A stretch of 64,000 nt of DNA, taken from Fimbriimonadia bacterium. Its GTDB lineage: Bacteria; Armatimonadota; Fimbriimonadia; Fimbriimonadales; JABRVX01. Numbering within the stretch: position 1 is the first letter of the stretch; every line of letters begins with the position of its first letter. The stretch covers positions 96,001 through 160,000 of the forward strand of contig JBGPGO010000004.1 of NCBI GenBank assembly GCA_041483895.1. The letters are read 5' to 3'. Shown here piece by piece: positions 1-64,000 of this stretch. The notes under the pieces are model-generated. The model was given only the letters and a program-made list of their open reading frames with translations, ran no database searches and was not told where the DNA came from. The position numbers were made by a program, and so were the translations under genes.

Positions 1-1
1 G

Positions 2-886
2 CAGGCGGTTCGCGACGCCGAGCGAAACATGCAGCCTGTCTCTTTGCGGTTGGGGATGCAGCAGGCCGGCCTCAGCCGACTGCGGCGATGGCAGAATTTG
101 ACGCGAGAGCCGCAACCGTTGCAACGATCGGGACCGCTGGGTTGGGATTGGGTGAAACGGCCGGCGCCGGAAATTCCGGAAGAGGATCTGCTTCGAATCG
201 CGGAATTTGTGCGGTCGGATGGGCAACCGTTGGCGGTCGTCGTCAACTATGCTGCGCATCCAACGATCTTCAGCGAGAAGATGCTGGAAGTTTCTGCCGA
301 GTACCCTGGAGAGCTGGCGCGGCGATGGGAGGGCAAACATCCCGGCGGCATGCTGCTGTTTATCAATGGAGCGCAGGGGGATCGGTCCCCAATTGCAGAC
401 GACGGCGTAACGGAAGAAGAGAAAATGCAGCGGTATGCCGGCCGCGTGCTTGGCATCGTCGAGAGGGCCGAGAAGGAAGCTATCATCTATCCCTTCGACG
501 GCATCAAAGTTCGGTCCGCCGAGATTCAGCTTCCCCCAGTGCAACCCCATCCACAGCTTGTTGAGCAGGTCGCGAAGCAGGGAATCAGCAAAGAATTGTT
601 GCAGAGAGTCGCCGAAGGGTTTATGCCAAAGACGACGATTTGCGTTTGGGGAAAAGTCGGCGCGTGGGAGTTTATTGCGGTTCCGGGGGAGCCAACGACC
701 ACTGTCGGGCGGGAACTGAGGCGAGGCTTTCCGCAAACAACCCACCTATTTGGCCTTGCCAATGATTGGATTGGATATATCCCCACCCCGGACCAATACA
801 GAGTCGGCGGGTATGAGGCGACCGTCTCGTTCAACGGGCCGGGCCTCGCGGCGGCAATTGTCAGAGCGTTCCGTTCCCTGCTGTGA
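2..886 (+). CDS. Neutral/alkaline non-lysosomal ceramidase family protein (5' truncated by window edge)
   Basis: Motifs NYAAHPT, FINGAQGDxSP, PGEP, GLANDWIGY, GGYEA; frame is open back to base 2. Confidence 0.75.
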   Translation, partial: QAVRDAERNMQPVSLRLGMQQAGLSRLRRWQNLTREPQPLQRSGPLGWDWVKRPAPEIPEEDLLRIAEFVRSDGQPLAVVVNYAAHPTIFSEKMLEVSAEYPGELARRWEGKHPGGMLLFINGAQGDRSPIADDGVTEEEKMQRYAGRVLGIVERAEKEAIIYPFDGIKVRSAEIQLPPVQPHPQLVEQVAKQGISKELLQRVAEGFMPKTTICVWGKVGAWEFIAVPGEPTTTVGRELRRGFPQTTHLFGLANDWIGYIPTPDQYRVGGYEATVSFNGPGLAAAIVRAFRSLL

Positions 887-962
887 GAAGACGCCGATTT
901 TTGCCGCGCCAAAAGACCCCGGCGCTCGAATGGCCGGGATCTCGGGCGGACAAATCCAACTC

Positions 963-1109
963 CTACTTCGCCGCGCCAATGCGGAAGATCTTGCCTCCGC
1001 AGGTAGGACAAAGACCCTTGACGGCCGGCTTGCCGTTTTTCAGCGTCGTGGTCTCCGGATCTTTGATTTCTTTATGGGCCTTACACTTCAAGCAGTAACC
1101 TTGGGCCAT
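963..1109 (-). CDS. Small zinc-ribbon protein (DUF5679-like), 48 aa
   Basis: YCLKCK...KNGKPAVKGLCPTCG; GGAGG RBS just upstream of ATG at 1109. Confidence 0.8.
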   Translation of the reverse strand: MAQGYCLKCKAHKEIKDPETTTLKNGKPAVKGLCPTCGGKIFRIGAAK

Positions 1110-1271
1110 ATCGTTCCTCCATTTGTACTGTGGGAGCCCGTGAGAGCATCGCAGTTGCGTTCGCGTGTACACCCTAACTCAGTAGGCTCTCGAATCAGCG
1201 GACCAGTGCGAATCGCACCAGTCATGGTAGGGAGTTTGCCGTACTGTGGGCCTATCCTGCAATCGGAACGA

Positions 1272-2093
1272 TTATTTTTGGAGGGAGATTTCCATGCCGT
1301 CGTAGCCGGGAACGACGCCTTGCGGCTCCAGAAGCTCGGTGAGACGTTCGTGGGTTGCGCCGCCGCGATGATCGTGGTGGGTCGTTACAACCATTGAATC
1401 CGGGCGCAGAGCGCCGATTTTGACCAACTTGTCCCGGGCCTGCAAAACCTCTTCGACATCAAGATGACCGGGGTATTCGTTCTTCACCATACCGTGACTG
1501 CAATCGATCACGAGCAGATCGATCGGCGCGGCCATCGCGGAGAGGAATTTCCATGTCGCTTCCGGCCACCAGCCCGTGTCCGTGGCATAGAGGAACCGCG
1601 ATTTGCCGTCATCGACGATCAGATTGAGTGCGTCTTCTCGCTCGAGATGGCCTGCTCGGATTCCCGTCAAGTCATACGAGCCGACGCGCGAAGTGTCGAA
1701 GGAGCTGAGGCAAAAGGTGCGAAGCAATTCGCTTTGCGCCAATTCGCTCGCAATGCGATGAAGAACGACATCGTTGCCACCCAACGCGAACTTTGGGCCA
1801 TGCCCGTTTAGGAACGGCGGCAACAGATACTGCAGCTCGCGAATGGCAAAGTGATCGTCGTCCGAATGGGTAAAAACCACGTTGTCCCACGCTGTTGCAT
1901 TCAGGCGGTCCCGGTGGATTTGGCAGAGAGTATCGGGTCCCAAATCGATCTTTAGCGCGCCGTCCACAAGGGCGCTGGATCGGCTCCGAATCTCCTTGCC
2001 TCCAACTTCCCGTGCGTGATTGCACACGTCGCAGCAGCAGAACAGTGCCGGAATTCCCTCGCATGCCGACGTCCCAAGCAGCCTTACTTTCAT
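1272..2093 (-). CDS. MBL-fold metallo-hydrolase (PhnP-like)
   Basis: LGTSACEGIP-CxCxxC, THSDDDH, YATDTG, GYDGM motifs; start placed at MKVRLLG. Confidence 0.85.
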   Translation of the reverse strand: MKVRLLGTSACEGIPALFCCCDVCNHAREVGGKEIRSRSSALVDGALKIDLGPDTLCQIHRDRLNATAWDNVVFTHSDDDHFAIRELQYLLPPFLNGHGPKFALGGNDVVLHRIASELAQSELLRTFCLSSFDTSRVGSYDLTGIRAGHLEREDALNLIVDDGKSRFLYATDTGWWPEATWKFLSAMAAPIDLLVIDCSHGMVKNEYPGHLDVEEVLQARDKLVKIGALRPDSMVVTTHHDHRGGATHERLTELLEPQGVVPGYDGMEISLQK

Positions 2094-2671
2094 CGTCGCG
2101 CCCCCATCAAGTTTTCTACCCACGGCCAAAACAGTAGGCCGGCGGGCGGGTCGCGAAATTCGCGCCCAATGATCCAGACGGGAATATGTATGCCATGTTC
2201 GGCATGGTCCCGGCAGATCAGGTGGAAAGCCCCAAGTAGGTCCGATCCTGATCGAACGGTCATCTCTCCCTCGATGACCACGCTGATTGACGGGGTTACG
2301 GCGGGCAGTTCATCGGTTTCCAAAATCGGCAGTTCAAACAGCATCCCGGTCGCTTCGATCAGGGCCTTCGCCTCGCGTATCTCCTCGGGGGTCGAAGTCG
2401 AAGTGGGCAGTTGGTCGAGAGATGCGAGACCGGCAATCGCCCCAGGATGAGTGTACAGCCGATCGGTTTGGTCCTCGACGATAACGCCTTCCCTTCGCCA
2501 GCCGGCAATCAAATTGGCCGTCCGCATGGGGGCGACGAATCGGCTTCGATCGGCGGGTCGCCGGTCGTGCGCCAGCAGCATCGGAGCCTCGTGGGCCAAG
2601 AAATCTTCCATTGTGTGTTGCGGAGTGGCGGCAAATCGATAGGCCCGGAATGGCAGCAGCGTCAGTGGCAT
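2090..2671 (-). CDS. Hypothetical protein, N-terminus resembles DUF1015
   Basis: PFRAYR start and WxxEGV motif; 4-bp overlap with downstream gene. Confidence 0.5.
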   Translation of the reverse strand: MPLTLLPFRAYRFAATPQHTMEDFLAHEAPMLLAHDRRPADRSRFVAPMRTANLIAGWRREGVIVEDQTDRLYTHPGAIAGLASLDQLPTSTSTPEEIREAKALIEATGMLFELPILETDELPAVTPSISVVIEGEMTVRSGSDLLGAFHLICRDHAEHGIHIPVWIIGREFRDPPAGLLFWPWVENLMGARR

Positions 2672-2674
2672 CGC

Positions 2675-2908
2675 TTAGAATCGTTTGCGGTTGCGGGGCT
2701 CGAAATGGTAGCCCAGCAACCCTCCTCGGATTTCTTTGTCATACATACGCTGAATGATCGGCTCTCGGAATTCGTTGAACACGCAGATCACCCTCACCCC
2801 GAGCATTTGGGCCACTTGGGTGGCATCCTCCTTGCTTCGCGGGTTCAGTTTCTGCGAGCGGCAGGTTTCGGTGTCGGCATTGTATAGCGAGCAGTCACGA
2901 CAATCCAT
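2675..2908 (-). CDS. Small Cys-containing hypothetical protein
   Basis: MDCRDC...C...C; GAGGTG RBS; 3 bp from next gene. Confidence 0.65.
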   Translation of the reverse strand: MDCRDCSLYNADTETCRSQKLNPRSKEDATQVAQMLGVRVICVFNEFREPIIQRMYDKEIRGGLLGYHFEPRNRKRF

Positions 2909-3003
2909 GAATCACCTCGCTCCGTAGCCTTCTCTCCCTAGTAATCATGTCCGCAAAAGTTCCCGGCAACCAGGTTTCTATCGCAAATCGGGACATAAGA
3001 CCC

Positions 3004-3040
3004 TCCCATCCCTTCACAGTCTGACTGTGAAGGGATGGGA
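3004..3040. repeat. Perfect 18-bp inverted repeat (1-nt centre)
   Basis: TCCCATCCCTTCACAGTC-T-GACTGTGAAGGGATGGGA. Confidence 0.9.
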
Positions 3041-3055
3041 CGACAACCCCCGCGT

Positions 3056-3169
3056 TGTGTCGGGGTCCTCGCCTGACGACCACCTTACAATTACCGCGAC
3101 CTAAGCTGTGTCGGGGTCCTCGCCTGACGACCACCTTACGATTACCGCGACCTAAGACCCCGACACAGC
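3056..3169. repeat. 51-bp tandem duplication ending in an inverted copy of its start (REP-like)
   Basis: Units start at 3056 and 3107 with one internal mismatch; GACCCCGACACAGC (3156-3169) is the reverse complement of GCTGTGTCGGGGTC (3105-3118). Confidence 0.85.
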
Positions 3170-3199
3170 GTTTCGGCAATGGCGTTGGGAAGCCGTCCC

Positions 3200-3745
3200 T
3201 TATCCATTGCCCGTCAGGGCCTCGGACTTCAGCACGCCGATGTAGGGCAGGTTGCGGTACTTTTGCCGCCAATCGAGACCATAGCCGACCACAAACAGGT
3301 CCGGGATATCGAAACCGCGGTACTGGATCGGCACGTCCGCAATCCGGCGGCGAGGGCGATCCAGCAGGACGGCCACGCGAAGCGTTTTCGGACCCCTGCG
3401 CTCGATATTTTTATAGATGTATGCGAGAGTAAGGCCGGTGTCCACAATGTCTTCGACGATCACCACGTTGCGGCCCTGAATGCTTTCATCCAGGTCCTTC
3501 GTGATGCGGACCTCGCCGCTCTCCACAGCCGTACCGTAGCTGCTGATTGCCATAAAATCGAAGGAGTTGGGTACGGTGAGATGGCGGACAAGGTCGGTCA
3601 GAAAGAACACGCCGCCCTTAAGCACGGTCACGAGATGCACCCCATCGGGATAGTCTTCCGAAATCTCCGCGGCAATCTTCTTGATTCTCGCCCGCAGCCG
3701 CGCTTCGGAGATCAGGACTTCCTCGGCATCCGGATGAACCTGCAT
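3200..3745 (-). CDS. hpt: Hypoxanthine phosphoribosyltransferase
   Basis: VLKGG, SSY, IVEDIVDTGLTL PRPP-binding motif, FVVGYGLD...YRNLPYI. Confidence 0.95.
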   Translation of the reverse strand: MQVHPDAEEVLISEARLRARIKKIAAEISEDYPDGVHLVTVLKGGVFFLTDLVRHLTVPNSFDFMAISSYGTAVESGEVRITKDLDESIQGRNVVIVEDIVDTGLTLAYIYKNIERRGPKTLRVAVLLDRPRRRIADVPIQYRGFDIPDLFVVGYGLDWRQKYRNLPYIGVLKSEALTGNG

Positions 3746-3755
3746 GCCCTACAGG

Positions 3756-4877
3756 TTACCCCGCCAGTATCTCGACGTTCGCCCTGGGAACCCTGACTTC
3801 TTCTCCAGACTGCAGCTTCGCGTACAGAATTCGCACTTCAGCCCCGGATTCAATCTCGACAAGCTCATGCGGCAGTTGGGTCACCGTGGCCAGCGACCCA
3901 AAGTACGGCTCTCGAATCACTCGAATCGGCGTGCCGATGTCCAGCGTCTGATCTGTTTCCTCCGCAGGCTTCTCAGTCATCTTCTCCGTCAGAGGCACGA
4001 CGATCTCAGGACGGATTACGCCCGCTCGGATCTGCGTCGCTCCATTGATCGACGCATGCTTTCCATCCAACGATTTCAGCAGATAAAATGTTCGCTCGGC
4101 CATCGCGAGCATCCCAAACCCTTCTGTCAGGATAATGCTCAGCGGGATGTCTTCTTGGCCAGTAATCGCGACGCCGATGTCGAAGCCGAGGAATTGGACA
4201 AGGTCGGAATCTTTAATCCCTCCGCAAACGATCCCAACCGCTCCGGCCTGGACCGCGGAACGTATTCCCGCGGCGGTCACGCCGGCCCCGCCGACAACGA
4301 TTTTGCCCTTGTGCTCCGGCTTGAAATGCCCGGAATCCAGAATCTCGTCCGGTCCGCTGACGACCGTGATGATCTCCCCGCTTCGCTCCCCACCGACGCC
4401 AAAAATTCCTTGGATGAGCGCCCCTTCGGCCTCGATCTCCGCACCGCGCCCGTCCTGCACGGCGACCACCGTGCCGTTGATGTAGGCGGTCTTATCGATC
4501 GGGATCGGCGGCTCGCGCAGCGCCATGTGCCCGGATATTGGAAAGAGCGCCTCGAAGGTTCCGTCGACCGGCGCCGCGACGGAAGTCTTGAACAGACCCA
4601 AGAATCCCTTCGTCTCGCCGAGCAGCTGACCCTTCGTGATCGGATCGCCCTCTTTGACGAGAAGGAAATTGCGTACCTCTTTCGGCTCGACACCCAACAG
4701 TTCCGTGAACTTCACGGTCTGAATCATGCCGGGCAATTCGGCTCGAGCGATGATTGTATTGGGCTCAACCGTGTCGCCGGTCTTTACAAGCACCTGCCCA
4801 TTGATCGGCAACTGCCTGCTCTTTCGGATTTTTGTATAGCCGCTGACGGTGAGTCCGGGAGTATAGGCGCTACCCAA
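3756..4877 (-). CDS. Conserved hypothetical protein (AYTPGL N-terminus, barrel-sandwich-hybrid-like repeats, KOW-like C-terminus)
   Basis: TTG start at 4877 with GGAGG RBS; motifs GATQIRAGVIRPE and VPRANVE. Confidence 0.7.
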   Translation of the reverse strand: MGSAYTPGLTVSGYTKIRKSRQLPINGQVLVKTGDTVEPNTIIARAELPGMIQTVKFTELLGVEPKEVRNFLLVKEGDPITKGQLLGETKGFLGLFKTSVAAPVDGTFEALFPISGHMALREPPIPIDKTAYINGTVVAVQDGRGAEIEAEGALIQGIFGVGGERSGEIITVVSGPDEILDSGHFKPEHKGKIVVGGAGVTAAGIRSAVQAGAVGIVCGGIKDSDLVQFLGFDIGVAITGQEDIPLSIILTEGFGMLAMAERTFYLLKSLDGKHASINGATQIRAGVIRPEIVVPLTEKMTEKPAEETDQTLDIGTPIRVIREPYFGSLATVTQLPHELVEIESGAEVRILYAKLQSGEEVRVPRANVEILAG

Positions 4878-5165
4878 GTTTCCTCCTGCCTGCAATGTTG
4901 CTAAATATCCCAAGCCCGATCAGTAGGATTGCCGGGCGGAGGACGATGAGACAAAGACACTCGTGAGAATTAGGATACCGAGTGTAGCATGGGTCCGGAA
5001 GCTGAAGTCAAACGCGTGTTATAATTGAACCGGCGAACGGAGATGCAACAACTCGGCGGCTATGTTTGTCGGTCCTTGCTGTCCGTAGTGTCTCCAGGAA
5101 CCAAAAATAGGAGTGGAAACCTATGTCGCCCGCTCTGTCGACAAAAACGGCAGGCGGGCGATGTC

Positions 5166-6533
5166 TTATGCCTCTCCGTCGTCGCCAACCGGCTGCGTGT
5201 TCTTGGCGCCCGCCGGGGCGGGACCGTGCGCGACGATCCGGGTGTTGGGAATGTAATGACTACCCCCCAACGCTTCCTTCCGAATCAACTTTTCGCCTTT
5301 GTACACATACCGCCACGATCGGCAGCTCCAACCACGCCCGCCCTTTTCCACAACTTTCCTAGATCCGGGACGCAGCGTCGGATCGACGGTGTCCTTCACT
5401 TCAAAGCCGAATGCCCTCTTATCGGTAACGATGATCTTGTAGGAAGGCTGGTTCTCATCTTTTGTGCCGAGAATTCGGATGGTGATCCGTCCGGGCCTGT
5501 ACTCAGTAACCACGGCAACCGGCCCCTTCGTGGTATTGCGGAATCGAAGGTCCTTGCTTCCGAAGTTAACTGTGGCATCTCTGCCCAATGGGACGTAATC
5601 GATCGCCATCTGGTGATTGTGCCGCTCGAGAATCTTCATGCCGGACAAGAGCGCCGAATTGTAGAGCGTCGAGGACACCTGGCAGACGCCGCCGCCGACG
5701 CCGGGAACATGCTTGCCGTTTTTCAGCGTCGGCGCAATCAGGAAACCGCGCGCTGTGGACCGCAAGCCAACTGTCTTGTTGTAGGAGAACTCCTCGCCGG
5801 GCAACACAATGTGGCCGTTCAGAAGACCCGTCGCCAGTTTGATGTTATGCGCTCGCGTTCCTTGGGATGAGCGGAAGCTGGTGGTCCAACCGCCCAACTC
5901 GCACGTGATCTTCTTGAGCGTTTCTTCCGTCGCGCTGCCGTATGCCTGGGCGAACTCAACTTCAGCGTGCAACCCCGGCTGGACAAAGGCCTTTTCGATG
6001 TTCACCAGCGTGGCGTCGGGATCCAGCTCCCATCCCGGTTTTCCTCTCTGAATTTGGATGTTGCCTGCTGCGTATGTGAATTTGGCGTTTTCCGCCGGCA
6101 CGTTGAATCGGGTCAGTTTGATCGCCCACTTTTCGTAGGCCGCTCGATCCACGTTCCATTTCGCGGTTGCAGATGGCGGCAGGGCAACGGCGACGCGCCG
6201 ATTCGGCAGGCGGGACAATGGCGCATATTTCATCGCCTCCGCAACAGACCTCTTGGCATCGAGCTGAATGCCTGCGGTTGCGGGATCCACGATTTCGGAC
6301 TTCTGGCGGCGGATGAGATGCGACGCGAGTTCGACGGCATTATGCCGGCGCGGTTCCCACAATGCAGCGACCGATCGTTCCGCTTCCTCCACCGTCAACC
6401 CGGAAATATCTATTCCCGCAGCGGTCGCTCCTGTTGGAAAGCGGGGCTGGAAGATCGACAGAAATGCCGCCGCGCCGCCCCCTATCAGGGCAGCGCTAAT
6501 AAGACCACCGGCAACCCACCTGTTCAACCTCAC
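5166..6533 (-). CDS. VanW family protein with N-terminal membrane anchor and C-terminal G5 domain
   Basis: RAHNIKLA, FSYNKTVG, GGGVCQVSSTLYN, GRDATV motifs; GTG start placed at 6533. Confidence 0.9.
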   Translation of the reverse strand: MRLNRWVAGGLISAALIGGGAAAFLSIFQPRFPTGATAAGIDISGLTVEEAERSVAALWEPRRHNAVELASHLIRRQKSEIVDPATAGIQLDAKRSVAEAMKYAPLSRLPNRRVAVALPPSATAKWNVDRAAYEKWAIKLTRFNVPAENAKFTYAAGNIQIQRGKPGWELDPDATLVNIEKAFVQPGLHAEVEFAQAYGSATEETLKKITCELGGWTTSFRSSQGTRAHNIKLATGLLNGHIVLPGEEFSYNKTVGLRSTARGFLIAPTLKNGKHVPGVGGGVCQVSSTLYNSALLSGMKILERHNHQMAIDYVPLGRDATVNFGSKDLRFRNTTKGPVAVVTEYRPGRITIRILGTKDENQPSYKIIVTDKRAFGFEVKDTVDPTLRPGSRKVVEKGGRGWSCRSWRYVYKGEKLIRKEALGGSHYIPNTRIVAHGPAPAGAKNTQPVGDDGEA

Positions 6534-6537
6534 GTCC

Positions 6538-7940
<1,403 letters not shown>

Positions 7941-7953
<13 letters not shown>

Positions 7954-8618
7954 TTTTGCGAGCCCTTGTCCTTGGGCTCGGCCCTCTCTTCAAATCTGGA
8001 TTCTAGCTGTCGCAGCCTTTCCGCCAATTCGTTGATCGCCGATTGTTCCGGATCCAAAAGGTTCAACTTGTCATCCATCACTGGCTCTAGCTGCCGTACC
8101 CCGGCCTGAATGATGATTCGACCCGGAACGCCGACCACCGTGCAGTTTGCGGGCACATCTTGATTAACGACGGCATTCGCTCCGATTTTACAATGGTCCC
8201 CTACCGTAATGGGACCTATTATTTTCGCGCCCATGCCAATGAGGACGCTATTTCCAATAGTCGGGTGCCGTTTCTTCTTTTCCAAGGACGATCCGCCCAA
8301 TGTGACTCCGTGATAGATCAGGCAGTCGTCTCCCACTTCCGCTGTCTCTCCGATGACGACGCCCATCCCATGATCGATAAAAAGCCTTCTTCCAACCCGC
8401 GCTCCGGGATGGATTTCAATGCCGGTTAGGAATCGTGACATGTGCGAACAGAGGCGGGACGGCGCGCGCAGCTTCATTTTCCAGAAAACGTGGGCGAATC
8501 GATGGTTCCAAACCGCCCAAAGGCCGGGATAGAAGATAACTTCGAATAGTGATCGCGCGGCAGGGTCTTTTCGGAAAACGGTCCGGATATCTTCCGCCAT
8601 GCGTCCGAAAAGGTTCAT
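7941..8618 (-). CDS. cysE: Serine O-acetyltransferase
   Basis: [34 protein letters not shown]; start placed at MNLFGR. Confidence 0.95.
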
Positions 8619-9071
8619 TATTGGGGCTGCGCTCCGTAAGAAGTATACCCGCGGCGCGGTAGCGAAAATAGCCCGCATCGCGGATATTCCACGAGACAGG
8701 CACAGTTCACCCTTAGGATCACTCGACGTTCTTTTCGAGCGGACCCGATACTATTCCGCGTCCTAACGCGGGGGTCGCGAACGACGAGAACAGCCTGCAG
8801 ACACTCCATTCCCTTGCGGATATAAATGATTGCGAACGGGCAAGGACATGGATCGGCTCGTTCTACACCCCTGACGCGGCCTAGGAACAGTATAAGTTCG
8901 AATAAATGTATTGTTTTCCCGGCCGGCCGGAAGCACGCTATTTGGTTTTCTCAGACGACTAGTTCTCGGAGAACGTGTTGGAATCCCTTTCGGAATTCCT
9001 CGTCTAAACACTAGTCGTGATCAACTGTCCCAAAAGTTCACCTTTGCCCATTTTTTTTGTGAAATTCAGTG

Positions 9072-9788
9072 TTATTGGCCGCCGAAGAAGACCGAAGAGA
9101 CCTGCGGCAGGCTCGAAAGCTCCTCCACAGCCTTCGCGATGGCTCGGTGAGAAGCGGCGCCGACCTTGATGATCAAATCGTAGGTCCCGCTTTCATTTTG
9201 AGATCGCTCGAAACCGGCCATATCGAGGCCGGCCGATGCGAGCGCGCCGAATACCGGTGTAGCCGCTCCATCGGTCGTTAGGGTCAAGTGCAGCTCATGC
9301 AGCTCTTTGTAGCCCAAAATTCGAGAAGTGAAAGCCTCGACGACGACTAATGTGATGATGGTGAGGACGGTTGCCACCACCGCGACCGCATAGAATTGGC
9401 CCCCAAGCCCCACCGCCATCCCTATGGCAGCCGCGATCCAGATGCTGGCGGCGGAGGTCAGGCCCTTGACTTCCCCGCCCCTTCGCAGAATGGTTCCCGC
9501 GCCCAGAAACCCGACCCCGGAGACGATCTGGGCCGCAATCCGGGAGGGATCGGCGCCGTGCCCGAAATTGATGGAGATGTCGGTCATCAGGGTGCTGCCG
9601 ACAACAATCAGCATGTGAGTGCGGACCCCGGCCGGCCGCCCCGCGCGCTCCCTTTCCCAACCGACGATTCCGCCCAAAAGCGCTGCCAAGCCGAGTTTTA
9701 AGGCAGTTTCCAAGAAGAGGCCCGGGTTCGTGATGCCAAACGCGTCCACGGGGTTCGGTTCGCCGTATTCGCTCCTCGTCCTTCGCAA
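9072..9788 (-). CDS. MgtC/SapB family membrane protein
   Basis: GWERE...AGVRTH, DPSRIAAQIVSGVGFLGAG, GLTSAASIW. Confidence 0.92.
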   Translation of the reverse strand: MRRTRSEYGEPNPVDAFGITNPGLFLETALKLGLAALLGGIVGWERERAGRPAGVRTHMLIVVGSTLMTDISINFGHGADPSRIAAQIVSGVGFLGAGTILRRGGEVKGLTSAASIWIAAAIGMAVGLGGQFYAVAVVATVLTIITLVVVEAFTSRILGYKELHELHLTLTTDGAATPVFGALASAGLDMAGFERSQNESGTYDLIIKVGAASHRAIAKAVEELSSLPQVSSVFFGGQ

Positions 9789-9826
9789 TCGAAATCAAAC
9801 CTTTTGCTAACCCTAGCCTGAGGGTA

Positions 9827-9856
9827 TTGACAGGCTCTATTTCCATTGACTACACT
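9827..9856 (+). promoter_or_regulatory. Putative sigma70-type promoter for sigH
   Basis: TTGACA (9827-9832), 18-nt spacer, TACACT (9851-9856). Confidence 0.55.
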
Positions 9857-9858
9857 TC

Positions 9859-10560
9859 GTGACGAGCAGGCACTGCATTGAATTACCGTTTGAATTCCTA
9901 GGAAGAGTGTGGAGGGCGAACTTGATCGCTCCTGGTATTTCCGATACGCCGGGGTTGTGTTTTGGGAGAATGCAGGATGAGGACGTCGTCCGTATCGCCA
10001 AGCGGGGAGACTTCCGCGCGACCGAATATCTGATCGGACGCTACCGAACTCTTGTCGAAAGCAAAGCCCGGGCCTATTTCTTGATTGGCGCAGACCACGA
10101 AGACGTCATTCAGGAAGGCATGATCGGCCTCTGCAAGGCGATCCGTGACTTCCGTAGCGATCGGCTTTCCAAATTTCGACCTTTTGCGGAGCTATGCGTC
10201 ACCCGGCAGATCATCACTGCCGTCAAGACCGCTACCAGGCAAAAACACGGGCCTCTGAACGCCTATGTCTCCCTCAACCGGCCGGTTTCCCCGGATGACA
10301 TGGATGGTTCCCTGATGGATGTCATTCCTGACCGGAACAGCGCCGACCCCGAGGCTCTCCTCATGGTCCGGAAGCTGCCCGTCAACCTCCACGCGGCGGT
10401 CGAACCCGTTCTCAGCGACCTGGAAGGCAGGGTTTTGAAGTGCTACTTAGACGGCAAATCTTACCGGGAAATGTCCGTCGAGCTGGAATGCCACACCAAG
10501 TCTATCGACAATGCCCTTCAGCGTGTGAAACGCAAGATCGGGCAGCTTTTTAAGGACTAA
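9859..10560 (+). CDS. sigH: RNA polymerase sigma factor SigH family (start may be further downstream)
   Basis: YFLIGADHEDVIQEGMIGL, FAELCVTRQIITAVKTATRQKH, KSIDNALQRVKRK. Confidence 0.9.
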   Translation: MTSRHCIELPFEFLGRVWRANLIAPGISDTPGLCFGRMQDEDVVRIAKRGDFRATEYLIGRYRTLVESKARAYFLIGADHEDVIQEGMIGLCKAIRDFRSDRLSKFRPFAELCVTRQIITAVKTATRQKHGPLNAYVSLNRPVSPDDMDGSLMDVIPDRNSADPEALLMVRKLPVNLHAAVEPVLSDLEGRVLKCYLDGKSYREMSVELECHTKSIDNALQRVKRKIGQLFKD

Positions 10561-10650
10561 ACCCGCCTCAACATCCTGCCGACACTGTTGAATGTGAGCA
10601 GTGCCTGTGCAAGCGACTGTGCGTTCTTGCTCTTCTGAGGAGGTTGCTTC

Positions 10651-11877
10651 ATGTTTGGATGGTTTTCGCCTATGAGGGGATATTCGTACCGAATTGCCGG
10701 TCTGGCCGTCGGTCTGGCGACAGTCGGTTGGATGGCAGGCTGCGGCGGCGGCGGCAGCAACAACGACCCCAACACCGCTTTCAACGGCGGCATTTTTAGT
10801 AACGGCGCTTCCCGCGGCAGGGCCGCCCAGCCGATCGCGGGCGCGAATGTCGCCATTTCTGTCTACACGACCGGAGAAAACCTCGGCAGCGCCACCTCCG
10901 ATGCCAATGGGAGCTTTAGCGCCAGCATCCGCACCCTGCCCCCCGGCACGGTGCTGCTGCTTGTCGGAACAGGCTCGACGGCAGGCGGAGCGGTCACCGT
11001 CAAGGGACTGATTGGCATGCCGAGTGCGGGCGCCGTCATCCGCGTCGATCCGGAGACTACAATTGCCGCCAATGGGCTGGCTCGCGTGGTCACCGCCGGG
11101 GCATCGAAGAACGTGATTACGGCGGACGTGGCCGCGCAGGCGCTTAACGCTGTCCGGGCGGCTACCGCAGCCGGTTCCGTCGACCTGGATACCGTCGATT
11201 TCCGCAGCCAAGCCTCCGTCGACGCGGCAACAACGGCGGCGGTCGGCAACGTGGCCCTCGTGACCTCAAACACCACTGCCCGGGTTTTCGTCGACAACGT
11301 GGACACCGGCAAGAACGCCCCGCACCTGGAAGTTGCATTGGCCGCCGGGGCCCACACGTTCCGGGTCCAGACCAGCACCCAGACTTCTGAGAACTCGGTG
11401 AACGTGCCGGCGGACGGCGCGGCATGGGTCGATCTGAACCTGGTCTCCGGCGGCGGGTCGGTTCCGAGTTCCGGAACTTTTGGCGGCTCGATGACATTCA
11501 ACGTCAACGACGAGACAATCGCCAGTCCGGCATCCGCAGTGAGCATCCAGCAGGTGGACGGCTTCCCGAACAAGCGATTGGTTACCATTAGCCTGCACGG
11601 CGTGAACGGCCTACCCCTGGACCGGGCGATCCACCTTCAGGGAACGGCCGATGCAACGGCGGGGGATAAGCTGTCTGGATCAGCCGGTTCGGCGAGCGGA
11701 TCGACGATTCGGGCCGATTTCGTGAGCGGCACGAGCACGGTCACGCAATTCCAGGAGATTGTGGAGAGTTCCACATTCAATCTCACGTTCAACGCGGACG
11801 GGACCGTGAGCTTCACTTTGAGCGCGAACTCGGCGCTGCTGTCGGGGAGCGCTTCCGGGACCTTGCCCGGACTCTAG
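10651..11877 (+). CDS. Lipoprotein with Ig/transthyretin-like and PEGA-like beta domains
   Basis: Lipobox MAG-C followed by GGGGS; Ala/Gly/Thr/Ser-rich; ARVFVDNVDTG PEGA-like motif; GAGGAGG RBS. Confidence 0.7.
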   Translation: MFGWFSPMRGYSYRIAGLAVGLATVGWMAGCGGGGSNNDPNTAFNGGIFSNGASRGRAAQPIAGANVAISVYTTGENLGSATSDANGSFSASIRTLPPGTVLLLVGTGSTAGGAVTVKGLIGMPSAGAVIRVDPETTIAANGLARVVTAGASKNVITADVAAQALNAVRAATAAGSVDLDTVDFRSQASVDAATTAAVGNVALVTSNTTARVFVDNVDTGKNAPHLEVALAAGAHTFRVQTSTQTSENSVNVPADGAAWVDLNLVSGGGSVPSSGTFGGSMTFNVNDETIASPASAVSIQQVDGFPNKRLVTISLHGVNGLPLDRAIHLQGTADATAGDKLSGSAGSASGSTIRADFVSGTSTVTQFQEIVESSTFNLTFNADGTVSFTLSANSALLSGSASGTLPGL

Positions 11878-12058
11878 CAATCAGCGGTCTTTGACCAAGC
11901 TGCCGGTGGGTCGTCAGTCGGGGGTATGGCGACCCTTCGGCGTTTAAGGCCAAACTCCCTGGAATACCGAGAAAAACCGGGTTTTCCCGTTTCATGCCGG
12001 CCAATTGAGTCGTCATATAGATTGCGGTTCAAATCTGCCGGGAAGGAAGCAAACGCGC

Positions 12059-12895
12059 ATGCCATACCTGATTGTGATCGCCTCTCTCATCGCGTCTGCG
12101 AATGTCGGCCCCCACGATCGTGGCGCCGTCGCGAATAATTGGGCAATCAACATTTATGCCGGAGAGGCCAAGCGCCGGCCCTACGATCAACATGTGCGGC
12201 AATATAGCTGGATGAATCAGATTGCGCGACCGCAATTGGGCTCGAACAGCAGCTCGTGGGAGGCGGCGGCAAAAAGCAACGGCGACGTGGGAGCTTTGTA
12301 TCCGCAGTGGTTTCCGCCTTCAGGCAACTACACGGAAGAGACCCCGCGATCCCCGTACACGGGAGGACCGAAGCAGCGCTGCAGCATCCTAAGAATGTCT
12401 CCCAATTGGGCCACGCTCATGTTTCGCGCGATTTCTGAACAAGGTTGGAGCGAGAAGCGGCTCCTGTTGGATACGGCGTTCGGCCGTTCGATGAATGCGC
12501 AGGAAGTTCGGCAGGTCGTCGAGCTGGGCGGGTATCTCGGAACGTCACGGTGTCCGTCCTACATTGTCAACGTCTGGGCCGGCGTGGACGATATGAAGGC
12601 AATGGCCGCTGCCGGTTGGATCGTGATGAAAGAGACGCCGCGGTTCGACCAGCCGCCGGAGAACATTCAATTCGGGATGGACCAAGTAAAGCGTCTTTGC
12701 CGGGAAATGCCGCCTGGGAAGCTTATCCTATTCCCGCGCGTCACAAAGGATTGGCGAACCGATCCCCGTGGATTTCGCGAGCAGGTGGGGGCAATTGTAT
12801 CCGAGGTCAAGAAATATGGGCAGATGATCTGCGCCCGGCTCCCAGATGATACGGAATGCCCCGCGGAAGAGATGGAGAAGCTGTTTCCCGACTGA
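12059..12895 (+). CDS. Hypothetical, probably secreted protein
   Basis: ATG at 12059 with GGAAGG upstream; hydrophobic N-terminus; no recognised motif. Confidence 0.6.
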   Translation: MPYLIVIASLIASANVGPHDRGAVANNWAINIYAGEAKRRPYDQHVRQYSWMNQIARPQLGSNSSSWEAAAKSNGDVGALYPQWFPPSGNYTEETPRSPYTGGPKQRCSILRMSPNWATLMFRAISEQGWSEKRLLLDTAFGRSMNAQEVRQVVELGGYLGTSRCPSYIVNVWAGVDDMKAMAAAGWIVMKETPRFDQPPENIQFGMDQVKRLCREMPPGKLILFPRVTKDWRTDPRGFREQVGAIVSEVKKYGQMICARLPDDTECPAEEMEKLFPD

Positions 12896-12909
12896 TCCCA
12901 CAGCGCAAG

Positions 12910-13773
12910 CTAAAGCGTGCGGCTACCGGCGTGCGGCACCCCGCGCGGCAACTTGCGCGAAGCCAATTTGGCCGTCTTGCGATGGAGACCTTTGGCAAGC
13001 TCGGATATCGTGACGAACTGATACCCCTCTTTGCGCAGCGTCTCGATAATGTCAGGCAGTGCGGCCATCGTCTCCGGAATCCCGTCATGAAACAGAATGA
13101 TGCCTCCGGGCCGGATTTTCCCCAACACCCGCTCTCGGATTGTCGCCGAAGTCGGATATCTGAAGTCTTTGGGGGCAACCGTCCAGAATACCGGCGTCAA
13201 TCCGCAGACGTGGGCGGCTTCCAGCACGAGATTGTTGTATTCCCCTCCCGGCGGGCGGCAGAACTTGGGCTCCACACCAATCACGCTCTTGATGGCCTCG
13301 TTACACGCCTCCCACTCGTGTACGATCTGCGCCGTATCCAACGTCGGGAGCTTGGGATGGCTGAAGGTGTGGTTTTCGATGTCATGCCCAGCCTCGTTTT
13401 CCGCCTTCACGAGATCGGGATGGAGCTCCACCATTCGGCCGACCACGAAGAAGGTGGCCTTGACGTTTTCCTTCTTGAGGATTTCTAAGAGTGTCGGGGT
13501 GAATTTGGGATGGGGGCCGTCATCGAAGGTCAGGGCCACCTCTTTGACATGGGCATTGCCCTGATAGATGCGCGGAAAGCGTTTCCAGCCCGCGACCTCC
13601 GCATTGAGCTTTTTCTCCAGCTCCGTCCCCGAGGCGTACGATTCGTGCTGGCCGACGCCGTAGCCAGGCGCGGAGGGCTCCAGGGACTGAACCGAAACTC
13701 GGCGCTCGGACGACTGTTGACATCCGAACAGACAAAGCAGGCTCGCAGCCAAGAGAAATGAAGGGAGTTTCAT
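12910..13773 (-). CDS. Polysaccharide deacetylase (CE4/NodB) lipoprotein
   Basis: ALTFDDGP, NHTFSH, RPPGG, IILFHDG; lipobox LFG-C; start placed at MKLPSF. Confidence 0.9.
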   Translation of the reverse strand: MKLPSFLLAASLLCLFGCQQSSERRVSVQSLEPSAPGYGVGQHESYASGTELEKKLNAEVAGWKRFPRIYQGNAHVKEVALTFDDGPHPKFTPTLLEILKKENVKATFFVVGRMVELHPDLVKAENEAGHDIENHTFSHPKLPTLDTAQIVHEWEACNEAIKSVIGVEPKFCRPPGGEYNNLVLEAAHVCGLTPVFWTVAPKDFRYPTSATIRERVLGKIRPGGIILFHDGIPETMAALPDIIETLRKEGYQFVTISELAKGLHRKTAKLASRKLPRGVPHAGSRTL

Positions 13774-13828
13774 TCGCCTGATCAGTATGATTGCCAATTC
13801 CCCGGAAAGTATAGAGGTCGTTTGCAGA

Positions 13829-13903
13829 TGGTGGGCGGTACTGGATTTGAACCAGTGACCTCCTCGGTGTGAACGAGGCGCTCTACCCCTGAGCCAACCG
13901 CCC
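13829..13903 (-). tRNA. tRNA-Val (anticodon CAC)
   Basis: GGGCGGTTGGCTCAG...CCTCG-TTCACAC-CGAGG...GGTTCAAATCC...ACCGCCCACCA; TGCTAAAAT extended -10 just upstream. Confidence 0.97.
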
Positions 13904-13958
13904 GCAAGCGGCATTTTAGCACGTCCCGAACGGGGGGTTTCCAGGTATCGTTCCCTCC

Positions 13959-14345
13959 GTGACAGAGGAGCATAGACAACAGGGTGACGAGCGCGCGGAG
14001 GAGGTAGCGGAAAGAGAGCGCGAGCTTCTCGACCAGGTGCATTCGGCCGGTTCGGCGGAACTGCCCGACGTACCGGAATTGCGATACGAACGGCCCAAGG
14101 CGTCGCCTGAATCCCAAGCGCTTGGCGGGACAATGGGCACCAACCGAGCCGCCGCTTTGGCAATGACCGTCCTTTACGCGATGGTGGGCCCGCCCGTCGT
14201 TGGTCTGCTGCTCGGGATGTGGATCGACAATAAGTACCATACCGCACCGTTTTGGACCTCAGTCTGCTTCATGATCGGCGCCGGAGGCGGGCTGGCGCTG
14301 ATGATCCGCTTGCTTTTGAAGCTCAGCCGCGATGAGGACCGGTAA
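13959..14345 (+). CDS. AtpZ/AtpI family small membrane protein
   Basis: VGLLLGMWIDNKYHTAPFW...G two-helix signature. Confidence 0.75.
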   Translation: MTEEHRQQGDERAEEVAERERELLDQVHSAGSAELPDVPELRYERPKASPESQALGGTMGTNRAAALAMTVLYAMVGPPVVGLLLGMWIDNKYHTAPFWTSVCFMIGAGGGLALMIRLLLKLSRDEDR

Positions 14346-14562
14346 ATTGCGTCGGGAATGAGTCTCTGGCCCTGTGAACCGCGGCGAATCTTAGACCTGA
14401 TACCCCGAGGAACGGCCTGTGAATCGGGTAAAATTTGAGCCGCAGCGGGGGATAACGTCCGACGTAGATACCGGTCATCCAATAATTGACGTAGAACGGA
14501 GCGGAGCCGCCCGTCCGAATGCGGCACGCCGTCTGGGCGTCAACCAGCCAGGAAACGGAACC

Positions 14563-17352
14563 ATGAAACAGTCGAAGCAGTTGCCAAGCAGCGAGAGTCT
14601 CGGGTTCATCGAAGAGATTTACAGTCAATACGTCAAAGACCCCTCCTCGATCGGCAAGGATTGGCGGCAGTACTTTGAGGGACTGCTGAATGGGGACGTA
14701 TTGTCGCGTGGCTTCCGAACGGAACCTTCGTTCCTGCCCTCCAGCATTTTCCATACGAACGGCGGGGTAGCCGCGCCCAGCCCATCGGGCCAGACGTCGG
14801 AGGCCGAGCTTCAGCAGCGGGTCGGCATGCTGGTACGGAACTATCGCGTCCGGGGGCACAAAGTGTCGGATGTAAATCCGTTGCCTGTTCCGAAACCATC
14901 GCTGGTGGAGTTGGACCCTGGCTACTTTGGGATTACGGAAGCGGACATGGACCGCGTGGTGGCGGCGGATACATTGGTCGGTGTCGGCCCAATCAAGGTC
15001 CGAGAGGTTATCCAGCGGCTGCAAAACACGTATTGCCGGTTCATCGGCGTGCAGTTCATGCACATTGACGACCTAAATGTCCGAGAATGGCTGCAGCGAC
15101 GCATGGAGATGACGGAGAACCGGCTCGCCATGTCCCGCGAAGAGCAGCTTCGCATCCTGACTCGACTTACCGATGCCGCGATGTTCGAGGACTTCATACT
15201 CAAGAAGTTCATTGGCGCAAAGAGCTTTTCGCTGAAAGGGTCGGAGAGCCTGATCCCGCTGCTCGAATTGGCGATCGAGAAGGCCGGCAAGCAGGGAATT
15301 CTGGAGATTGAGCTGGCAATGGCTCATCGTGGGCGGCTCAACGTGTTGGTAAACATCCTCAACAAGAGCCCACAGGACATTTTTCGGCTATTCGAAGACG
15401 CGGACGCTGAATACTACAAGGGCAGGGGCGACGTCAAATATCACCTTGGCTTCAGCAGCACCTGGACGACGCAGGAAGGCAAGGAGATCCACCTTTCGCT
15501 GTGCTTCAACCCCAGCCACCTGCAATACGTGAATACCGTGGCGCTGGGCCGGATGCGGGCGAAGCAGGACCGTGCGGGCGACACAGGCCGCGAGAAAGGT
15601 ATGGCACTTCTGATCCACGGCGACGCCGCGTTCGCCGGCCAGGGAATCAACCAGGAAACGCTCAACTTGAGCGAGTTGAAGAACTATTCGACAGGCGGGA
15701 CGCTGCACGTCATCACGAACAACCAGCTCGGGTTCACGACCCCGCCGGAAGAGGGACGCTCGACTCAGTATGCGAGCGATATCGCGAAGATGCTCCAAAG
15801 CCCGATCTTCCACGTGAACGGCGAGGACCCGGAGGCGGTCGCACAGGTGGTTTCGATGGCGATGGACTTCCGCCACGAGTTCAAGCGAGACGTTGTGATC
15901 GACATGTACGGTTTTCGACGCTACGGGCACAACGAGACCGACGAGCCGTCCTTCACTCAACCCAAGATGTACGAAATGATCGCAAAACGCAGGTCGGTGT
16001 ATGAAGGTTATCTGGAGCACATGCTTGCGCTGGGTGGGATCTCGCGCGACGAGGCGGATTCGATCGCTTCACGGCAGCGCGAGTACTTCGAGCAGGAGCT
16101 TTCCAAGGCGAGGAGCCATGACTACGAAGTGCGTGGTGAAAAGCTGAAGGGCATTTGGGCGCCGTATATCGGCGGTTCCGCGGCGCATGCGGATTGGCCG
16201 GAGACGAAGCTGCCAAAGACGCGATTGACCGCCATTCTAGAGGCCCAAACCAAGCTTCCGGACGGGTTCCATCTCCATCCGAAGCTGGACCGGATGATGA
16301 CGCAGAAATTGGACATGGCGGCCGGGAAGAAGCCTCTCGACTGGGCCGGTGCGGAGTCCCTTGCGTTTGGCAGCCTGGCGATGGAAGGGTATCGGGTTCG
16401 GCTGTCCGGTCAAGATTCGGGACGAGGGACGTTCAGTCAACGGCATGCCATCTTGCACGACTATGAGACCGGCGATCGGTACGTGCCCTTGCAGCATTTG
16501 GCGCCCGACCAGGCGCCTTTGGAGATATTGAACAGCCCGCTGTCGGAGTTGGGTGTGCTTGGTTTTGAGTACGGATACAGTCTTGACTATCCCGACGCGC
16601 TGGTTCTCTGGGAAGCGCAGTTTGGTGACTTCGTCAATGCGGCGCAAGTTATCGTGGACCAGTTTGTCACGAGTTCCGAGATCAAGTGGAATCGCTTGAC
16701 TGGGTTGGTGATGCTTCTGCCGCACGGTTTGGAAGGACAGGGGGCCGAGCATTCCAGTTGCCGCATTGAGCGTTTCCTCGAGTTGGCCGAAGACGACAAC
16801 ATTCAGATCATGAACCTGACAACGCCTGCGCAGTACTTCCACGGATTGCGCCTGCAAGCGATTCGGAAATGGCGCAAGCCGCTGATCATTGCTACCCCCA
16901 AGAGCCTCCTTCGCCATCCGGAAGCGATTTCGAGCTTGGACGACCTTGCAAAGGGAGGCTTCCAAACGGTGATCGCCGATGAAGAGGTCAAGACCGCGAA
17001 GGCGGTTCTGCTCTGCACGGGCAAAGTCTATTACGATCTGTTGCATGCTCGAAAAGATCGTGGGCGGCGCGACGTTGCGATTGTTCGGTTGGAGCAGATC
17101 TATCCGTTCCCAGAGGAGGTCCTTTCCGGTGTGTTGGCACGGTACGGAAAGACGACACCTGTCGTCTGGGTGCAGGAGGAACCGGGCAACATGGCGGTTT
17201 ATCCCTGCCTCCGACAAAAGTATTGTGAAAATCTGCTTGGCCACCCGCTCTCGCTGGTCTCTCGCCCCAATTCGCCGAGCCCGGCGACGGGCCATGCAAG
17301 CAGCCACAAGTTGGAGCAGCAAATTCTGGTTGATGAAGCGCTGAGCATATAG
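14563..17352 (+). CDS. sucA: 2-oxoglutarate dehydrogenase E1
   Basis: MAHRGRLNVL, GDVKYHLG, HGDAAFAGQG, WEAQFGDF, QEEP; start placed at MKQSKQ. Confidence 0.97.
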   Translation: MKQSKQLPSSESLGFIEEIYSQYVKDPSSIGKDWRQYFEGLLNGDVLSRGFRTEPSFLPSSIFHTNGGVAAPSPSGQTSEAELQQRVGMLVRNYRVRGHKVSDVNPLPVPKPSLVELDPGYFGITEADMDRVVAADTLVGVGPIKVREVIQRLQNTYCRFIGVQFMHIDDLNVREWLQRRMEMTENRLAMSREEQLRILTRLTDAAMFEDFILKKFIGAKSFSLKGSESLIPLLELAIEKAGKQGILEIELAMAHRGRLNVLVNILNKSPQDIFRLFEDADAEYYKGRGDVKYHLGFSSTWTTQEGKEIHLSLCFNPSHLQYVNTVALGRMRAKQDRAGDTGREKGMALLIHGDAAFAGQGINQETLNLSELKNYSTGGTLHVITNNQLGFTTPPEEGRSTQYASDIAKMLQSPIFHVNGEDPEAVAQVVSMAMDFRHEFKRDVVIDMYGFRRYGHNETDEPSFTQPKMYEMIAKRRSVYEGYLEHMLALGGISRDEADSIASRQREYFEQELSKARSHDYEVRGEKLKGIWAPYIGGSAAHADWPETKLPKTRLTAILEAQTKLPDGFHLHPKLDRMMTQKLDMAAGKKPLDWAGAESLAFGSLAMEGYRVRLSGQDSGRGTFSQRHAILHDYETGDRYVPLQHLAPDQAPLEILNSPLSELGVLGFEYGYSLDYPDALVLWEAQFGDFVNAAQVIVDQFVTSSEIKWNRLTGLVMLLPHGLEGQGAEHSSCRIERFLELAEDDNIQIMNLTTPAQYFHGLRLQAIRKWRKPLIIATPKSLLRHPEAISSLDDLAKGGFQTVIADEEVKTAKAVLLCTGKVYYDLLHARKDRGRRDVAIVRLEQIYPFPEEVLSGVLARYGKTTPVVWVQEEPGNMAVYPCLRQKYCENLLGHPLSLVSRPNSPSPATGHASSHKLEQQILVDEALSI

Positions 17353-17362
17353 GAGTCTTGAC

Positions 17363-18499
17363 ATGGCAGTCGAGTTGAAAGTCCCGTCGGTCGGTGAATC
17401 GATCACAGAGGTCCAGATCGCGCAATGGCTCAAAGGCGAAGGCGAGCAGGTGCAAAAGGACGAGAACATCGTGGAACTGGAGACGGATAAGGCCACGCTG
17501 GAGCTGCCCGCTCCCGTTTCCGGCATCCTAAAAGGCATCGTCAAGAAGGTCGGTGACATGGCCAATGTCGGTGACATCATCGGCTACATGGAAGAGGGCG
17601 CCGTGGCGACGGCTGGACCTCCGCCGCCAGCTCAGGCGAAGAAATCGGTTCCGGAAGCCCGCGTCATGCCCGCTGCCGCGCGAGCGTTGGCGGAAAAGGG
17701 ATTGAAGCCGGAGGATGTTGCGGCGACGGGTCCGGGGGGCCGGCTATTGAAAGAGGACGTTGTGCGACACGAGACCAAGGCGGTTCCAGCCGTCAACGGC
17801 CGCCACGAGGATGTAGTTCCGATGAGCCCGCTCCGAAAACGAGTGGCCGCGCGGTTAGTAGAGTCGCAGCAGACGACGGCCCACCTGACAACATTCAACG
17901 AGATCGACATGTCAAACGTGATGGCTTTGCGCAAGCAGTATCAGGAGGAGTTCCAAGCCAAGAACGGGATCAAGCTGGGAATCATGTCGTTTTTCGTCAA
18001 GGCGGCCATCGACGGACTGAAAATGATCCCGCAGCTCAATGCAGAGATCCGCGGTACGGACATCGTGTACAAGAACTACTACGATATCGGCGTAGCTGTC
18101 CAGAGCGCGAAGGGGCTGGTTGTTCCGGTGATTCGATCGGCGGAACAGATGAGCTTTGCCGAACTGGAAAAGGTGATTAGCGATTTCGCCGTGCGGGCCA
18201 GGGATAACAAGATCGCGATCGAGGAACTGGAAGGCGGAACGTTTACAATCAGCAACGGCGGCGTGTTCGGATCTCTGATGGCGACACCGATTATCAATCC
18301 TCCGCAGAGCGGCGTGCTGGGAATGCACGCGATTAAGGATCGGCCCGTCGTGGTGGATGGCGCGATTGTGATCCGGCCAATGATGTATGTGGCCCTCACG
18401 TACGATCATCGCATTGTGGACGGCCGCGAATCCGTCACCTTCCTAAAGCGCATCAAAGAGTGCGTTGAGAATCCGACAAGGATGTTGTTGGAAATCTAG
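17363..18499 (+). CDS. sucB: Dihydrolipoamide succinyltransferase E2
   Basis: Lipoyl motif ETDKA; E3-binding GPGGRLLKEDV; YDHRIVDG. Confidence 0.96.
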   Translation: MAVELKVPSVGESITEVQIAQWLKGEGEQVQKDENIVELETDKATLELPAPVSGILKGIVKKVGDMANVGDIIGYMEEGAVATAGPPPPAQAKKSVPEARVMPAAARALAEKGLKPEDVAATGPGGRLLKEDVVRHETKAVPAVNGRHEDVVPMSPLRKRVAARLVESQQTTAHLTTFNEIDMSNVMALRKQYQEEFQAKNGIKLGIMSFFVKAAIDGLKMIPQLNAEIRGTDIVYKNYYDIGVAVQSAKGLVVPVIRSAEQMSFAELEKVISDFAVRARDNKIAIEELEGGTFTISNGGVFGSLMATPIINPPQSGVLGMHAIKDRPVVVDGAIVIRPMMYVALTYDHRIVDGRESVTFLKRIKECVENPTRMLLEI

Positions 18500-19873
18500 G
18501 TGGCAATGCACGATCTGATTGTCATCGGGTCCGGTCCCGGTGGTTACGTTGCCGCGATTCGTGCCGCCCAGCTTGGCCTCAACGTCGCCTGCATTGAAAA
18601 AGAGCCCGCGCTCGGCGGGACCTGTCTTCGCATCGGCTGCATCCCATCCAAGGCGATCTTGGAATCCAGCGAGAAATTCTACGAATCACGAAGGGGTCTC
18701 GGCGCACATGGCGTCATCTTGGGAGACGTGAAGCTGGATCTGTGCGCCATGATGAAGCGCAAGACGGAGATCGTGGAATCTCTGACGAACGGCGTCGCGT
18801 TTTTGTTCAAGAAAAACAAGATCACGCGCTATGAGGGACATGGGCGAATCGAAGGGCCTGGACGCGTTTCTGTTGGCAGCGAGACGCTGGAAGCCAAGCA
18901 TATCGTCATCGCGACGGGCTCCAATGTCGCGCAGTTGAAAGGTGTGGAGTTTGACGGCGACCGAATCGGCGGAAGCACCGAGGCGCTGTCCTATCCCGCT
19001 GTTCCGGGAACGCTCGTCGTGATCGGGGCTGGGTATATCGGTCTGGAATTGGGATCCGTATGGAACCGGCTGGGATCGAAGGTGATAGTGCTCGAATTTC
19101 TTGATCGCATATTGCCGGGAATGGACGCGGAGATCGCGGCCGAGGCAAGAAAGCAGTTTGAAAAGCAGGGGATGGAGTTTCGTTTGGGCGCCAAGGTCAC
19201 GTCGGCGAAGGCGGGCAAAAAGGGCTGCGTGGTCGAGGTGGAGGGGTCGGATCCCATCTCTTGCGATCGGGTTCTTTGCTCCGTCGGTCGGGTGCCGAAT
19301 ACGGACGGGTTGAGGCTGGAAAATATCGGCTTGCAGCTTGACGAACGAGGCCGTGTGCCGATCAACGAGCGCTTCGAGACTACCGTTCCTGGGTTTTATG
19401 CCATCGGTGACGTGGTGCGCGGTCCGATGCTTGCTCACAAGGCGCAGGATGAGGGCATCGCCTGCGTGGAGGGCATCGCCACGGGGTACGGCCATGTCAA
19501 CACCAATGCCATCCCGGGCGTGGTATACACCGAGCCGGAGATCGCCTCGGTCGGCAAGACCGAGGAGGAGCTGAAGCAGGCCGGAATTGAATACCGGAAA
19601 GGCTCCTTTCCGTTCATGGCGAATGGGAGGGCCAAGGCGCTGGGGCACACCGCGGGGAAGGTCAAAGTGTTGGCAGATGCGGCGACCGATCGCGTGCTGG
19701 GGGTTCATATCATCGGTCCACGGGCCGGCGACCTGATCGCGGAAGCGGCGGTTGCCATCGAGTTCGGCGCGTCTTCGGAAGACATCGGACGCGCTTCCCA
19801 CGCCCATCCGACCCTTGCGGAAGCGGTGAAGGAAGCCGCCCTGGCCGTCGAAGGCCGGGCCATTCATGTTTAA
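18500..19873 (+). CDS. lpdA: Dihydrolipoamide dehydrogenase E3
   Basis: GSGPGG, GGTCLRIGCIPSK, HAHPTLAE. Confidence 0.96.
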   Translation: MAMHDLIVIGSGPGGYVAAIRAAQLGLNVACIEKEPALGGTCLRIGCIPSKAILESSEKFYESRRGLGAHGVILGDVKLDLCAMMKRKTEIVESLTNGVAFLFKKNKITRYEGHGRIEGPGRVSVGSETLEAKHIVIATGSNVAQLKGVEFDGDRIGGSTEALSYPAVPGTLVVIGAGYIGLELGSVWNRLGSKVIVLEFLDRILPGMDAEIAAEARKQFEKQGMEFRLGAKVTSAKAGKKGCVVEVEGSDPISCDRVLCSVGRVPNTDGLRLENIGLQLDERGRVPINERFETTVPGFYAIGDVVRGPMLAHKAQDEGIACVEGIATGYGHVNTNAIPGVVYTEPEIASVGKTEEELKQAGIEYRKGSFPFMANGRAKALGHTAGKVKVLADAATDRVLGVHIIGPRAGDLIAEAAVAIEFGASSEDIGRASHAHPTLAEAVKEAALAVEGRAIHV

Positions 19874-19958
19874 TACCTGTGAGCGGGACTCTTGACTCGA
19901 TTGTAGAAATACGGTTAACTAGGCGCGAAAACGCTATTGACGTGGAAGAGGCTAGGCC

Positions 19959-20351
19959 ATGGAGGATGTCTACGTCCTAGGACTAACAACGTCCAGGGAC
20001 GGCACGGCGGCGGAAGATCTTTTGATCCGAATGAAGGTAGCCAACCTGACGGACTACCGCGCGAACTATTGCGTCAAGGTCGGGCTTCCGTGGACGCCTG
20101 AAATTGCGCGGGACGGCGAGATCACGATTTCAAAGAGCCGCCTGAAAAACAATCTGCGAATCATCCTCGAATGGAACCTGACGCGCGTCATGACAACAAA
20201 AGCGGAGCCGGCGATCGCCCACGGGACGGCCTCGTTCGAATACGGCCGCAATCGACCTAGCTTGTTGGTCAAGGGATTTAAGAAGTATCGCATCAATGAG
20301 GCTTTTGATGGGACCATGCTGCAGGTTGATATGATGATCCGGCTGCTCTGA
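19959..20351 (+). CDS. Hypothetical protein
   Basis: 130-aa ORF with GAGG upstream, fills gap before convergent operon. Confidence 0.55.
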   Translation: MEDVYVLGLTTSRDGTAAEDLLIRMKVANLTDYRANYCVKVGLPWTPEIARDGEITISKSRLKNNLRIILEWNLTRVMTTKAEPAIAHGTASFEYGRNRPSLLVKGFKKYRINEAFDGTMLQVDMMIRLL

Positions 20352-20416
20352 TACCCTCCGCGATTCCATGCTCGAGACGCGCAACTTTTGCAGCGGATTC
20401 CGTATGATAGGAGATT

Positions 20417-20451
20417 GCAATCGCCTTCCCTATTTTGGGGAAGGCGATTGC
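20417..20451. terminator. 14-bp stem hairpin between convergent genes (possible terminator)
   Basis: GCAATCGCCTTCCC / GGGAAGGCGATTGC, 7 bp beyond the stop of the 20459-21808 gene; no strong U-tract. Confidence 0.5.
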
Positions 20452-20458
20452 CAAACGT

Positions 20459-21808
20459 TTAGTCGCCCGGGCTGGAGTTGATGCCGAGCCGCGATCCAAT
20501 CGTAACGATGTCCGCTTCGTCCGGCTTCGCCGGATTGAGTCCCCCTTTGACACCCGCGCGGACGCTCGCATAGTATTCGTCGATGAGCTTAATGAGGTTC
20601 GCCGTTAGAGCGCCTTCGATGGCATCTTTGAATGCCTGGGGCGTCGCGGCGGTGAACGACGTGAAGTAGTCCACAAGCGCGAACGGTAGATATTTGGTTT
20701 GACCCGTCGCCGTGGCGGACAGGGTTTCGACCAAATTGGCCATCGGCAGCGTCGAGACGCGATAGTTGGTCAGGTTGGCGCCCGCCAACGCGCCCATCGT
20801 CGTTCGATATCCTACGCTCTTCGCATAGCAATGAAGGATCAGGGCGACAAGCAGCTCGTCATGCATCCGGAACTTTGCCGGCACGTCGAACAAGTGCCAA
20901 ACGCCGTACACATTGCCCGTTCCGACGTTCGTGTATGGTTGGACGCCTGCGGCGACGATGTCTTGATACAAGGTGCCGAACTGCGAGTTTTTCTCGACAC
21001 GAAGGTCGCCGTTGGTCATAAACCACTTGATGGTCTTCGACACGTCGAGAGCGCCGGCGTTCGATGCAAAGGTGGTGAAGCGAAACGCGGAAAAGTTTGC
21101 GATCCCTTCCAGATAGGCTGCCTGGTAGTTAGGAATGGCGACATGGAAGGAGTGGCCGCCCTGTGTACCGCCATAGATATTTTGGAGCCCCGGCATGTGA
21201 GTCCGCCAATCAGCCAGATCTTCCGTGTGGGTCAGCTCGTGGCAGAATGTCGCGCAAATCTCGTCGGCATTCGGATGGCCGTTGCGCAGAAACTGGCCGT
21301 TTTGAGTCAGATGCCAGTTGCCCATCGTGAACGAGCCGCCGAAGAACGAGGCCTCGCGCGTTCCGGTCGCATCAAAGGACTGAGCTCCAAACGACTTGCC
21401 CGCCGGCCACGTGTAGCCGCCGGAAAGATTGATCCCCCACCGATTTCTAGACGGCCCATCGGTAGGCTGCTGATTTCGATCGTTGACAAGATAGATCGCG
21501 ATCGGCTTGCCCGTAAGATGCAGAAGCTGATCCACGACCCCCTGCAGCGCCAATGCCTGCGAGCTGTTGGACGCGGGCCCGAACAGCCAATCGAGCAGCA
21601 TGCGAAACGGTTCGTTCTCGGCCAGGTTTTTCATATCCGCGTTAGCGGTCCCGGCAAGATATTCGACGGGTGTGATGACTACTTCCCCGGTGGCAACATT
21701 TGGATTGGGTACGTAGAACACACGGAGTTTGGTCCGAATGTACGCCTGGTCGGCTGACGCCGCAACCGCCAAGGCGAGGGCTAAGAGAATGGTAATTTGT
21801 CTTTTCAT
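20459..21808 (-). CDS. Secreted zinc metallopeptidase-like protein (HExxH...E)
   Basis: Signal peptide MKRQITILLALALAVAASA; CHELTH plus downstream EGIANF. Confidence 0.7.
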   Translation of the reverse strand: MKRQITILLALALAVAASADQAYIRTKLRVFYVPNPNVATGEVVITPVEYLAGTANADMKNLAENEPFRMLLDWLFGPASNSSQALALQGVVDQLLHLTGKPIAIYLVNDRNQQPTDGPSRNRWGINLSGGYTWPAGKSFGAQSFDATGTREASFFGGSFTMGNWHLTQNGQFLRNGHPNADEICATFCHELTHTEDLADWRTHMPGLQNIYGGTQGGHSFHVAIPNYQAAYLEGIANFSAFRFTTFASNAGALDVSKTIKWFMTNGDLRVEKNSQFGTLYQDIVAAGVQPYTNVGTGNVYGVWHLFDVPAKFRMHDELLVALILHCYAKSVGYRTTMGALAGANLTNYRVSTLPMANLVETLSATATGQTKYLPFALVDYFTSFTAATPQAFKDAIEGALTANLIKLIDEYYASVRAGVKGGLNPAKPDEADIVTIGSRLGINSSPGD

Positions 21809-21820
21809 ATCATTCCTCCT

Positions 21821-23785
21821 CTACTGCGGCAGCTCGTCTGCAAAGATGACGTCCTCACTGCCCTTCTTGGGGCCGGAGGTCTTGGTTGTGCCGTCCTTCA
21901 TGCGCCAGCTGATTTCATAGGTGTAGTCGTTGTCGCCCGGCGAGTGGATGTATTCGATCGCCGTGCTGGGGGGAGCATCCTGCGCCACGCGAATCGTCGC
22001 CTGCAGGTTCTGAACGGTATCGTTCAGCTTTGCCGTGAACTTGATGGTCGCAAGCCGCACGCCAAGCTCTGTCAACCGGCTCGGGTCGGCCTCGATCGAT
22101 ATCGATCGGCGGGAATAGGTCGGCGTGACGCTGAGAGCGACGTTTGTCGTCGGCTTCCAGCCCTCTTCCACAGTTTTGCCGCCGAAGAAACTCCAGACGG
22201 TGTTGTACTCATACTCCAGCCATTTGCTGCGGTCCGTATCGCCTTTCCAGCCATATGGGGTAAAGCGGAACAACCCGCCGCTGGTGCTGAAGTTTGTGCG
22301 GTCAATCCGGATCTCGTCCTGCGTCATGCTTCGATCGCCGTGCTTCTTTCGCATTTGGACCGTCACAAAATTGACGTACTTGGAGAAATCCGCCGAGTTC
22401 TGCCCGTCCAACATCACGACGACTTCCCTCTGCTTGTACAGGTCGTCATCGAGGTTGACGGATCGGAACACCATCGGATCTTTGACCCATTTCGTGAGAT
22501 TGCCGATGTTTTCCGAGAAGGTCGGATTCAGCTTATCCAATGTGGATCGGCTGAGTTGGATATTGATCGTGCCGCTGTTGTGCACCTTCTTCATCTCGTA
22601 GCTGGCGAGCAGAGAGAATGCGGGTGGCGACGAGTACGATGGCTTGGGCGGCGGCTGGCTTGCCGCGGCGGCCTGCTGCGGAGCGGGATCTTTCTTGGTT
22701 TCCACCGCGGCCTGCGCGCCAATCGTAGCATCGCCGGCCGGATGCGCTCCTGCCGCCGCCGGCGCGGGCGTAACAGCCGGCGTCGTTTCCGCTCGCCGCG
22801 CTGCCTCGCGCGCTTTTACCGCGTCGTATTGGCGGTCGATCTCTTGGTTTTCGGTACGGGTTTCCTGCTGCTGCGTCTGCATGTATTTAAGCGCCTTGTC
22901 CAACATGCCTCCGCTGGCATCGGGAGAGCCAAGCGCAAGTCCACCTCCGCCGGCGTCCTGCCGGTCGAACATGGCTTCCATGATCTTCGCTTCCGCAGAG
23001 TTCACGACGCCATCCAGCTTCTCATCCGTACCCTTGATGGTCACTTTGAGGGTGTCGGTGCGGACCATTTCGTCCAGCACATCCTTTATTTCCGCCCCGC
23101 CGAATTTTGTGGCGATGCCGGCGGCAAATGCGCGGTGCTTGTATACGCTGTCCCACTGACCTGTAACGGTCGCCTCATATCCATTGCGATAGCCCGCAAT
23201 CTCCATCTCAAACGTGAACGAGACATCGGGGGTCGAGGTCTGGAACGAATTCCAAAGCAGGGTCGCTCCCATCTTTGTGAGCTGCATAGAAACAGCTGCT
23301 TTGTCGCCTTCCAGAATCGGCGCGTTGCCAAGTCCCAATACGCGCGTGGTCAGCTCCCCATTCTCTTGCTTGAACGAAGAGACCAGGCCAAACTTACCGG
23401 AACGATAAATGATCGGGCCGGCAATGGTCGCACCGGGGACTATCTTGCTCAGCTCGCGCTTGGCCTCGTCCAGCATCTCCGGCGGAACGCTGAGGGCGAC
23501 GAGACAGTGAACGATGCCGCCGCCTTCCCCCTCTTTTGCCGCGTCCGTTCCCGCCGCCCCGGCGACGTTGCGAACATAGCGAAGGAAGCTGAATTTGGGC
23601 TTCCCGTCCGCGTCCACGGCGAGTCCGGCCTTGTTCGGCAGGTAGTAGTACACCTTCGGGTCCTTGAAGTCCTGGAACAGCTGCAACTGTCCAGCCCGGA
23701 CCGTTTTGTCCAGATTGATCTCTTGGGCGGTTGCGGCGACGATCGTCGCGATCACGGCCACAAACGCCAGTAAAAACCTTTTCAT
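21821..23785 (-). CDS. Secreted paralog F of YYLP-motif family (unknown function)
   Basis: Signal peptide; YYYLP..GKPKFSFLRY..GGGIVHCLV..GNAPILEGDKAA; AAGGAGG RBS. Confidence 0.85.
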   Translation of the reverse strand: MKRFLLAFVAVIATIVAATAQEINLDKTVRAGQLQLFQDFKDPKVYYYLPNKAGLAVDADGKPKFSFLRYVRNVAGAAGTDAAKEGEGGGIVHCLVALSVPPEMLDEAKRELSKIVPGATIAGPIIYRSGKFGLVSSFKQENGELTTRVLGLGNAPILEGDKAAVSMQLTKMGATLLWNSFQTSTPDVSFTFEMEIAGYRNGYEATVTGQWDSVYKHRAFAAGIATKFGGAEIKDVLDEMVRTDTLKVTIKGTDEKLDGVVNSAEAKIMEAMFDRQDAGGGGLALGSPDASGGMLDKALKYMQTQQQETRTENQEIDRQYDAVKAREAARRAETTPAVTPAPAAAGAHPAGDATIGAQAAVETKKDPAPQQAAAASQPPPKPSYSSPPAFSLLASYEMKKVHNSGTINIQLSRSTLDKLNPTFSENIGNLTKWVKDPMVFRSVNLDDDLYKQREVVVMLDGQNSADFSKYVNFVTVQMRKKHGDRSMTQDEIRIDRTNFSTSGGLFRFTPYGWKGDTDRSKWLEYEYNTVWSFFGGKTVEEGWKPTTNVALSVTPTYSRRSISIEADPSRLTELGVRLATIKFTAKLNDTVQNLQATIRVAQDAPPSTAIEYIHSPGDNDYTYEISWRMKDGTTKTSGPKKGSEDVIFADELPQ

Positions 23786-23869
23786 TTTGTTTCCTCCTTC
23801 CGTACTCGGCGGGCATTGGCGTGTCGGTTCATACAACGATATCGGCATTCGAACCCGTGGCCACAGCAC

Positions 23870-25849
23870 TTAATTGCCTCCAAGCGCGCCTCCCAATTTG
23901 TCCAGGACCTTCTCCAACAGGCCGCTGGCGAGATTCGCGGCGCGATCTTTGAACGCTTGCTCCGTCAACAGGTTTTCCGGAATCGCCGCGAAGATATAGC
24001 CGTCCGACTGATCCTTCACCCATGGACCCACCAATTTCCCAGCGGTCTTGTGGTTGAAAACCAACCGATAGGCGTACTTCGGCATGTCTCGATCCGTAAA
24101 CATCTTCTTATTGATGAGCGCGACAGCGCCGCCAACCGGAAGCTGGATCAGCTCCGAATCTTCCTTCCCGAACTGCGAAATGTGGACCTCGGCGGTAACG
24201 CGCGTGATGTCCTTAGCCTTCAGCGCATCCAGATCGCCTTCCAACTCGACGATGAGTGGCCGGACCGGCGGAGCGAGCGTGACGCCTTCCCACGAGCCTG
24301 TATTCCAGGACGGACTTTCCGGAAACACGTTGCCGCCCTTGAGGCTCCACTGGACCTGGTACTGATAGACCTCCGGGTTCTTGTCTTCGCCGCGCGCGTA
24401 CGTGACCATCGCCGCAACACCCTTATCCTTCAGATACTTGGCGTCGATCGTGCGATGATCCTCAAAGGGCCGGCCGCTGCTGCGGTTCTTCTTTATGTTT
24501 ATCGTGACGTAGTTGATAGTGTCCTCGAAGATCTCTTTCGCGTCGAGGTCGAGGATGAAGTTGATGTCCCGATGCGTGAAGAACGGGTCGTTGAGGTTGA
24601 CCGATGCGACACACTTTGGGTTATCCCGGACTCCGTTGTACCAAGACATCAAGTTGCCGGTCATCGGATAGGGATATGTCATCGGGATGGAATAGTTGAA
24701 ATTCCAGGACTTGTTCTCCGTGAAGGTGCTGCTCTTGGCCCGGTAAATGTTGGACTTAAAATGGTTCCCTTGCTGCGCTGGGCCATCGTCCGGCTTGGGT
24801 TGCTCCTTGGAGCTCTCCATCATCTGTTCCGGCGAAGCTTTGTCTTCTTGGAAGAATGAGTTCATGAATAGTTGCAAGACGGCATCCCGGATCTTGTCGA
24901 CGCGGGCGTCCTGCTCCAATTCGATGAATTTGATGTCCACAACTTTGTACTTTTGTAGGATCTCCGTTAGCTCACGGCGCTCCTTGTACGTCATGGTGTC
25001 TTCGCCGGATGTTTCCCAGAGGAAGCCGAGGAATCGTCCCGTGGTTTCGTGGGTACTCTCCCACTCCTTCTTAATCTTCTCTTTGCTCTGCTGGAAAGTG
25101 GTCGAGCTATAGGTGGCGGTGCCCTTTATTGCAGGGCTGACAACCTGATAGGCCAAGTTGAACGTGATCGAGCAGTCGGCGATGCTGCTGGTCTTGTCCA
25201 GCGTCGCGGCCATAAGCTGAGCGCCGTTTGAAGTCAATCTCGCCGCGGCGGCAACCTTCTGACCGGGGAGCAACGGAGCTTTGCCCGATGTGACCAAGCT
25301 CTTGGTCATCGTTTCATCTTTCAATGTGGCAGATGTGATGAGAAACGTACCGCTGTCGCCATCCGGTTTCATCTGCATTGCGCCGAGAAGCGTGTCGCCC
25401 GTTGCCGCCAGCTTTTGCTTCAGTTCATTTTCCTGTTGCACCGTCAGGCCATACTCCATCAGAAAATGCATCAACGCGCCCTGCACGCCGCCTTCCGATT
25501 CCCTTTTCTCCGACGTGAACTTCAGAAATAGGAACTCCGGTACGCCGTCGGGCCGTTGGGAAAGCCGCAGGTTGGTCGGCAAATAGTAAAACTGGTGTCC
25601 GCCGCCTCGGCCCGCCAACGTCATCAAGTACCTGTGCGTAAGCTTAGACCCGATTGGCGCGCCACTGGCCTTCGATTCGCTGTCCATGATCAGGTTGACC
25701 ACGGTGCCGTCATTCAGGGTGATGGTCTTGCGGCCTTCCGAAACCGGGTAGGCGAAGACCGACGCGGCCAACGCGCCCGTCAATCCAAGAATGGCGAGCC
25801 GCCGGAACCAACCGCTGCGCCGACGCCCCCAATGCTGTTTCGTATTCAT
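23870..25849 (-). CDS. Secreted paralog E of YYLP-motif family
   Basis: Signal peptide; FYYLP..DGVPEFLFLKF..GALMHFLM..GKAPLLPGQKVA. Confidence 0.85.
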   Translation of the reverse strand: MNTKQHWGRRRSGWFRRLAILGLTGALAASVFAYPVSEGRKTITLNDGTVVNLIMDSESKASGAPIGSKLTHRYLMTLAGRGGGHQFYYLPTNLRLSQRPDGVPEFLFLKFTSEKRESEGGVQGALMHFLMEYGLTVQQENELKQKLAATGDTLLGAMQMKPDGDSGTFLITSATLKDETMTKSLVTSGKAPLLPGQKVAAAARLTSNGAQLMAATLDKTSSIADCSITFNLAYQVVSPAIKGTATYSSTTFQQSKEKIKKEWESTHETTGRFLGFLWETSGEDTMTYKERRELTEILQKYKVVDIKFIELEQDARVDKIRDAVLQLFMNSFFQEDKASPEQMMESSKEQPKPDDGPAQQGNHFKSNIYRAKSSTFTENKSWNFNYSIPMTYPYPMTGNLMSWYNGVRDNPKCVASVNLNDPFFTHRDINFILDLDAKEIFEDTINYVTINIKKNRSSGRPFEDHRTIDAKYLKDKGVAAMVTYARGEDKNPEVYQYQVQWSLKGGNVFPESPSWNTGSWEGVTLAPPVRPLIVELEGDLDALKAKDITRVTAEVHISQFGKEDSELIQLPVGGAVALINKKMFTDRDMPKYAYRLVFNHKTAGKLVGPWVKDQSDGYIFAAIPENLLTEQAFKDRAANLASGLLEKVLDKLGGALGGN

Positions 25850-25851
25850 TA

Positions 25852-27645
25852 CTATCCTCCGTTTGGTTGGTTGGCTCCGGCGGGCACTTCGTCAAGAAGC
25901 ACGATGCCGGAGGAATCGTCTCGTGAAATCGTAATGTCTTTGCCGTCTTCGGTGTGCCAGGTGATATTGAGTCCGACCGTGAATTGGTTGATCGGCAGGG
26001 TGACATCGAGGGTTGTGTCGATCGGCTCGGTCCCGACTCGGCAGTTGACCTGCTTGGTTTTTGGGCTGCCAAAAAACGGATAGCTGACCCGGACGACCGC
26101 ATATACAATCTTCTTTTCCTTCAGTGCCTTTTGGTCGCCGAGAATTTGCACCGTTCGATGCTCGTAGGGCGGAAAAACGTTGATCATCGGCCCTTCCGTC
26201 GCGGTCCATGGCGTCTCGTAGGTTGCCCCGCCTTGAAAATTCCATCGGGTTCGGTATTCGTATTTCAGCCACAGGTCCCTGTCATCGTCACCGGAATACC
26301 CGTATTCGAATCCAAGATTTCCGGCAGCCGCATCTGTGACGGCCTCTGCGGCCCCGGCCTTGTCGATCACCTTTTCGCCCAGCGTCACGTTGCCGTCTTG
26401 ATGCGTCTTTCGCAAAGCGATCGTGACCGAGTTGACAAACTTGCCGAACTCCGGCAAAACCGTCCCATCAAGCGTCACATATACTTTTCGCTTCTGATAG
26501 ACCGGGTCGGCCATGATGTTGACGGCGCGAAAATACCGCGAGTCGTTGCCGTATTTGGAAAACAGCTCGCCGATGTTCGCCGTGAGGAGAGTATGCCGCT
26601 GAACCCCGGACTGATGGTTCAGCGAAATCGTGGTGTGGCCGCTGGTTTTAAGGTCCTTCATCTGATACGATCCGTACAAACTGAGGCCAAATCCTCCGCT
26701 GCCGCCGGACGCCCCGAGTCCGAGCGACGACATCAAGGTGTCAAGGAAATTTCCGCCCTCCGCCTTCGGCGCGGCCTGTTGAATGACGGGCTGAAAGAGC
26801 AGGTCGACGATCTTCGAGTAGGCGGTGTTCAGCATGCCGTCCATCGTGCCGTTTTCACCACGCGACGTCACTTTGATCGCCCCATTCTTCTTGAGATCTG
26901 CCACCGCGATGCCGACATCCGCGCCAAACCACAGCACCTTCGCGCCGGCGGAAAACTTCTCATCTTTTTGAACCTCGGACCAATTGACTTCGATCGTCGC
27001 ATCGTAGGGATCGGAGAGGCCGGAGAACTCCATGTCAAACGATATGGAGACGTCCGGCACGCGCATCTTAAAGGATTGCATAAGCAGCGACGCCTGGGTC
27101 TTGTCCAAATCGAACGAGAGCGCGACGCGGTCGCCCTCCAGAACCGGCGCGGCGCCGGTATCGAGTATATGCTTCACCACGGCGTCCGAATCCGGCTTGT
27201 CCGGGTTCTTGAGCAGCGAGGAAATGACCGCATATGTTCCGCGACTGAAGATGACCGGGCCGGTGAGCTTCAGGTCGTTGTCCTGCGTGATGTCTTGCAG
27301 CTCCGATTCGGCTTTCTTGACCGCCTTCGGATCGGTGTCGTAGAGAACCAGCATGTGGAGCACGCCGCCGCCATCGGCTTCCGTGATCGTGTTGGCGCTC
27401 GGGTCCGTCGCGGGCTTGTCCTTGCTGCCTTTTACATAGCGGATGAAGGAGAACTCCGGCTTGCCTTCCGCATCGGTTGCCAGGTGGGCTTTTTGCGGCA
27501 GATAGATCCATTCGTGCTGGCGATCGACGAGCGGGAAGCACCAGAGGCCGGCGGCCCGCTTGCCGCGATCCAGTTGGATGGACTGGCCGAACCCGATGCA
27601 CATCAGCCAGACGCAACATGCGAATGCAATCCAAAGGCGTTTCAC
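25852..27645 (-). CDS. Secreted paralog D of YYLP-motif family
   Basis: Signal peptide; WIYLP..GKPEFSFIRY..GGGVLHMLV..GAAPVLEGDRVA. Confidence 0.85.
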   Translation of the reverse strand: MKRLWIAFACCVWLMCIGFGQSIQLDRGKRAAGLWCFPLVDRQHEWIYLPQKAHLATDAEGKPEFSFIRYVKGSKDKPATDPSANTITEADGGGVLHMLVLYDTDPKAVKKAESELQDITQDNDLKLTGPVIFSRGTYAVISSLLKNPDKPDSDAVVKHILDTGAAPVLEGDRVALSFDLDKTQASLLMQSFKMRVPDVSISFDMEFSGLSDPYDATIEVNWSEVQKDEKFSAGAKVLWFGADVGIAVADLKKNGAIKVTSRGENGTMDGMLNTAYSKIVDLLFQPVIQQAAPKAEGGNFLDTLMSSLGLGASGGSGGFGLSLYGSYQMKDLKTSGHTTISLNHQSGVQRHTLLTANIGELFSKYGNDSRYFRAVNIMADPVYQKRKVYVTLDGTVLPEFGKFVNSVTIALRKTHQDGNVTLGEKVIDKAGAAEAVTDAAAGNLGFEYGYSGDDDRDLWLKYEYRTRWNFQGGATYETPWTATEGPMINVFPPYEHRTVQILGDQKALKEKKIVYAVVRVSYPFFGSPKTKQVNCRVGTEPIDTTLDVTLPINQFTVGLNITWHTEDGKDITISRDDSSGIVLLDEVPAGANQPNGG

Positions 27646-29447
27646 CTAGTGGCCCCCTCCCGGCACGACGACGGGAGCGTCCGGCGGGACGAGATTGAAG
27701 TAGGTCTGATCCAGGTCTACCCAATCGCTCTTGACCGACAAGCCGCTCTTGTAGAACCAGGTCGTCCGGTACTGCGTCTTTGCCCCTGTCCGGTCGCGAT
27801 ACAAGGATGCCTTTGTCGTTGATTCCGTGTCGCCTGGCGAAGTGTGGCTCTGCGGGCAGTCTGCGACTTGCCCACCAACGGGTACTTGAATTCCACTACG
27901 CAGGTCTGCGCGCTCTTGTCCTTAAAATTCTGCCGATCCGCATCTATTTCTATCTGCACTTTTTCAAAAGGTGGAACCAGCGACACGGCCGGGTCCTGGG
28001 TTGAGGTCCAAGCCTCGCCGGCGGGCACTTTGATCGAGGGCCGATCATGAATGCTCCAGACGACCTGATACTCATAATCCATCATATCCTTCCCCGATTC
28101 GGCAAGGCGCGGATAGGTGATGCCCTGCACGGTCGTTCCCTTTTTCACCGTGTCCGGATCGAAACGAATGGCAGCCGTAACGTCTGACTGCCCCGACTTA
28201 TATTTCTTTCGCAAATTCACCGCGACGAAGTTGATCGTGTCCGCAAAAGAATCCACAAAGTCGCCGTCCACTTGAAAATGGATCGTCCTCGTTTGGAACG
28301 CCGGATCGTCCATATTCACGATGCGGAAATAGCGCGGGTCGTCCTTGAGCGCATCATACAGGCCATGGATATTTCCGGCGGTGCTGACCGGCACCTTCAC
28401 CGTCCCGTTCTTGCTCAGATTGATCGTAAACAGATTGTGCTTGATGTCCTTGCGATCTTTAATGACCCACTGGTCGTCGGTGTAGTACTTGGTGTCGTCG
28501 GTGCCGCCGAAAGTCCGCGAGAGCCAAGACCGCTCCTTCCTGCCTAAGAGCTGCCCCTGCTCGACTGCGGCTTCCCTTTCCGGATCGGCCGCGAAGCCGG
28601 TCTTGGTGTCGAACATCAGTTCCGTCAGCTTGGACGTGATCAAATCGAGCAGCTTGGCCATATCGTCGGTCTTAATTCCGAGGCCGGCGCCGCGATCCAG
28701 CGATTCAACTTTGAGGTCCCCCGTCCGTTGAAGATCGTCGGTAATCTGCCGAATCTGGCGCTTGGTGTAATCATGCTGGCTGTTGTAAATCGATGAGAAA
28801 TGCTTATAGACGGTGGAAACATCACAGGTCACACGCGCGTTGAAAGCTGTCACGACGGCCTCGTAGTACGCGTTGATCGAGATGGAAACGTCGGAGGTCG
28901 GACCGGAAAGCGAGTTCCACAGCAGCGTCGCGCCGTTCGGATTCAGGATGGCGGCGACGGCGGCCTTCGAACCCGGAGTGAGCGGGGCGGAGCCGGAAGT
29001 GATGACGGTCCGGGTCATCCCGCCCGGGGCCTTGTCGTTGAGCACCGCCGATACAACTTCAAACGATCCCGGCTGGTCTTCGGCCTCCTTCTTGGCCGGC
29101 AAAAGTGCCACGGGGCCGACGATACGGGCGCCCTGATGTTTCTTCTGCAGCTCTTTCTCCAGCAGTAGAACCGTTTCCGGCGGAAGAGTGAATTCGACGA
29201 GGCAATGGAACAGGCCCCCGGATGCCTGGCCCTTCGGATCGACATACTTGAGGCAGAGGAATTCCAATGTGCCGTCCTCATTTGTGGCCAGCCTCGGGTA
29301 TTTCGGCAGGTAGTAGAAGGCGCTGTCGTCCTGATAGTCCTGCAGCAGTTGCACACCCATGATCTCGTACCGGCCGCTGTCGAACTTCACCTGCCCAAAG
29401 GCGATGCTGCCAAAAATCAGGCCGGCGGCTATCAACATCCGTCGCAT
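27646..29447 (-). CDS. Secreted paralog C of YYLP-motif family; one-base frameshift near 27836 (error or pseudogene)
   Basis: FYYLP..GGLFHCLV..GSAPLTPGSKAA; shifted frame continues GDTESTTK...QYRTTWFYKSG...PGGGH to TAG abutting next GTG. Confidence 0.8.
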
Positions 29448-30599
29448 TTAGTCTCCTCCTCCTTCGTCGTCCGCGGGTTTCGGCTTGGCCGGCGGCGGGC
29501 TGGTAATATCCAGCAGCTTGGCCCAACCCGGTCCCTCTTTCCAATCGCCCACCTGGCGGTCCCCTTCGACTGTGACCGAAATGATTCGGTAAGAAAACGG
29601 CTTATCCATCCGCACGGCGAACGGGAACTTTAGGCTTGCCGAGGCGATATCCGGCGTGGCGGCTTTGAACGTCACGGTGCGGGTGACGGGCGTTCCCCCA
29701 ACCCCCATCGCTTTAATCTCCACAGTCTTGAGGGCCAGCGTCGGGGTCAGCGAATTGTTGAAATCGTAGCACCGGATATCGAGCGCCGGATATCCTGGCG
29801 GCACGGACTGATTGAGATCGATCCGCTTGAATCGGTCCGGCCACTTGTCGGCATCCGCCCGGACTGTGACGACGTTCGCCAGGATCGGCACAACCTTCTT
29901 CTCCCCTTCGGCCTTAAGCATCTCCTGAAGCTCTTTTGGAATCGCTTCCGGATTGCCCTTTGCAACCGAGTACCCCTCCGTATCGCCTTCCGCAAAGTAC
30001 ACGTACGAGACGGAGATCAGAACCTGCCCCTTATGAAACGCTTCCCATAACGCTTGGGACGAATAGGGGTCCGGATTGACGGTGTAGATGCGCTCGGACC
30101 AAAGGGCCGTGTCGTATGTCGGCGTCGCCGTCGCCGCATCCGACTCTTCCAGCCGTCCGTCCCTCACCTCTGTCGCCTTGTCCGCCACCGGAGCGTCGTC
30201 AACGATGGGCGTGTAAACGAGCCGCGTTTCCATGTGTTTGATGGGCAGGGGCAGCAGCCTCGCGCCAACGCCAAGAGCCGCCTTTGCGTTCTTGAGCGCA
30301 TCGCTGTTCACCTTGTCCATGACGATCTTAAACGAAAGCACCGAGCGGGCAACGAAATCTCCCGGATCGCCCGTGACTTCCGAACCGGTGTATATGATTT
30401 GCAGGAATCTGAGATCGGGCCCGCCGGACGGATCGGTCGCGATTTGAATCTCGCCCGGCGCGTAATAAAACAGCCGCGTATCCTTGGTGTCCAGGTACAC
30501 GGTCATGCCCGCGGCGACTCGCGTTTTGCCGAGCGCGGGCTCGCCATGCGCCGCCATCGTGACCAGACCGATTGTCATTGCGACGAAAATTGTCCTCAT
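29448..30599 (-). CDS. Secreted short paralog B of YYLP-motif family
   Basis: Signal peptide; LFYYAP..SGGPDLRFLQ; SQALWEAF; C-terminal FSYRI. Confidence 0.8.
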   Translation of the reverse strand: MRTIFVAMTIGLVTMAAHGEPALGKTRVAAGMTVYLDTKDTRLFYYAPGEIQIATDPSGGPDLRFLQIIYTGSEVTGDPGDFVARSVLSFKIVMDKVNSDALKNAKAALGVGARLLPLPIKHMETRLVYTPIVDDAPVADKATEVRDGRLEESDAATATPTYDTALWSERIYTVNPDPYSSQALWEAFHKGQVLISVSYVYFAEGDTEGYSVAKGNPEAIPKELQEMLKAEGEKKVVPILANVVTVRADADKWPDRFKRIDLNQSVPPGYPALDIRCYDFNNSLTPTLALKTVEIKAMGVGGTPVTRTVTFKAATPDIASASLKFPFAVRMDKPFSYRIISVTVEGDRQVGDWKEGPGWAKLLDITSPPPAKPKPADDEGGGD

Positions 30600-30711
30600 T
30601 CTTCCCACATTCCTCTGGTCCCCTACCAACCATGCGAGGGTCGGCCGGGGGTCGCGTGCATCAAACCCCGTCAATGCGCAGGCTTAAGCCTGCGGCTACC
30701 GTTTACCGGCG

Positions 30712-32829
30712 CTACCCACCCAGCAAGGACTTCAATTGCGCCTTTCCCAGGAACAGCTCCATCCGGTCTCCATCGGTCCATGGCGTCGGCCCAAGCGCCG
30801 TCCCATCGGCCTTGATAATGGTGTACCGATACGAGAACAGCGGGTCGCCGGGTTTCGCCACTTCGTCGGCACGGCGATCCACTAGGTAGACTGGTCCGAT
30901 CTCGATCGTCTGGTTGTCGGCGCTGATCGATCCGCTCTTGATTTGTTCAGCGCGATTCTTCGAATCGAAGTACTTGGATTTAACATCCACCATGATGCGC
31001 GCGATTCCGCCCGGATCGGTGAAGGGCGTCAGCGTGACGATCTGCACTTTCGCCGTCGTCATGTTCGCGACGCCGCCCGTCCATTGAGATTTCGCGGCAT
31101 CGACTCCTTCCGGATAGTTTTCGACAACGCCGTAATCCGCCCAGGACTTCAGCGACTTGCCATCCAACCAGCCCTGGATTGCCGCATCGGCGATGCGGGC
31201 CTTGGACTTCGGCGGCAGCTCCGTGTTCTTCAGATCGTACGAGTAGATCGTCGGCGTGCCGTCCGAGCCGATGGTCAAGAAGTGCAGATACTTCAGCTTG
31301 ATTGGGAACGGCGCTGTGTTCTGCATCAGGTCGGCGCGATGCCAATAGCGCGTTCCAAACGTGTGCGGATCGGTGATCTTGATCTGCACCGGAATCAGCA
31401 CGCTGAACCCATCGCCTTCGCCGGCAGAAGTATACGTGGCCGTACCCGTCAGGCCAAGCCCTTGAGTCAACGTCGCTTCGATATTTTCCTTCGTGACAAC
31501 ATCGGTCGTGAAGGAAAGGTCCACCTCCCCGGCAATATCGGAAATGGCCGAGACCGAGATTTTGTCCGCGGCGATGTTGAATCGCTTCAGATCGTCCTTC
31601 ATGGAGAATCCGGGGGAGCCGTTGAACGGGAAAGGCCGCAGCTCCTTGAACTTGCCGGCTGGCAGACCCTTTTGCAAAAGACCCCGCACGAAACTGATCT
31701 CCGCCGGATCGATCGCGGAAGTCAGCCGGGCGGTAATCGATACGTCGTTCGACCCGTCGGGCCGCGCCGCGCCGTAGATCATTCGCAGCGCGTAGCCATT
31801 GTCCACGTCCCAGAACAGCACGTAGCGAGCGGGCAGATAGTAGAAAATTCCCGAGGCCGGATTGGCATCCATATACACGTCCGCGTTGATTGTGGTGATC
31901 TTCTCGGCGGTCAGCCCGGTGCCAGGCGCGGCATTCAGAAGGTCGAACAGACGATACTTGGTGCTGGACGGCCCTTTGCCGCCCTTATCCGCCACATCCT
32001 TCGGCAAACCTTGCGCGGCCGAGATCGTGGTGAGCGCCCTCAGCTTGGCGGTGTCGCTAATCCGCAGCGTGCCTGTGGCCTTCGGCGTAGGATCAACTCT
32101 CGGTTGGATGACGGAAGCCGCACCACCGGCGCGAAAGATACTGGGCTGCGCCAAAATCATCTTGGACATAATCTCCGGCCGGAAAATCTTGGGCGGAGGC
32201 GGCGCGCCGCCCGCCGGATCGCTGGCGGGGATGGCACCGAGCGCCGTCGGGGTGATATCGACGACATAGGTTTCGCCGGTCAGCTTTGCCAGGAACTTCT
32301 TGGCGACCTTGAAGACGCCGGCGGTATCCACTTTATCCTTGGCGTCCTCCTGCACGATCTTGGCCAGCATAAACTTGCTCTTGAATTCCACTCCCATTGG
32401 CGCGGAATCGTTCAGGTGGAAGGCCATGTGGACGGTGCCTGCCGCAGTGGTAAGTTTGGGAGCCGCGCCAACCAACGCGATAGGCAGCGCGTTCTTCTTG
32501 TCACCCGCGAATTCGGCGATAAGCAGTTTGCCGGACGAGATGTCGGCATCCTTGTAGACGATGTCGACCTCCATCTCGCGATCGGTATCCTTCGTCACCC
32601 TCATAGAGACGATTTGGCCCTTGCCTTTGGCCGAAAGACCGGCGGCGAGCGGGCCGAGGTCGGAAAGTTTGAACCCTCCGCCGAGCAGCGCCCCCAAGAG
32701 GTCATCCACCTTGCCGATCGCGGTGGCGTTAAATTCCTTATTGAGAATGCCGGAGACGTTGTCCTGCGCCACAACGGCGACCGACAGCGCAAACCCACAA
32801 ACGAGTGCCAGACAAAGCTTTTTCATCAT
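30712..32829 (-). CDS. Secreted divergent paralog A of YYLP-motif family with N-terminal extension
   Basis: Signal peptide; Pro-rich linker; IFYYLP; C-terminal FSYRYTIIKADG; GGGAGG RBS. Confidence 0.8.
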   Translation of the reverse strand: MMKKLCLALVCGFALSVAVVAQDNVSGILNKEFNATAIGKVDDLLGALLGGGFKLSDLGPLAAGLSAKGKGQIVSMRVTKDTDREMEVDIVYKDADISSGKLLIAEFAGDKKNALPIALVGAAPKLTTAAGTVHMAFHLNDSAPMGVEFKSKFMLAKIVQEDAKDKVDTAGVFKVAKKFLAKLTGETYVVDITPTALGAIPASDPAGGAPPPPKIFRPEIMSKMILAQPSIFRAGGAASVIQPRVDPTPKATGTLRISDTAKLRALTTISAAQGLPKDVADKGGKGPSSTKYRLFDLLNAAPGTGLTAEKITTINADVYMDANPASGIFYYLPARYVLFWDVDNGYALRMIYGAARPDGSNDVSITARLTSAIDPAEISFVRGLLQKGLPAGKFKELRPFPFNGSPGFSMKDDLKRFNIAADKISVSAISDIAGEVDLSFTTDVVTKENIEATLTQGLGLTGTATYTSAGEGDGFSVLIPVQIKITDPHTFGTRYWHRADLMQNTAPFPIKLKYLHFLTIGSDGTPTIYSYDLKNTELPPKSKARIADAAIQGWLDGKSLKSWADYGVVENYPEGVDAAKSQWTGGVANMTTAKVQIVTLTPFTDPGGIARIMVDVKSKYFDSKNRAEQIKSGSISADNQTIEIGPVYLVDRRADEVAKPGDPLFSYRYTIIKADGTALGPTPWTDGDRMELFLGKAQLKSLLGG

Positions 32830-33197
32830 GTCCTCCCAGCGCCGGTACTCCCAGCGCTATACATGTGCCTTCGGGCGCCCCGCGCCCATCGCCACGCCGC
32901 AATTCACCTTCAACGGAAGTAAAATCGCCTACACCTTAGGCGAAGAATTGGTCGAACCTGCGATGATCAGCATCGTCTTTTCAGATACTACCTGGTTCTG
33001 ATACGAACTGATCGGCTGAACCGTCACCCTATCCTACCAAATGGTGTCTCATTATGCTAGTACAGGACCAGACCTTAAGGGCTGGGGATTTAGTCTTGGG
33101 ACCGCCTAGGAAGTCTTGGTGCCCTGAACCGCCTGACACCACCTTCCCTCTCTGATAGGAAGCGGTGGCGGATCGAGAGGCTGCAATTCGCGGGGGC

Positions 33198-34052
33198 TCA
33201 CCATTCCAACGCCCACTTCGGCGGCACGACGTTTTCGAACTGGTTTGCATTGAGATCGGCGATCATCGTCGACTCTCCATTCGGAAAATCCGCCCACGCC
33301 CAAAGGCAGCCCTTGTCGCTATAGAGGACGCGCCCGCGCATGTCAACGTCCAGCCAGTGCGATGAATTCCATTTGGTTTCCCACCGAAGGACAGTCTTAC
33401 CGGCCTCGTCAAAGGCTTCCCATTCATCGGAAAGGTACCAATAGATCCTCCGCAATAGGCCCCCAACAAATCGCTTCTCATAGACGGTGCCGGCATACTG
33501 TTCTGTCCGCACTGGAAACTCCCGAAGCTGTTGGGGAAATTCACACCAACCGGAACGAAGAAGCCGGATGCGGAAGATCATTTCATCTTCAGAACCCGGC
33601 AAATTCAATTTGTGCGCAATGACCGGCGATTGGACCGGTTTTTTCTCATTCCATTGATAAGGCATGTTATTGAGATCGACGACGGTATTCGATGCCCAGA
33701 CACCGCCGCCGTTCCAAGCCCCGCCCATAAACCAAAGGGCGAGCGCCGTGAAATAGGGTGGGCGGCTGATCGCGGTCCAACCTTGCTGATCCCACGAGAC
33801 ATGGGTTCTGAGGTCAGGCCCGGCATATCTTGTGTTCCTGTAATTCGTGAAGGCGCCGACCAGGTAGCGTCCGTCTGGACTGACATCGCAACGGCGGGTA
33901 TGGACATGACCCGTGATCCATTGCCCAGGCGTTACCCTATCGGTCGCGAAGTCCCAGATGAGCTGTTGCGTGTGCTTGGATGGACCTCTGCGAAAGATGA
34001 CCGCCAGGCCGGCTTCCCGAGCGATAATGCCGTCAATCCGGGCGTAGGTCAT
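33198..34052 (-). CDS. Conserved-looking hypothetical protein (Trp-rich, possibly beta-propeller)
   Basis: AVIFRRGPS, GQW, RRCDVSPDG, WTAISRPPYFTAL; start placed at MTYARI. Confidence 0.7.
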   Translation of the reverse strand: MTYARIDGIIAREAGLAVIFRRGPSKHTQQLIWDFATDRVTPGQWITGHVHTRRCDVSPDGRYLVGAFTNYRNTRYAGPDLRTHVSWDQQGWTAISRPPYFTALALWFMGGAWNGGGVWASNTVVDLNNMPYQWNEKKPVQSPVIAHKLNLPGSEDEMIFRIRLLRSGWCEFPQQLREFPVRTEQYAGTVYEKRFVGGLLRRIYWYLSDEWEAFDEAGKTVLRWETKWNSSHWLDVDMRGRVLYSDKGCLWAWADFPNGESTMIADLNANQFENVVPPKWALEW

Positions 34053-34199
34053 GAAGGCGAGTCTAGCAGGAACTCTGGTACCCCGGACGGATTGCGATCT
34101 CTCGATATTGGTGCTGCTTGATGCCGAACAGCGCTCACCTGCGGCAAAACTTCGTCTGAAACGGTCGTCCGTCGCTGCCCGGACGCAGCCTAACCGGTT

Positions 34200-34350
34200 C
34201 ATCCTCCAGTGTCGTTGTCACCTGGCCAGGCTAACTATTTCCGAATGCCGCTGGGCGGATACTCAAGAATCTTGGGGACGGCATCATGACCGTGTTCGCA
34301 GTGCCCGCCAACGCCCTCAAGGCGGTGGAGGCACTGCGGTTTCTTCTGGC
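34200..34350 (+). pseudogene. Class III adenylate/guanylate cyclase fragment
   Basis: GRILKNLGDGIMTVF..ANAL resembles the KxxGD-x-M-x-F cyclase motif; preceded by in-frame stop. Confidence 0.4.
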
Positions 34351-34392
34351 CGAGCCTTGGCGGGGATTCTGGGAGACACTTTATTCCAGGAC

Positions 34393-37300
34393 TCAGTGCC
34401 CCAAACTCGCCGCTGGGATCTCCCCCTTCTCAAACCCCGGACCCGCCCAGAACACCCTCAAAGAGTGTCCTCCGCCAGCCTCGAAGTACCCCACCGTGAT
34501 CGGATGTTTCCCCTTCCTGAGCGCGATGTCGCCATGGACCTCGGAATAGGCGTGTAACCCATCGTTATCCACCACCAGGCTATTTCCGATCCACATTCTG
34601 CTGCCGTCGTCCGAACCGGTCCAGAACCGATACACGCCGTCCTGCGAAATTTCGATCACGCCCCTCAAGCGCATCGAGTAGGTTTCCTCCTTCGGATTCG
34701 CCTCGTCGAGGCCGAACTTGCTAACGGTCATCGTCCGCATCGGCGTCAGCGAGTCGAAGTGCGGGACTTTCTCGAACTTTCCGCCAAACAGTTCGCAGAT
34801 GACACCAGGGACCGAGGGGCGCACGGGCATAGGGACATCGCAAAAGCCCACTTCCAGCTTTGCCACCAGCGGCTCGCTGAACTGCCCATCGGGCCAGAAG
34901 CAAACCGCCTTGACCAAAGTTGTCTTGTTCACCTTGATCGGCGCCACGTACTTCGGCGAGGTTGGTTTGGGCTCCGAGCCGTCCAGCGTAAGGCGAACCA
35001 CGCCCTTACCGCTGGTGTTCAGCAGCCGTATCTGAGTCTCACTCACGAACGCCCGAAAGCCCAAGTCCAGCTTTGGCACGCTGGGATGCGGGAACAGGAA
35101 GTTCCGGTCCACGGCGGGGCTGCGGTCCCTATCCTTCAGCTTCCAGATTTCGACCGCCCGCGCATAGCTGAGGTCTGGCTTTTGGGTCCAATGCCAATTC
35201 AGTGTGATGCGTGATGTGTGAGCAGTGATGGACAACACATTGCCTTTCGCCAAGACCCGCCTGCCATCGACCGTCGCCGAGTCAAGCTTGACGAAGTATG
35301 GAATGTGAAAGAAAAGCGACTTCGGCGCCTGACGCCATTTCGTTGACAGCACGACGTCCGCTCCGTCCTTTCGCGAACGGATGACAAATGACACCGGTCC
35401 GAAGTTCGTCGGCGCATTGGTGAGCCGGATGACCTGGCCCGCGCGCACCCACTGCGGCGAGAGGCACGACGCGAGGTGCAGCGCGTCGCCCTCCTCGCGG
35501 ACCAGCATGTTCCTGACCAATTCGACAGTCCGCGCGGCGAACCACCCGTGCGGCGTGTAGTTGCCGCCCACGTCGCGATCGCCCCAGGGCGCGGTGCCCA
35601 TCTCAAAGCCCGCATGCGTCGCCGATGTGTGCGCCAGGATGCTGTAGAGGTCTTCCAACACCTCCCGCTGCATCCCGCAGGCAAGCTCGGTTTCTGTGGT
35701 GTTGTATATCTCGTAGTGGTGTAGCGTGCCGGGGTCAGCGTCCACGCCCTGCTGCTCGCGCATCCGGAGCACCCAAGCGTTCGTGCCCCAGGTAGAGATG
35801 CCCTCGCGCCATTTGTACTCTCGAACCATCCGCAACGTAGTGGCGACACGCGGGTCGGACTTGTCAATGACTCCAAACGGATAAACGCCGCCGGTCGCAT
35901 TCTCCCAGTCGCGCCCGTCCTCCGGCTTATCAATGCCGGGCGGGATGTAGCCGCCGGTCAAAGCGGTCATCTTGCCAAGCTGCGCCATGAACCGCTTGCG
36001 ATAGGCGTCGTGCCAACTCTGCCAGAGCGCTGCGTCTCGACTGTGTCCCGTGGCATTGGCCAGGTTGATCGCCTCGCGCAGCCCCAGCAGAATCCAAAAG
36101 CTGTGGCTGGTGTAGTGGCCTTCCAAAAGCTCGGCATCATAAGGGCCGAGCTTTGGCCATAGGTTCAGCGGGTCCGAGGCGATCTTCTCCTGGAAATAGT
36201 TCATGTGTGGTGCGAGCACCGGGTATGCGTACTTCGCGAACACCATGTTGCCCGTCGCGCGGAAGTGCGCCCCCACTGCCCAAAGCGACTGGCCCCAATC
36301 GTCCTCTCCGCTGTGCTTGAGCTCTCTTGCCGAGCCGTCCGGGTTGGTCTCGAAGTAGTACTGGACGCTTCCCCGAGCGGCCTCCGGCAGATTCATCAGG
36401 TCGAACATGTGCGTGATGTACGCGCCGTCCCGGAAATAGAACGTATGGTACTGGAACTTGTTGACGGTGGGCATGAAGCTCTTGCCGTCCAACAGCACGT
36501 CGCGCGCGATCAGGTTGTAAGCAACACTGGCTTTGATTGTGTCGGAAACCTTCTCCTCGGGCAGGTCGATCTGCGTCGCTTGGTCGAAAATGCCCGCCCA
36601 GAACGCGGACACCTTGCTGAAGGCCTCCCAGTAGTCTGCACGTGTGACCGCAGCCACCTGGGCCTCGCGCTTCAGGTCGACAGGCACGAATGGCACTTTG
36701 AAGATCATCTCGGTCGTTCGATTGTGCTCAAGGCGCAGGCTGTATTCTACGCCGGGACCGACCCGATAGGACGGCGCGGGATCGCCCGAGTACGTGAACA
36801 CAAGGTGGCCGGCCTTACTGACCATGCCGCCGCTATCGCTGGCTGTGGACGATACGGCCCATCGGCTCTTGTCCATGAACCGGTCGCAATACCACTCGCG
36901 GCAAGGCATCTCCGCGCGGTTCCGCTCGCCCCGGCTCGTGAACTGGGCAACGAGCTTGGTCTCTTTCGGTTCGACGCCGCTGTTCGAAGCCATTACGCGC
37001 ACGTATGCCACCAAGTTCTCGCGCGGATCCAATGCCTTGGGTGCCGCGAAGAACTGAACGTGAAACCCGATGCCGTCCCGCTCGAAGTCGCATTGCGGAA
37101 ACGGGAGTGAACCCTTGTACAGCGTTTTCAGACGCACGTCGACCGGTTTCGGGTCCATGCCGGCCAGGAGCTCGAATTCGCCGAAGCCGTTGTTCAGCGC
37201 GCCGTCGTAGGTGAGTTGGAACCCCTGCGGGCAGTCCTTGAACCCCACCACGTCGCTGGGATAGAGGAGAAAGGTGAACGGTTCGCTGCCCTTTGGAGCC

Positions 37301-37461
37301 TCCGCGTTCTGCTTCTGCGACATTCCGCTCTCCTTCTGTCGAGTTTGGCCAAAATGGCCCGCATCCGCGACGCGGATGCGCAACAAGTCGCTATTGGGCG
37401 CCGTTCCAGGACGGCCGAAACCCGGCCATCCAACGAGGAGGAGACACGCTGCTGAAATCAT
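34393..37461 (-). CDS. Secreted six-hairpin glycoside hydrolase-like protein with Fn3-associated and PA14 domains
   Basis: FYFRDGAY helical-barrel motif; LTLDGSEP..SPKY; PA14 SDDGSR..DNDGLH..YFEAGGG. Confidence 0.75.
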   Translation of the reverse strand: MISAACLLLVGWPGFGRPGTAPNSDLLRIRVADAGHFGQTRQKESGMSQKQNAEAPKGSEPFTFLLYPSDVVGFKDCPQGFQLTYDGALNNGFGEFELLAGMDPKPVDVRLKTLYKGSLPFPQCDFERDGIGFHVQFFAAPKALDPRENLVAYVRVMASNSGVEPKETKLVAQFTSRGERNRAEMPCREWYCDRFMDKSRWAVSSTASDSGGMVSKAGHLVFTYSGDPAPSYRVGPGVEYSLRLEHNRTTEMIFKVPFVPVDLKREAQVAAVTRADYWEAFSKVSAFWAGIFDQATQIDLPEEKVSDTIKASVAYNLIARDVLLDGKSFMPTVNKFQYHTFYFRDGAYITHMFDLMNLPEAARGSVQYYFETNPDGSARELKHSGEDDWGQSLWAVGAHFRATGNMVFAKYAYPVLAPHMNYFQEKIASDPLNLWPKLGPYDAELLEGHYTSHSFWILLGLREAINLANATGHSRDAALWQSWHDAYRKRFMAQLGKMTALTGGYIPPGIDKPEDGRDWENATGGVYPFGVIDKSDPRVATTLRMVREYKWREGISTWGTNAWVLRMREQQGVDADPGTLHHYEIYNTTETELACGMQREVLEDLYSILAHTSATHAGFEMGTAPWGDRDVGGNYTPHGWFAARTVELVRNMLVREEGDALHLASCLSPQWVRAGQVIRLTNAPTNFGPVSFVIRSRKDGADVVLSTKWRQAPKSLFFHIPYFVKLDSATVDGRRVLAKGNVLSITAHTSRITLNWHWTQKPDLSYARAVEIWKLKDRDRSPAVDRNFLFPHPSVPKLDLGFRAFVSETQIRLLNTSGKGVVRLTLDGSEPKPTSPKYVAPIKVNKTTLVKAVCFWPDGQFSEPLVAKLEVGFCDVPMPVRPSVPGVICELFGGKFEKVPHFDSLTPMRTMTVSKFGLDEANPKEETYSMRLRGVIEISQDGVYRFWTGSDDGSRMWIGNSLVVDNDGLHAYSEVHGDIALRKGKHPITVGYFEAGGGHSLRVFWAGPGFEKGEIPAASLGH

Positions 37462-37993
37462 CTTGGATACCCTCGGCCTGACATGGCGCGAGCATACTCC
37501 ATATCCTTCCGCGAGGAACTCAACGATGAAAAGCGCCCTGTGTTTGATCTTTATTATCGCCTGTTCGTCGGCAGAGAGAAGAGCGTATGACCCGCCGTTG
37601 GAGCCGACGGCGCTACGTGCCGCGGCCCGATTGGATTCGCCTGAACATTCACTGATGGCGCGAAGTTAGCCGCCTGGCCGCCGCTCGATGAAGAGCAGGA
37701 TGACACCCGCGAGTTTCCGTGGTGGTTCGTTCGACAGAGACCCACACGACGTCGAAGTGGTAATTTTGCCAGGCGAATTGGAGAACCCGTTGAGAACAAG
37801 GGTTCGAACCCCGTCTGGTCTGACGACAATCCTAGGTTCAAAATGGGATGGTACACCGCCCCTCGTAACTCGCGAACTACCCCGGTGAACGTTCATCGCT
37901 TCATCATGTGGGTTACGCTCGCGAGGAACCAGGGCAGAAAAGGCCGGAAGAGCCTCGCCAAACTGTAAAGCTAGCCCCGAGGCGATCTGAAAA

Positions 37994-39162
37994 ATGTCAT
38001 CGGCCACACCCGCTTCATCGCGGATATCGTCGTTGGAGACCGCTTCCGAAAGGATCCAGGCGACATCGAGTCTCTTGCCCAAAGTATCGAGAGATTCGGC
38101 CTCCTGCATCCGATCGTAATTACGCCCGACGGGCGACTGATCGCTGGGGCAAGGCGGATTGCGGCCTGCCTCACGCTCGGCTGGACGAAGGTGCCGGTTC
38201 GCGTTGTCGACATCGGCAGCGTCATCTGCGGGGAGTTTGCCGAGAACGCCTGCCGCAAGGACTTCACGCCCTCGGAACTGGTTGCTATAGGCGAGGCCGT
38301 CGAATTCATCGAGCGTAGGGCCGCGCAGCTTCGACAGGAAAGAACCCAGTTCGGTTCAGGCGGCAGCGAAGAACCGGCACAAACGTGCGACGTCAGTGAA
38401 CTCGACGACGGTGGTGGAAAGTTACCACCACCGTGCAAATCGCGTGATGTCGTCGCCAATCAGCTCGGCATCAGCGGCAAAACCTACGAGAAGGCAAGGG
38501 CCGTCGTTGCCGCCGCGGAGGAAGATCCTTCCCTTGCTCCTCTAGTTATCGAGATGGACCGGACGGGGAAGGTAAACGGCGTTTACAAGAAACTTCGTAC
38601 CACCCAAGCGGCGACAGCGATCCGCTCCGAACCGCCGCCGCTTCCCGATGGGCCGTTCCGGGTCATCGTAGCGGATCCGCCGTGGCAATATGAAAATCGC
38701 CCGGACGATCCCAGCCACCGCAGCGCTCTTCCGTATCCGACCATGACCGAGGTCGAACTCTGCGAGTTACCTGTTGCTGGCTTAGCGGCTGACGATAGCA
38801 TCCTGTGGCTCTGGACGACGAACGCTCACATGCGAGAGGCGTACGCCGTCCTTGACGCATGGGGCTTCAACGCGAAGACGATCCTCACCTGGGTAAAGGA
38901 CCGCTTCGGCACGGGCGACTGGCTTCGAGGTCAAACCGAGCATTGCCTGATGGCGGTAAGGGGAAAGCCGCTCGTCACGCTAAGAGGCCAATCCACCGTG
39001 CTCCATGCGCCATTGCGGGCGCATTCCCAAAAGCCGGACGGGTTCTACGACCTGGTGGAATCTCTTTGTCCTGGATCCAAGTGCGAACTTTTCGCCAGGC
39101 AGAAAAGGCCGGGCTGGATCTCCTGGGGGAACGAGTGCGAACCAGTCGGAGCGTGTTCGTAG
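37994..39162 (+). CDS. ParB-like domain fused to MT-A70 family adenine methyltransferase; apparent one-base frameshift near 38010
   Basis: GLLHPIVI..LIAGARR, EFAEN..RKDFT (ParB-N); ADPPW, LWLWTTN, HSQKP, ELFARQ (MT-A70); ATG 37994 joins frame if one C is added to CCC. Confidence 0.8.
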
Positions 39163-39902
39163 ATGGCGGGGGACCTCTATCAAGTCGTCTGCGAAACGCA
39201 GGACGGTCTCCTCGATGGGGAGGCGACCAAACGCGTCTTCATCGAAAGGCACCCTGCCTTCGGAAAGGACGGCAATGGCTGCTTCGTTGAGGCCACTTTC
39301 CGGCTGGCCGAGGAGATCGATGAGGATGAGGTCCTGGAGTTTCAGTACCTGTTCCGTCTGGCTCGCAGATTGAGGCAGCACACCAATCCTTCCTGCCGGA
39401 CGGCGGATACCGGCTCGTTCTTCGTTCCATTGGCACACCTCTTCGTGGAACTTCTCTGCCATTACGGCAAGATGCAATGCCTGAGCGGCATGGATTGGGA
39501 TGACGAGGAGGAGGTCGCCCTCGAGTTCGAGCACGTGTGGTCGACGGTACGCTTCGCCGAGGGTGAAGATACCCTCATTGAAGCGTTCGTTCGGGGCCGG
39601 AGCGAGCCTCTGCAGTTCTGGTAGAAGGGTCCGGCAGGCTCCTCACCCAGCTCGCGAGCGCCGCATACCATCTCCAGGTGGCGCAAGGGGACAAACCGAT
39701 TCTGCTTCCCATCCATCAGGTCAGCAATGCCATGGGGGTCGCCCCGAAGACCGTTTCCAACCTGATCGCCAAGGCGCTCGCCGCCAACCTGCTCCTTCCC
39801 GTCGATCTGAGCTACAGCCAGGCACAGAAAATCGCCAAACAGTTTCGCTTCAATTTCGAATCCCACCTCTACAAGAAATACAAGCCGGTAAAGGCAAGGT
39901 AG
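39163..39902 (+). CDS. Putative replication-initiator-like protein with C-terminal winged HTH; one-base frameshift near 39618
   Basis: Frame 1 to ..SEPLQF continues in frame 3 LVEGSGRLLTQLASAAYHLQ..GVAPKTVSNLI..AKQFRF; followed by iteron-like repeats. Confidence 0.55.
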
Positions 39903-39931
39903 GGGAAGACATGATTACACATAGATTCTTA

Positions 39932-39997
39932 GAGACTCAGGAGACTCACGGAGGCTTAAGGGCATTTAGTGAGACTCAAGGAGATTCAGGAGAGTCA
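39932..39997. repeat. Iteron-like array of GAGACTCA-type 8-mers at about 10-bp period
   Basis: Copies at 39932, 39941, 39951 (GAGGCTTA), 39971, 39981 (GAGATTCA), 39990 (GAGAGTCA). Confidence 0.75.
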
Positions 39998-40048
39998 GCG
40001 GGATCGCGCGTTCTTCAACTTTTGGAGTCCGACAAAGGAGGTGTGAAT

Positions 40049-41332
40049 TTGATCCTCAACGAGCGATATGAACTGGTGCCGACTGCCAAGCTCACTGAGC
40101 ATCCGGATAATCCCAGGCGTGGTGATGTGGAGGCGATCGGGCAGTCAATTGACGCCAACGGGTTCTTTGGGACTCTGGTGGTCCAGAAATCAACGGGCCA
40201 CGTCTTGGTCGGGAACCACCGGCTGCGAGCCGCCATTGCCAAGGGCATTGAGGAAGTGCCGGTCGTTTACGTCGATGTGGACGATGAGAAAGCGCGGCGA
40301 ATACTGCTGGCTGATAACCGTCTGAGCCACCTTGCGACCAACGATGATGAGGTGCTGGCCGCTCTCCTGAAGGAACTAACGGAGTCGGAAGATGGACTCG
40401 TCGGCACCGGGTACGCGGACGATGACCTTGCGGCGCTTCTGAAACTGTTCGAGGATGAAGGAAACGTGGTGGAGGATCCCGGCCCTCAGATCGACAAGGC
40501 CGATGAGCTGCAGAAGAAGTGGAAGACGAAGCCCGGACAGCTGTGGCTCGTTGGAGCGCACCGCCTTTTGTGTGGTGATTGCACGAACCCATATGACGTG
40601 GCGCGGGTGATGGATGGGAAGAAGGCCGCGCTGTTCGCAACCGATCCGCCTTACCTTGTCAATTACGATGCCCAGAACCACCCGTCGTCCTTAGAGTATC
40701 AGAAGCAGGTGGATGCCGGAACGAAGAAGCCGAAGAACAAGGACTGGTCGTCGAGCTACGGCGGCAGTTGGGATGATGCCGATGCCAACTCAAGCCTGTA
40801 CCACTCCTTCATCAAGTGCGCCGTGGAGATTGCAATCAAACCGAATGCGGCCTGGTACACATGGCACGCACAGCGCCGGCAGGCCATGCTGGAAGCCGTG
40901 TGGAACGAGTTCGGCGCGTTCTGGCATCAGACCATCCACTGGATCAAGAACTGCCCGGTGCTCGGCTACAGCTACTACATGAACGCCTCGGAGTCGTGCG
41001 CTTTCGGCTGGGTCAAAAGCCACGAGCCGCCACGCCTCGCGGGCGACTACCCCAAGAACGTTTGGGAGTTCCCCAACCGTGGGGAAGGTCAAGACGACAT
41101 CGAGCATCCGACGGTCAAGCCGGTCGGTGTGTTCACGATCCCGATGGAGCAGCACACGAAGAAGGGCGACATCTGCTACGAACCGTTCTCAGGTTCCGGC
41201 AGCCAGATCGTAGCGGGTGAGCAGCTTGGCCGCAAGGTGTACGCCATCGAAATCGAGCCCAGGTACGTCGCCGTCGCGTTGGAAAGGCTGTCCGGATGCG
41301 GCCTGACTCCGGGGTTGGAGAAGGCCAAATAG
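40049..41332 (+). CDS. ParB-like domain fused to N4/N6 DNA methyltransferase (phage type)
   Basis: HPDNPR..VGNHRL..LADNR; TDPPY, HPTVKP, EPFSGSGS; AAAGGAGGT RBS before TTG 40049. Confidence 0.88.
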   Translation: MILNERYELVPTAKLTEHPDNPRRGDVEAIGQSIDANGFFGTLVVQKSTGHVLVGNHRLRAAIAKGIEEVPVVYVDVDDEKARRILLADNRLSHLATNDDEVLAALLKELTESEDGLVGTGYADDDLAALLKLFEDEGNVVEDPGPQIDKADELQKKWKTKPGQLWLVGAHRLLCGDCTNPYDVARVMDGKKAALFATDPPYLVNYDAQNHPSSLEYQKQVDAGTKKPKNKDWSSSYGGSWDDADANSSLYHSFIKCAVEIAIKPNAAWYTWHAQRRQAMLEAVWNEFGAFWHQTIHWIKNCPVLGYSYYMNASESCAFGWVKSHEPPRLAGDYPKNVWEFPNRGEGQDDIEHPTVKPVGVFTIPMEQHTKKGDICYEPFSGSGSQIVAGEQLGRKVYAIEIEPRYVAVALERLSGCGLTPGLEKAK

Positions 41333-41343
41333 GTGAGCGAAGA

Positions 41344-41742
41344 ATGAGCGATTCTGATAAGACGGAATTCAACTTTGAACCGGAATTCGTGATTCTTGTT
41401 GCTTCCGGTCTTAGCATTCGGGCGGCGGCTCGGCAGCTTGGCATACCTGAAGCAACCGCCTACCGCATGTCGCAGGAACCTGAGTTTCGAAAGCTCGTAT
41501 CCGATGCTCGCCATACGATGCTTTCCGAAGGCGTGGGCGCCATGACCGCCGGCATCAAGTCCTCGATAACGAAGCTTCTTGCTCTTACCGCCGACAAGGA
41601 CAAGAAGATCAGTCTGAGCGCCATCCGCACGCATCTGAGCGAGATGACCAGGTTCACCGAACTGCTCGAACTTTCGGAGCGGGTGCAGGCACTCGAAGAG
41701 AGCATGTCCCAAACGCAAGGCCAGGAGCGCTGGGGACTATGA
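41344..41742 (+). CDS. HTH protein resembling phage small-terminase-like proteins
   Basis: LVASGLSIRAAARQLGIPEATAYR..PEF followed by helical region ending ELSERVQALEE. Confidence 0.65.
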   Translation: MSDSDKTEFNFEPEFVILVASGLSIRAAARQLGIPEATAYRMSQEPEFRKLVSDARHTMLSEGVGAMTAGIKSSITKLLALTADKDKKISLSAIRTHLSEMTRFTELLELSERVQALEESMSQTQGQERWGL

Positions 41743-42302
41743 GACAGCGCGTGAAGACGGCCGCCACCATAACCCGCAGGCTCTTCGATCTGGAGGGCCG
41801 GATGCCGTCAAAGGCTGACGAAGAGCCATTGGGACCCGTGTCACCCAATCTCGTGGCGATTGTCGTCGCCACCTTTGCCGACATGGAATGGTACGACGTT
41901 CCAAGCGAAGACGGTCGGCGGCTAGAGCAAGTTATTGTTTCGCCCTATGACGCATGCCTTCGCGCCTGGAGCGGTCCCTACTACCATTCCGATGGAACCA
42001 TATCGAGATCAGGGCTGCCCCAAGAACTTGCAGAGCGGATTACATGGCTCACTCGTTCCATATGGGAAGGGCTGGAAGAAGAGTACAGGAACGCGAATCG
42101 AGCCAGCGTCTGGATCTCCATACCCTTTACCAATCTCCTCGAAGCGGGCCTGACCGGCCTCATCTCGACCCCAAAGATTGAGCCGAGGGACCCAAGAGTG
42201 CGCGAACTTTGTGAAATCCTTCTTAGCCTCTATGACATCGCCTTGGACGTAAAGAAGCCAAAACCATCGCGCATGTCCACCTTTTTGAGGCTCCGAGGTT
42301 GA
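41739..42302 (+). CDS. Hypothetical protein, paralog of 42622-43230
   Basis: Coupled start/stop; shares DPRVRELxxxLLxxY. Confidence 0.6.
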   Translation: MRQRVKTAATITRRLFDLEGRMPSKADEEPLGPVSPNLVAIVVATFADMEWYDVPSEDGRRLEQVIVSPYDACLRAWSGPYYHSDGTISRSGLPQELAERITWLTRSIWEGLEEEYRNANRASVWISIPFTNLLEAGLTGLISTPKIEPRDPRVRELCEILLSLYDIALDVKKPKPSRMSTFLRLRG

Positions 42303-42634
42303 TGCGGGTGCAAACAAGGTTGGAGCGGCTTGAACGCTCAGCCCGGGTTGCTTCCGGCGCGGAGCTGATCCCGATGCCGGACCTCGAGCGCTGGACTGAC
42401 GAGGAGTTGGAATCGTTGGCTTCGCTTCGCATACTTGACGACGATTGGTTGGATAGGCTCAGTGATGCGGACCTCGAGCGCATGGCGAGAGGGGAGCGTG
42501 TCCCAGGCTTCGATTACTCACGGCCACTTCCGAAAGCCGACCCAGAAGCATCGAAAGAGATGGACCGCATTTTGAGGCGCGTGGACGAGCGGCTAAGACG
42601 GGAAGACGCCAGGGGTGTGAAGTGCGAAGCCTGA
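42302..42634 (+). CDS. Hypothetical protein
   Basis: RLERLE N-terminus; LxDEELE/LSDADLE internal repeats; coupled to neighbours. Confidence 0.6.
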   Translation: MRVQTRLERLERSARVASGAELIPMPDLERWTDEELESLASLRILDDDWLDRLSDADLERMARGERVPGFDYSRPLPKADPEASKEMDRILRRVDERLRREDARGVKCEA

Positions 42635-43230
42635 ACTCGTTGGAGCGCCAACTAAAGAAGATGGAAGCCAGGCTCCCGAAACCACGAGAGGAAAAGCCGT
42701 ACCATCCGGATCAGATCGCATTCATAGCATCTTGGAGCGCTTGCACGAAAGGACTCGTCACCTTCGACGTGGCCGCAAGAAGATTCGTAGATATTCGATT
42801 TGAGACGTTTGAGGCGGCGTGCGAACACTTCTGGGGAGAGCCGCACGTGGGGTGGGGCGGCAAAACAACTCCGCCGGCATTCGACTCGGCCGTGGCACGA
42901 AGGATCGCAACGCTGGCGGTGGGCTACGCTAGGGAAGTGGGCGAAAGAGCTCTCCGGGATGGATGCGGTGGGCCGACCGGCTGCTCCGAGGAATACGCCC
43001 TGCACCTGAGCCATCGATATCATGGCCAGAATTCGCTCTGCGCAGCGATGACCGACGGCATGGTCGGCATGCTATCGAATCCGAAGACTTTTCACCCGGA
43101 TCCCCGAATCCGCGAGCTCTCGGCACTTCTCCTGCCGCGCTATCCGAACGTATCTCTCGATGGGGAGCGAATGCATCCGGATCGCCGGGGCGAAGCCGCC
43201 GCCGGGAAGGAACATGACCGGTCCAACTGA
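42622..43230 (+). CDS. Hypothetical protein, paralog of 41739-42302
   Basis: LERQLKKME N-terminus; DPRIRELSALLLPRY. Confidence 0.6.
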   Translation: MRSLNSLERQLKKMEARLPKPREEKPYHPDQIAFIASWSACTKGLVTFDVAARRFVDIRFETFEAACEHFWGEPHVGWGGKTTPPAFDSAVARRIATLAVGYAREVGERALRDGCGGPTGCSEEYALHLSHRYHGQNSLCAAMTDGMVGMLSNPKTFHPDPRIRELSALLLPRYPNVSLDGERMHPDRRGEAAAGKEHDRSN

Positions 43231-43241
43231 AATGCTTCAGC

Positions 43242-43646
43242 ATGCGCACCACAATTTGCAGGCTAGCCGAATTTGAAACGACGTCGCCGCATGGGAATGC
43301 AGGGCTCGTGGGCTTCTTCAACCGGACGACTCCAAGCCGCTATCCTTCTCCGTTGCCTCCCATGGTGTTTGGGACCGAGATCGCCTACGAGCCAAGCGAA
43401 AGCGGTCGGACGGCCAAGGTCGAGGTGGTAGTGATCGATGAGGACGGCCATCGCGTCCTAACGATCACGAGAGATGTTGAGCTGTATCCAACAGGCGACG
43501 GATCGGAAGGGCGGGCATGGATAAGTCACACCTTCGGGACTGATGAACCGCCGGTCATCCCTGGTCCTGGCGAATACCGGTTCGACGTTCTCGTTGACGG
43601 CCACCTTGTTGCGTACGACCGACTGGTTTTCGCCAGCTTGGCCTAG
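43242..43646 (+). CDS. Small Ig-like beta-sandwich protein (DUF6941-like)
   Basis: GFF..YP..LP and PGPGEYRFDVLVDG pattern. Confidence 0.6.
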   Translation: MRTTICRLAEFETTSPHGNAGLVGFFNRTTPSRYPSPLPPMVFGTEIAYEPSESGRTAKVEVVVIDEDGHRVLTITRDVELYPTGDGSEGRAWISHTFGTDEPPVIPGPGEYRFDVLVDGHLVAYDRLVFASLA

Positions 43647-43759
43647 CTCTGCGAGGAACACCCAGGAAGCGCCCAAAACGCGCGCCGTGGCGCGACGGTC
43701 GGCATTTGTGCGCCACTCGTCCCAAGCTAGTCCTATGGGCCACTGACCACCTCCAAACA

Positions 43760-43787
43760 CCTATCGATAATGGTTCTTTTCGATAGG
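43760..43787 (+). other. 28-bp dif-like recombination site 1
   Basis: CCTATCGATAA-TGGTTC-TTTTCGATAGG. Confidence 0.8.
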
Positions 43788-43827
43788 TCATCGCTCCAGT
43801 GAGCCCATTCTAGGCGTGGTCACCAAT

Positions 43828-43895
43828 TCTTGATGCAGTCTTGATACTTCCGGACTGATTGTTGATGCCTTCTTGTCGCAGTGCGACCGTACAAT
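43828..43895 (+). promoter_or_regulatory. Putative kdp promoter: KdpE/OmpR-type direct repeats and -10 box
   Basis: TCTTGAT at 43828 and 43839 (11-bp period), TGTTGAT at 43860, TACAAT at 43890. Confidence 0.55.
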
Positions 43896-43901
43896 TCAAT
43901 C

Positions 43902-43988
43902 ATGGAATTGGCCATCGTCGTCCTCATGATCATGCTCTTGGCCGCGTCTTACGGTCTGGTATGGCTGTGTGGCCGGTTGGAGGAATAG
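43902..43988 (+). CDS. Small hydrophobic kdp-associated peptide (28 aa)
   Basis: MELAIVVLMIMLLAASYGLVWLCGRLEE; supplies GGAGG RBS for kdpF. Confidence 0.65.
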   Translation: MELAIVVLMIMLLAASYGLVWLCGRLEE

Positions 43989-43990
43989 AC

Positions 43991-44071
43991 ATGTACTGGG
44001 TCGCCGGTATATTGACCTTGCTGCTGTTGGGCTATCTGATCGAAGCCATGCTGGAACCGGAGCGATTCTGA
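43991..44071 (+). CDS. kdpF: K+-transporting ATPase subunit F
   Basis: MYWVAGILTLLLLGYLIEAMLEPERF; TGA overlaps kdpA ATG. Confidence 0.85.
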   Translation: MYWVAGILTLLLLGYLIEAMLEPERF

Positions 44072-45768
44072 TGTCATCGGACTGGCTTCAAATCGCGATA
44101 TATGTCGTCCTGCTGATGATTCTCGCTGTGCCCCTTGGCGCCTATATGGCAAAGGTGCTCGAAGATCAGCGCACCTTTCTTTCTCCGGTGTTCGGCCCGA
44201 TCGAGCGGGTGCTCTATCGCCTGGGCGCAATCTCGCCGGAAGAGGGCATGGATTGGAAGACCTACGCGAAGGCTGTTCTTGCCTTCAGTTTCATCGGACT
44301 GGTGGTCGTCTACCTGCTGCAGCGGCTGCAGGGCAACCTGCCACTCAATCCCGCCAGACTTGGCCCCGTATCTCCTGACCTGTCCTTCAACACCGCGTCC
44401 AGCTTCGCAACGAATACGAATTGGCAGAGCTATGGGGGAGAAACGACCCTCAGCTATTTCACCCAGATGGTGGCGCTCACCGTTCAGAATTTCGTCAGCG
44501 CCGCAACCGGCATCGCGGTCTTGGCCGCGCTGATTCGCGGCATTCGCGGCAAGCAGATCCAGGCGATCGGCAACTTTTGGGCCGACCTAACGAGATCGAC
44601 AATTTACATCCTGTTACCGCTCGCAATACTCCTAAGCATTGTGTTCGTGTCCCAGGGGGTGGTTCAGACCTTCGATCCGTACGTCAAGGCGCTGACCCTG
44701 GAGGGCAAAGAGCAGGTGATTGCCGTCGGACCGGCCGCTTCCCAAATCGCCATCAAGCAACTAGGAACCAACGGCGGAGGGTTCTTCAATGTCAATTCGG
44801 CGCACCCATTTGAGAACCCAACACCTCTGACCAACCTTCTCAGCTGTCTCGCCATCCTATTGATCGGGGCGGGGGTCTGCCACACCTACGGGATCATGGT
44901 AAAGGATAGTCGACAGGGGTGGGCGCTCTTGACAGCGATGACAATACTCTTCCTACTCTTCGTCATCCCGTGCACCCGCGCGGAGCAGTCCGGCAATCCA
45001 CTGTTCGCCAAACTGGGCCTTGCCTCGACCGAGAACTGGGAGGGCAAAGAGGCGCGAATCGGAATCGGCAACTCTACCCTATGGGCGGTGGCCACTACCA
45101 GCGCGAGCAACGGTTCCGTCAACTCCATGCACGATTCGTACACCCCGTTGGGTGGCATGTTCCCAATGATCCTGATCCAGCTAGGGGAGGTGGTTTTTGG
45201 TGGCGTTGGGTCGGGCCTGTATGGAATGCTGATCTTCGCCGTAGTTGCCGTGTTCGTCGCGGGCTTGATGGTCGGACGTACGCCGGAATACCTCGGGAAG
45301 AAGATCGAGGCGTACGAGATGAAAATGGCGTCCGTGGTCATCCTAATCCCATGCGCGCTTGTGTTGCTCGGGACAGCCATCCCTCTCATGGCCGGCACGG
45401 GTCAATCCAGCATGGCAAATCCGGGCGCGCACGGTTTCAGCGAACTGCTCTACAACTATTCGAGCATGGGCAACAACAACGGTTCCGCCTTCGGCGGATT
45501 CAACGCGAACGTGCCGTTCCATAACATTCTGGGTGGAGTCGTCATGTGGATCAGCCGATTCTGGATCACCGTTCCCATTTTGGCCATAGCCGGATCGTTG
45601 GCAAGAAAGAAGACCACTCCTTCCGGTCCTGGCACCCTCGCAACACACTCGCCGCTTTTTATAACGCTCCTGATCTCGATTGTGTTGATCGTGGGAGCCT
45701 TGACCTTCATCCCTGCACTTGCGTTGGGTCCGATTGCGGAGCAGATAACTTATGCTACACAAAACTAA
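44071..45768 (+). CDS. kdpA: K+-transporting ATPase subunit A
   Basis: [40 protein letters not shown]. Confidence 0.97.
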
Positions 45769-47821
45769 GGCGACGTCACTCTTCGAACTGTCGATTGTAC
45801 GACGAGCGGTCGGCGACTCGTTCAGGAAGCTCAACCCACGGTTGCAACTTCGAAATCCGGTCATGTTCGTCGTATACATCGCCTCGATCCTGACGACAGT
45901 CCTGTGGCTCCAATCGCTGGGCGGAAGCGGAGAGGCTTCGCCAGCGTTCATCCTATGGATATCGATCTGGCTCTGGTTCACGGTCCTCTTTGCCAACTTC
46001 GCGGAGGCGGTCGCCGAAGGGCGCGGCAAGGCGCAAGCTGACTCACTTCGTCAGGCACGGAAGGGCCTTACCGCCAAGAAACTTGACAAGCCCAGTCGCG
46101 ATTCCGAATGGACCGCGGTGGATGCATCCACGCTTCGGCGCGGAGATATCGTTCTGGCTGAAGCAGGCGACTTCATTCCTGGAGATGGCGACGTGATCGA
46201 AGGCGCAGCTTCTATCGATGAGAGTGCAATCACAGGAGAATCGGCCCCAGTTATCCGAGAATCAGGCGGGGATCGCAGCGCGGTTACTGGCGGAACGAGA
46301 GTGTTAAGCGATTGGGTCATCGTTCGCACGTCCGCCAATCCTGGAGAAAGTTTTTTAGACCGCATGATCGGCATGGTGGAAGGAGCGAAGAGGCAGAAGA
46401 CTCCGAACGAAATCGCGCTAAGCATCTTGCTTGCGGCGATGACGATCATCTTCCTACTCGCATGCGCCACCCTGCTGCCATTCTCGATATACGCCGCGAA
46501 CTCCGCCGGTCAGGGGAGCCCAATAACGGTCACCACACTGGTCGCGCTGCTCGTCTGCCTGATCCCGACCACGATTGGTGGTCTCTTGAGCGCGATCGGG
46601 ATCGCGGGTATGGACCGGCTGATGCGTAAGAACGTCATCGCGATGTCCGGCCGATCCGTGGAGGCGGCGGGTGACGTGAATGTGCTGCTGCTCGACAAAA
46701 CCGGGACCATCACGCTCGGAAATCGCCACGCCGTCGCTTTCCGATCCGCACCAGGAGTCGAGGAAAAGGAACTCGCTGAGGCGGCGCAGATGTCGTCCCT
46801 AGCGGATGAGACGCCGGAGGGCCGCAGCATCGTGGTCCTTGCCAAGGAGCAGTTCGGGATTCGCGAGGTCGACATTCAGGGGCTCGAGGCTCACTTTCAA
46901 CCGTTTTCCGCCCAGACGCGAATGAGCGGTATCAGCACGAACGGCCGTGAAATTCGCAAAGGCGCGGCGGATGCGGTCTGGAAGTGGGTTGAGGAATTGG
47001 GTGGCCACATGCCTCATCAGGTGGAAGCGGATATAGAGGACATCGCCAAAGAGGGTGGCACGCCGCTGGTCGTCGCGGAAAGGTCTCGCATCCTGGGCGT
47101 CGTCCATCTCAAGGATATCATCAAGGGTGGCATCAAGGATCGGTTCGCCGACCTGCGAAACATGGGCATTCGGACCGTGATGATCACGGGTGATAATCCG
47201 CTTACGGCCGCGTCTATCGCAGCGGAGGCTGGTGTGGACGACTTCCTTGCAGAGGCGACACCGGAAGCCAAGCTCCAACTGATTCGGGAATATCAGCAGG
47301 GCGGCCAACTGGTTGCGATGACCGGGGACGGCACCAATGATGCCCCTGCGTTGGCGCAGGCGGATGTCGCGGTTGCGATGAATACAGGTACGCAGGCTGC
47401 CAAAGAGGCGGGCAACATGGTTGACCTGGATAGCAATCCGACGAAGCTGATCGAGATTGTCGAGACCGGCAAGCAGCTCTTGATGACGCGTGGCGCGCTG
47501 ACGACATTCAGCATCGCCAATGATGTCGCCAAGTATTTCGCGATCATTCCGGCTGCCTTTGCGGGCATCTATCCGAAACTCGTGTTGCTTAATGTCATGG
47601 GCCTGAAGACGCCGGAAAGCGCGATTCTGTCGGCGGTCATTTTCAACGCCCTCATAATCATCGCGCTCATTCCTCTGGCGCTACGAGGCGTGGCGTATCG
47701 GCCAGTCGGTGCGGAAGCCGTCCTGCGGCGCAATCTGCTGGTCTACGGCGTTGGGGGCCTCCTCATCCCCTTTATCGGGATTAAGGCGGTCGACCTCATT
47801 CTAGGAGTATTCTATCGATGA
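45752..47821 (+). CDS. kdpB: K+-transporting ATPase subunit B
   Basis: [23 protein letters not shown]. Confidence 0.98.
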
Positions 47822-48393
47822 AGACGTTGCGACAGGCGTTCATGCTATTCCTCGGCCTGACTATCCTAACCGGACTCGTCTATCCGCTCGCGATCACCCT
47901 GATCGCTAAGGGCGTTTTTCCAAGCCAAGCTGATGGGAGCCTCATTCGCCAAGGCGATCGGATCGTGGGATCGCGGCTGATCGGTCAGGAGTTCACGCAG
48001 TCCGGCTACTTTTGGGGCCGCCCCTCCGCGACGGCGGAGCACGCCTACAATGCGGCCGCCTCCAGTGGATCCAACCAAGGGCCGAACCATCCGGACTTCG
48101 AGAAGGCACTGCGCGAGCGCATCGATGTGCTCCGCCGAGCCGATCCTGGCAACCGAGCCAAAATCCCGACCGAACTGGTCACGGCATCCGGCAGTGGGCT
48201 CGACCCGCACATCAGCGTAGCTTCCGCCGAGTACCAGATCGGGCGAGTCTCGCGAGCACGGGGGATGTCCGATCAATTGCTGCGAAAGCTCATTGCGGAT
48301 CACACAGAGGGTCGCCAGTTCGGAGTTCTCGGTGAGCCTGTGGTCAACGTTTTGAAACTGAATCTCGCTCTTGATAAGATGGAGACGCGCTGA
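47818..48393 (+). CDS. kdpC: K+-transporting ATPase subunit C
   Basis: [39 protein letters not shown]. Confidence 0.96.
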
Positions 48394-49424
48394 TGATTGT
48401 TATTGCAATTGGACAGGGATTGTTAAGCATTACGGCGTATCTGGATGCGTATTATCAGGTTGAGCCCCGAACGGCGGAGTACGGAAACCTGATCCCGTTG
48501 CGCCAATTCGACACAAAGAACCGGGAATTCCGAGTTGCCGCGGCACAGGTGGACATCAACTACAAGCAGGGCAATTTCGCTGCCTTGGTTTCGCCCTGGA
48601 TCGGCGATAATTCAGACGTTTTGGAGCGAACAAATCCGAAGCATAACGACGTGCTCGATCATTTCGCGCAAGCCTACGTTACCGTCGAGCGCTTGGATGT
48701 TGGAAAGTTCTATTCCTGGTGCGGCTACGAAAGCCCTGAGTCAAGGCTCAGCGATTGCTACAGCCGTGGCCTTCTGTACACCCTCGCGGAGCCGGTGTGG
48801 CATTTTGGCCTGCGATATGCGTGGAATCTCAATCCAGGTTGGAACGGGAGCTTTTATCTCGTTCCTGCCTGGAACCAATCTGAGAGTCCAACAGAATCGG
48901 TGGGAGCCGCGGCGCAAATTCATAGGAAGTTTGGGTCCGCCACAGATGTCACGATTGGATACATGCGCAGTGAAGAAGGCGACAGCTCCCCAAATGCGTT
49001 CGGCGGATACGGTGGCATCGGATTCCCGAAGCCGGGGTCGTCAAGAGTCGGCATGTTCGATCTGATCGCCACGCATGTTGCTTCGAAATCGCTGCGGCTG
49101 GTCTTCAATGCCGACTACGGCATGGCTTCCGAGGGCGCAAATAGCGGCGTTTGGCTGGGAGCGGCGGCGTATGCAATCTATACGACCGCCGATAAATGGC
49201 AGATCGTCGGCCGCGCCGAGAGCTTCGCGGATCGGAGCGGCAATCGGGTCGGCGTACCGGCGTCTCTGTTCGAGGTCACTCTTACAGTGTCCCACAATAG
49301 CGACGGCATCATCAAGCGCCTGGAGATCCGCCACGACCGGGCCAACCATGGCCTGTTCGCCGGCGAAGACCATCAGACGACGGTGAGCCTCAGTCTGGGA
49401 GTGACATGGCAAGCGTTGCGATGA
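48393..49424 (+). CDS. Outer-membrane beta-barrel / porin (DUF1597/BBP2-like)
   Basis: YLDAYY, QAYV, GKF..GYE, YSR..L, RLEIRHD pattern; within kdp operon. Confidence 0.75.
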   Translation: MIVIAIGQGLLSITAYLDAYYQVEPRTAEYGNLIPLRQFDTKNREFRVAAAQVDINYKQGNFAALVSPWIGDNSDVLERTNPKHNDVLDHFAQAYVTVERLDVGKFYSWCGYESPESRLSDCYSRGLLYTLAEPVWHFGLRYAWNLNPGWNGSFYLVPAWNQSESPTESVGAAAQIHRKFGSATDVTIGYMRSEEGDSSPNAFGGYGGIGFPKPGSSRVGMFDLIATHVASKSLRLVFNADYGMASEGANSGVWLGAAAYAIYTTADKWQIVGRAESFADRSGNRVGVPASLFEVTLTVSHNSDGIIKRLEIRHDRANHGLFAGEDHQTTVSLSLGVTWQALR

Positions 49425-49843
49425 CTTCAGATCATTCGGCTCTTTTGGAACCCGTCAAGGTAATTACCTTTCGAATGCTATCCCATAACGCCATCATCGC
49501 CGTGCTCGATGCGGCCCGCAAGACCAGTACTGCGGTCGCGCTTGCGGTCATCGCCGATGACGCCGAAGCAATGCCGCTCAAACAGGCCTGGCGGGAACAT
49601 GTGGACCCCGTGGCGCCGGCGGTCCCGCTCTTCTTGCTGCACGCCAACCCCGACCGGGCCCAAGAGCGCACCGCGGAATATCTCGTGGAACTTCGGCATG
49701 TCTACCCTCGCCGGGAGATTGAAATCATCGTCGTCGCGAGCGGCATATCGAAAAACGAGGGCGTTGTTCCAAAATGGGTCAAGCAGCTTGACAAGGCTAT
49801 AGACGCACATGGAATTACCGACTACATTCTTCGCTTGGTGTAA
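49421..49843 (+). CDS. Hypothetical protein resembling the cytoplasmic C-terminal domain of APC/KimA-like K+ permeases
   Basis: LKQAW...PLFLL.ANP...EYL pattern; between porin and kdpD. Confidence 0.45.
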   Translation: MTSDHSALLEPVKVITFRMLSHNAIIAVLDAARKTSTAVALAVIADDAEAMPLKQAWREHVDPVAPAVPLFLLHANPDRAQERTAEYLVELRHVYPRREIEIIVVASGISKNEGVVPKWVKQLDKAIDAHGITDYILRLV

Positions 49844-49846
49844 CAA

Positions 49847-52513
49847 GTGACCGATAGAAGACCGGACCCGGATGCCCTGATTGTGGAACTTCGCACGAAA
49901 GAGGCGACGCCCGGTCATGGTCGTTTGAAGGTCTATTTGGGGATGGCGGCGGGTGTGGGGAAGACCTATGGAATGCTCGCCGACGCGCAAGAAGCAAGGC
50001 GGCGGGGACTGGATGTGGCGATCGGGTACCTAGAACCTCATGGCCGCCAGGCGACCGAAGCGCTCGCAGCAGGATTGGAACGCATCCTGCCGGTAGAGGT
50101 CGAGCATCGGGGCCTGATGCTCAAGGAATTGGATTTGGATGCGGCGCTTAAGCGACGGCCTGAATTGATGCTCGTCGACGAACTTGCCCACACCAATGCG
50201 CCGGGAATGCGGCACAAGAGGCGCTGGCAAGACGTGGAAGAGCTCTTGCGGAGCGGGATCGATGTCGCAACCACCGTCAACATCCAGCATTTGGAAAGCC
50301 TGCGAGATGTCGTCGCTCAGATTACCGGGATATTCGTCCAAGAGACAGTGCCTGACTCTCTCATCAATTCTGCCGATCAGATTGAGCTGGTGGACCTGCC
50401 GCCCGAAGACCTGATCCGACGGATCGAGGAAGGCAAGGTCTACGTTCCTGAGAAGGTCCAGATCGCGTTGGAAGGGTTTTTTAGGGCTGGAAACCTATCC
50501 GCACTAAGGGAGCTGGCTCTTCGCAGGACAGCGGAGCACGTCGACGAGCAAATGCGCGGATTCCGCCAAGCTGCCACGGAACCTTGGCACACGACAGAAC
50601 GGATTATCGTCTCCGTCGCTCCCAATCGGCTTGCTGCTCGCGTAGTCCGCGCCGCTGCCCGAATGGCGAACAGCATCCATGCCGATCTGATTGCTGTTTT
50701 CGTGGAAAGTCATCGCCAGGCGACCGTCACAACACGAGGCCGTGATCTGGCGGCCGACGCCTTGCGGTTAGCCGAGTCTCTCGGCGCGGAGACGGTGATC
50801 CTGAGCGGAGAGGATATTGTGCAGGAGTTGATTCGCCTGGCGAGAAAACGGAATGCTCCCACTATCGTCGTCGGCAAGCCGATCCGCCCGCGTTGGCGAG
50901 AGATCATCTTTGGCTCTGTTGTAGACGAACTGATCCGAGAAAGCGGCGACATCAATGTCTTCGTCATTACGGGAGCGGCAGAGACCGGAACGATTCTTCG
51001 CGTCGCACCACCGCCAAAGCCTGGTGATATCAAGACTTTCGGCGCGACAATCGGGATTGTCGGTTTCTGTACAATCCTGGTCGCCATGCTCTATCCCTAC
51101 TTCGCCCCGGCCAATCTCTCCATGATCTACCTGCTTGGCGTTACGATGACAGCCGCTCGTTATGGGCAGCGGGAAGCGGTGCTCGCCTCGCTGCTCAGCG
51201 TCTTCGCATTCGATGTCTTGTTCGTGCCGCCGAGATGGACGCTGGCCGTCACCGACGTGCAATATGTGATGCTGTTTGTCGTGATGCTGATTGTATCACT
51301 GCTGATCAGCACCCTAACGGCTCGCCTGAGAATGCAATCGCAAGCAGCTTCCGAAAGAGAACGCAGGACGGCCGCGCTCTATGATCTGAGCCGCCGCTTG
51401 GCCGCCACGCGGGGAAGAAAGGACTTGGGGCAGGCGACTGTCGAAAAAGTGCGGGAGCTGTTCGATTGCGATGCATGTGTCCTCTTAAGCGATTTGGAGT
51501 CGCATGAATTGCAGCCGATGCCGGGTTCGCTGACCGGATTTGAGCAGTTGGCGAACGAAACTTTGGTCGCCCGCTGGGTGGCCGATCACATGACGCGAGC
51601 CGGTCATGGAACCGATACTTTGGCCGGCGCCGCGGCAACCTATTTCCCATTGGTTGCCGATGAAAACAGTGTCGGTGTTCTTGCAGTCGCCCTCAACGAA
51701 GCTCTTCTGCAAGACCAGGCCTCTATCCACCTGCTCGAGACTTTCGCCAGCCAACTCGCGACCGCAATCCATCGGGCGAATTTGGCAAAGCACTCTCATG
51801 TCGCAGCGCTGCAAGCGGAAACCGAACGGCTTCGGTCCAGCCTGCTCAGCAGCGTATCCCATGACCTTCGGACGCCGCTGGCCGTGATCGAAGGATCCGC
51901 GGAATCTCTCATGTCGAGCGAAAATACGGACGATAAGCAGCGAGGTCTGGCCGCGGCGATTCGAGATGAGGCACGGCGCCTCGGTCGGTTGGTCCGAAAT
52001 CTATTGGATATGACCCGAATGGACTCGGGGGCGGTCGAATTGAATCGGGATTGGCAGTCCCTCGAGGAGTTGGTCGGGGCGGCCCTCAGTCGTACGGAGC
52101 CGGTCCTGGGAGACCGCAATGTAATCGTCCATCTTGCGGAAGAATTGCCGTTGGTGTATGTGGATGGTGTCCTGTTGGAACAGTTGCTCGTGAACCTGTT
52201 GGAAAACGCGAGCCGGTACACGCCTCCGGGAACTAGAATCACGATTTCCGCGGAAAGCCATGAATCGACAATACGGGTCACAGTCGCCAATAATGGACCT
52301 CCACTTGCCTCGGGTGAAGAGGATGCGATCTTCCAGAGGTTTCATCGCAAGGCGACCGACGGCGATCGGGGATTCGGGCTCGGATTGGCCATCTGCCGCG
52401 CGATTGCGGAAGCGCACGGTGGGACGATCATTGGTCGGAACGTTGAGACCGGTGTCGAGTTTGTCATCACGTTGCCGTTGCCGAAGGCTCAGCCGGAAGT
52501 ACGAGATGAGTGA
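49847..52513 (+). CDS. kdpD: Sensor histidine kinase KdpD
   Basis: GMAAGVGKT, DELAHTN, USP domain, four TM helices, SHDLRTPL, GLGLAIC. Confidence 0.97.
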   Translation: MTDRRPDPDALIVELRTKEATPGHGRLKVYLGMAAGVGKTYGMLADAQEARRRGLDVAIGYLEPHGRQATEALAAGLERILPVEVEHRGLMLKELDLDAALKRRPELMLVDELAHTNAPGMRHKRRWQDVEELLRSGIDVATTVNIQHLESLRDVVAQITGIFVQETVPDSLINSADQIELVDLPPEDLIRRIEEGKVYVPEKVQIALEGFFRAGNLSALRELALRRTAEHVDEQMRGFRQAATEPWHTTERIIVSVAPNRLAARVVRAAARMANSIHADLIAVFVESHRQATVTTRGRDLAADALRLAESLGAETVILSGEDIVQELIRLARKRNAPTIVVGKPIRPRWREIIFGSVVDELIRESGDINVFVITGAAETGTILRVAPPPKPGDIKTFGATIGIVGFCTILVAMLYPYFAPANLSMIYLLGVTMTAARYGQREAVLASLLSVFAFDVLFVPPRWTLAVTDVQYVMLFVVMLIVSLLISTLTARLRMQSQAASERERRTAALYDLSRRLAATRGRKDLGQATVEKVRELFDCDACVLLSDLESHELQPMPGSLTGFEQLANETLVARWVADHMTRAGHGTDTLAGAAATYFPLVADENSVGVLAVALNEALLQDQASIHLLETFASQLATAIHRANLAKHSHVAALQAETERLRSSLLSSVSHDLRTPLAVIEGSAESLMSSENTDDKQRGLAAAIRDEARRLGRLVRNLLDMTRMDSGAVELNRDWQSLEELVGAALSRTEPVLGDRNVIVHLAEELPLVYVDGVLLEQLLVNLLENASRYTPPGTRITISAESHESTIRVTVANNGPPLASGEEDAIFQRFHRKATDGDRGFGLGLAICRAIAEAHGGTIIGRNVETGVEFVITLPLPKAQPEVRDE

Positions 52514-53198
52514 TCGCATGACGATTGCCATCATCGACGACGAGCTGCCCATGCGGCGTCTCCTTCGGGCGGGGCTTGCGGACGGAGTCCGCCTGGTAGA
52601 AGCCGAAACCGGCGAGGCGGGAATCGGATTGGTGGCGCAGGAGAATCCGGATGTCGTTTTGCTGGATTTGGGGCTGCCGGATATCGATGGAATCGAGGTT
52701 GCAAAGCGCATCCGCGAGTGGACCGATGTGCCCATCATTGTCCTCTCCGCCCGCGGGCAGGAGCGTGACAAGATCGCCGCGCTAGATGCCGGTGCGGACG
52801 ACTATCTCACAAAGCCGTTTGGCATCGGGGAGCTGCAGGCGCGGATTCGGGTCACGTTGCGCCACGCGGAACGCGCAAAGGGGCCGAATCCAGAAGCGCT
52901 ATTTGAATCGGAAGGACTTCGCATCGATCTAAGCGCGCGACAAGTGTTTGTTGAAGACTCCGAGATCCATCTAACCCCGATCGAGTACAAACTGCTGTCG
53001 ACATTGGTGCGGCATGCGGGACTGGTCGTTACTCACAAGCAATTGCTGACGGAAGTCTGGGGGCCGGCCTATGCTTATGAGGTGCACTACCTGCGGGTAT
53101 ACATGGCCCAACTCCGCCACAAAATCGAGAGCAATCCCGCACAGCCGCGCTATCTGACCACAGAAACTGGGATCGGGTATCGCCTGCGCTTCACGTAG
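52506..53198 (+). CDS. kdpE: Response regulator KdpE
   Basis: LDLGLPD, GADDYLTKPF, HLTPIEY, HYLRVYMAQLRHK, ETGIGYR. Confidence 0.96.
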   Translation: MSDRMTIAIIDDELPMRRLLRAGLADGVRLVEAETGEAGIGLVAQENPDVVLLDLGLPDIDGIEVAKRIREWTDVPIIVLSARGQERDKIAALDAGADDYLTKPFGIGELQARIRVTLRHAERAKGPNPEALFESEGLRIDLSARQVFVEDSEIHLTPIEYKLLSTLVRHAGLVVTHKQLLTEVWGPAYAYEVHYLRVYMAQLRHKIESNPAQPRYLTTETGIGYRLRFT

Positions 53199-53230
53199 AC
53201 AGTTTGGATGAGGTCGGCGCGAGGCGCTAC

Positions 53231-53258
53231 GGTATCGATAATGGCGATTTTCGATAGG
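53231..53258 (+). other. 28-bp dif-like recombination site 2
   Basis: GGTATCGATAA-TGGCGA-TTTTCGATAGG. Confidence 0.8.
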
Positions 53259-53306
53259 AAATTAGTTCAAGTGACGCGACAAGAGTCTCCGCAATTTCGT
53301 AATTTG

Positions 53307-54422
53307 CTAACTCGGCGGATTCACATATGGTTCCAACCGACGCCGAATGTCCGCGAATTGTTCCTCAGTTAGCTTAGTGCCTTCCGGTTTGCAGTATGGC
53401 CCCATGAACCGCCGAAAGAGCCGAAATGTCTGAGTTTCAGGTTTTTCAGGTGGGTAGAATCCCCGCTGGTCTCTATACGACGTGCGAGCATCTTCATCTA
53501 GGCCATCCCACCAATCACTTAAGGACTTCATGTCGTCTTGGAGATTTTGCCCGGAGATGAACGCCTGATTTTCGCGCAATAGTTTCGGAGCGATCAGACG
53601 ATGAAGCTTGTCGTTTGAAGCGAATACCTGACAAAACGGCAGATAGAAGAGATACTCTAGATCGATGTTGTTTGTTGGCTTGAATCCAATTAGTTTGTGC
53701 CTGGTGCATGTGTGAAGGAGCAAGATGGCTTTTAGACAATGGTAGGCATATGGGGCAAATTGACGGACCATGAGGGCACGATGATAGTTCCATCTGCTGA
53801 TGACTTGGTGCAGCGATTCATTCGAAATGTTGAATCGACGACACAGCAGGCGGATCCACACCAACTGCAACCCAGGTCTATTGGCCAGGGTTTCAGCAGT
53901 GCGGAGTGCCTCGCCGATATTGTTCGCCCTTGGGATGATGATGCTTCGGCTTCGAAGTTCCTCACCAAATGCTTCCATGGTCACCTCGTTCGTCCAAGTT
54001 CGCCACATCTTGGCCCCAAGTCGCTCTGTTTCTTCAAACTGCCCGTCTTGCCACCGCATGATAGCGGTGTTGAGTTCATGCAGATCGAGCATGAATCCGT
54101 ATCCACCGTCGTCTTCCACGATTCGAGCGTAGTCCACCGGGAACTGACCAGTAAGCGGAACCGGATAACCGTGGAGCGAGGCTTCACAAGCATTTTGCGC
54201 CGAAACAATCACAATCGGACCACTGCCAAAGAATTTCGCGGCCAGGATTGCAACCTCACTTTGACCAGCTTGCGAGATTGTATTCTTTGCAAGATCGCCT
54301 AGCACCTCCATTGCCAATATGGGCGGGAGGCCCGGCCTATAGTGCGCATTGAGGGTGCTATGTTCCGACTTGCCTAGCATTTGGAACGCAGACTTATCCA
54401 GTATCAAATTTGGACCGATCAT
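53307..54422 (-). CDS. Hypothetical protein (acidic-motif pattern reminiscent of PIN-like nucleases)
   Basis: LILDKS N-terminus, MEVLGDL, NNIDLEYLFY..FASNDKLH; visibly more AT-rich than core genes. Confidence 0.65.
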   Translation of the reverse strand: MIGPNLILDKSAFQMLGKSEHSTLNAHYRPGLPPILAMEVLGDLAKNTISQAGQSEVAILAAKFFGSGPIVIVSAQNACEASLHGYPVPLTGQFPVDYARIVEDDGGYGFMLDLHELNTAIMRWQDGQFEETERLGAKMWRTWTNEVTMEAFGEELRSRSIIIPRANNIGEALRTAETLANRPGLQLVWIRLLCRRFNISNESLHQVISRWNYHRALMVRQFAPYAYHCLKAILLLHTCTRHKLIGFKPTNNIDLEYLFYLPFCQVFASNDKLHRLIAPKLLRENQAFISGQNLQDDMKSLSDWWDGLDEDARTSYRDQRGFYPPEKPETQTFRLFRRFMGPYCKPEGTKLTEEQFADIRRRLEPYVNPPS

Positions 54423-54748
54423 GGACTCGGATTCTAGCAGAGTGCTCGGGCCGGGGTTTCTTCGAATAAGTCTTGGGGCTCATCAATTTCCGCCCTGACC
54501 TAACGGCTCCAAGAATGGATTGAAAACGCCTACCCTACCCCGAAGTAGTTTACCGCGAGCAATGACAGCAAATGAGTTTGCTACGGCTGGCGTGCAATCG
54601 ACCGATTCGGTCTCGACTAATTTTGCCCTGTATTGCATTGTGGCTAGGGCTGGTCCCCGATGATTCTGCCCCGGTAAGCGATTAATTGTCGGTTACTGAC
54701 ATTGCCCCAACGGATGCAACCGTGCGTTTCTTGACCCTATTCTACGGA

Positions 54749-55696
54749 TTACGCCAGCTCTGATAATAGCCGTGTGGCCCGACCCTGAAGGTCCTCCCGC
54801 GCGTCGTCGTAGATCATCAGCGTCTCAAGCTTGGAATGACGGCTGAGCTTCTGTGCGCCGCGCACGTCGCCGTTGGTGGCGTGCAGGTAGGCGGTGATGC
54901 TCGTGTGCCGCCACTTATGCGGGCTGAAGTTCTGGATACCGGCCTTCTTGGCATAATACTTCACCATGAACGCCAGGCCAACACCAGTGATGCCGGACAG
55001 TTGGCCATCGAGGTCCCGTGTGCAGGAGAGGAACAGTGCCGGTCGGTCGTCGTTCCTGCTAGCCATGTAATCGCCGATCGCTTCGATGGCCTTGTCGCTC
55101 AGCGTCATCAGCACCTTCTGAGTCCCTGTGCCTTTGCCACGGACGGCTAGCGTCTTCGCATCAGGGTCGAAGTCGCCCCTCGTCAGATTGCAGATCTCCG
55201 CCCGTCGCAGCGCCAGTTCCCAAAACAGCCGAAGGATCGCCGCGTCTCTCTTTCCCTTGACGGTGTTGGAATTGGGAAGCATCAGCATCGCGGCCGCCGC
55301 GTCCTTGTCGACGCCCCTTGTGTCGCGGTACTGCATCGTCTTCTCTCCCGGTACCAGCCCTTGCGGATTGACTTCCGTCAGCCCAAGCTGTCGAGCAACT
55401 TGTAGAAGCGAACGGATCGCCGTCAGTCTACGGTTCAGCGTCACCTCGGCCACGCCTTGTTCAATCTGCTGCATCTTGAAGGTAAGCATCGCCCGAACGA
55501 CGCCGGGCGTGTCCAGTTTGAAGAACGCGCCGACCGTTTGCGGCGTTGGCTCGCTCCTGGCCACGACCCGGAAGAACAGCCGTAGATCCCGCTGGTAGGC
55601 CAGCCTCGTGACCTCGCTCCTTTTGGACCGAAGAAGAAACTCCAGCGCGTCTGGAGCCGCTGGGGCTACTTCTGTAACCTTGAGTTCAATTGCCAT
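54749..55696 (-). CDS. Tyrosine recombinase (XerC/Cre-like, no arm-binding domain)
   Basis: TRLAY, TLNRRL; catalytic R (LRRAE), K (RGKG), HxxR (HKWRH), H (SRH), Y (MIY); GGGAGG RBS. Confidence 0.93.
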   Translation of the reverse strand: MAIELKVTEVAPAAPDALEFLLRSKRSEVTRLAYQRDLRLFFRVVARSEPTPQTVGAFFKLDTPGVVRAMLTFKMQQIEQGVAEVTLNRRLTAIRSLLQVARQLGLTEVNPQGLVPGEKTMQYRDTRGVDKDAAAAMLMLPNSNTVKGKRDAAILRLFWELALRRAEICNLTRGDFDPDAKTLAVRGKGTGTQKVLMTLSDKAIEAIGDYMASRNDDRPALFLSCTRDLDGQLSGITGVGLAFMVKYYAKKAGIQNFSPHKWRHTSITAYLHATNGDVRGAQKLSRHSKLETLMIYDDAREDLQGRATRLLSELA

Positions 55697-55713
55697 GGTT
55701 CTTGCCTCCCTTT

Positions 55714-55741
55714 GGTATCGAAAAGGGCCATTATCGATACC
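55714..55741 (-). other. 28-bp dif-like recombination site 3
   Basis: Minus strand GGTATCGATAA-TGGCCC-TTTTCGATACC, 17 bp upstream of recombinase ATG. Confidence 0.82.
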
Positions 55742-55855
55742 AACACGACATGTACCAGGAGGGGGCGGATACATCCAGTCCCGCGCTCTTGAAGGCTAGC
55801 GGTTTCAGTGTAAAATGGATTGTAGTAGCCGATAGTAACGGCTTGGAGGAAGTCA

Positions 55856-56563
55856 GTGGAGTTGGTTCTACGGTCAAGGGGCTCGGGATATTCTCTTCGC
55901 AGATTCATTCTCTACGTTCTCTTCGCATCAACGAGAGACGATTTTGAATTGCGCCGCCAACCAAGACCCAGCGAGGCCGGCCGCAACTGGAAGGCAGCCA
56001 CAGACCTGGAACTTGTTGCAGGGCTCCGGTCGGGGGAACACGGCGCTAGCGCCGAGTTCGTCCGGCGGTTCGAGAAGCTCGTAACATACATTGCCTACGG
56101 CCACACTTATGAGAAGGAGGAGGTCGAGGATCTCGTACAAGATGTTTGGGTGGTCCTCTCGCGCGGCAACTGGCGGACGGTCTGCGCTTGGGAAAACAAG
56201 TGTCCACTCTCAAGCTACGTGTCCGTGATCACAACCCGCGTGGTTCGCGCCCGGATGCGACGTCGACCTAACGAAGTCTCAATCGAGGAGCTGGACGCTG
56301 AACCCGTGGATTCCACCGTCATCGTTGAACCGCTTCTGACGTCACAGCAGGCAGAGACGATTCAGTTTTGCATCCGGCAACTTTCGGCGAAGCAGCAGCT
56401 CGTGCTAAAGCTACGAATCGTCGATGGAGCGGACCATATCGAGATCGGTCGGTTGCTTGGCATTTCGCCGACGACATCAAGGAAACGACTGTTTGACGCA
56501 CTTCGGAAGCTGGCAAAACTGATCCCCGAAGTCGATCCGAGTTTGATGGAGCTGGAGATATAA
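55856..56563 (+). CDS. ECF sigma-70 family sigma factor (true start probably further downstream, e.g. TTG 55949)
   Basis: EDLVQDVW region 2; LSAKQQLVLKL..EIGRLLGIS..TSRKRL region 4. Confidence 0.88.
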   Translation: MELVLRSRGSGYSLRRFILYVLFASTRDDFELRRQPRPSEAGRNWKAATDLELVAGLRSGEHGASAEFVRRFEKLVTYIAYGHTYEKEEVEDLVQDVWVVLSRGNWRTVCAWENKCPLSSYVSVITTRVVRARMRRRPNEVSIEELDAEPVDSTVIVEPLLTSQQAETIQFCIRQLSAKQQLVLKLRIVDGADHIEIGRLLGISPTTSRKRLFDALRKLAKLIPEVDPSLMELEI

Positions 56564-57127
56564 ATGCGCTTTCCTTGGAGCAAACGGGAAGACCTTGACG
56601 CGCTGGAGCGCATCATCAGTGGCGAGACTTCGGAGCAAGAGGCCGCGGAATTCGCCGTAACCATCGCCCGATCCGAAAAAGCTAGGCGTGCGATTGTTCC
56701 ATTGGAGAAGGCCGGCAGATTGGTTTCGGTGGCCGGTTCTGACATCTCTCCGTCCGAACATCTTAGCAACAATGAGCTGGCCGAGTGTATTGCCGGTGAC
56801 GTGTCGCCGATTGTCAAAATGCGAAGGGAGGCTCATTTGGCCTCTTGCGATGAGTGCCGGGCGGTGTTCGTGCGAGCGACGGCGGCCTACCGCGTGTATG
56901 CGGAGAATGTGCGCCCGCCGTTCCGCCGCGCCATCCGCGGCATATTGCTACCCCTTAGCCTGGGGATCGTGCCCGGGATCTTCTTCGGCATCTATCTGCT
57001 TGGTTATTTTCTATCGCCCTTCGATCCCCCTTGGCTCGCCCCACTTGTGAACAGTCCCTGGATCGTAGTCTTCGGGCTGGCATCAGCCGTAGTCGCGGTG
57101 ATGATCCTTCTTAGGAAACGTTGGTGA
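56564..57127 (+). CDS. Zinc-finger (HxxxCxxC) membrane anti-sigma factor
   Basis: AHLASCDECR; two C-terminal TM helices; abuts ECF gene. Confidence 0.8.
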   Translation: MRFPWSKREDLDALERIISGETSEQEAAEFAVTIARSEKARRAIVPLEKAGRLVSVAGSDISPSEHLSNNELAECIAGDVSPIVKMRREAHLASCDECRAVFVRATAAYRVYAENVRPPFRRAIRGILLPLSLGIVPGIFFGIYLLGYFLSPFDPPWLAPLVNSPWIVVFGLASAVVAVMILLRKRW

Positions 57128-57657
57128 AGTGGATCGCGCTATGCGTCGGCGCCGTTCTTGCGAGCGTCATGTGGGTGACTGTCACGAGGCTCGCGCTCAA
57201 CGCCTCCCATTTCCAGGACCTGGAACCGATGTCCGCACTCCAGATACGGTCCGCGCCGTATCGTCAAAGATCCGCAATGCGATATGGCTTCGGCGGAATG
57301 CTCCCTCGGCCCGCAGGCGTCCAAGATCGCATCCGTCTCACGTTCGAGAGCGAAGGAAGGTTTGAGGTTCAGATCCTGTTCCGCGACGGTGAGGGCGACA
57401 TGGTCTTCCCAGGATTGGTCGACGAGATGACCGGGCGTTTCATGTGCGGCCCACACCTCGCCGCCGTCGAGTTCCCCTACCTCAACGCAGTGCGCGGCAT
57501 GCTGCACGGTCCGGCGCTGGTGAGTGGAAGGCCCGCCGTTTACGTCGAGGTGGAAGGCCTTCGGTGGGTGGCCGAACGGAACGACTATGCGCCCGTCGCC
57601 GGCTTCCGCTGGCAAGGCATGCTTCCGTCGGAGGGAGGGCCGTACGGTGGCCGCTAG
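57124..57657 (+). CDS. Membrane-anchored hypothetical protein, paralog 1 of 4
   Basis: N-terminal TM; IRSAPY, VDEMTGRF, GMLHGPALVSGRPAVYVE, FRWQG. Confidence 0.7.
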   Translation: MKWIALCVGAVLASVMWVTVTRLALNASHFQDLEPMSALQIRSAPYRQRSAMRYGFGGMLPRPAGVQDRIRLTFESEGRFEVQILFRDGEGDMVFPGLVDEMTGRFMCGPHLAAVEFPYLNAVRGMLHGPALVSGRPAVYVEVEGLRWVAERNDYAPVAGFRWQGMLPSEGGPYGGR

Positions 57658-58180
57658 AATCCCTATCTTGATATCCGTAGTCGTCTCGTTGTTGGTGGCG
57701 ATCTGCTTCGTCGTCTTTGCACGAGCGAGGATCGAGACATTCAAGTATGCCGGCCTTCCCGTAATGTCCGAGGCTGCGTTGAGACGCGCTCCGTTCGATT
57801 GGCTGCTCTTCGTCCGTCATTCCGCCTACCTAAAGGAGTTCGCAGGGCGTAATCTTGTACAGGTGACGGAATACGAAGGCAAGGTGGGCGTAATGCCCGG
57901 CATTGCGGATGGGCAGGGCTTGCCCTTGATAGTAGGCCCGATAGATCAGAAGACCGGCCGTTTCCGCGCCGACCTCTCTCCCGCAAGCGGCAAGTATCCC
58001 TACTTCGATCGAGTGGAAGGGGTGCTCCACGGCCCAGGGCTGGTGAACGGTGCTCCGTGCGTTTATGTCGAAATGCGCTCGGAGTGGGCGGGGATCTACG
58101 AGAGAGCCCATCCACACTTCCGCTCGATCGGCTGGTCCGGGGTCTTTCGGAGTTGCCGCGAGGTCTCCGTCATGCCATGA
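57647..58180 (+). CDS. Membrane-anchored hypothetical protein, paralog 2 of 4
   Basis: LRRAPF, IDQKTGRF, GVLHGPGLVNGAPCVYVE, IGWSG. Confidence 0.7.
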   Translation: MAARIPILISVVVSLLVAICFVVFARARIETFKYAGLPVMSEAALRRAPFDWLLFVRHSAYLKEFAGRNLVQVTEYEGKVGVMPGIADGQGLPLIVGPIDQKTGRFRADLSPASGKYPYFDRVEGVLHGPGLVNGAPCVYVEMRSEWAGIYERAHPHFRSIGWSGVFRSCREVSVMP

Positions 58181-58683
58181 TCGGCAAGTTGCTGGCTCTC
58201 GGTCTTGCTTGCTGCTTGACGGCTACGATGCTCGTGATCGCCGTCCATTCGTTCGTCGTGCACCCTTATCTCGGCAAGCTTGCCACCAAGTCGGAGGGCG
58301 AGGTGAGGCGCGCCCCGTTCATCCTCACCGACCTGAAACGAACGCCTTTCGTTGGCGTCCTCCACCGACCGGATGGCACTCCTGATATAGTTAGTATACG
58401 CTGGACGCTCTATGCCTCCGTGAACGTGTCGATACGATTCGGACATGGCGAGGGCGATGTGACGTTTGCCGGGATGATCGATCCGGAGACAGGCGAGTTC
58501 CGTTGCGGCCCGCACGCCGCCGCGATGAGCTTCCCCCATTTCTATCACTTGGTCGGCAGGTTGCGCGGACCGGGCTTGGTTGCTGGCAAACCGATTGTGT
58601 ATTTCGAAGGGAAAGGCCTTCCCGTGGAGGGTCCAGTTCGCCCCGGATATTCATGGAAGGGCTTTCTGACGTGGAGGCCGTAA
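58177..58683 (+). CDS. Membrane-anchored hypothetical protein, paralog 3 of 4
   Basis: VRRAPF, IDPETGEF, GRLRGPGLVAGKPIVYFE, YSWKG. Confidence 0.7.
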   Translation: MIGKLLALGLACCLTATMLVIAVHSFVVHPYLGKLATKSEGEVRRAPFILTDLKRTPFVGVLHRPDGTPDIVSIRWTLYASVNVSIRFGHGEGDVTFAGMIDPETGEFRCGPHAAAMSFPHFYHLVGRLRGPGLVAGKPIVYFEGKGLPVEGPVRPGYSWKGFLTWRP

Positions 58684-59213
58684 TCCGCCCCGCGCGGCTG
58701 TTGATCGCTTTGGTCCTGTTCCTGACTGGAGCGGGATTGATAGCCGCCGCGCTCGTTGTGGCATTCCACGGCTATGCATCGGCGACGCGATTCGAAGGCC
58801 TTCGAACAAGGACGATCACGCAACTTCGATACGCCGTGTTTTCGCCACGACTGGCTGGGAGGTGGCATTGGCGCGGGGTCTGGCCGGGGCGCGAGATCAG
58901 GAAGGCCGACGTAACGATCGCCGGCGATAATACAATCACATTCCGCCTGACTCCTACCGAGGACATTCAGTTGCCGCAGTGTAGTGGGATTCTGTCGTCT
59001 GATGGCAGCTTTGACATCGGTCCGATTCTGGCGAAGATCGGTTCCCTTCGCTTTGACGCGATCGTGGGCCGGGTCCGTGGACCGGCGTTGGTCGACGGTC
59101 AGCCGCAGATCTGGCTTGAGGCGCAGACGGTCCTGAAACGCCGCCCGGTGTTCGCTGGGCGGGTTAGATTGTATCGGTGGTCGGGAACACTCGCCGCAAC
59201 GGGTCGGACCTAG
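58671..59213 (+). CDS. Membrane-anchored hypothetical protein, paralog 4 of 4
   Basis: LRYAVF, GRVRGPALVDGQPQIWLE, YRWSG. Confidence 0.65.
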   Translation: MEAVIRPARLLIALVLFLTGAGLIAAALVVAFHGYASATRFEGLRTRTITQLRYAVFSPRLAGRWHWRGVWPGREIRKADVTIAGDNTITFRLTPTEDIQLPQCSGILSSDGSFDIGPILAKIGSLRFDAIVGRVRGPALVDGQPQIWLEAQTVLKRRPVFAGRVRLYRWSGTLAATGRT

Positions 59214-59360
59214 CGCACAAAATCATCGGTGCGTCGATAAGTAACGCTGGGCGCTTGGCGAGGCACCTATTGAGATGGAACAAGCTAGTTCGGGAACGAT
59301 TCCACTACAGGCACGCCGTTGTAGAGCAGGATATCCGAACCGCTAAACAGGAGGTTCCGG

Positions 59361-62300
59361 ATGTCATCGAGCCGATTTTTGACCGTCATTGTGGGTATCG
59401 CCGCGACTGCGTCTGTGGTCGCGCATGACTTCGTAGACGAATTCAACGGCAATTCGGTGGATACTTCCCTGTGGACCGTTGACACAGGTCAGGGTGTCGT
59501 GTCAGTCGCGAACGGTTTCCTGTCCTTATCTGCACCATCCAGCGCCTCGGGGTTCCCAGCGCTGACCTGCGCGACCAACCCGTTTGCCGCCGGTAGTTGG
59601 ACATTCGAGATCAGAATGCGCTACACAAACCTACACGGTGGGCATGGGGACGGCGTCGAACTGTTTCGAAGCCCAGACGGTGACGGAAGTCCCTACAAAA
59701 CGATCATCTGGCAGGACCTCAACAATTTGGCCTTCTTTTGTTCGAACACGCTCATGTTCGTGATCTCGGGAGGGGATACGGAGTGGCATACGTATCGGCT
59801 CGTATACACGGTTGAACAGAATGTGTTCGCGGCCTATGTCGATGAAGTGAAGCGGGGAGAAGTCCCAGCGGAGGCGCAATGCGACACGATAAGGATCGGG
59901 AATCCGAGGTCCGGATGCTGTAACGGCTGGAACTCCTTTGACGTCGACTATGTTAGGATCACTCCCGCCGAAGATACGTGGCACGTCAACCCGGCCAATG
60001 GCCATCTGTACAAGCGGACGGATACCATGAACTGGAAGGACGCCAGGCGGCAGGCCGTGCTGTGGGGTGGGCAATTGGTCACAATCAACGATCAAGCGGA
60101 GCAGGACTGGCTCCTCCAGACCTTTGGCGACAGCGAAGACCTGTTCATCGGCCTGCGCGATGTCAAGCCGCCGCTCCAGAAGTGGCGGTGGGAGTCTGGC
60201 GAGGCGGTCAGCTACACGAATTGGAACACTGGAGAACCCACAGATACAGTTGCCGAGCCGGTTGTCATGCTTAATAATGGATTAGCCGGCAAATGGAACA
60301 ACGTGCCGATGAGCTTTTTGGCGCGCGGCATCGTCGAGCGGACGCCACCTCAAGTTCAGCGACTGGCGGTGGGTTCCGACGGCGCGACCGTCACCTCTGA
60401 CCCGCTGGAGCCGGGCAAGCGATACGTTATTGAGGCTTCTGGAAGCTGGCAGATCGCTCTTGACGGCCGACTGGCCGACGCGAACTATTGGCGAGATCAG
60501 GACGGAGTTTGGCGGGAAAAGAGCGCTCCTGGACTCCTGGTAAACAATCAGAATGTCGCTTGGATGGGGTCCCCCGAAGGCGTATATTATGCGACGCACA
60601 CCTACTCGCCATCTCACGTCTATCGGTATATCGTCGTCGGCAACGGCGAGCCCATATCGTTCCGCGTGAACGATACACAGTACGACGACAACTTCGGCGG
60701 GTTGCAGGTAAGGATCTATTCGCCCGTGCCGACAACGGGTACACAGGCTGACGCGCTATGGCCGTTGCACTACGTCGATCGTAACAACACGGGCTTTTTT
60801 CCATGGGCCATTGGGCCAGATGTTCCTCAGGTACGCTGGTCGCTGCCTAACGTCGGTTTGGCCGTCCTAGTCTCAAGCAATGGTAATGTTTATTGCCTTT
60901 CAAATGCAGCACTACAATGCTTTAGCCCGGATGGCTTACTCCTTTCTCAGGCGACACTGCCAGGCAGCCAAATAAGCATTGGCGGCGTTATCGGAGCGGA
61001 CGGCTCGGTCTTCCTGCTGGCACACCAATACATCGCCGCCTTTGATGAGAATCTCAACCTGCGCTGGCAATATTCAGATGGGGGCTTGTGCGGCCCTGTT
61101 GTAGACGACGCCGGCAACCTGTACTATGGTGGCTGGTTCGGCGGGGGTCAACTTTATTCACGAACCCCCTCAGGCCAGCTAAGCTGGTCCCTTCCTTTGT
61201 CTGAAGAGATGTTCCCTCGCATGGTCCTCGGCCCAGATAATCTGATCTATTTGAAGGCTCTTCATTCGCCCCGAATCTACGTGTTCTCCATCGACGGCCA
61301 GTCTCTAGGCAATTTCGACGGGCGCGGAAACGGGGGCATGACGCCGGTTTTCGATAGCGATGGCACGTTCTACACGACGACCGCCGACGGCATGCTCCAT
61401 TGCTTTAACCCGGACCGGACGCCTCGCTGGGAACAGAATATCGGAGCGACGGTTGATACCACCCTTGCTCTTGCGCCCGACCACAGAGTCGTTAGCCAGA
61501 CGTTTTCGAGTGGATTACTCCTAAGCTTCTTGTTCGATGGAACTCAACTGTGGTCCACGCCCCAGGACGCCTCCGCCTATCAACATATCCGGCTCGACGC
61601 GCAGGGAACGGCAACGAACGCGAACTTTGCGAATCGTATCTGGTCCGTAGACTTCATGGGTAGCCCGATGTGGAACCAACAGTTCGCAGGAACAGATATG
61701 ATCGCATCGCACGTTATTGGACCCGACGGCACGATCTACGCGACTGCGGGAGGGCTCCTGGGCACACTCTACGCCATCGGCCCAGGCTCGCCAGTGCTCC
61801 AGGAAACCTTCCTAACCATTGATAACACCACAATTAAACGCGGTGAGACTGCGGACCTCGCCGCTCGACTGGCATTGGGTAGAAACTCCGGCGGGGCGAG
61901 AAATCGCACCGTCCGGTTCTACATAGATCACGTGGTATTAGGCCAGGCGGTGACCGACTGGCGCGGTATCGCAACGTTGCCCTATGCCGCGCCGAGCAAT
62001 ATGGCGATCGGACCACATGTCTTGACCGCGAACTTCGATGGCGATACGAATTTTTGGAACTGCGAAGGCGACGGCACACTATACGTTCGCCGCCCCGTCA
62101 GCCAAGTGGAAGGCCAGATCTTCTTGGAGAACTACGAACCCGACCCGACTGGGCAGTCCATCACCTTCGAATTGCTCGACGGCGGCGGACAAACGTTGGC
62201 CGACACCGTAGCCATCCTGGATTCCACGGGCCATTATTCGTTTGAAATGACATACGAAGGACCTTGTTCACTCCGGGCGAAAGGCAGCCACTGGCTCAGC

Positions 62301-62531
62301 TCAGTCGTCTCAGGCCTCAATCTGTCCGAATCAGCGCCGGCCATCGCCAACATGCAACTGCCAAATGGTGACGCCGATGGCGACAATCTAGTAAGTCTCA
62401 TTGACCTGAACCGGATTCTCATTGAGTTCACATCGACTGCATCTACCGACACCGATCTGGATGGATCTGGAAAAGTGGATTTGCCTGACCTAAATATCGT
62501 CTTCTTGAACTTTGCAAGGGCCGGTCAATGA
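59361..62531 (+). CDS. Large secreted modular protein: ConA/LamG-like, C-type lectin, PQQ-type beta-propeller, Ig-like and dockerin-like domains
   Basis: DTEWHTYRL; NGHLY..WKDA..LVTINDQAEQDWL..YTNWNTGEP..WNN; repeated IGxDGTIY/LxW blades; GDADGDNLVSLIDL..DLDGSGKVDLPDL. Confidence 0.85.
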   Translation: MSSSRFLTVIVGIAATASVVAHDFVDEFNGNSVDTSLWTVDTGQGVVSVANGFLSLSAPSSASGFPALTCATNPFAAGSWTFEIRMRYTNLHGGHGDGVELFRSPDGDGSPYKTIIWQDLNNLAFFCSNTLMFVISGGDTEWHTYRLVYTVEQNVFAAYVDEVKRGEVPAEAQCDTIRIGNPRSGCCNGWNSFDVDYVRITPAEDTWHVNPANGHLYKRTDTMNWKDARRQAVLWGGQLVTINDQAEQDWLLQTFGDSEDLFIGLRDVKPPLQKWRWESGEAVSYTNWNTGEPTDTVAEPVVMLNNGLAGKWNNVPMSFLARGIVERTPPQVQRLAVGSDGATVTSDPLEPGKRYVIEASGSWQIALDGRLADANYWRDQDGVWREKSAPGLLVNNQNVAWMGSPEGVYYATHTYSPSHVYRYIVVGNGEPISFRVNDTQYDDNFGGLQVRIYSPVPTTGTQADALWPLHYVDRNNTGFFPWAIGPDVPQVRWSLPNVGLAVLVSSNGNVYCLSNAALQCFSPDGLLLSQATLPGSQISIGGVIGADGSVFLLAHQYIAAFDENLNLRWQYSDGGLCGPVVDDAGNLYYGGWFGGGQLYSRTPSGQLSWSLPLSEEMFPRMVLGPDNLIYLKALHSPRIYVFSIDGQSLGNFDGRGNGGMTPVFDSDGTFYTTTADGMLHCFNPDRTPRWEQNIGATVDTTLALAPDHRVVSQTFSSGLLLSFLFDGTQLWSTPQDASAYQHIRLDAQGTATNANFANRIWSVDFMGSPMWNQQFAGTDMIASHVIGPDGTIYATAGGLLGTLYAIGPGSPVLQETFLTIDNTTIKRGETADLAARLALGRNSGGARNRTVRFYIDHVVLGQAVTDWRGIATLPYAAPSNMAIGPHVLTANFDGDTNFWNCEGDGTLYVRRPVSQVEGQIFLENYEPDPTGQSITFELLDGGGQTLADTVAILDSTGHYSFEMTYEGPCSLRAKGSHWLSSVVSGLNLSESAPAIANMQLPNGDADGDNLVSLIDLNRILIEFTSTASTDTDLDGSGKVDLPDLNIVFLNFARAGQ

Positions 62532-62639
62532 ATCAACGGCCTCGCATTAGGAGCGAAACCATGCGTTTGCTGGTGCGAGTCGTTGATGGAAGCGCATTGA
62601 GACATTAGCGGGATCGCGCCACCAACCCTGATCCCCGCA

Positions 62640-62667
62640 GCTATCGATAACGTCCATTATCGATAGG
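62640..62667 (-). other. 28-bp dif-like recombination site 4
   Basis: Minus strand CCTATCGATAA-TGGACG-TTATCGATAGC. Confidence 0.8.
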
Positions 62668-62694
62668 ACCGGGCCGCGCATCCGGTTCTAGCGT

Positions 62695-64000
62695 CTACTC
62701 TTGCGGCGTGTACGTCGAGATGAAGTTCGTGTCCGTCAGCCACTTGCGGAATGCCGGGTTATCCGAGAATTGCTTGAACAGTTCAGCGTGGTCCGACAGA
62801 AGCTGGACGATAACTCGCTCCAATGCCTTATCGTGCTCGATGCGAGCATTTTGTCTATCGGAGTTCTGGATGGCGTTCTGGTACGCGGTATCGGCCGCAA
62901 CTCGGGCGGGGATTTCGACCGTAATGACCTCCTTGATCTTATCCTCGTCCTTCCAATCGATGTTGCCGAACTGCTCATTGAAGACCCGCAGAATATTGCT
63001 CAGCTGATCGATCTCAGGCTCTGGCATGCGTCCGCCGCCGGAAGTTGGCAACGGTTCGATCTCCGCATCTGTGTCGGCCAAGGCTATGGACATCGCTGAC
63101 CGGACTTCGACGCGGTAGCTGTCCATGTCGATGGATTCGAGGATTCCCTTGGAAAGGTCTTCCTCCATTGGGGCCGGCAGCTTCGGGATCAGGAAATTCA
63201 GGAAGATCGACAGCTTCTCCCATTCGGCGAAGCTATACGGCAGGATCGACGCCAAGAAACCGTACGTCCGAACAAATGCCTTTGCCTTGCCTTTGAAATC
63301 CACTTGGCCGTCTTCATCAAGCGATCCAATGTAAACGGCGACACAGGCGTCGAGGATTGGATCAAGGTGGTCGCGGTCAGCACCCGAGAGATACCGTTCG
63401 ACAATAACATCGACCTCATTCGGGCCATACACTTGGTACCCGTCTAGATCCGCCTTCAAATCGTGAAGTCTATTCGGGTCCGTCTCCCTGCTCAGAATAG
63501 TCGTGCGGTAGTACGGTTCGAACGCCTGCTGAATCGTGTCTGAGTCGTTTACGAAGTCCAGCACAAACGTATCGTGCTTCTTCGGGTGGGCCCGGTTGAG
63601 CCGTGATAACGTCTGCACCGCCTTGATGCCAGACAGAGGACGGTCCACGTACATGGTGTGAAGAAGCGGCTCGTCGTACCCGGTCTGGAACTTGTCGGCG
63701 CAAATCAAAAACCGATACGGATCCTCTTGAATCTTTTCGGCGATCTTCCCACTCGGAAACCCGTTGAGCGTCGATTCGGTCACTTTCTGGCCGCCGTCCT
63801 CATGTTCGCCGGAGAATGCGACAATGGCTTTGAACGGACTCTTCCGTTCCCTCAAGTACTCACTGAACGCGTGGTAATAGTCGATTGCCCGCGCGATAAC
63901 ACCAGTTATCACCATCGCGCGTGCCTGGCCGCCGACCTTCTGCTTGGCAAATACCTGGTCGTGAAAGTGATCCACCATGATCTCAGTCTTCTGCCGAATG
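62695..64000 (-). CDS. hsdR: Type I restriction enzyme R subunit, C-terminal part (5' beyond window)
   Basis: ARAMVIT, LICADKFQTGYDEP, MYVDRPL, AVQTLSRLNR, FVLDF. Confidence 0.92.
   Translation of the reverse strand, partial: IRQKTEIMVDHFHDQVFAKQKVGGQARAMVITGVIARAIDYYHAFSEYLRERKSPFKAIVAFSGEHEDGGQKVTESTLNGFPSGKIAEKIQEDPYRFLICADKFQTGYDEPLLHTMYVDRPLSGIKAVQTLSRLNRAHPKKHDTFVLDFVNDSDTIQQAFEPYYRTTILSRETDPNRLHDLKADLDGYQVYGPNEVDVIVERYLSGADRDHLDPILDACVAVYIGSLDEDGQVDFKGKAKAFVRTYGFLASILPYSFAEWEKLSIFLNFLIPKLPAPMEEDLSKGILESIDMDSYRVEVRSAMSIALADTDAEIEPLPTSGGGRMPEPEIDQLSNILRVFNEQFGNIDWKDEDKIKEVITVEIPARVAADTAYQNAIQNSDRQNARIEHDKALERVIVQLLSDHAELFKQFSDNPAFRKWLTDTNFISTYTPQE

Follow-up and report, generated by a model that had tools for sequence, protein, structure and literature searches.

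The genes A to F of an operon from a member of the Fimbriimonadia may encode a secreted, hetero-oligomeric particle that delivers effector enzymes. This reading is put forward tentatively. Together with the enzyme encoded in the slot after F, A to F would represent a type of weapon that matches no known system. Hetero-oligomerization is supported by a gene order that is fixed across phyla and by a predicted complex of C and D. The variable, sometimes lectin-bearing position in A, the polymorphic slot and a sister system without signal peptides shift the reading toward effector delivery. To our knowledge, few contact-independent protein weapons have been found in bacteria. If the reading is correct, the operon exemplifies a new architecture for delivery and offers, in the G N-terminal domain (G-N), a new tag that marks unrecognized effectors as cargo. 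It would also be a bacterial case of a strictly ordered assembly of six paralogs.

Organization of the Operon

The window, the whole stretch of 64,000 nucleotides that was analyzed, carries on its minus strand, from 32829 to 20459, an operon of seven co-directional open reading frames (A to G). Counted from the likely starts, which are the upper coordinates of the genes given here, the spacing between them is 0–113 bases.

30712..32829, minus strand: gene A, 705 aa; signal peptide, N-terminal module, linker, divergent core (about residues 316–458) and C-terminal β-domains
29448..30599, minus strand: gene B, 383 aa from the likely start; core without the inserted subdomain and one probable Ig-like domain
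27646..29447, minus strand: gene C, about 600 aa; core that carries the inserted subdomain, plus two Ig-like domains
28371..28394, minus strand: C residues 352–359; core-closing strand, modeled as the partner of D172–175
25852..27645, minus strand: gene D, 597 aa
27109..27156, minus strand: D residues 164–179; conserved G.AP...G...A motif and next strand, predicted C-binding face in the model
26887..26982, minus strand: D residues 222–253; helix, Gly/aromatic hairpin and helix, a candidate membrane-contacting element
23870..25849, minus strand: gene E, 659 aa; nearest paralog C
21821..23785, minus strand: gene F, 654 aa from the likely start; nearest paralog D
22631..22993, minus strand: hypervariable insertion of F, about 120 aa in the window
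20459..21808, minus strand: gene G, 449 aa; predicted gluzincin-type metallopeptidase in the variable slot after F
21218..21751, minus strand: N-terminal domain of G (G-N), predicted docking or pro-domain

By simple rules rather than SignalP, all seven proteins possess a hydrophobic N-terminal stretch resembling a signal peptide (Kyte-Doolittle 10-mer values of 2.2–3.2). A lipobox pattern is found in none of the seven, and the mature parts contain no 19-mer above 1.33 on the same scale that would indicate a transmembrane helix. These features and the HExxH motif of G agree with the initial annotation, which described co-directional genes for secreted proteins together with a protease. Promoter and terminator counts at the operon are at chance level, and no RNA data set was listed as containing it.

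The same annotation assigned the proteins to no recognized family, and indeed no Pfam or NCBIfam family exceeds its cut-off for any of A to G. PDB sequence searches with the profiles A1, A2, A5, A6 and P0276 gave no significant matches, and the clusters from the ESM Atlas were all unnamed, including any for the core domain. A PHROGs scan of A, B, D and G was without matches, and a one-pattern search found no relatives in viral contigs. Among the largely open-access literature searched, no paper describes the family, nor do passages of PMC12419801 and PMC7159879; the gene-neighborhood tables of the latter might include the signal-less loci.

Relationships and Distribution

Sequence comparison identifies C to F as full-length paralogs, with which A and B appear to have only the core β-sandwich in common. 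The best pairwise blastp E-values among C to F range from 5e-13 to 2e-52, apart from the D-E pair (5e-18 with D and 6e-10 with E as query), and hhalign scores each of the six pairs at 100%. B shares its first 200 or so residues with C to F (hhalign 97–99%). A matches B alone, at A316–458 (hhalign 92%, E 5e-7), its comparisons with C to F being below 10% in hhalign and not significant in blastp. The six paralogs originally proposed are thus upheld in full for C to F, in part for B and weakly for A, and the conserved motifs listed for C to F are visible in their alignment. As read in the window, C has 576 aa and is frameshifted near 27836. However, all four other sequencing runs, from sediment, contain one extra base near this position, and the alternative frame matches the C-termini of homologs. 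C is therefore most likely intact, with about 600 aa and an end at 27646, and the apparent frameshift is probably confined to this assembly. A second, solitary B-like gene is present on contig C12.

The scaffold family comprises 1,467 representatives (50% clustering, E up to 0.001). The order A-B-C-D-E-F is kept in 41 of the 50 genome loci with enough flank, and the remaining nine still keep CDEF, so the expected co-occurrence of the paralogs is borne out. These loci span at least 10 phylum-level groups of bacteria. Homologs retain one gene of each type in a fixed order, and each type is separately conserved across phyla with a mean identity of 30–50%. The spread of the operon is patchy: the family is absent from all 40 of the nearest genomes searched and present in 6 of 300 other genomes elsewhere in the phylum and in 3 of 400 other Bacteroidota genomes. 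Carriers include cultured marine Flavobacteriaceae, which makes the family testable. The distance matrices of the subunits correlate (rho 0.42–0.83) and were set aside as evidence of interaction because kinship accounts for the correlation.

Next to the operon, there is no conserved gene for an ATPase, an inner-membrane protein or a β-barrel, and NCBIfam detects no outer-membrane export signal in 17 operon proteins from Bacteroidota. The family has a second, signal-less subfamily, a sister system that keeps the same subunit types (hhalign up to 97% with B to F and 86% for the A-like subunit). Its neighbors include genes for PLD (phospholipase D), two caspases, C70 (papain-like) proteases, EAD1 and trypsin. 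A protease adjoins most loci of both subfamilies.

Variable Positions and Cargo

Three positions show variation of the kind seen in conflict systems, namely the N-terminus of A, the insert of F and the slot after F. Among 64 A N-termini, seven contain a ricin lectin, one PAN, two DUF7452, one DUF5648 and two a weak DUF7910 match. The other 51 have none, including that of the window, which has no Pfam match, and a trypsin domain is absent from all 64. In some loci the N-terminal module is a separate gene, and A is predicted to be the targeting subunit. The F insert reaches several hundred residues in homologs and in some of them contains TPR repeats or a GDSL lipase.

Gluzincins are defined by HExxH and a downstream Glu that serves as the third ligand. 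On this definition, G is predicted to be a gluzincin-type metallopeptidase of no named family, with HExxH at residues 190–194; at least 90% of 27 aligned sequences keep H190, E191, H194 and E234. Neither the G nor the G-N profile has a significant PDB sequence match. The G-N domain occurs in 97 proteins with 82 distinct C-terminal parts in eight groups, of which 57 are zincin-type (52 with HExxH) and 25 fall into seven other groups (HExxH in 0/25). In seven chosen fusions, the N-domains are 38–73% identical, while the unlike C-terminal parts share 17–31%. One C-terminal part is an Amidase_2 domain (E 1e-14) and one G-N protein bears a ricin lectin, while most cargo C-termini are without a family match; readings as lysozyme-like or caspase-like are tentative and based on motifs. 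The cases with lectins and fused cargo come mostly from a few related Flavobacteriaceae and are not independent events. In all five genomes compared, G-N matches are confined to the neighborhood of the operon. In loci without G, the slot is often occupied by proteases (M43, astacin, C70 or S8) or by long helical proteins. An immunity gene is not evident beside the operon or the G-N fusions. Tandem G-N fusions lie 11–31 bases apart in four loci (L045, L056, L062 and L075), and the single larger gap, in L049, contains just one 94-aa frame.

Structural Models

The AF2 model of D (pLDDT 86, pTM 0.62) is mainly β. It consists of a core β-sandwich (residues 47–210 and 347–375), an inserted α/β subdomain (211–346) and two Ig/transthyretin-like domains (383–495 and 494–590). 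In fold searches with this model, no match reached a Z of 8 among 48,161 chains, and likewise none among 993. Its Foldseek matches are tandem-Ig arrays, and a putative Bacteroides adhesin, 5cag, is matched with a TM of 0.30 of the target. The best fold match of the core, the adhesin SgrA, is at background level (Z 7.1, rmsd 3.1, 106 aligned). The last domain matches the pilotin ExsB (Z 6.8, rmsd 4.5, 100 aligned), T6SS Lip (Z 6.0, rmsd 3.8, 90 aligned) and domain 4 of CDCs (Z 6.4, rmsd 2.8, 83 aligned), the latter at background level and tied with FnIII and teneurin. The structural matches are at background, the inserted subdomain is unmatched, and no characterized enzyme or adhesin family rises above that level and so contradicts the initial annotation. 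A model of the insert alone is poor (pLDDT 55, best Z 4.3), so the missing match to MACPF, aerolysin or gasdermin carries little weight.

The complex model, computed without the C-terminal domains of the subunits, provides support for binding of C to D through motifs conserved in C to F. The C-D score is 0.71 and the best of three controls 0.00, in accordance with the mutual interfaces that had been anticipated. In a benchmark, 116 of 157 solved pairs and 2 of 215 mismatched pairs reach the mark, counts that are only rough for C-D, which came from a three-chain job with custom alignments. At least 64% of contacts are shared between runs, and the partner pLDDT is at least 59. The predicted interface is open-ended and uses the conserved motifs listed in the initial annotation. 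E lies outside the confident interface of D, and replacing C in a control gave a score of 0.00, which lends D-E binding no support but is not evidence against it.

Proposed Assembly and Alternative Explanations

A to F likely form a single particle, joined head-to-tail by their common core domain. In the predicted contact, modeled for C on D, the strand that closes the core of one subunit pairs with the strand of the G.AP...G motif in the following subunit, and because both faces are conserved in C to F, the chain could extend. The simplest forms would be a pseudo-hexamer with one copy of each subunit or a short polymer of CDEF that A and B cap. The exchangeable N-terminal part of A, a lectin in some lineages, would select the target, and G-type proteins may dock by G-N, so that their fused parts travel along. 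The hairpins of D, F and E might contact or breach the outer membrane of the target, letting the enzyme act. In the window, the delivered enzyme would be the metallopeptidase-like G, possibly also an activating protease. A more specific version, which we regard as doubtful, is a diffusible antibacterial machine of a new class, a ring with one of each subunit, docked by a subunit with swappable lectins, breaching the outer membrane by the D, F and E hairpins and loaded with cargo tagged by a degenerate zincin, with the cytoplasmic sister acting after lysis or in cell-death defense. As part of that version, the six-paralog combination of domains would be previously undescribed.

A pore-forming toxin was one interpretation of the initial annotation, whose hetero-oligomer was retained while the pore found little support. 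The short hairpin of D and F stands in a CDC-like register and is only moderately β-amphipathic (76th–89th percentile of windows), E has at this position a long, polar hairpin whose tip is hydrophobic, and the equivalent segment of C is not amphipathic. MACPF/CDC proteins combine a bent four-stranded sheet with a pair of helical bundles that refold into hairpins, and they form oligomeric pores in membranes. The D model contains one candidate bundle, and the fold searches list no MACPF/CDC core. A second membrane hairpin at D284–336 was considered and dropped because F homologs tolerate inserts of hundreds of residues there. Profiles of A to G against ten PF01289 (thiol-activated cytolysin) proteins reach at most 0.9% in hhalign (E 0.06, not significant), and A to G have no Pfam match to the Thiol_cytolysin family profile, which a CDC or CDCL should match. 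The best local alignment places D230–262 after the cytolysin YGR motif, on a segment that we take to be the second hairpin region. YGR itself occurs anywhere in the chain in only 1/73 C, 2/81 D, 5/73 E and 3/63 F sequences, unlike in CDCs, and for the CDC GG motif, only a single conserved Gly (D263) comes after the strand. Both motifs are features of CDCs and CDCLs, and CDCL pores require proteolytic activation and an anchor subunit that recruits the polymerizing subunit, according to the accessible part of the source (PMC11169675). It is unlikely that A to F form a complement-like pore, in which A anchors, B to F add in order, the hairpins form a killing β-barrel and G only activates. The CDCL precedent, the adjoining proteases, the D230–262 alignment and the tie of the last D domain with CDC domain 4 would fit such a pore. 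However, the cytolysin match is not significant, YGR is rare, the domain-4 match is shared with FnIII and teneurin, C lacks the amphipathic hairpin, and the seven other C-terminal types fused to G-N, one of them an amidase, are left unexplained.

That A to F are an envelope-spanning conduit or appendage base of the producer is quite improbable. In this case they would be built up in the periplasm or in the outer membrane and export the slot proteins with G-N as the export signal, and amidase fusions would open the cell's own wall. The Sec-type signals without a lipobox, the absence of a recognized export domain in the Bacteroidota homologs, the lack of evident immunity genes and the ties of the last D domain with ExsB and T6SS Lip are consistent with it, but it is at odds with the lack of a conserved ATPase, inner-membrane or β-barrel neighbor, with A lectins that fit a foreign target, and with a sister system that has the same subunit types yet no signal peptides. 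We also give little credence to a filament, lattice or enzyme scaffold at the cell surface that serves adhesion or nutrition, in which an open polymer with A as lectin tip displays hydrolases and proteases. The all-β Ig/CnaB-like domains, the matches to SgrA and 5cag, the open-ended interface and the large inserts of F, including the GDSL lipase, point in this direction. In contrast, A to G have neither a lipobox nor a transmembrane helix as an anchor, the structural matches are at background with the inserted subdomain unmatched, and the subunit types are separately conserved with one gene each. Pilin clusters are variable, unlike A to F. Even as a conduit or filament, A to F would be an undescribed envelope machine.

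Comparison with Known Systems

The closest match in logic to the proposed particle is the umbrella particle of Streptomyces (UmbA/B/C). Umbrella toxins are described as secreted multi-protein particles that bear polymorphic toxin domains and exchangeable lectins and bind by means of a degenerate protease fold (PMC11062931, PMC13274773). However, Pfam and NCBIfam detect no ALF repeats and no trypsin-like or UmbB-like match in A to G. UmbC combines ALF repeats, a coiled-coil stalk and a fused toxin, whereas these databases match none of them here and D is mainly β. UmbA combines a trypsin-like domain with a lectin, while the A homologs include lectins but no trypsin (0/64). In addition, the A to F scaffold consists of six paralogous β-proteins, the cargo has its own gene, most hosts are diderm and an immunity gene is not evident.

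The preferred particle resembles the two-component CDCLs and the complement MAC in its paralogous subunits, one probable anchor, the link to proteases and a helix-hairpin-strand in similar register. It differs in the missing YGR, the single candidate hairpin, the signal peptide without a lipobox, the six subunit types and the absence of a match to CDC domains 1–3 in the fold searches with the D model and the insert. In anthrax-type binary toxins (LF/EF with PA as the subunit for binding and translocation), the enzyme cargos share an N-terminal domain with a zincin fold that lacks the metal site, and G-type cargos likewise share G-N. In contrast to the homo-oligomer of such toxins, A to F would form a hetero-oligomer, and some cargos look antibacterial. 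PDB sequence searches gave no match to PA or LF, and neither is listed in the fold searches, which covered the D model and the insert.

Type V pili of Bacteroidota are encoded in operons of paralogous two-sandwich proteins that are made as lipoprotein precursors, with proteases involved, and assemble by C-terminal donor-strand exchange. The likeness extends to weak fold matches with 5cag and 3gf8 (Z 5.5, rmsd 4.9, 178 aligned). Unlike these pilins, A to G have no lipobox (0/7), an extra core with an inserted subdomain is present, and A to F keep a fixed one-of-each order across phyla with a predicted core-to-core interface.

Organization and relationships of the subunits

Seven ORFs, all read from the minus strand between 32829 and 20459, make up the operon and encode six related secreted subunits, A to F, and a predicted HExxH metallopeptidase, G. 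By simple rules, all seven N-termini carry a short basic stretch followed by a hydrophobic run, and neither a lipobox nor a transmembrane-like segment in the mature part was detected. No match above the cut-off was obtained in Pfam or NCBIfam for any of them. Homology extends over the whole length of subunits C to F. C resembles E most and D resembles F most, suggesting that a CD/EF pair was duplicated. The first ~200 residues are common to B and C-F (hhalign 97-99%), and A matches B across 136 columns (92%) and C-F at <10%. The reading frame of gene C in the window contains an apparent frameshift near 27836. The frame downstream of this point resembles the C-termini of homologues, and an additional base was present at this point in 4 of 4 sediment metagenome runs compared, one of which could be the window's own source.

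Distribution and gene order

A scan of GTDB genomes with D yielded 257 relatives, and the best 80 of the 257 were taken for locus analysis. These included Bacteroidota, Acidobacteriota, Eisenbacteria, Gemmatimonadota, Proteobacteria, Myxococcota, Armatimonadota, Verrucomicrobiota, Spirochaetales, Binatia and Dormiibacterota. After 30 loci with short flanks were left out, the order A-B-C-D-E-F was found in 41 of 50, although some loci are near-identical neighbours and not all are independent. The other nine, all from Bacteroidota, keep C-D-E-F, often with extra copies of E or F; their A/B genes are inverted or fall outside the region in view. Of the 48 loci with space for a G-like gene, 34 have one. 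The distribution is sporadic. The family was absent from the 40 nearest genomes and present in 6 of 300 other genomes of the phylum, which may overlap the named loci, and in 3 of 400 other Bacteroidota genomes. A profile of the core recovered 1,467 representatives (E up to 0.001). The G of a region from a genome of the window's phylum is closely similar to that of locus L039, which is from Armatimonadota.

Some loci differ in content. The locus of genome G056 (L193:3654-11661) is reduced to two A genes, B and E, and no match for C, D or F was found in that genome. Many Bacteroidota loci, L003 (11774-13149) and 23 others, have a gene of ~235 aa between D and E, often alongside a ~220-aa core-only E-like gene. 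The ~235-aa product shows His and Cys motifs, has no Pfam match and is presumably permuted papain-like. On the flanks of the operon, seven or eight loci from Bacteroidota (L045, L049, L054, L056, L062, L071, L075, L080) have genes for a sigma factor, an anti-sigma-like protein and a large TPR-rich protein, which we take to be CHAT-like; these are a possible regulator module.

Exchangeable domains

Among 64 N-terminal parts of A, seven carry ricin lectins, two DUF7452, one PAN, one DUF5648 and two weakly DUF7910; 51 have no family. When A bears a lectin, its customary N-module is frequently encoded by a gene of its own upstream. Of 35 long F representatives, chosen by length, nine have TPR matches, several of them weak, and one a GDSL lipase; in the sequences inspected, these inserts lie within a hypervariable loop. 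The F-type protein P0197 has ~400 additional C-terminal residues past its last Ig domain, which lack a Pfam match and are possibly fused cargo.

A collection of 97 proteins shares the N-terminal domain of G (G-N). Their C-parts, 82 of them distinct, form eight groups: a zincin group of 57 and seven others totalling 25, all seven without HExxH. One of these seven is Amidase_2, another includes a protein with a ricin lectin, and the remainder have no family match. By their motifs, some of the C-parts may be lysozyme-, muramidase- or caspase-like. Matches to G-N were confined to the operon vicinity in 5 of 5 genomes checked. Where G is absent, the slot after F is often filled by M43, astacin, C70 or S8 proteases or long helical proteins, and in other loci it holds a DUF4377 protein or a transposase, or no gene that could be recognised. 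In Eisenbacteria-type loci (L064:15895-17265, L068, L035, L034, L117), the gene after F encodes a secreted protein of ~450 aa that appears to be helical; it has a hydrophobic stretch at its centre and no family match, and is possibly an α-pore former. A large CARDB protein comes next.

Modelled structure, predicted assembly and proposed function

D was well modelled by AlphaFold2 from a 120-sequence alignment (pLDDT 86, pTM 0.62). The model has a β-sandwich core (residues ~47-210 and 347-375) and, C-terminal to it, two Ig-like domains. Between the core parts is a predicted subdomain, absent from A and B, of strand 214-221, helices 222-253, strand 257-262, helix 268-283, a poorly predicted stretch and strand 337-358. 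Modelled alone, it folded poorly and had no match above Z 4.3. Among 48,161 chains, none matched D at Z >=8. SgrA was the top match for the core (Z 7.1, rmsd 3.1, 106 aligned), and teneurin, ExsB, CDC domain 4 and FnIII tied at Z 6-6.9 for the last domain. These are background levels, which leaves the fold of D unassigned, although it is not proven to be new.

A job with three chains, C28-363, E83-405 and, as partner, D30-362, gave scores of 0.71, 0.71 and 0.45, and three controls scored 0.00. The score mark, which 116 of the 157 solved pairs and 2 of the 215 mismatched pairs attained, is only roughly applicable to such a job. Contact agreement between runs was at least 64% and partner pLDDT at least 59. 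In the confident C-D interface, the core-closing strand 352-359, the DVS strand 182-190 and residues 132-138 of C are predicted to meet the G.AP...G...A segment 165-179 and strand 95-99 of D. Because these motifs are conserved throughout C-F, each subunit would possess the two faces, so that subunits could join head-to-tail into a chain. The model supports C-D binding and does not tell a ring from a filament.

A candidate membrane element is found in D and F as a short Gly/aromatic hairpin between helices of strong α-amphipathicity. The hairpin of E is polar and hydrophobic only at its tip, and neither form is present in C. When D was compared with a profile built from 10 thiol-activated cytolysin proteins, it aligned in a suggestive register but at 0.9% probability, and the YGR motif of these proteins was missing from nearly all sequences examined. 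Pore formation by A-F is thus a possibility only.

The combination of a fixed scaffold, patchy spread, an exchangeable binding domain and an exchangeable enzyme slot leads us to propose, tentatively, that A-F form a secreted effector-delivery particle. Of the rival readings, each of them unlikely, a complement-like pore with G as activator ranks slightly above an export conduit in the producer and a filament or enzyme scaffold, which are equally improbable. Against the particle, no immunity gene is evident, no route past the outer membrane was found among the Bacteroidota operon proteins scanned, most A and G copies are of the plain form, and the clearest swaps, at A and G, stem from one bacterial family. 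Of the known systems compared, umbrella toxins (PMC11062931; PMC13274773) and CDCL/MAC proteins (PMC11169675) are closest in their working, but A-G lack those membership features of both that could be tested. Anthrax-type toxins and type V pili are further systems for comparison. No description of the A-F family or system was found in the literature searched, with supplements and most subscription journals outside its scope.

A sister system without signal peptides

Distant matches revealed clusters of two to five paralogues without signal peptides, which are often accompanied by a large A-like gene and a short one that encodes just the core. In hhalign, the paralogues match B-F at up to 97%, and the A-like gene scores 86%. 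Regions with such clusters include:

L191:8311-19000, sister cluster
L192:1-8077, sister cluster
L206:10414-36266, sister cluster

Neighbours include PLD, two caspases and C70 proteases. In the cluster of a Paracoccus plasmid, genes for EAD1, trypsin, an ATP-binding protein and tyrosinase adjoin. Named homologues come from Deinococcus, Actinobacteria, Synechococcus and Bryobacterales. The clusters of genome G298 and the Paracoccus plasmid share the same gene order, PLD included, and that of G298 also has a squalene-cyclase-like/prenyltransferase gene. This signal-less cluster merits study in its own right.

Genomic neighbourhood

The following genes lie near the operon:

14419-19873 (+), presumably, by sequence, a 2-oxoglutarate dehydrogenase operon (E1, E2, E3), converging on the G end
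19959-20351, 130-aa ORF without a family, between that operon and the G end
34393-37461 (-), secreted protein of 1022 aa, glycoside-hydrolase-like, that carries PA14 and Fn3-associated domains and is not a conserved neighbour of the other loci
38191-41332 (+), two genes, presumably ParB-like/DNA-methyltransferase-like by their motifs

The last two genes hint that a mobile or prophage region lies ~5 kb past gene A. A second B-like gene, at 11226-12236 of contig C12 of genome G000, encodes 336 aa with 26% identity (E 4e-30) and stands alone with glycosidase-like genes on either side and no other subunit adjoining.

Follow-up and report, generated by a model that had tools for sequence, protein, structure and literature searches.

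What brings four copies of one 28-bp palindrome into the gaps between genes of a single stretch of DNA from a sediment bacterium, two of them bracketing a tyrosine recombinase gene and the others marking the far borders of two multi-gene blocks? A sequence-only reading of the window (the whole stretch analysed, 64 kb) took them for dif-like sites of a self-contained, integron-like or pdif-like platform in which one recombinase collects gene modules. Comparison of sequences makes it fairly probable that the sites are targets of the adjacent recombinase, and that recombination by site class has joined, replaced and occasionally inverted blocks of cargo genes.

The window holds exactly four matches to TATCGATAA-N6-TTNTCGATA at up to two mismatches (43762-43785, 53233-53256, 55716-55739 and 62642-62665), the cores of 28-mers starting at 43760, 53231, 55714 and 62640; 100 dinucleotide-preserving shuffles gave a mean of 0.00 and a maximum of 0. 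For the 9-mer TATCGATAA, 0.25 occurrences are expected and 5 are present, each inside one of the four sites. With orientation defined by the asymmetric TGG within the spacer, site 1 (43760..43787, plus strand) reads CCTATCGATAA-TGGTTC-TTTTCGATAGG, site 2 (53231..53258, plus) GGTATCGATAA-TGGCGA-TTTTCGATAGG, site 3 (55714..55741, minus) GGTATCGATAA-TGGCCC-TTTTCGATACC and site 4 (62640..62667, minus) CCTATCGATAA-TGGACG-TTATCGATAGC, the two 9-bp arms of site 4 being perfect inverted repeats. All four central regions differ and define the classes TTC (the backbone-proximal class), CGA, CCC and ACG. Sites 1 and 2 are direct repeats, as are sites 3 and 4; sites 2 and 3 lie inverted on either side of the recombinase gene. 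Pattern scan and shuffles thus bear out the positions, orientations and 11-6-11 palindromic form first attributed to these sequences, and the gene content read between them agrees with Pfam and open reading frame (ORF) annotation.

Upstream of site 1 is an island backbone end (38191..43646, plus), of a kind that always abuts a TTC-class site. It comprises an MT-A70 methylase (38191-39159, plus), a ParB_N plus N6_N4 DNA methylase (39500-41332, plus), small ORFs (41296-43230, plus) and DUF6941 (43242-43646, plus), with families from Pfam; paralogous backbones lie on C7 (80275-81567) and C11 (133159-135817). The first cargo module, in the 9.4 kb between sites 1 and 2 (43969..53198, plus), carries kdpA, kdpB, kdpC, a BBP2 porin, a 145-aa ORF, kdpD and kdpE by Pfam, and site 2 starts 32 bp past the kdpE stop (53198). 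It looks accessory, since a search for KdpD returned nothing from the two same-family genomes and hits at 37-42% identity from 3 of 10 genomes of the same order. The second module, in the 6.9 kb between sites 3 and 4 (55856..62531, plus), consists of an ECF sigma factor (55856-56563, plus), small ORFs and a 1056-aa secreted lectin/Ig-like protein (59361-62531, plus; C-type-lectin/Big_3_5 by Pfam). Beyond site 4, an hsdR gene of a type I restriction system enters the window with its 3' part (62695..64000, minus); its operon continues outside with DUF4268, hsdS and hsdM (Pfam).

Sites 2 and 3 enclose the recombinase and a 371-aa ORF that we call X (53307..54422, minus; GC 0.509). The recombinase (315 aa; 54749..55696, minus) is a simple (CB plus CAT) Xer-related tyrosine recombinase matching Pfam PF00589 (Phage_integrase) and PF02899 (SAM_1). 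Its catalytic set, by alignment to XerD 1a0p, is complete (R150, K188, H260, R263, H287 and Y296), and these residues are invariant across the homologue alignment. The genome holds eight copies at no fewer than six loci, three intact and five fragments; the intact paralogues stand at dS 0.63-0.92 and dN/dS 0.06-0.085, and these low ratios, with the complete catalytic set, count for a working enzyme. A GGGAGG ribosome-binding site immediately follows site 3, which lies 17 bp upstream of the ATG at 55696; this spacing, constant for one site at the recombinase copies, and that of site 2 from kdpE match the ORF coordinates, as had been claimed. From this position the site would probably also let the recombinase limit its own expression. 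The conserved flank of site 3 (55742..55785, minus), which may serve as the recombinase promoter or as an accessory element, contains the motif GGTACA(T/G)G. This motif is invariant in 7 of 7 aligned sequences, among them those of the two related genomes and of C11:100276, a hybrid site described below, and DNA homology between recombinase units stops about 40 bp past the site. X has no match in Pfam, NCBIfam or PADLOC and is not conserved among islands, where unrelated ORFs occupy the equivalent position; its replacement without a site separating it from the recombinase implies that some turnover proceeds by other means.

Genome-wide, there are 25 sites at up to two mismatches and 29 at up to three; 25 copies count as strong and 2-4 as decayed. 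Among 27 analysed, 23 fall within 30 kb of one of the eight recombinase copies or fragments. They are not scattered at promoters: 9 lie between convergent genes, 12 in tandem and 6 in divergent contexts, which argues against operators. The cargo blocks between sites are multi-gene and span 1.9-11 kb. Arrays run in direct orientation (6/6 sites on C11, 3/3 on C2), the pattern that serial insertion of circles would give.

In three or four islands linked to tRNA genes the four classes recur in one order, with different cargo between them. The shared arrangement (backbone, TTC, cargo, CGA, X, recombinase, CCC, cargo, ACG) is found on C4, which includes the window sites, and C7, and partly on C1 and C11. 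Class TTC adjoins the backbone also at C7:79099, C11:123284 and C11:133051; class CGA, which always stands on the downstream side of the recombinase unit in the orientation opposite to that of the CCC-class site 3, recurs downstream of recombinase copies at C6:16969, C7:69640 and C11:126078; class ACG appears elsewhere at C1:186802, C7:55701 and C7:61751. At the equivalent position, the islands hold kdp (C4), OsmC/acyl-CoA dehydrogenase/MetE (C7) or CHAT-NB-ARC (C11), and the counterpart of the second module is an ECF sigma factor, a zf-HC2 anti-sigma factor and a 1926-aa CARDB/beta-helix protein on C1 and a malectin protein on C7. Across islands, cargo between site classes includes kdp, RND efflux, restriction and NLR-like genes, so that the variation between equivalent site pairs that the sequence-only reading had proposed as a check does exist. 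Recombination mostly within classes would leave related islands with an ordered site set yet different cargo.

Signs of past recombination are flank homology confined to one side, a hybrid site and a copy of a tRNA end in inverted orientation. The left flanks of C11:112237, 123284 and 133051 are alike (0.60-0.78 identity) and their right flanks are not (0.17-0.25). At the hybrid site C11:100276 a CCC-type left flank (0.55-0.70) meets a CGA spacer, and the right flank is unrelated (0.15-0.23); this combination implies a CCC by CGA event and speaks against strict class specificity. On C7, inverted ACG and CCC pairs enclose a segment that contains a perfect 45-bp inverted copy of the tRNA-Asn 3' end; this copy could have other causes because a second related island end lies nearby. 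Given that five of the eight recombinase copies are broken, that some sites have decayed and that the paralogues are old, the system may be largely fossil.

The pairing of site and enzyme extends beyond this genome. Homologues in the related genomes G001 and G002 (72% and about 60% identical) have GGTCACGATAA-TGGnnn-TTTGCGTGACC at the same position, with the same 11-6-11 layout and arms changed symmetrically; neither genome contains TATCGATAA-type sites, and their own sites number three and two, respectively. Such co-variation of arms with recombinase divergence counts for site-enzyme pairing. Within the 120 bp before the gene, 35 of 77 distant homologues have a strong palindrome (9 or more of 11 positions matching), versus 4/69, 7/65 and 6/58 in control windows, and 27 of those 35 have CG[AGT][AT]A arms. 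The first reading's view that these are dif-like sites tied to the local recombinase family is upheld by the clustering, the fixed 17-bp position and the sites that homologues, near and distant, carry. The nearest large homologue set is cyanobacterial (475 confirmed stretches; 40-48% identity among the 80 loci kept). One convincing site lies within 10 kb at 24/24 homologue loci; multiplication is seen in this one assembly, and one site per genome is the family default elsewhere.

In its basic form the family comprises a recombinase gene with a single site next to it, as in XerS/difSL, and probably serves replicon resolution or maintenance; it is conceivable, if unlikely, that the module does nothing else here. 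It would then resolve dimers of islands or excised circles and repress itself, the many sites being leftovers of island integration, duplication and decay, and cargo would turn over by other routes. The site is indeed unique in 5 of 5 cyanobacterial genomes, homologues occur on plasmids and predicted viral contigs, and XerS and XerH form the same gene-plus-site module in the available portions of PMC5357621. The tRNA-linked islands also have their own, phage-type integrase beside tRNA genes, three partial backbone ends stand in tandem on C11, and X has been swapped with no site of its own. Decayed leftovers, however, would not hold the 28/28 identity of the recombinase-proximal sites at four copies (C1:195116, site 3 on C4, C7:51268 and C7:66525), whose genes have diverged at 43-53% of synonymous sites (dS 0.63-0.92). 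Nor would they be expected exactly at cargo borders with homology on one side, or as orphan sites around single cargo genes far from any backbone, such as the GH42-like gene at C2:250475-253518.

Inverted pairs raise the further idea of a reversible switch, in which the segment between sites 2 and 3, or larger segments, would invert and so alter, as phase variation, the expression of the recombinase gene, of restriction genes or of the divergently transcribed ECF-sigma operon. Besides the pair here, inverted sites flank the recombinase on C7 (66525/69640) and in G002 (10523/11635), same-class inverted pairs occur on C7 (ACG 55701/61751, CCC 51268/66525), and there are the traces of past inversion. 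We nevertheless judge a switch improbable: the central regions of sites 2 and 3 differ, most arrays are direct, no site splits a promoter or gene, and the single sigma-70-like match is directed into the ECF gene. Four sediment runs yielded no alternative junction, circular or inverted, at the window sites, in contigs of about 5x that are blind to rare forms, and the 2x3 inversion first proposed is accordingly without an observed junction there.

The platform as originally drawn, with the window recombinase excising kdp (1x2) and ECF-lectin (3x4) circles and capturing new ones at its gene-side site, is very improbable in that literal form. A site does adjoin the recombinase gene, in 3 of 4 cases the neighbouring cargo reads outward from it, and both pairs are direct repeats. 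Central regions differ within each pair, however (TTC versus CGA; CCC versus ACG), so that the window sites should not recombine with one another if the homology requirement usual for tyrosine recombinases applies, and the low-depth contigs of the four runs contain no circle junction. A single self-contained platform with one recombinase also sits poorly with several loci, intact and broken copies and a second integrase. As for integrons, the primary site beside the recombinase gene, the outward cargo and the one-orientation arrays are shared features. Integron attC sites are folded and 57-141 nt long; those here are 28-bp double-strand-type palindromes bounding multi-gene blocks with their own regulators, and the recombinase has no IntI match at E up to 1e-5. 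In Acinetobacter pdif sites the XerC arm differs from the XerD arm, the host XerCD carries out recombination, and successive sites face opposite ways. The resemblance to pdif modules lies in 28-bp 11-6-11 sites flanking multi-gene accessory modules that vary between related contexts; here, in contrast, arms are near-identical, which implies a single recombinase, arrays are direct, central regions fall into classes, one site accompanies a dedicated recombinase gene and the host has a separate canonical Xer pair. What stands of the integron- or pdif-like reading is the tie between sites and recombinase and the differing cargo; the single platform, the integron and the pdif detail do not.

That the sites act outside recombination, as an operator of a dimeric regulator or a REP-like or terminator hairpin common in islands, is highly improbable: the palindrome could fold (stem of 8-10 bp), several copies follow stop codons and symmetric arm changes would preserve a hairpin too, but no T-run follows the sites, they cluster by recombinase copies, their position upstream of the gene is fixed across a wide family, their arms track recombinase divergence, and their 11-6-11 geometry and ATAA/TTAT-like inner arms resemble those of dif sites as described in the available text of PMC5357621.

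Returning to site-class recombination by the adjacent enzyme, what we observe is the sites, their clustering and conservation, arms that co-vary with the protein, the order of the classes, the differing cargo and the one-sided homology; binding, catalysis, direction of events and any present activity we infer. Two monomers would occupy the two near-identical 9-11-bp arms, with strand exchange across the 6-bp central region. In this genome the module rides on tRNA-linked islands, and its site has multiplied to about 25 copies, which stand where island backbone, recombinase unit and multi-gene cargo blocks meet. The closest models are the single-recombinase Xer systems (XerS/difSL of streptococci and lactococci, XerH/difH of Helicobacter and Campylobacter, XerA/dif of archaea), in which the site lies immediately beside the gene as one genetic module, according to the available portions of Castillo et al. 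2017 (PMC5357621). One simple tyrosine recombinase, arms that resemble each other on either side of a short central region and a gene-adjacent site are common to both. The window protein nonetheless scores far under the NCBIfam cut-offs for XerS (58.9 vs 267), XerA (97.3 vs 220) and XerC (104.9 vs 335), and also under that for XerD; it comes with some 25 sites rather than one, several island gene copies and a host that has its own Xer pair. IMEXs (CTX, TLC, the gonococcal island) likewise integrate serially as recombinase-less DNA at a dif-like site, leaving tandem blocks with hybrid sites between; they exploit host XerCD at a single chromosomal dif (available portions of PMC5357621), unlike the island-borne enzyme and the many dispersed sites here. 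Oscillatoriophycideae lack Xer and hold a separate "Cyan" subgroup in the available text of Smyshlyaev et al. 2021 (PMC8138268), which describes no site for the subgroup; the nearest large homologue set of the window protein is, as noted, cyanobacterial.

Palindromic arms carrying spacer variants also recall Cre/lox. Heterospecific spacers there serve engineered recombinase-mediated cassette exchange; here spacer specificity is only a candidate property, against whose strictness the hybrid site argues. Unlike spacers in a fixed order would hold a block in place in cis and still permit its exchange with a matching pair. Sites at the borders of accessory blocks point to a little-known route for exchanging whole gene blocks.

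A scan for TATCGATAA-N6-TTNTCGATA, allowing up to two mismatches, finds four matches in the window and none in 100 dinucleotide-preserving shuffles of it. The matches are the cores of four 28-mers oriented by the conserved TGG with which the 6-bp central region opens on its left: site 1 at 43760 (+, CCTATCGATAA-TGGTTC-TTTTCGATAGG), site 2 at 53231 (+, GGTATCGATAA-TGGCGA-TTTTCGATAGG), site 3 at 55714 (-, GGTATCGATAA-TGGCCC-TTTTCGATACC) and site 4 at 62640 (-, CCTATCGATAA-TGGACG-TTATCGATAGC). The scan thereby confirms the four 11-6-11 sites of the sequence-only reading in position and orientation; their central regions all differ, and we refer to classes by the last three bases (TTC, CGA, CCC and ACG). 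The finer placement also agrees with that reading. Site 2 begins 32 bp past the kdpE stop, site 3 sits 17 bp before the ATG of the tyrosine recombinase gene (54749..55696, minus strand), directly 5' of its GGGAGG ribosome-binding site, and the genes enclosed are those described, with the kdp operon between sites 1 and 2 and an ECF sigma and lectin unit between sites 3 and 4.

The genome at large (3.95 Mb in 43 contigs, GC 0.579), in which the window is C4:96001-160000, holds 25 such sites at up to two mismatches and 29 at up to three. We analysed 27, omitting a weak match at C12:64964 and a half site at C9:80614, which retains an undamaged left arm and TGGCGA spacer, lacks the right arm and may be the scar of an aberrant event. 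The sites are clustered, with four on contig C4, seven within 28 kb on C7, six within 33 kb on C11, three and two on C2, two and two on C1 and one on C6, and for 23 of the 27 the window's recombinase, as a copy or as a fragment, is found no more than 30 kb away. All 27 are intergenic by rough ORF calls, between convergent (9), tandem (12) or divergent (6) gene pairs, a placement that does not fit a promoter-operator role; the scattering at promoters that would mark an operator motif was thus not what we found. In each site the two arms repeat one 9-mer in inverted orientation, with a difference at one position at most. Outer dinucleotide, spacer and arm variant are linked into whole-site types (CC-TTC-GG, GG-CGA-GG, GG-CCC-CC and CC-ACG-GC or -GG), with the proviso that classes are defined by the spacer, so that its constancy within a class is not itself evidence. 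Orientation is uniform on C11 (6/6) and in the C2 trio (3/3), and +,+,-,- in the window. Some sites in this genome have decayed.

The recombinase is a protein of 315 aa with a SAM-like core-binding domain and a catalytic domain (PF00589, 66.3 bits against a cut-off of 27.1). Aligned to XerD motifs, its R-K-H-R-H/W-Y set is complete (R150, K188, H260, R263, H287 and Y296), and all six residues are invariant in the 18 sequences of our recombinase alignment. Its nearest curated families are XerC (104.9 bits against a cut-off of 335), XerA (97.3 against 220), XerD (86.5 against 329.6) and XerS (58.9 against 267); scores so far under the NCBIfam cut-offs place it in none of these equivalogs. The integron integrase models TIGR02249 and NF011946 give no match to it at E <=1e-5, and a homologue, P0010, reaches 34.8 bits against an IntI-type model with a cut-off of 265. 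The genome carries three full-length copies, 91% identical, and five fragments, so that five of eight gene copies are broken. Pairwise dS among the intact three is 0.63-0.92 and dN/dS 0.06-0.085; they are old paralogues under strong purifying selection. A canonical Xer pair is also encoded, on C14 and C13, which makes the island-linked recombinase an extra enzyme; that host pair may nonetheless act at the sites.

An identical CCC-class 28-mer precedes four recombinase starts (C1:195116, C4:151716, C7:51268 and C7:66525), which also have in common a conserved flank with the motif GGTACA(T/G)G. DNA homology among these units runs for about 1.0 kb, from the stop codon to some 40 bp past the site, at 84-85%. 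Identity at 28 of 28 positions, while synonymous sites differ by 43-53%, shows that the site, central region included, is strongly constrained. With the conserved flank on one side and the ribosome-binding site on the other, it would allow the recombinase to repress its own gene. We set aside a promoter reading of the flank, where the single sigma-70 match points into the ECF gene and the fit to a sigma-54 consensus is poor. Gene X, the non-conserved ORF behind the recombinase gene (371 aa in the window), varies between islands with no site in between, and no motif 3' of the recombinase stop that might account for its replacement was seen in seven copies.

Two genomes of the same family (G001 and G002) extend this association. 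They encode homologues at 72% and about 60% identity, respectively, the second broken. Neither has a site of the TATCGATAA type; at the equivalent position both carry GGTCACGATAA-TGGnnn-TTTGCGTGACC, in which both arms are altered symmetrically. There are three copies in the first genome and two in the second, where the pair flanks the gene in inverted orientation. On the whole it is probable that the sites are the targets of the recombinase and have shaped the content of the modules.

The clusters occupy accessory regions beside tRNA genes: tRNA-Asn on C7, tRNA-Arg on C11, tRNA-Lys on C2 and tRNA-His on C1, with a tRNA-Glu gene 10 kb past the window near the C4 cluster. A 35-bp identical stretch lies just past the 3' ends of tRNA-Lys (C2:61053-61087) and tRNA-Glu (C4:170224-170258) at the island edges and may be an attachment-site remnant. 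Three regions have a common backbone, with a ParB_N and N6_N4 methylase gene and small ORFs; C7 and C11 add a phage-type integrase, and C11 a DUF3854 gene. At C11:112729-115231 (L010/L011), an IS21-family element with a Mu-transposase C-terminal domain, an IstB ATPase and perfect 41-bp terminal inverted repeats interrupts a backbone-type small ORF beside the site at C11:112237.

Site order is alike in C4 (flipped) and C7 and partly so in C1 and C11. With the backbone placed right, it reads restriction or defence genes, ACG(+), a large secreted protein with an ECF sigma factor, CCC(+) with the recombinase, gene X, CGA(-), cargo, optionally ACA(-) with further cargo, and then TTC(-) and the backbone. 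Equivalent slots hold different cargo: kdp on C4, a CHAT-NB-ARC gene on C11, and on C7 genes for OsmC, an acyl-CoA dehydrogenase, a phosphonate-binding protein and MetE together with DUF6259 and a phosphoesterase. Other slots contain RND efflux with MFS, TPR-CHAT, type I restriction and a Pycsar-like cyclase. The modules are 1.9-11 kb long, and their GC of 0.534-0.641 against a genomic 0.579 is too mild to date the cargo or trace its source. Neighbouring cargo is read away from the recombinase gene in three of four copies, and arrays extend downstream of the gene too. KdpD was not found in either of the same-family genomes and is patchy in the order. A GH42-like gene lies between the sites C2:250475 and C2:253518. 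To look for an empty site in both relatives, we followed the adjoining tricorn-like gene, which has orthologues of 64-66% in each; synteny stops there.

Several features of the islands deserve separate mention. In the window, kdpC and kdpD are separated by a gene for a BBP2/OmpL-like beta-barrel porin and by an ORF of 145 aa (48393-49843), an unusual insertion in a kdpFABC-DE cluster. The stretch C1:178011-197589 (L003) is rich in defence genes around two sites, with a type IIG restriction-methylase (PADLOC, 1077 bits), a DruE-like helicase of 1800 aa that carries an MrfA Zn domain and, immediately following a recombinase gene cut short at residue 156, a SIR2-SAVED protein. At C2:58513-60251 (L004), a gene for a 1313-aa WD40 protein with many tandem repeats of about 126 bp, some 75% identical, fills the X position behind the recombinase fragment adjoining tRNA-Lys.

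Traces of past recombination can be read at individual sites. Three TTC-type sites on C11 have common left flanks, the backbone ends (0.60-0.78 identity over 40 bp), and unlike right flanks (0.17-0.25). The site at C11:100276 is a hybrid: on the left its flank and arm are the conserved ones of a recombinase-proximal site, its spacer is CGA and its right flank is unrelated. A recombinase fragment and an ORF are both directed towards it, the arrangement to be expected if sites of classes CCC and CGA had undergone an inversion. On C7 the tRNA-Asn gene (C7:34107-34182) stands beside the phage-type integrase, and its 3' end recurs 27 kb away, at C7:61526-61570, as a 45-bp copy without mismatches. 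Such copies are the usual mark of integrase-mediated insertion; this one is inverted rather than direct, and sits inside a segment bracketed by inverted ACG and CCC pairs. The inversion may have another cause, as a second island end lies nearby. A 100-bp repeat of 77% identity joins C7:61437-61532 with the island end at C7:81698-81793.

For present-day activity, 22 sediment runs contain the window's stretch, and contigs of four were examined. These span sites 1, 2 and 4 in the reference arrangement and end at site 3, a repeat. No alternative joints at the sites were listed among them, a result to be read with the fact that contigs of about 5x cannot show rare forms. A single joint going back from 55269 to 43578, on one contig, matches the paralogous C11 junction between a recombinase fragment and a DUF6941-like gene and is not an alternative form.

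How might such sites work? In known single-recombinase Xer systems, a dimer binds the arms and a tetramer synapses two sites. By analogy, a dimer of the recombinase would bind the two arms of a 28-mer, a tetramer would bring two sites together, and strand exchange would take place at the borders of the 6-bp central region. If a DNA circle with one site inserted, the block would come to lie between directly repeated sites, an expectation that the uniform orientation on C11 and C2 matches, while inverted pairs would give inversions. Partners would mostly be of the same class, as whole-site types are linked and kept in order between islands; excision between sites 1 and 2 or 3 and 4 of the window would then be unlikely, and islands would be likelier to exchange DNA with one another or with incoming elements.

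A bolder and, in our estimate, rather unlikely extension is that the central-region classes serve as functional addresses in a natural form of recombinase-mediated cassette exchange. Each island would carry mutually incompatible sites in a set order (TTC, CGA, CCC, ACG). Cargo flanked by two unlike classes would be safe from deletion in cis, yet could trade places as a whole with its counterpart, flanked by those two classes, on a further copy of the island or on an element coming in; a single Xer-like enzyme encoded on the islands would thus run a multi-slot exchange of operon-sized cargo. In its favour are a class order kept across islands despite recombinase dS of 0.6-0.9, differing cargo between the same class pairs, and the existence of whole-site alleles. 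Against it stands the hybrid at C11:100276.

A link between homologues of the recombinase and upstream palindromes can be followed beyond the two same-family genomes. Of 523 candidate homologue stretches, 475 were confirmed. The more distant ones are plentiful among cyanobacteria and are also known from Chthonomonadaceae, Ammoniphilus and further taxa; they are carried by chromosomes, by plasmids and by predicted viral contigs. We kept 80 loci, 77 with sufficient upstream sequence. A palindrome of at least 9/11 lies within 120 bp of the start in 35 of the 77, against 4/69, 7/65 and 6/58 in control windows 1-3 kb further upstream, and inner arms of the form CG[AGT][AT]A are common to 27 of the 35. 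Such sites thus do accompany homologous recombinases, here as in the two same-family genomes, and the check on their absence does not refute the sequence-only reading. An upstream site is not universal, however, since among 28 relatives on predicted viral contigs a palindrome of at least 9/11 is found upstream in only 5 of 19 loci examined, two of the five dif-like. Among eight other Armatimonadota homologue loci a dif-like palindrome near the gene is clear in only one (L127). Paralogues within one genome can differ in arms, as L041 and L063 do in one Calothrix assembly. In four Pseudanabaena loci (L058, L061, L093 and L107) the upstream palindrome is a different one, TGAGACTYATT-N8-AATGAGWCTCA; it has a spacer of 8 bp and stands 4-7 bp from the ATG. 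Spacer length, and not arm sequence alone, thus seems variable within the family.

The multiplication of sites was seen in one assembly only. An exact-site scan of metagenome contigs found four loci, none of them from this organism (GC 0.43-0.46 in three, 0.58 in the fourth), and they were no help in comparing strains; in one of them a fragment of a recombinase with 39% identity accompanies two sites 6.4 kb apart. Within the phylum the family is patchy: 21 of 301 genomes carry it, spread over 15 of 159 genera, and 18 of the 20 other carriers have one copy, as against seven matches in the genome studied here. In each of 24 cyanobacterial loci a single site within 10 kb was convincing. The homologues' 11-6-11 palindrome, TATCGAAAA-N6-TTTTCGATA, is present exactly once in each of five cyanobacterial genomes (5.6-8.9 Mb; loci L041, L048, L066, L070 and L104), about 25-30 bp upstream of the gene. 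Resolution or maintenance of a replicon or element is probably the basic function of the family, and the many-site state a derived one.

The sequence-only reading had likened the whole to an integron or to pdif modules. It is partly borne out, in that 28-bp sites bound cargo modules, as short recombinase sites do in integrons and in IMEX arrays or dif modules generally, but the defining features of both models fail. Integron attC sites are long imperfect palindromes recombined as folded single strands; here all sites are 28 bp with 11-6-11 geometry, and an IntI-type match is lacking. Modules of the pdif kind have distinct XerC and XerD arms, are recombined by host XerC and XerD, and alternate in the orientation of neighbouring sites. 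The likeness to them lies in 28-bp 11-6-11 sites bounding modules, whereas the arms here are near-identical, the recombinase is dedicated and linked, and orientation does not alternate. The layout of enzyme and site is closest to modules of the XerS/XerH type. In XerS/difSL and XerH/difH, the gene and its own site form one module (Castillo 2017, PMC5357621), a layout that the cyanobacterial homologues show as well, and the likeness to XerS/XerH/XerA-type modules extends to one recombinase, two similar arms and a gene-adjacent site. Our case differs in site number and context, with 25-29 sites rather than one per replicon; a single site does hold in all five cyanobacterial genomes. In the literature searched, mostly open journals, we found neither the site of this family nor arrays of this kind described; the supplements of Smyshlyaev et al. 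(2021) may list members of the subgroup.

Kono et al. (2011, PMC3025954) did not succeed in predicting a dif site for cyanobacteria with profile searches, and the conserved palindrome, unique in the five genomes, is a concrete candidate for that dimer-resolution site. Smyshlyaev et al. (2021, PMC8138268) describe a "Cyan" recombinase subgroup that replaces Xer in Oscillatoriophycideae and to which the present recombinase may belong. For the genome at hand, if our reading holds, the sites would give whole operons a route into and out of genomic islands, examples being a potassium pump with its regulators, RND efflux, and defence genes of the restriction and NLR-like kinds. That route would need neither integron integrases nor host XerCD, only a dedicated single Xer-like enzyme and a family of 28-bp sites, and the idea of dif modules would reach from Acinetobacter plasmids to chromosomal islands in a phylum that has had little study. 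A further gain would be a compact recombinase with several natural site variants, testable as a tool.
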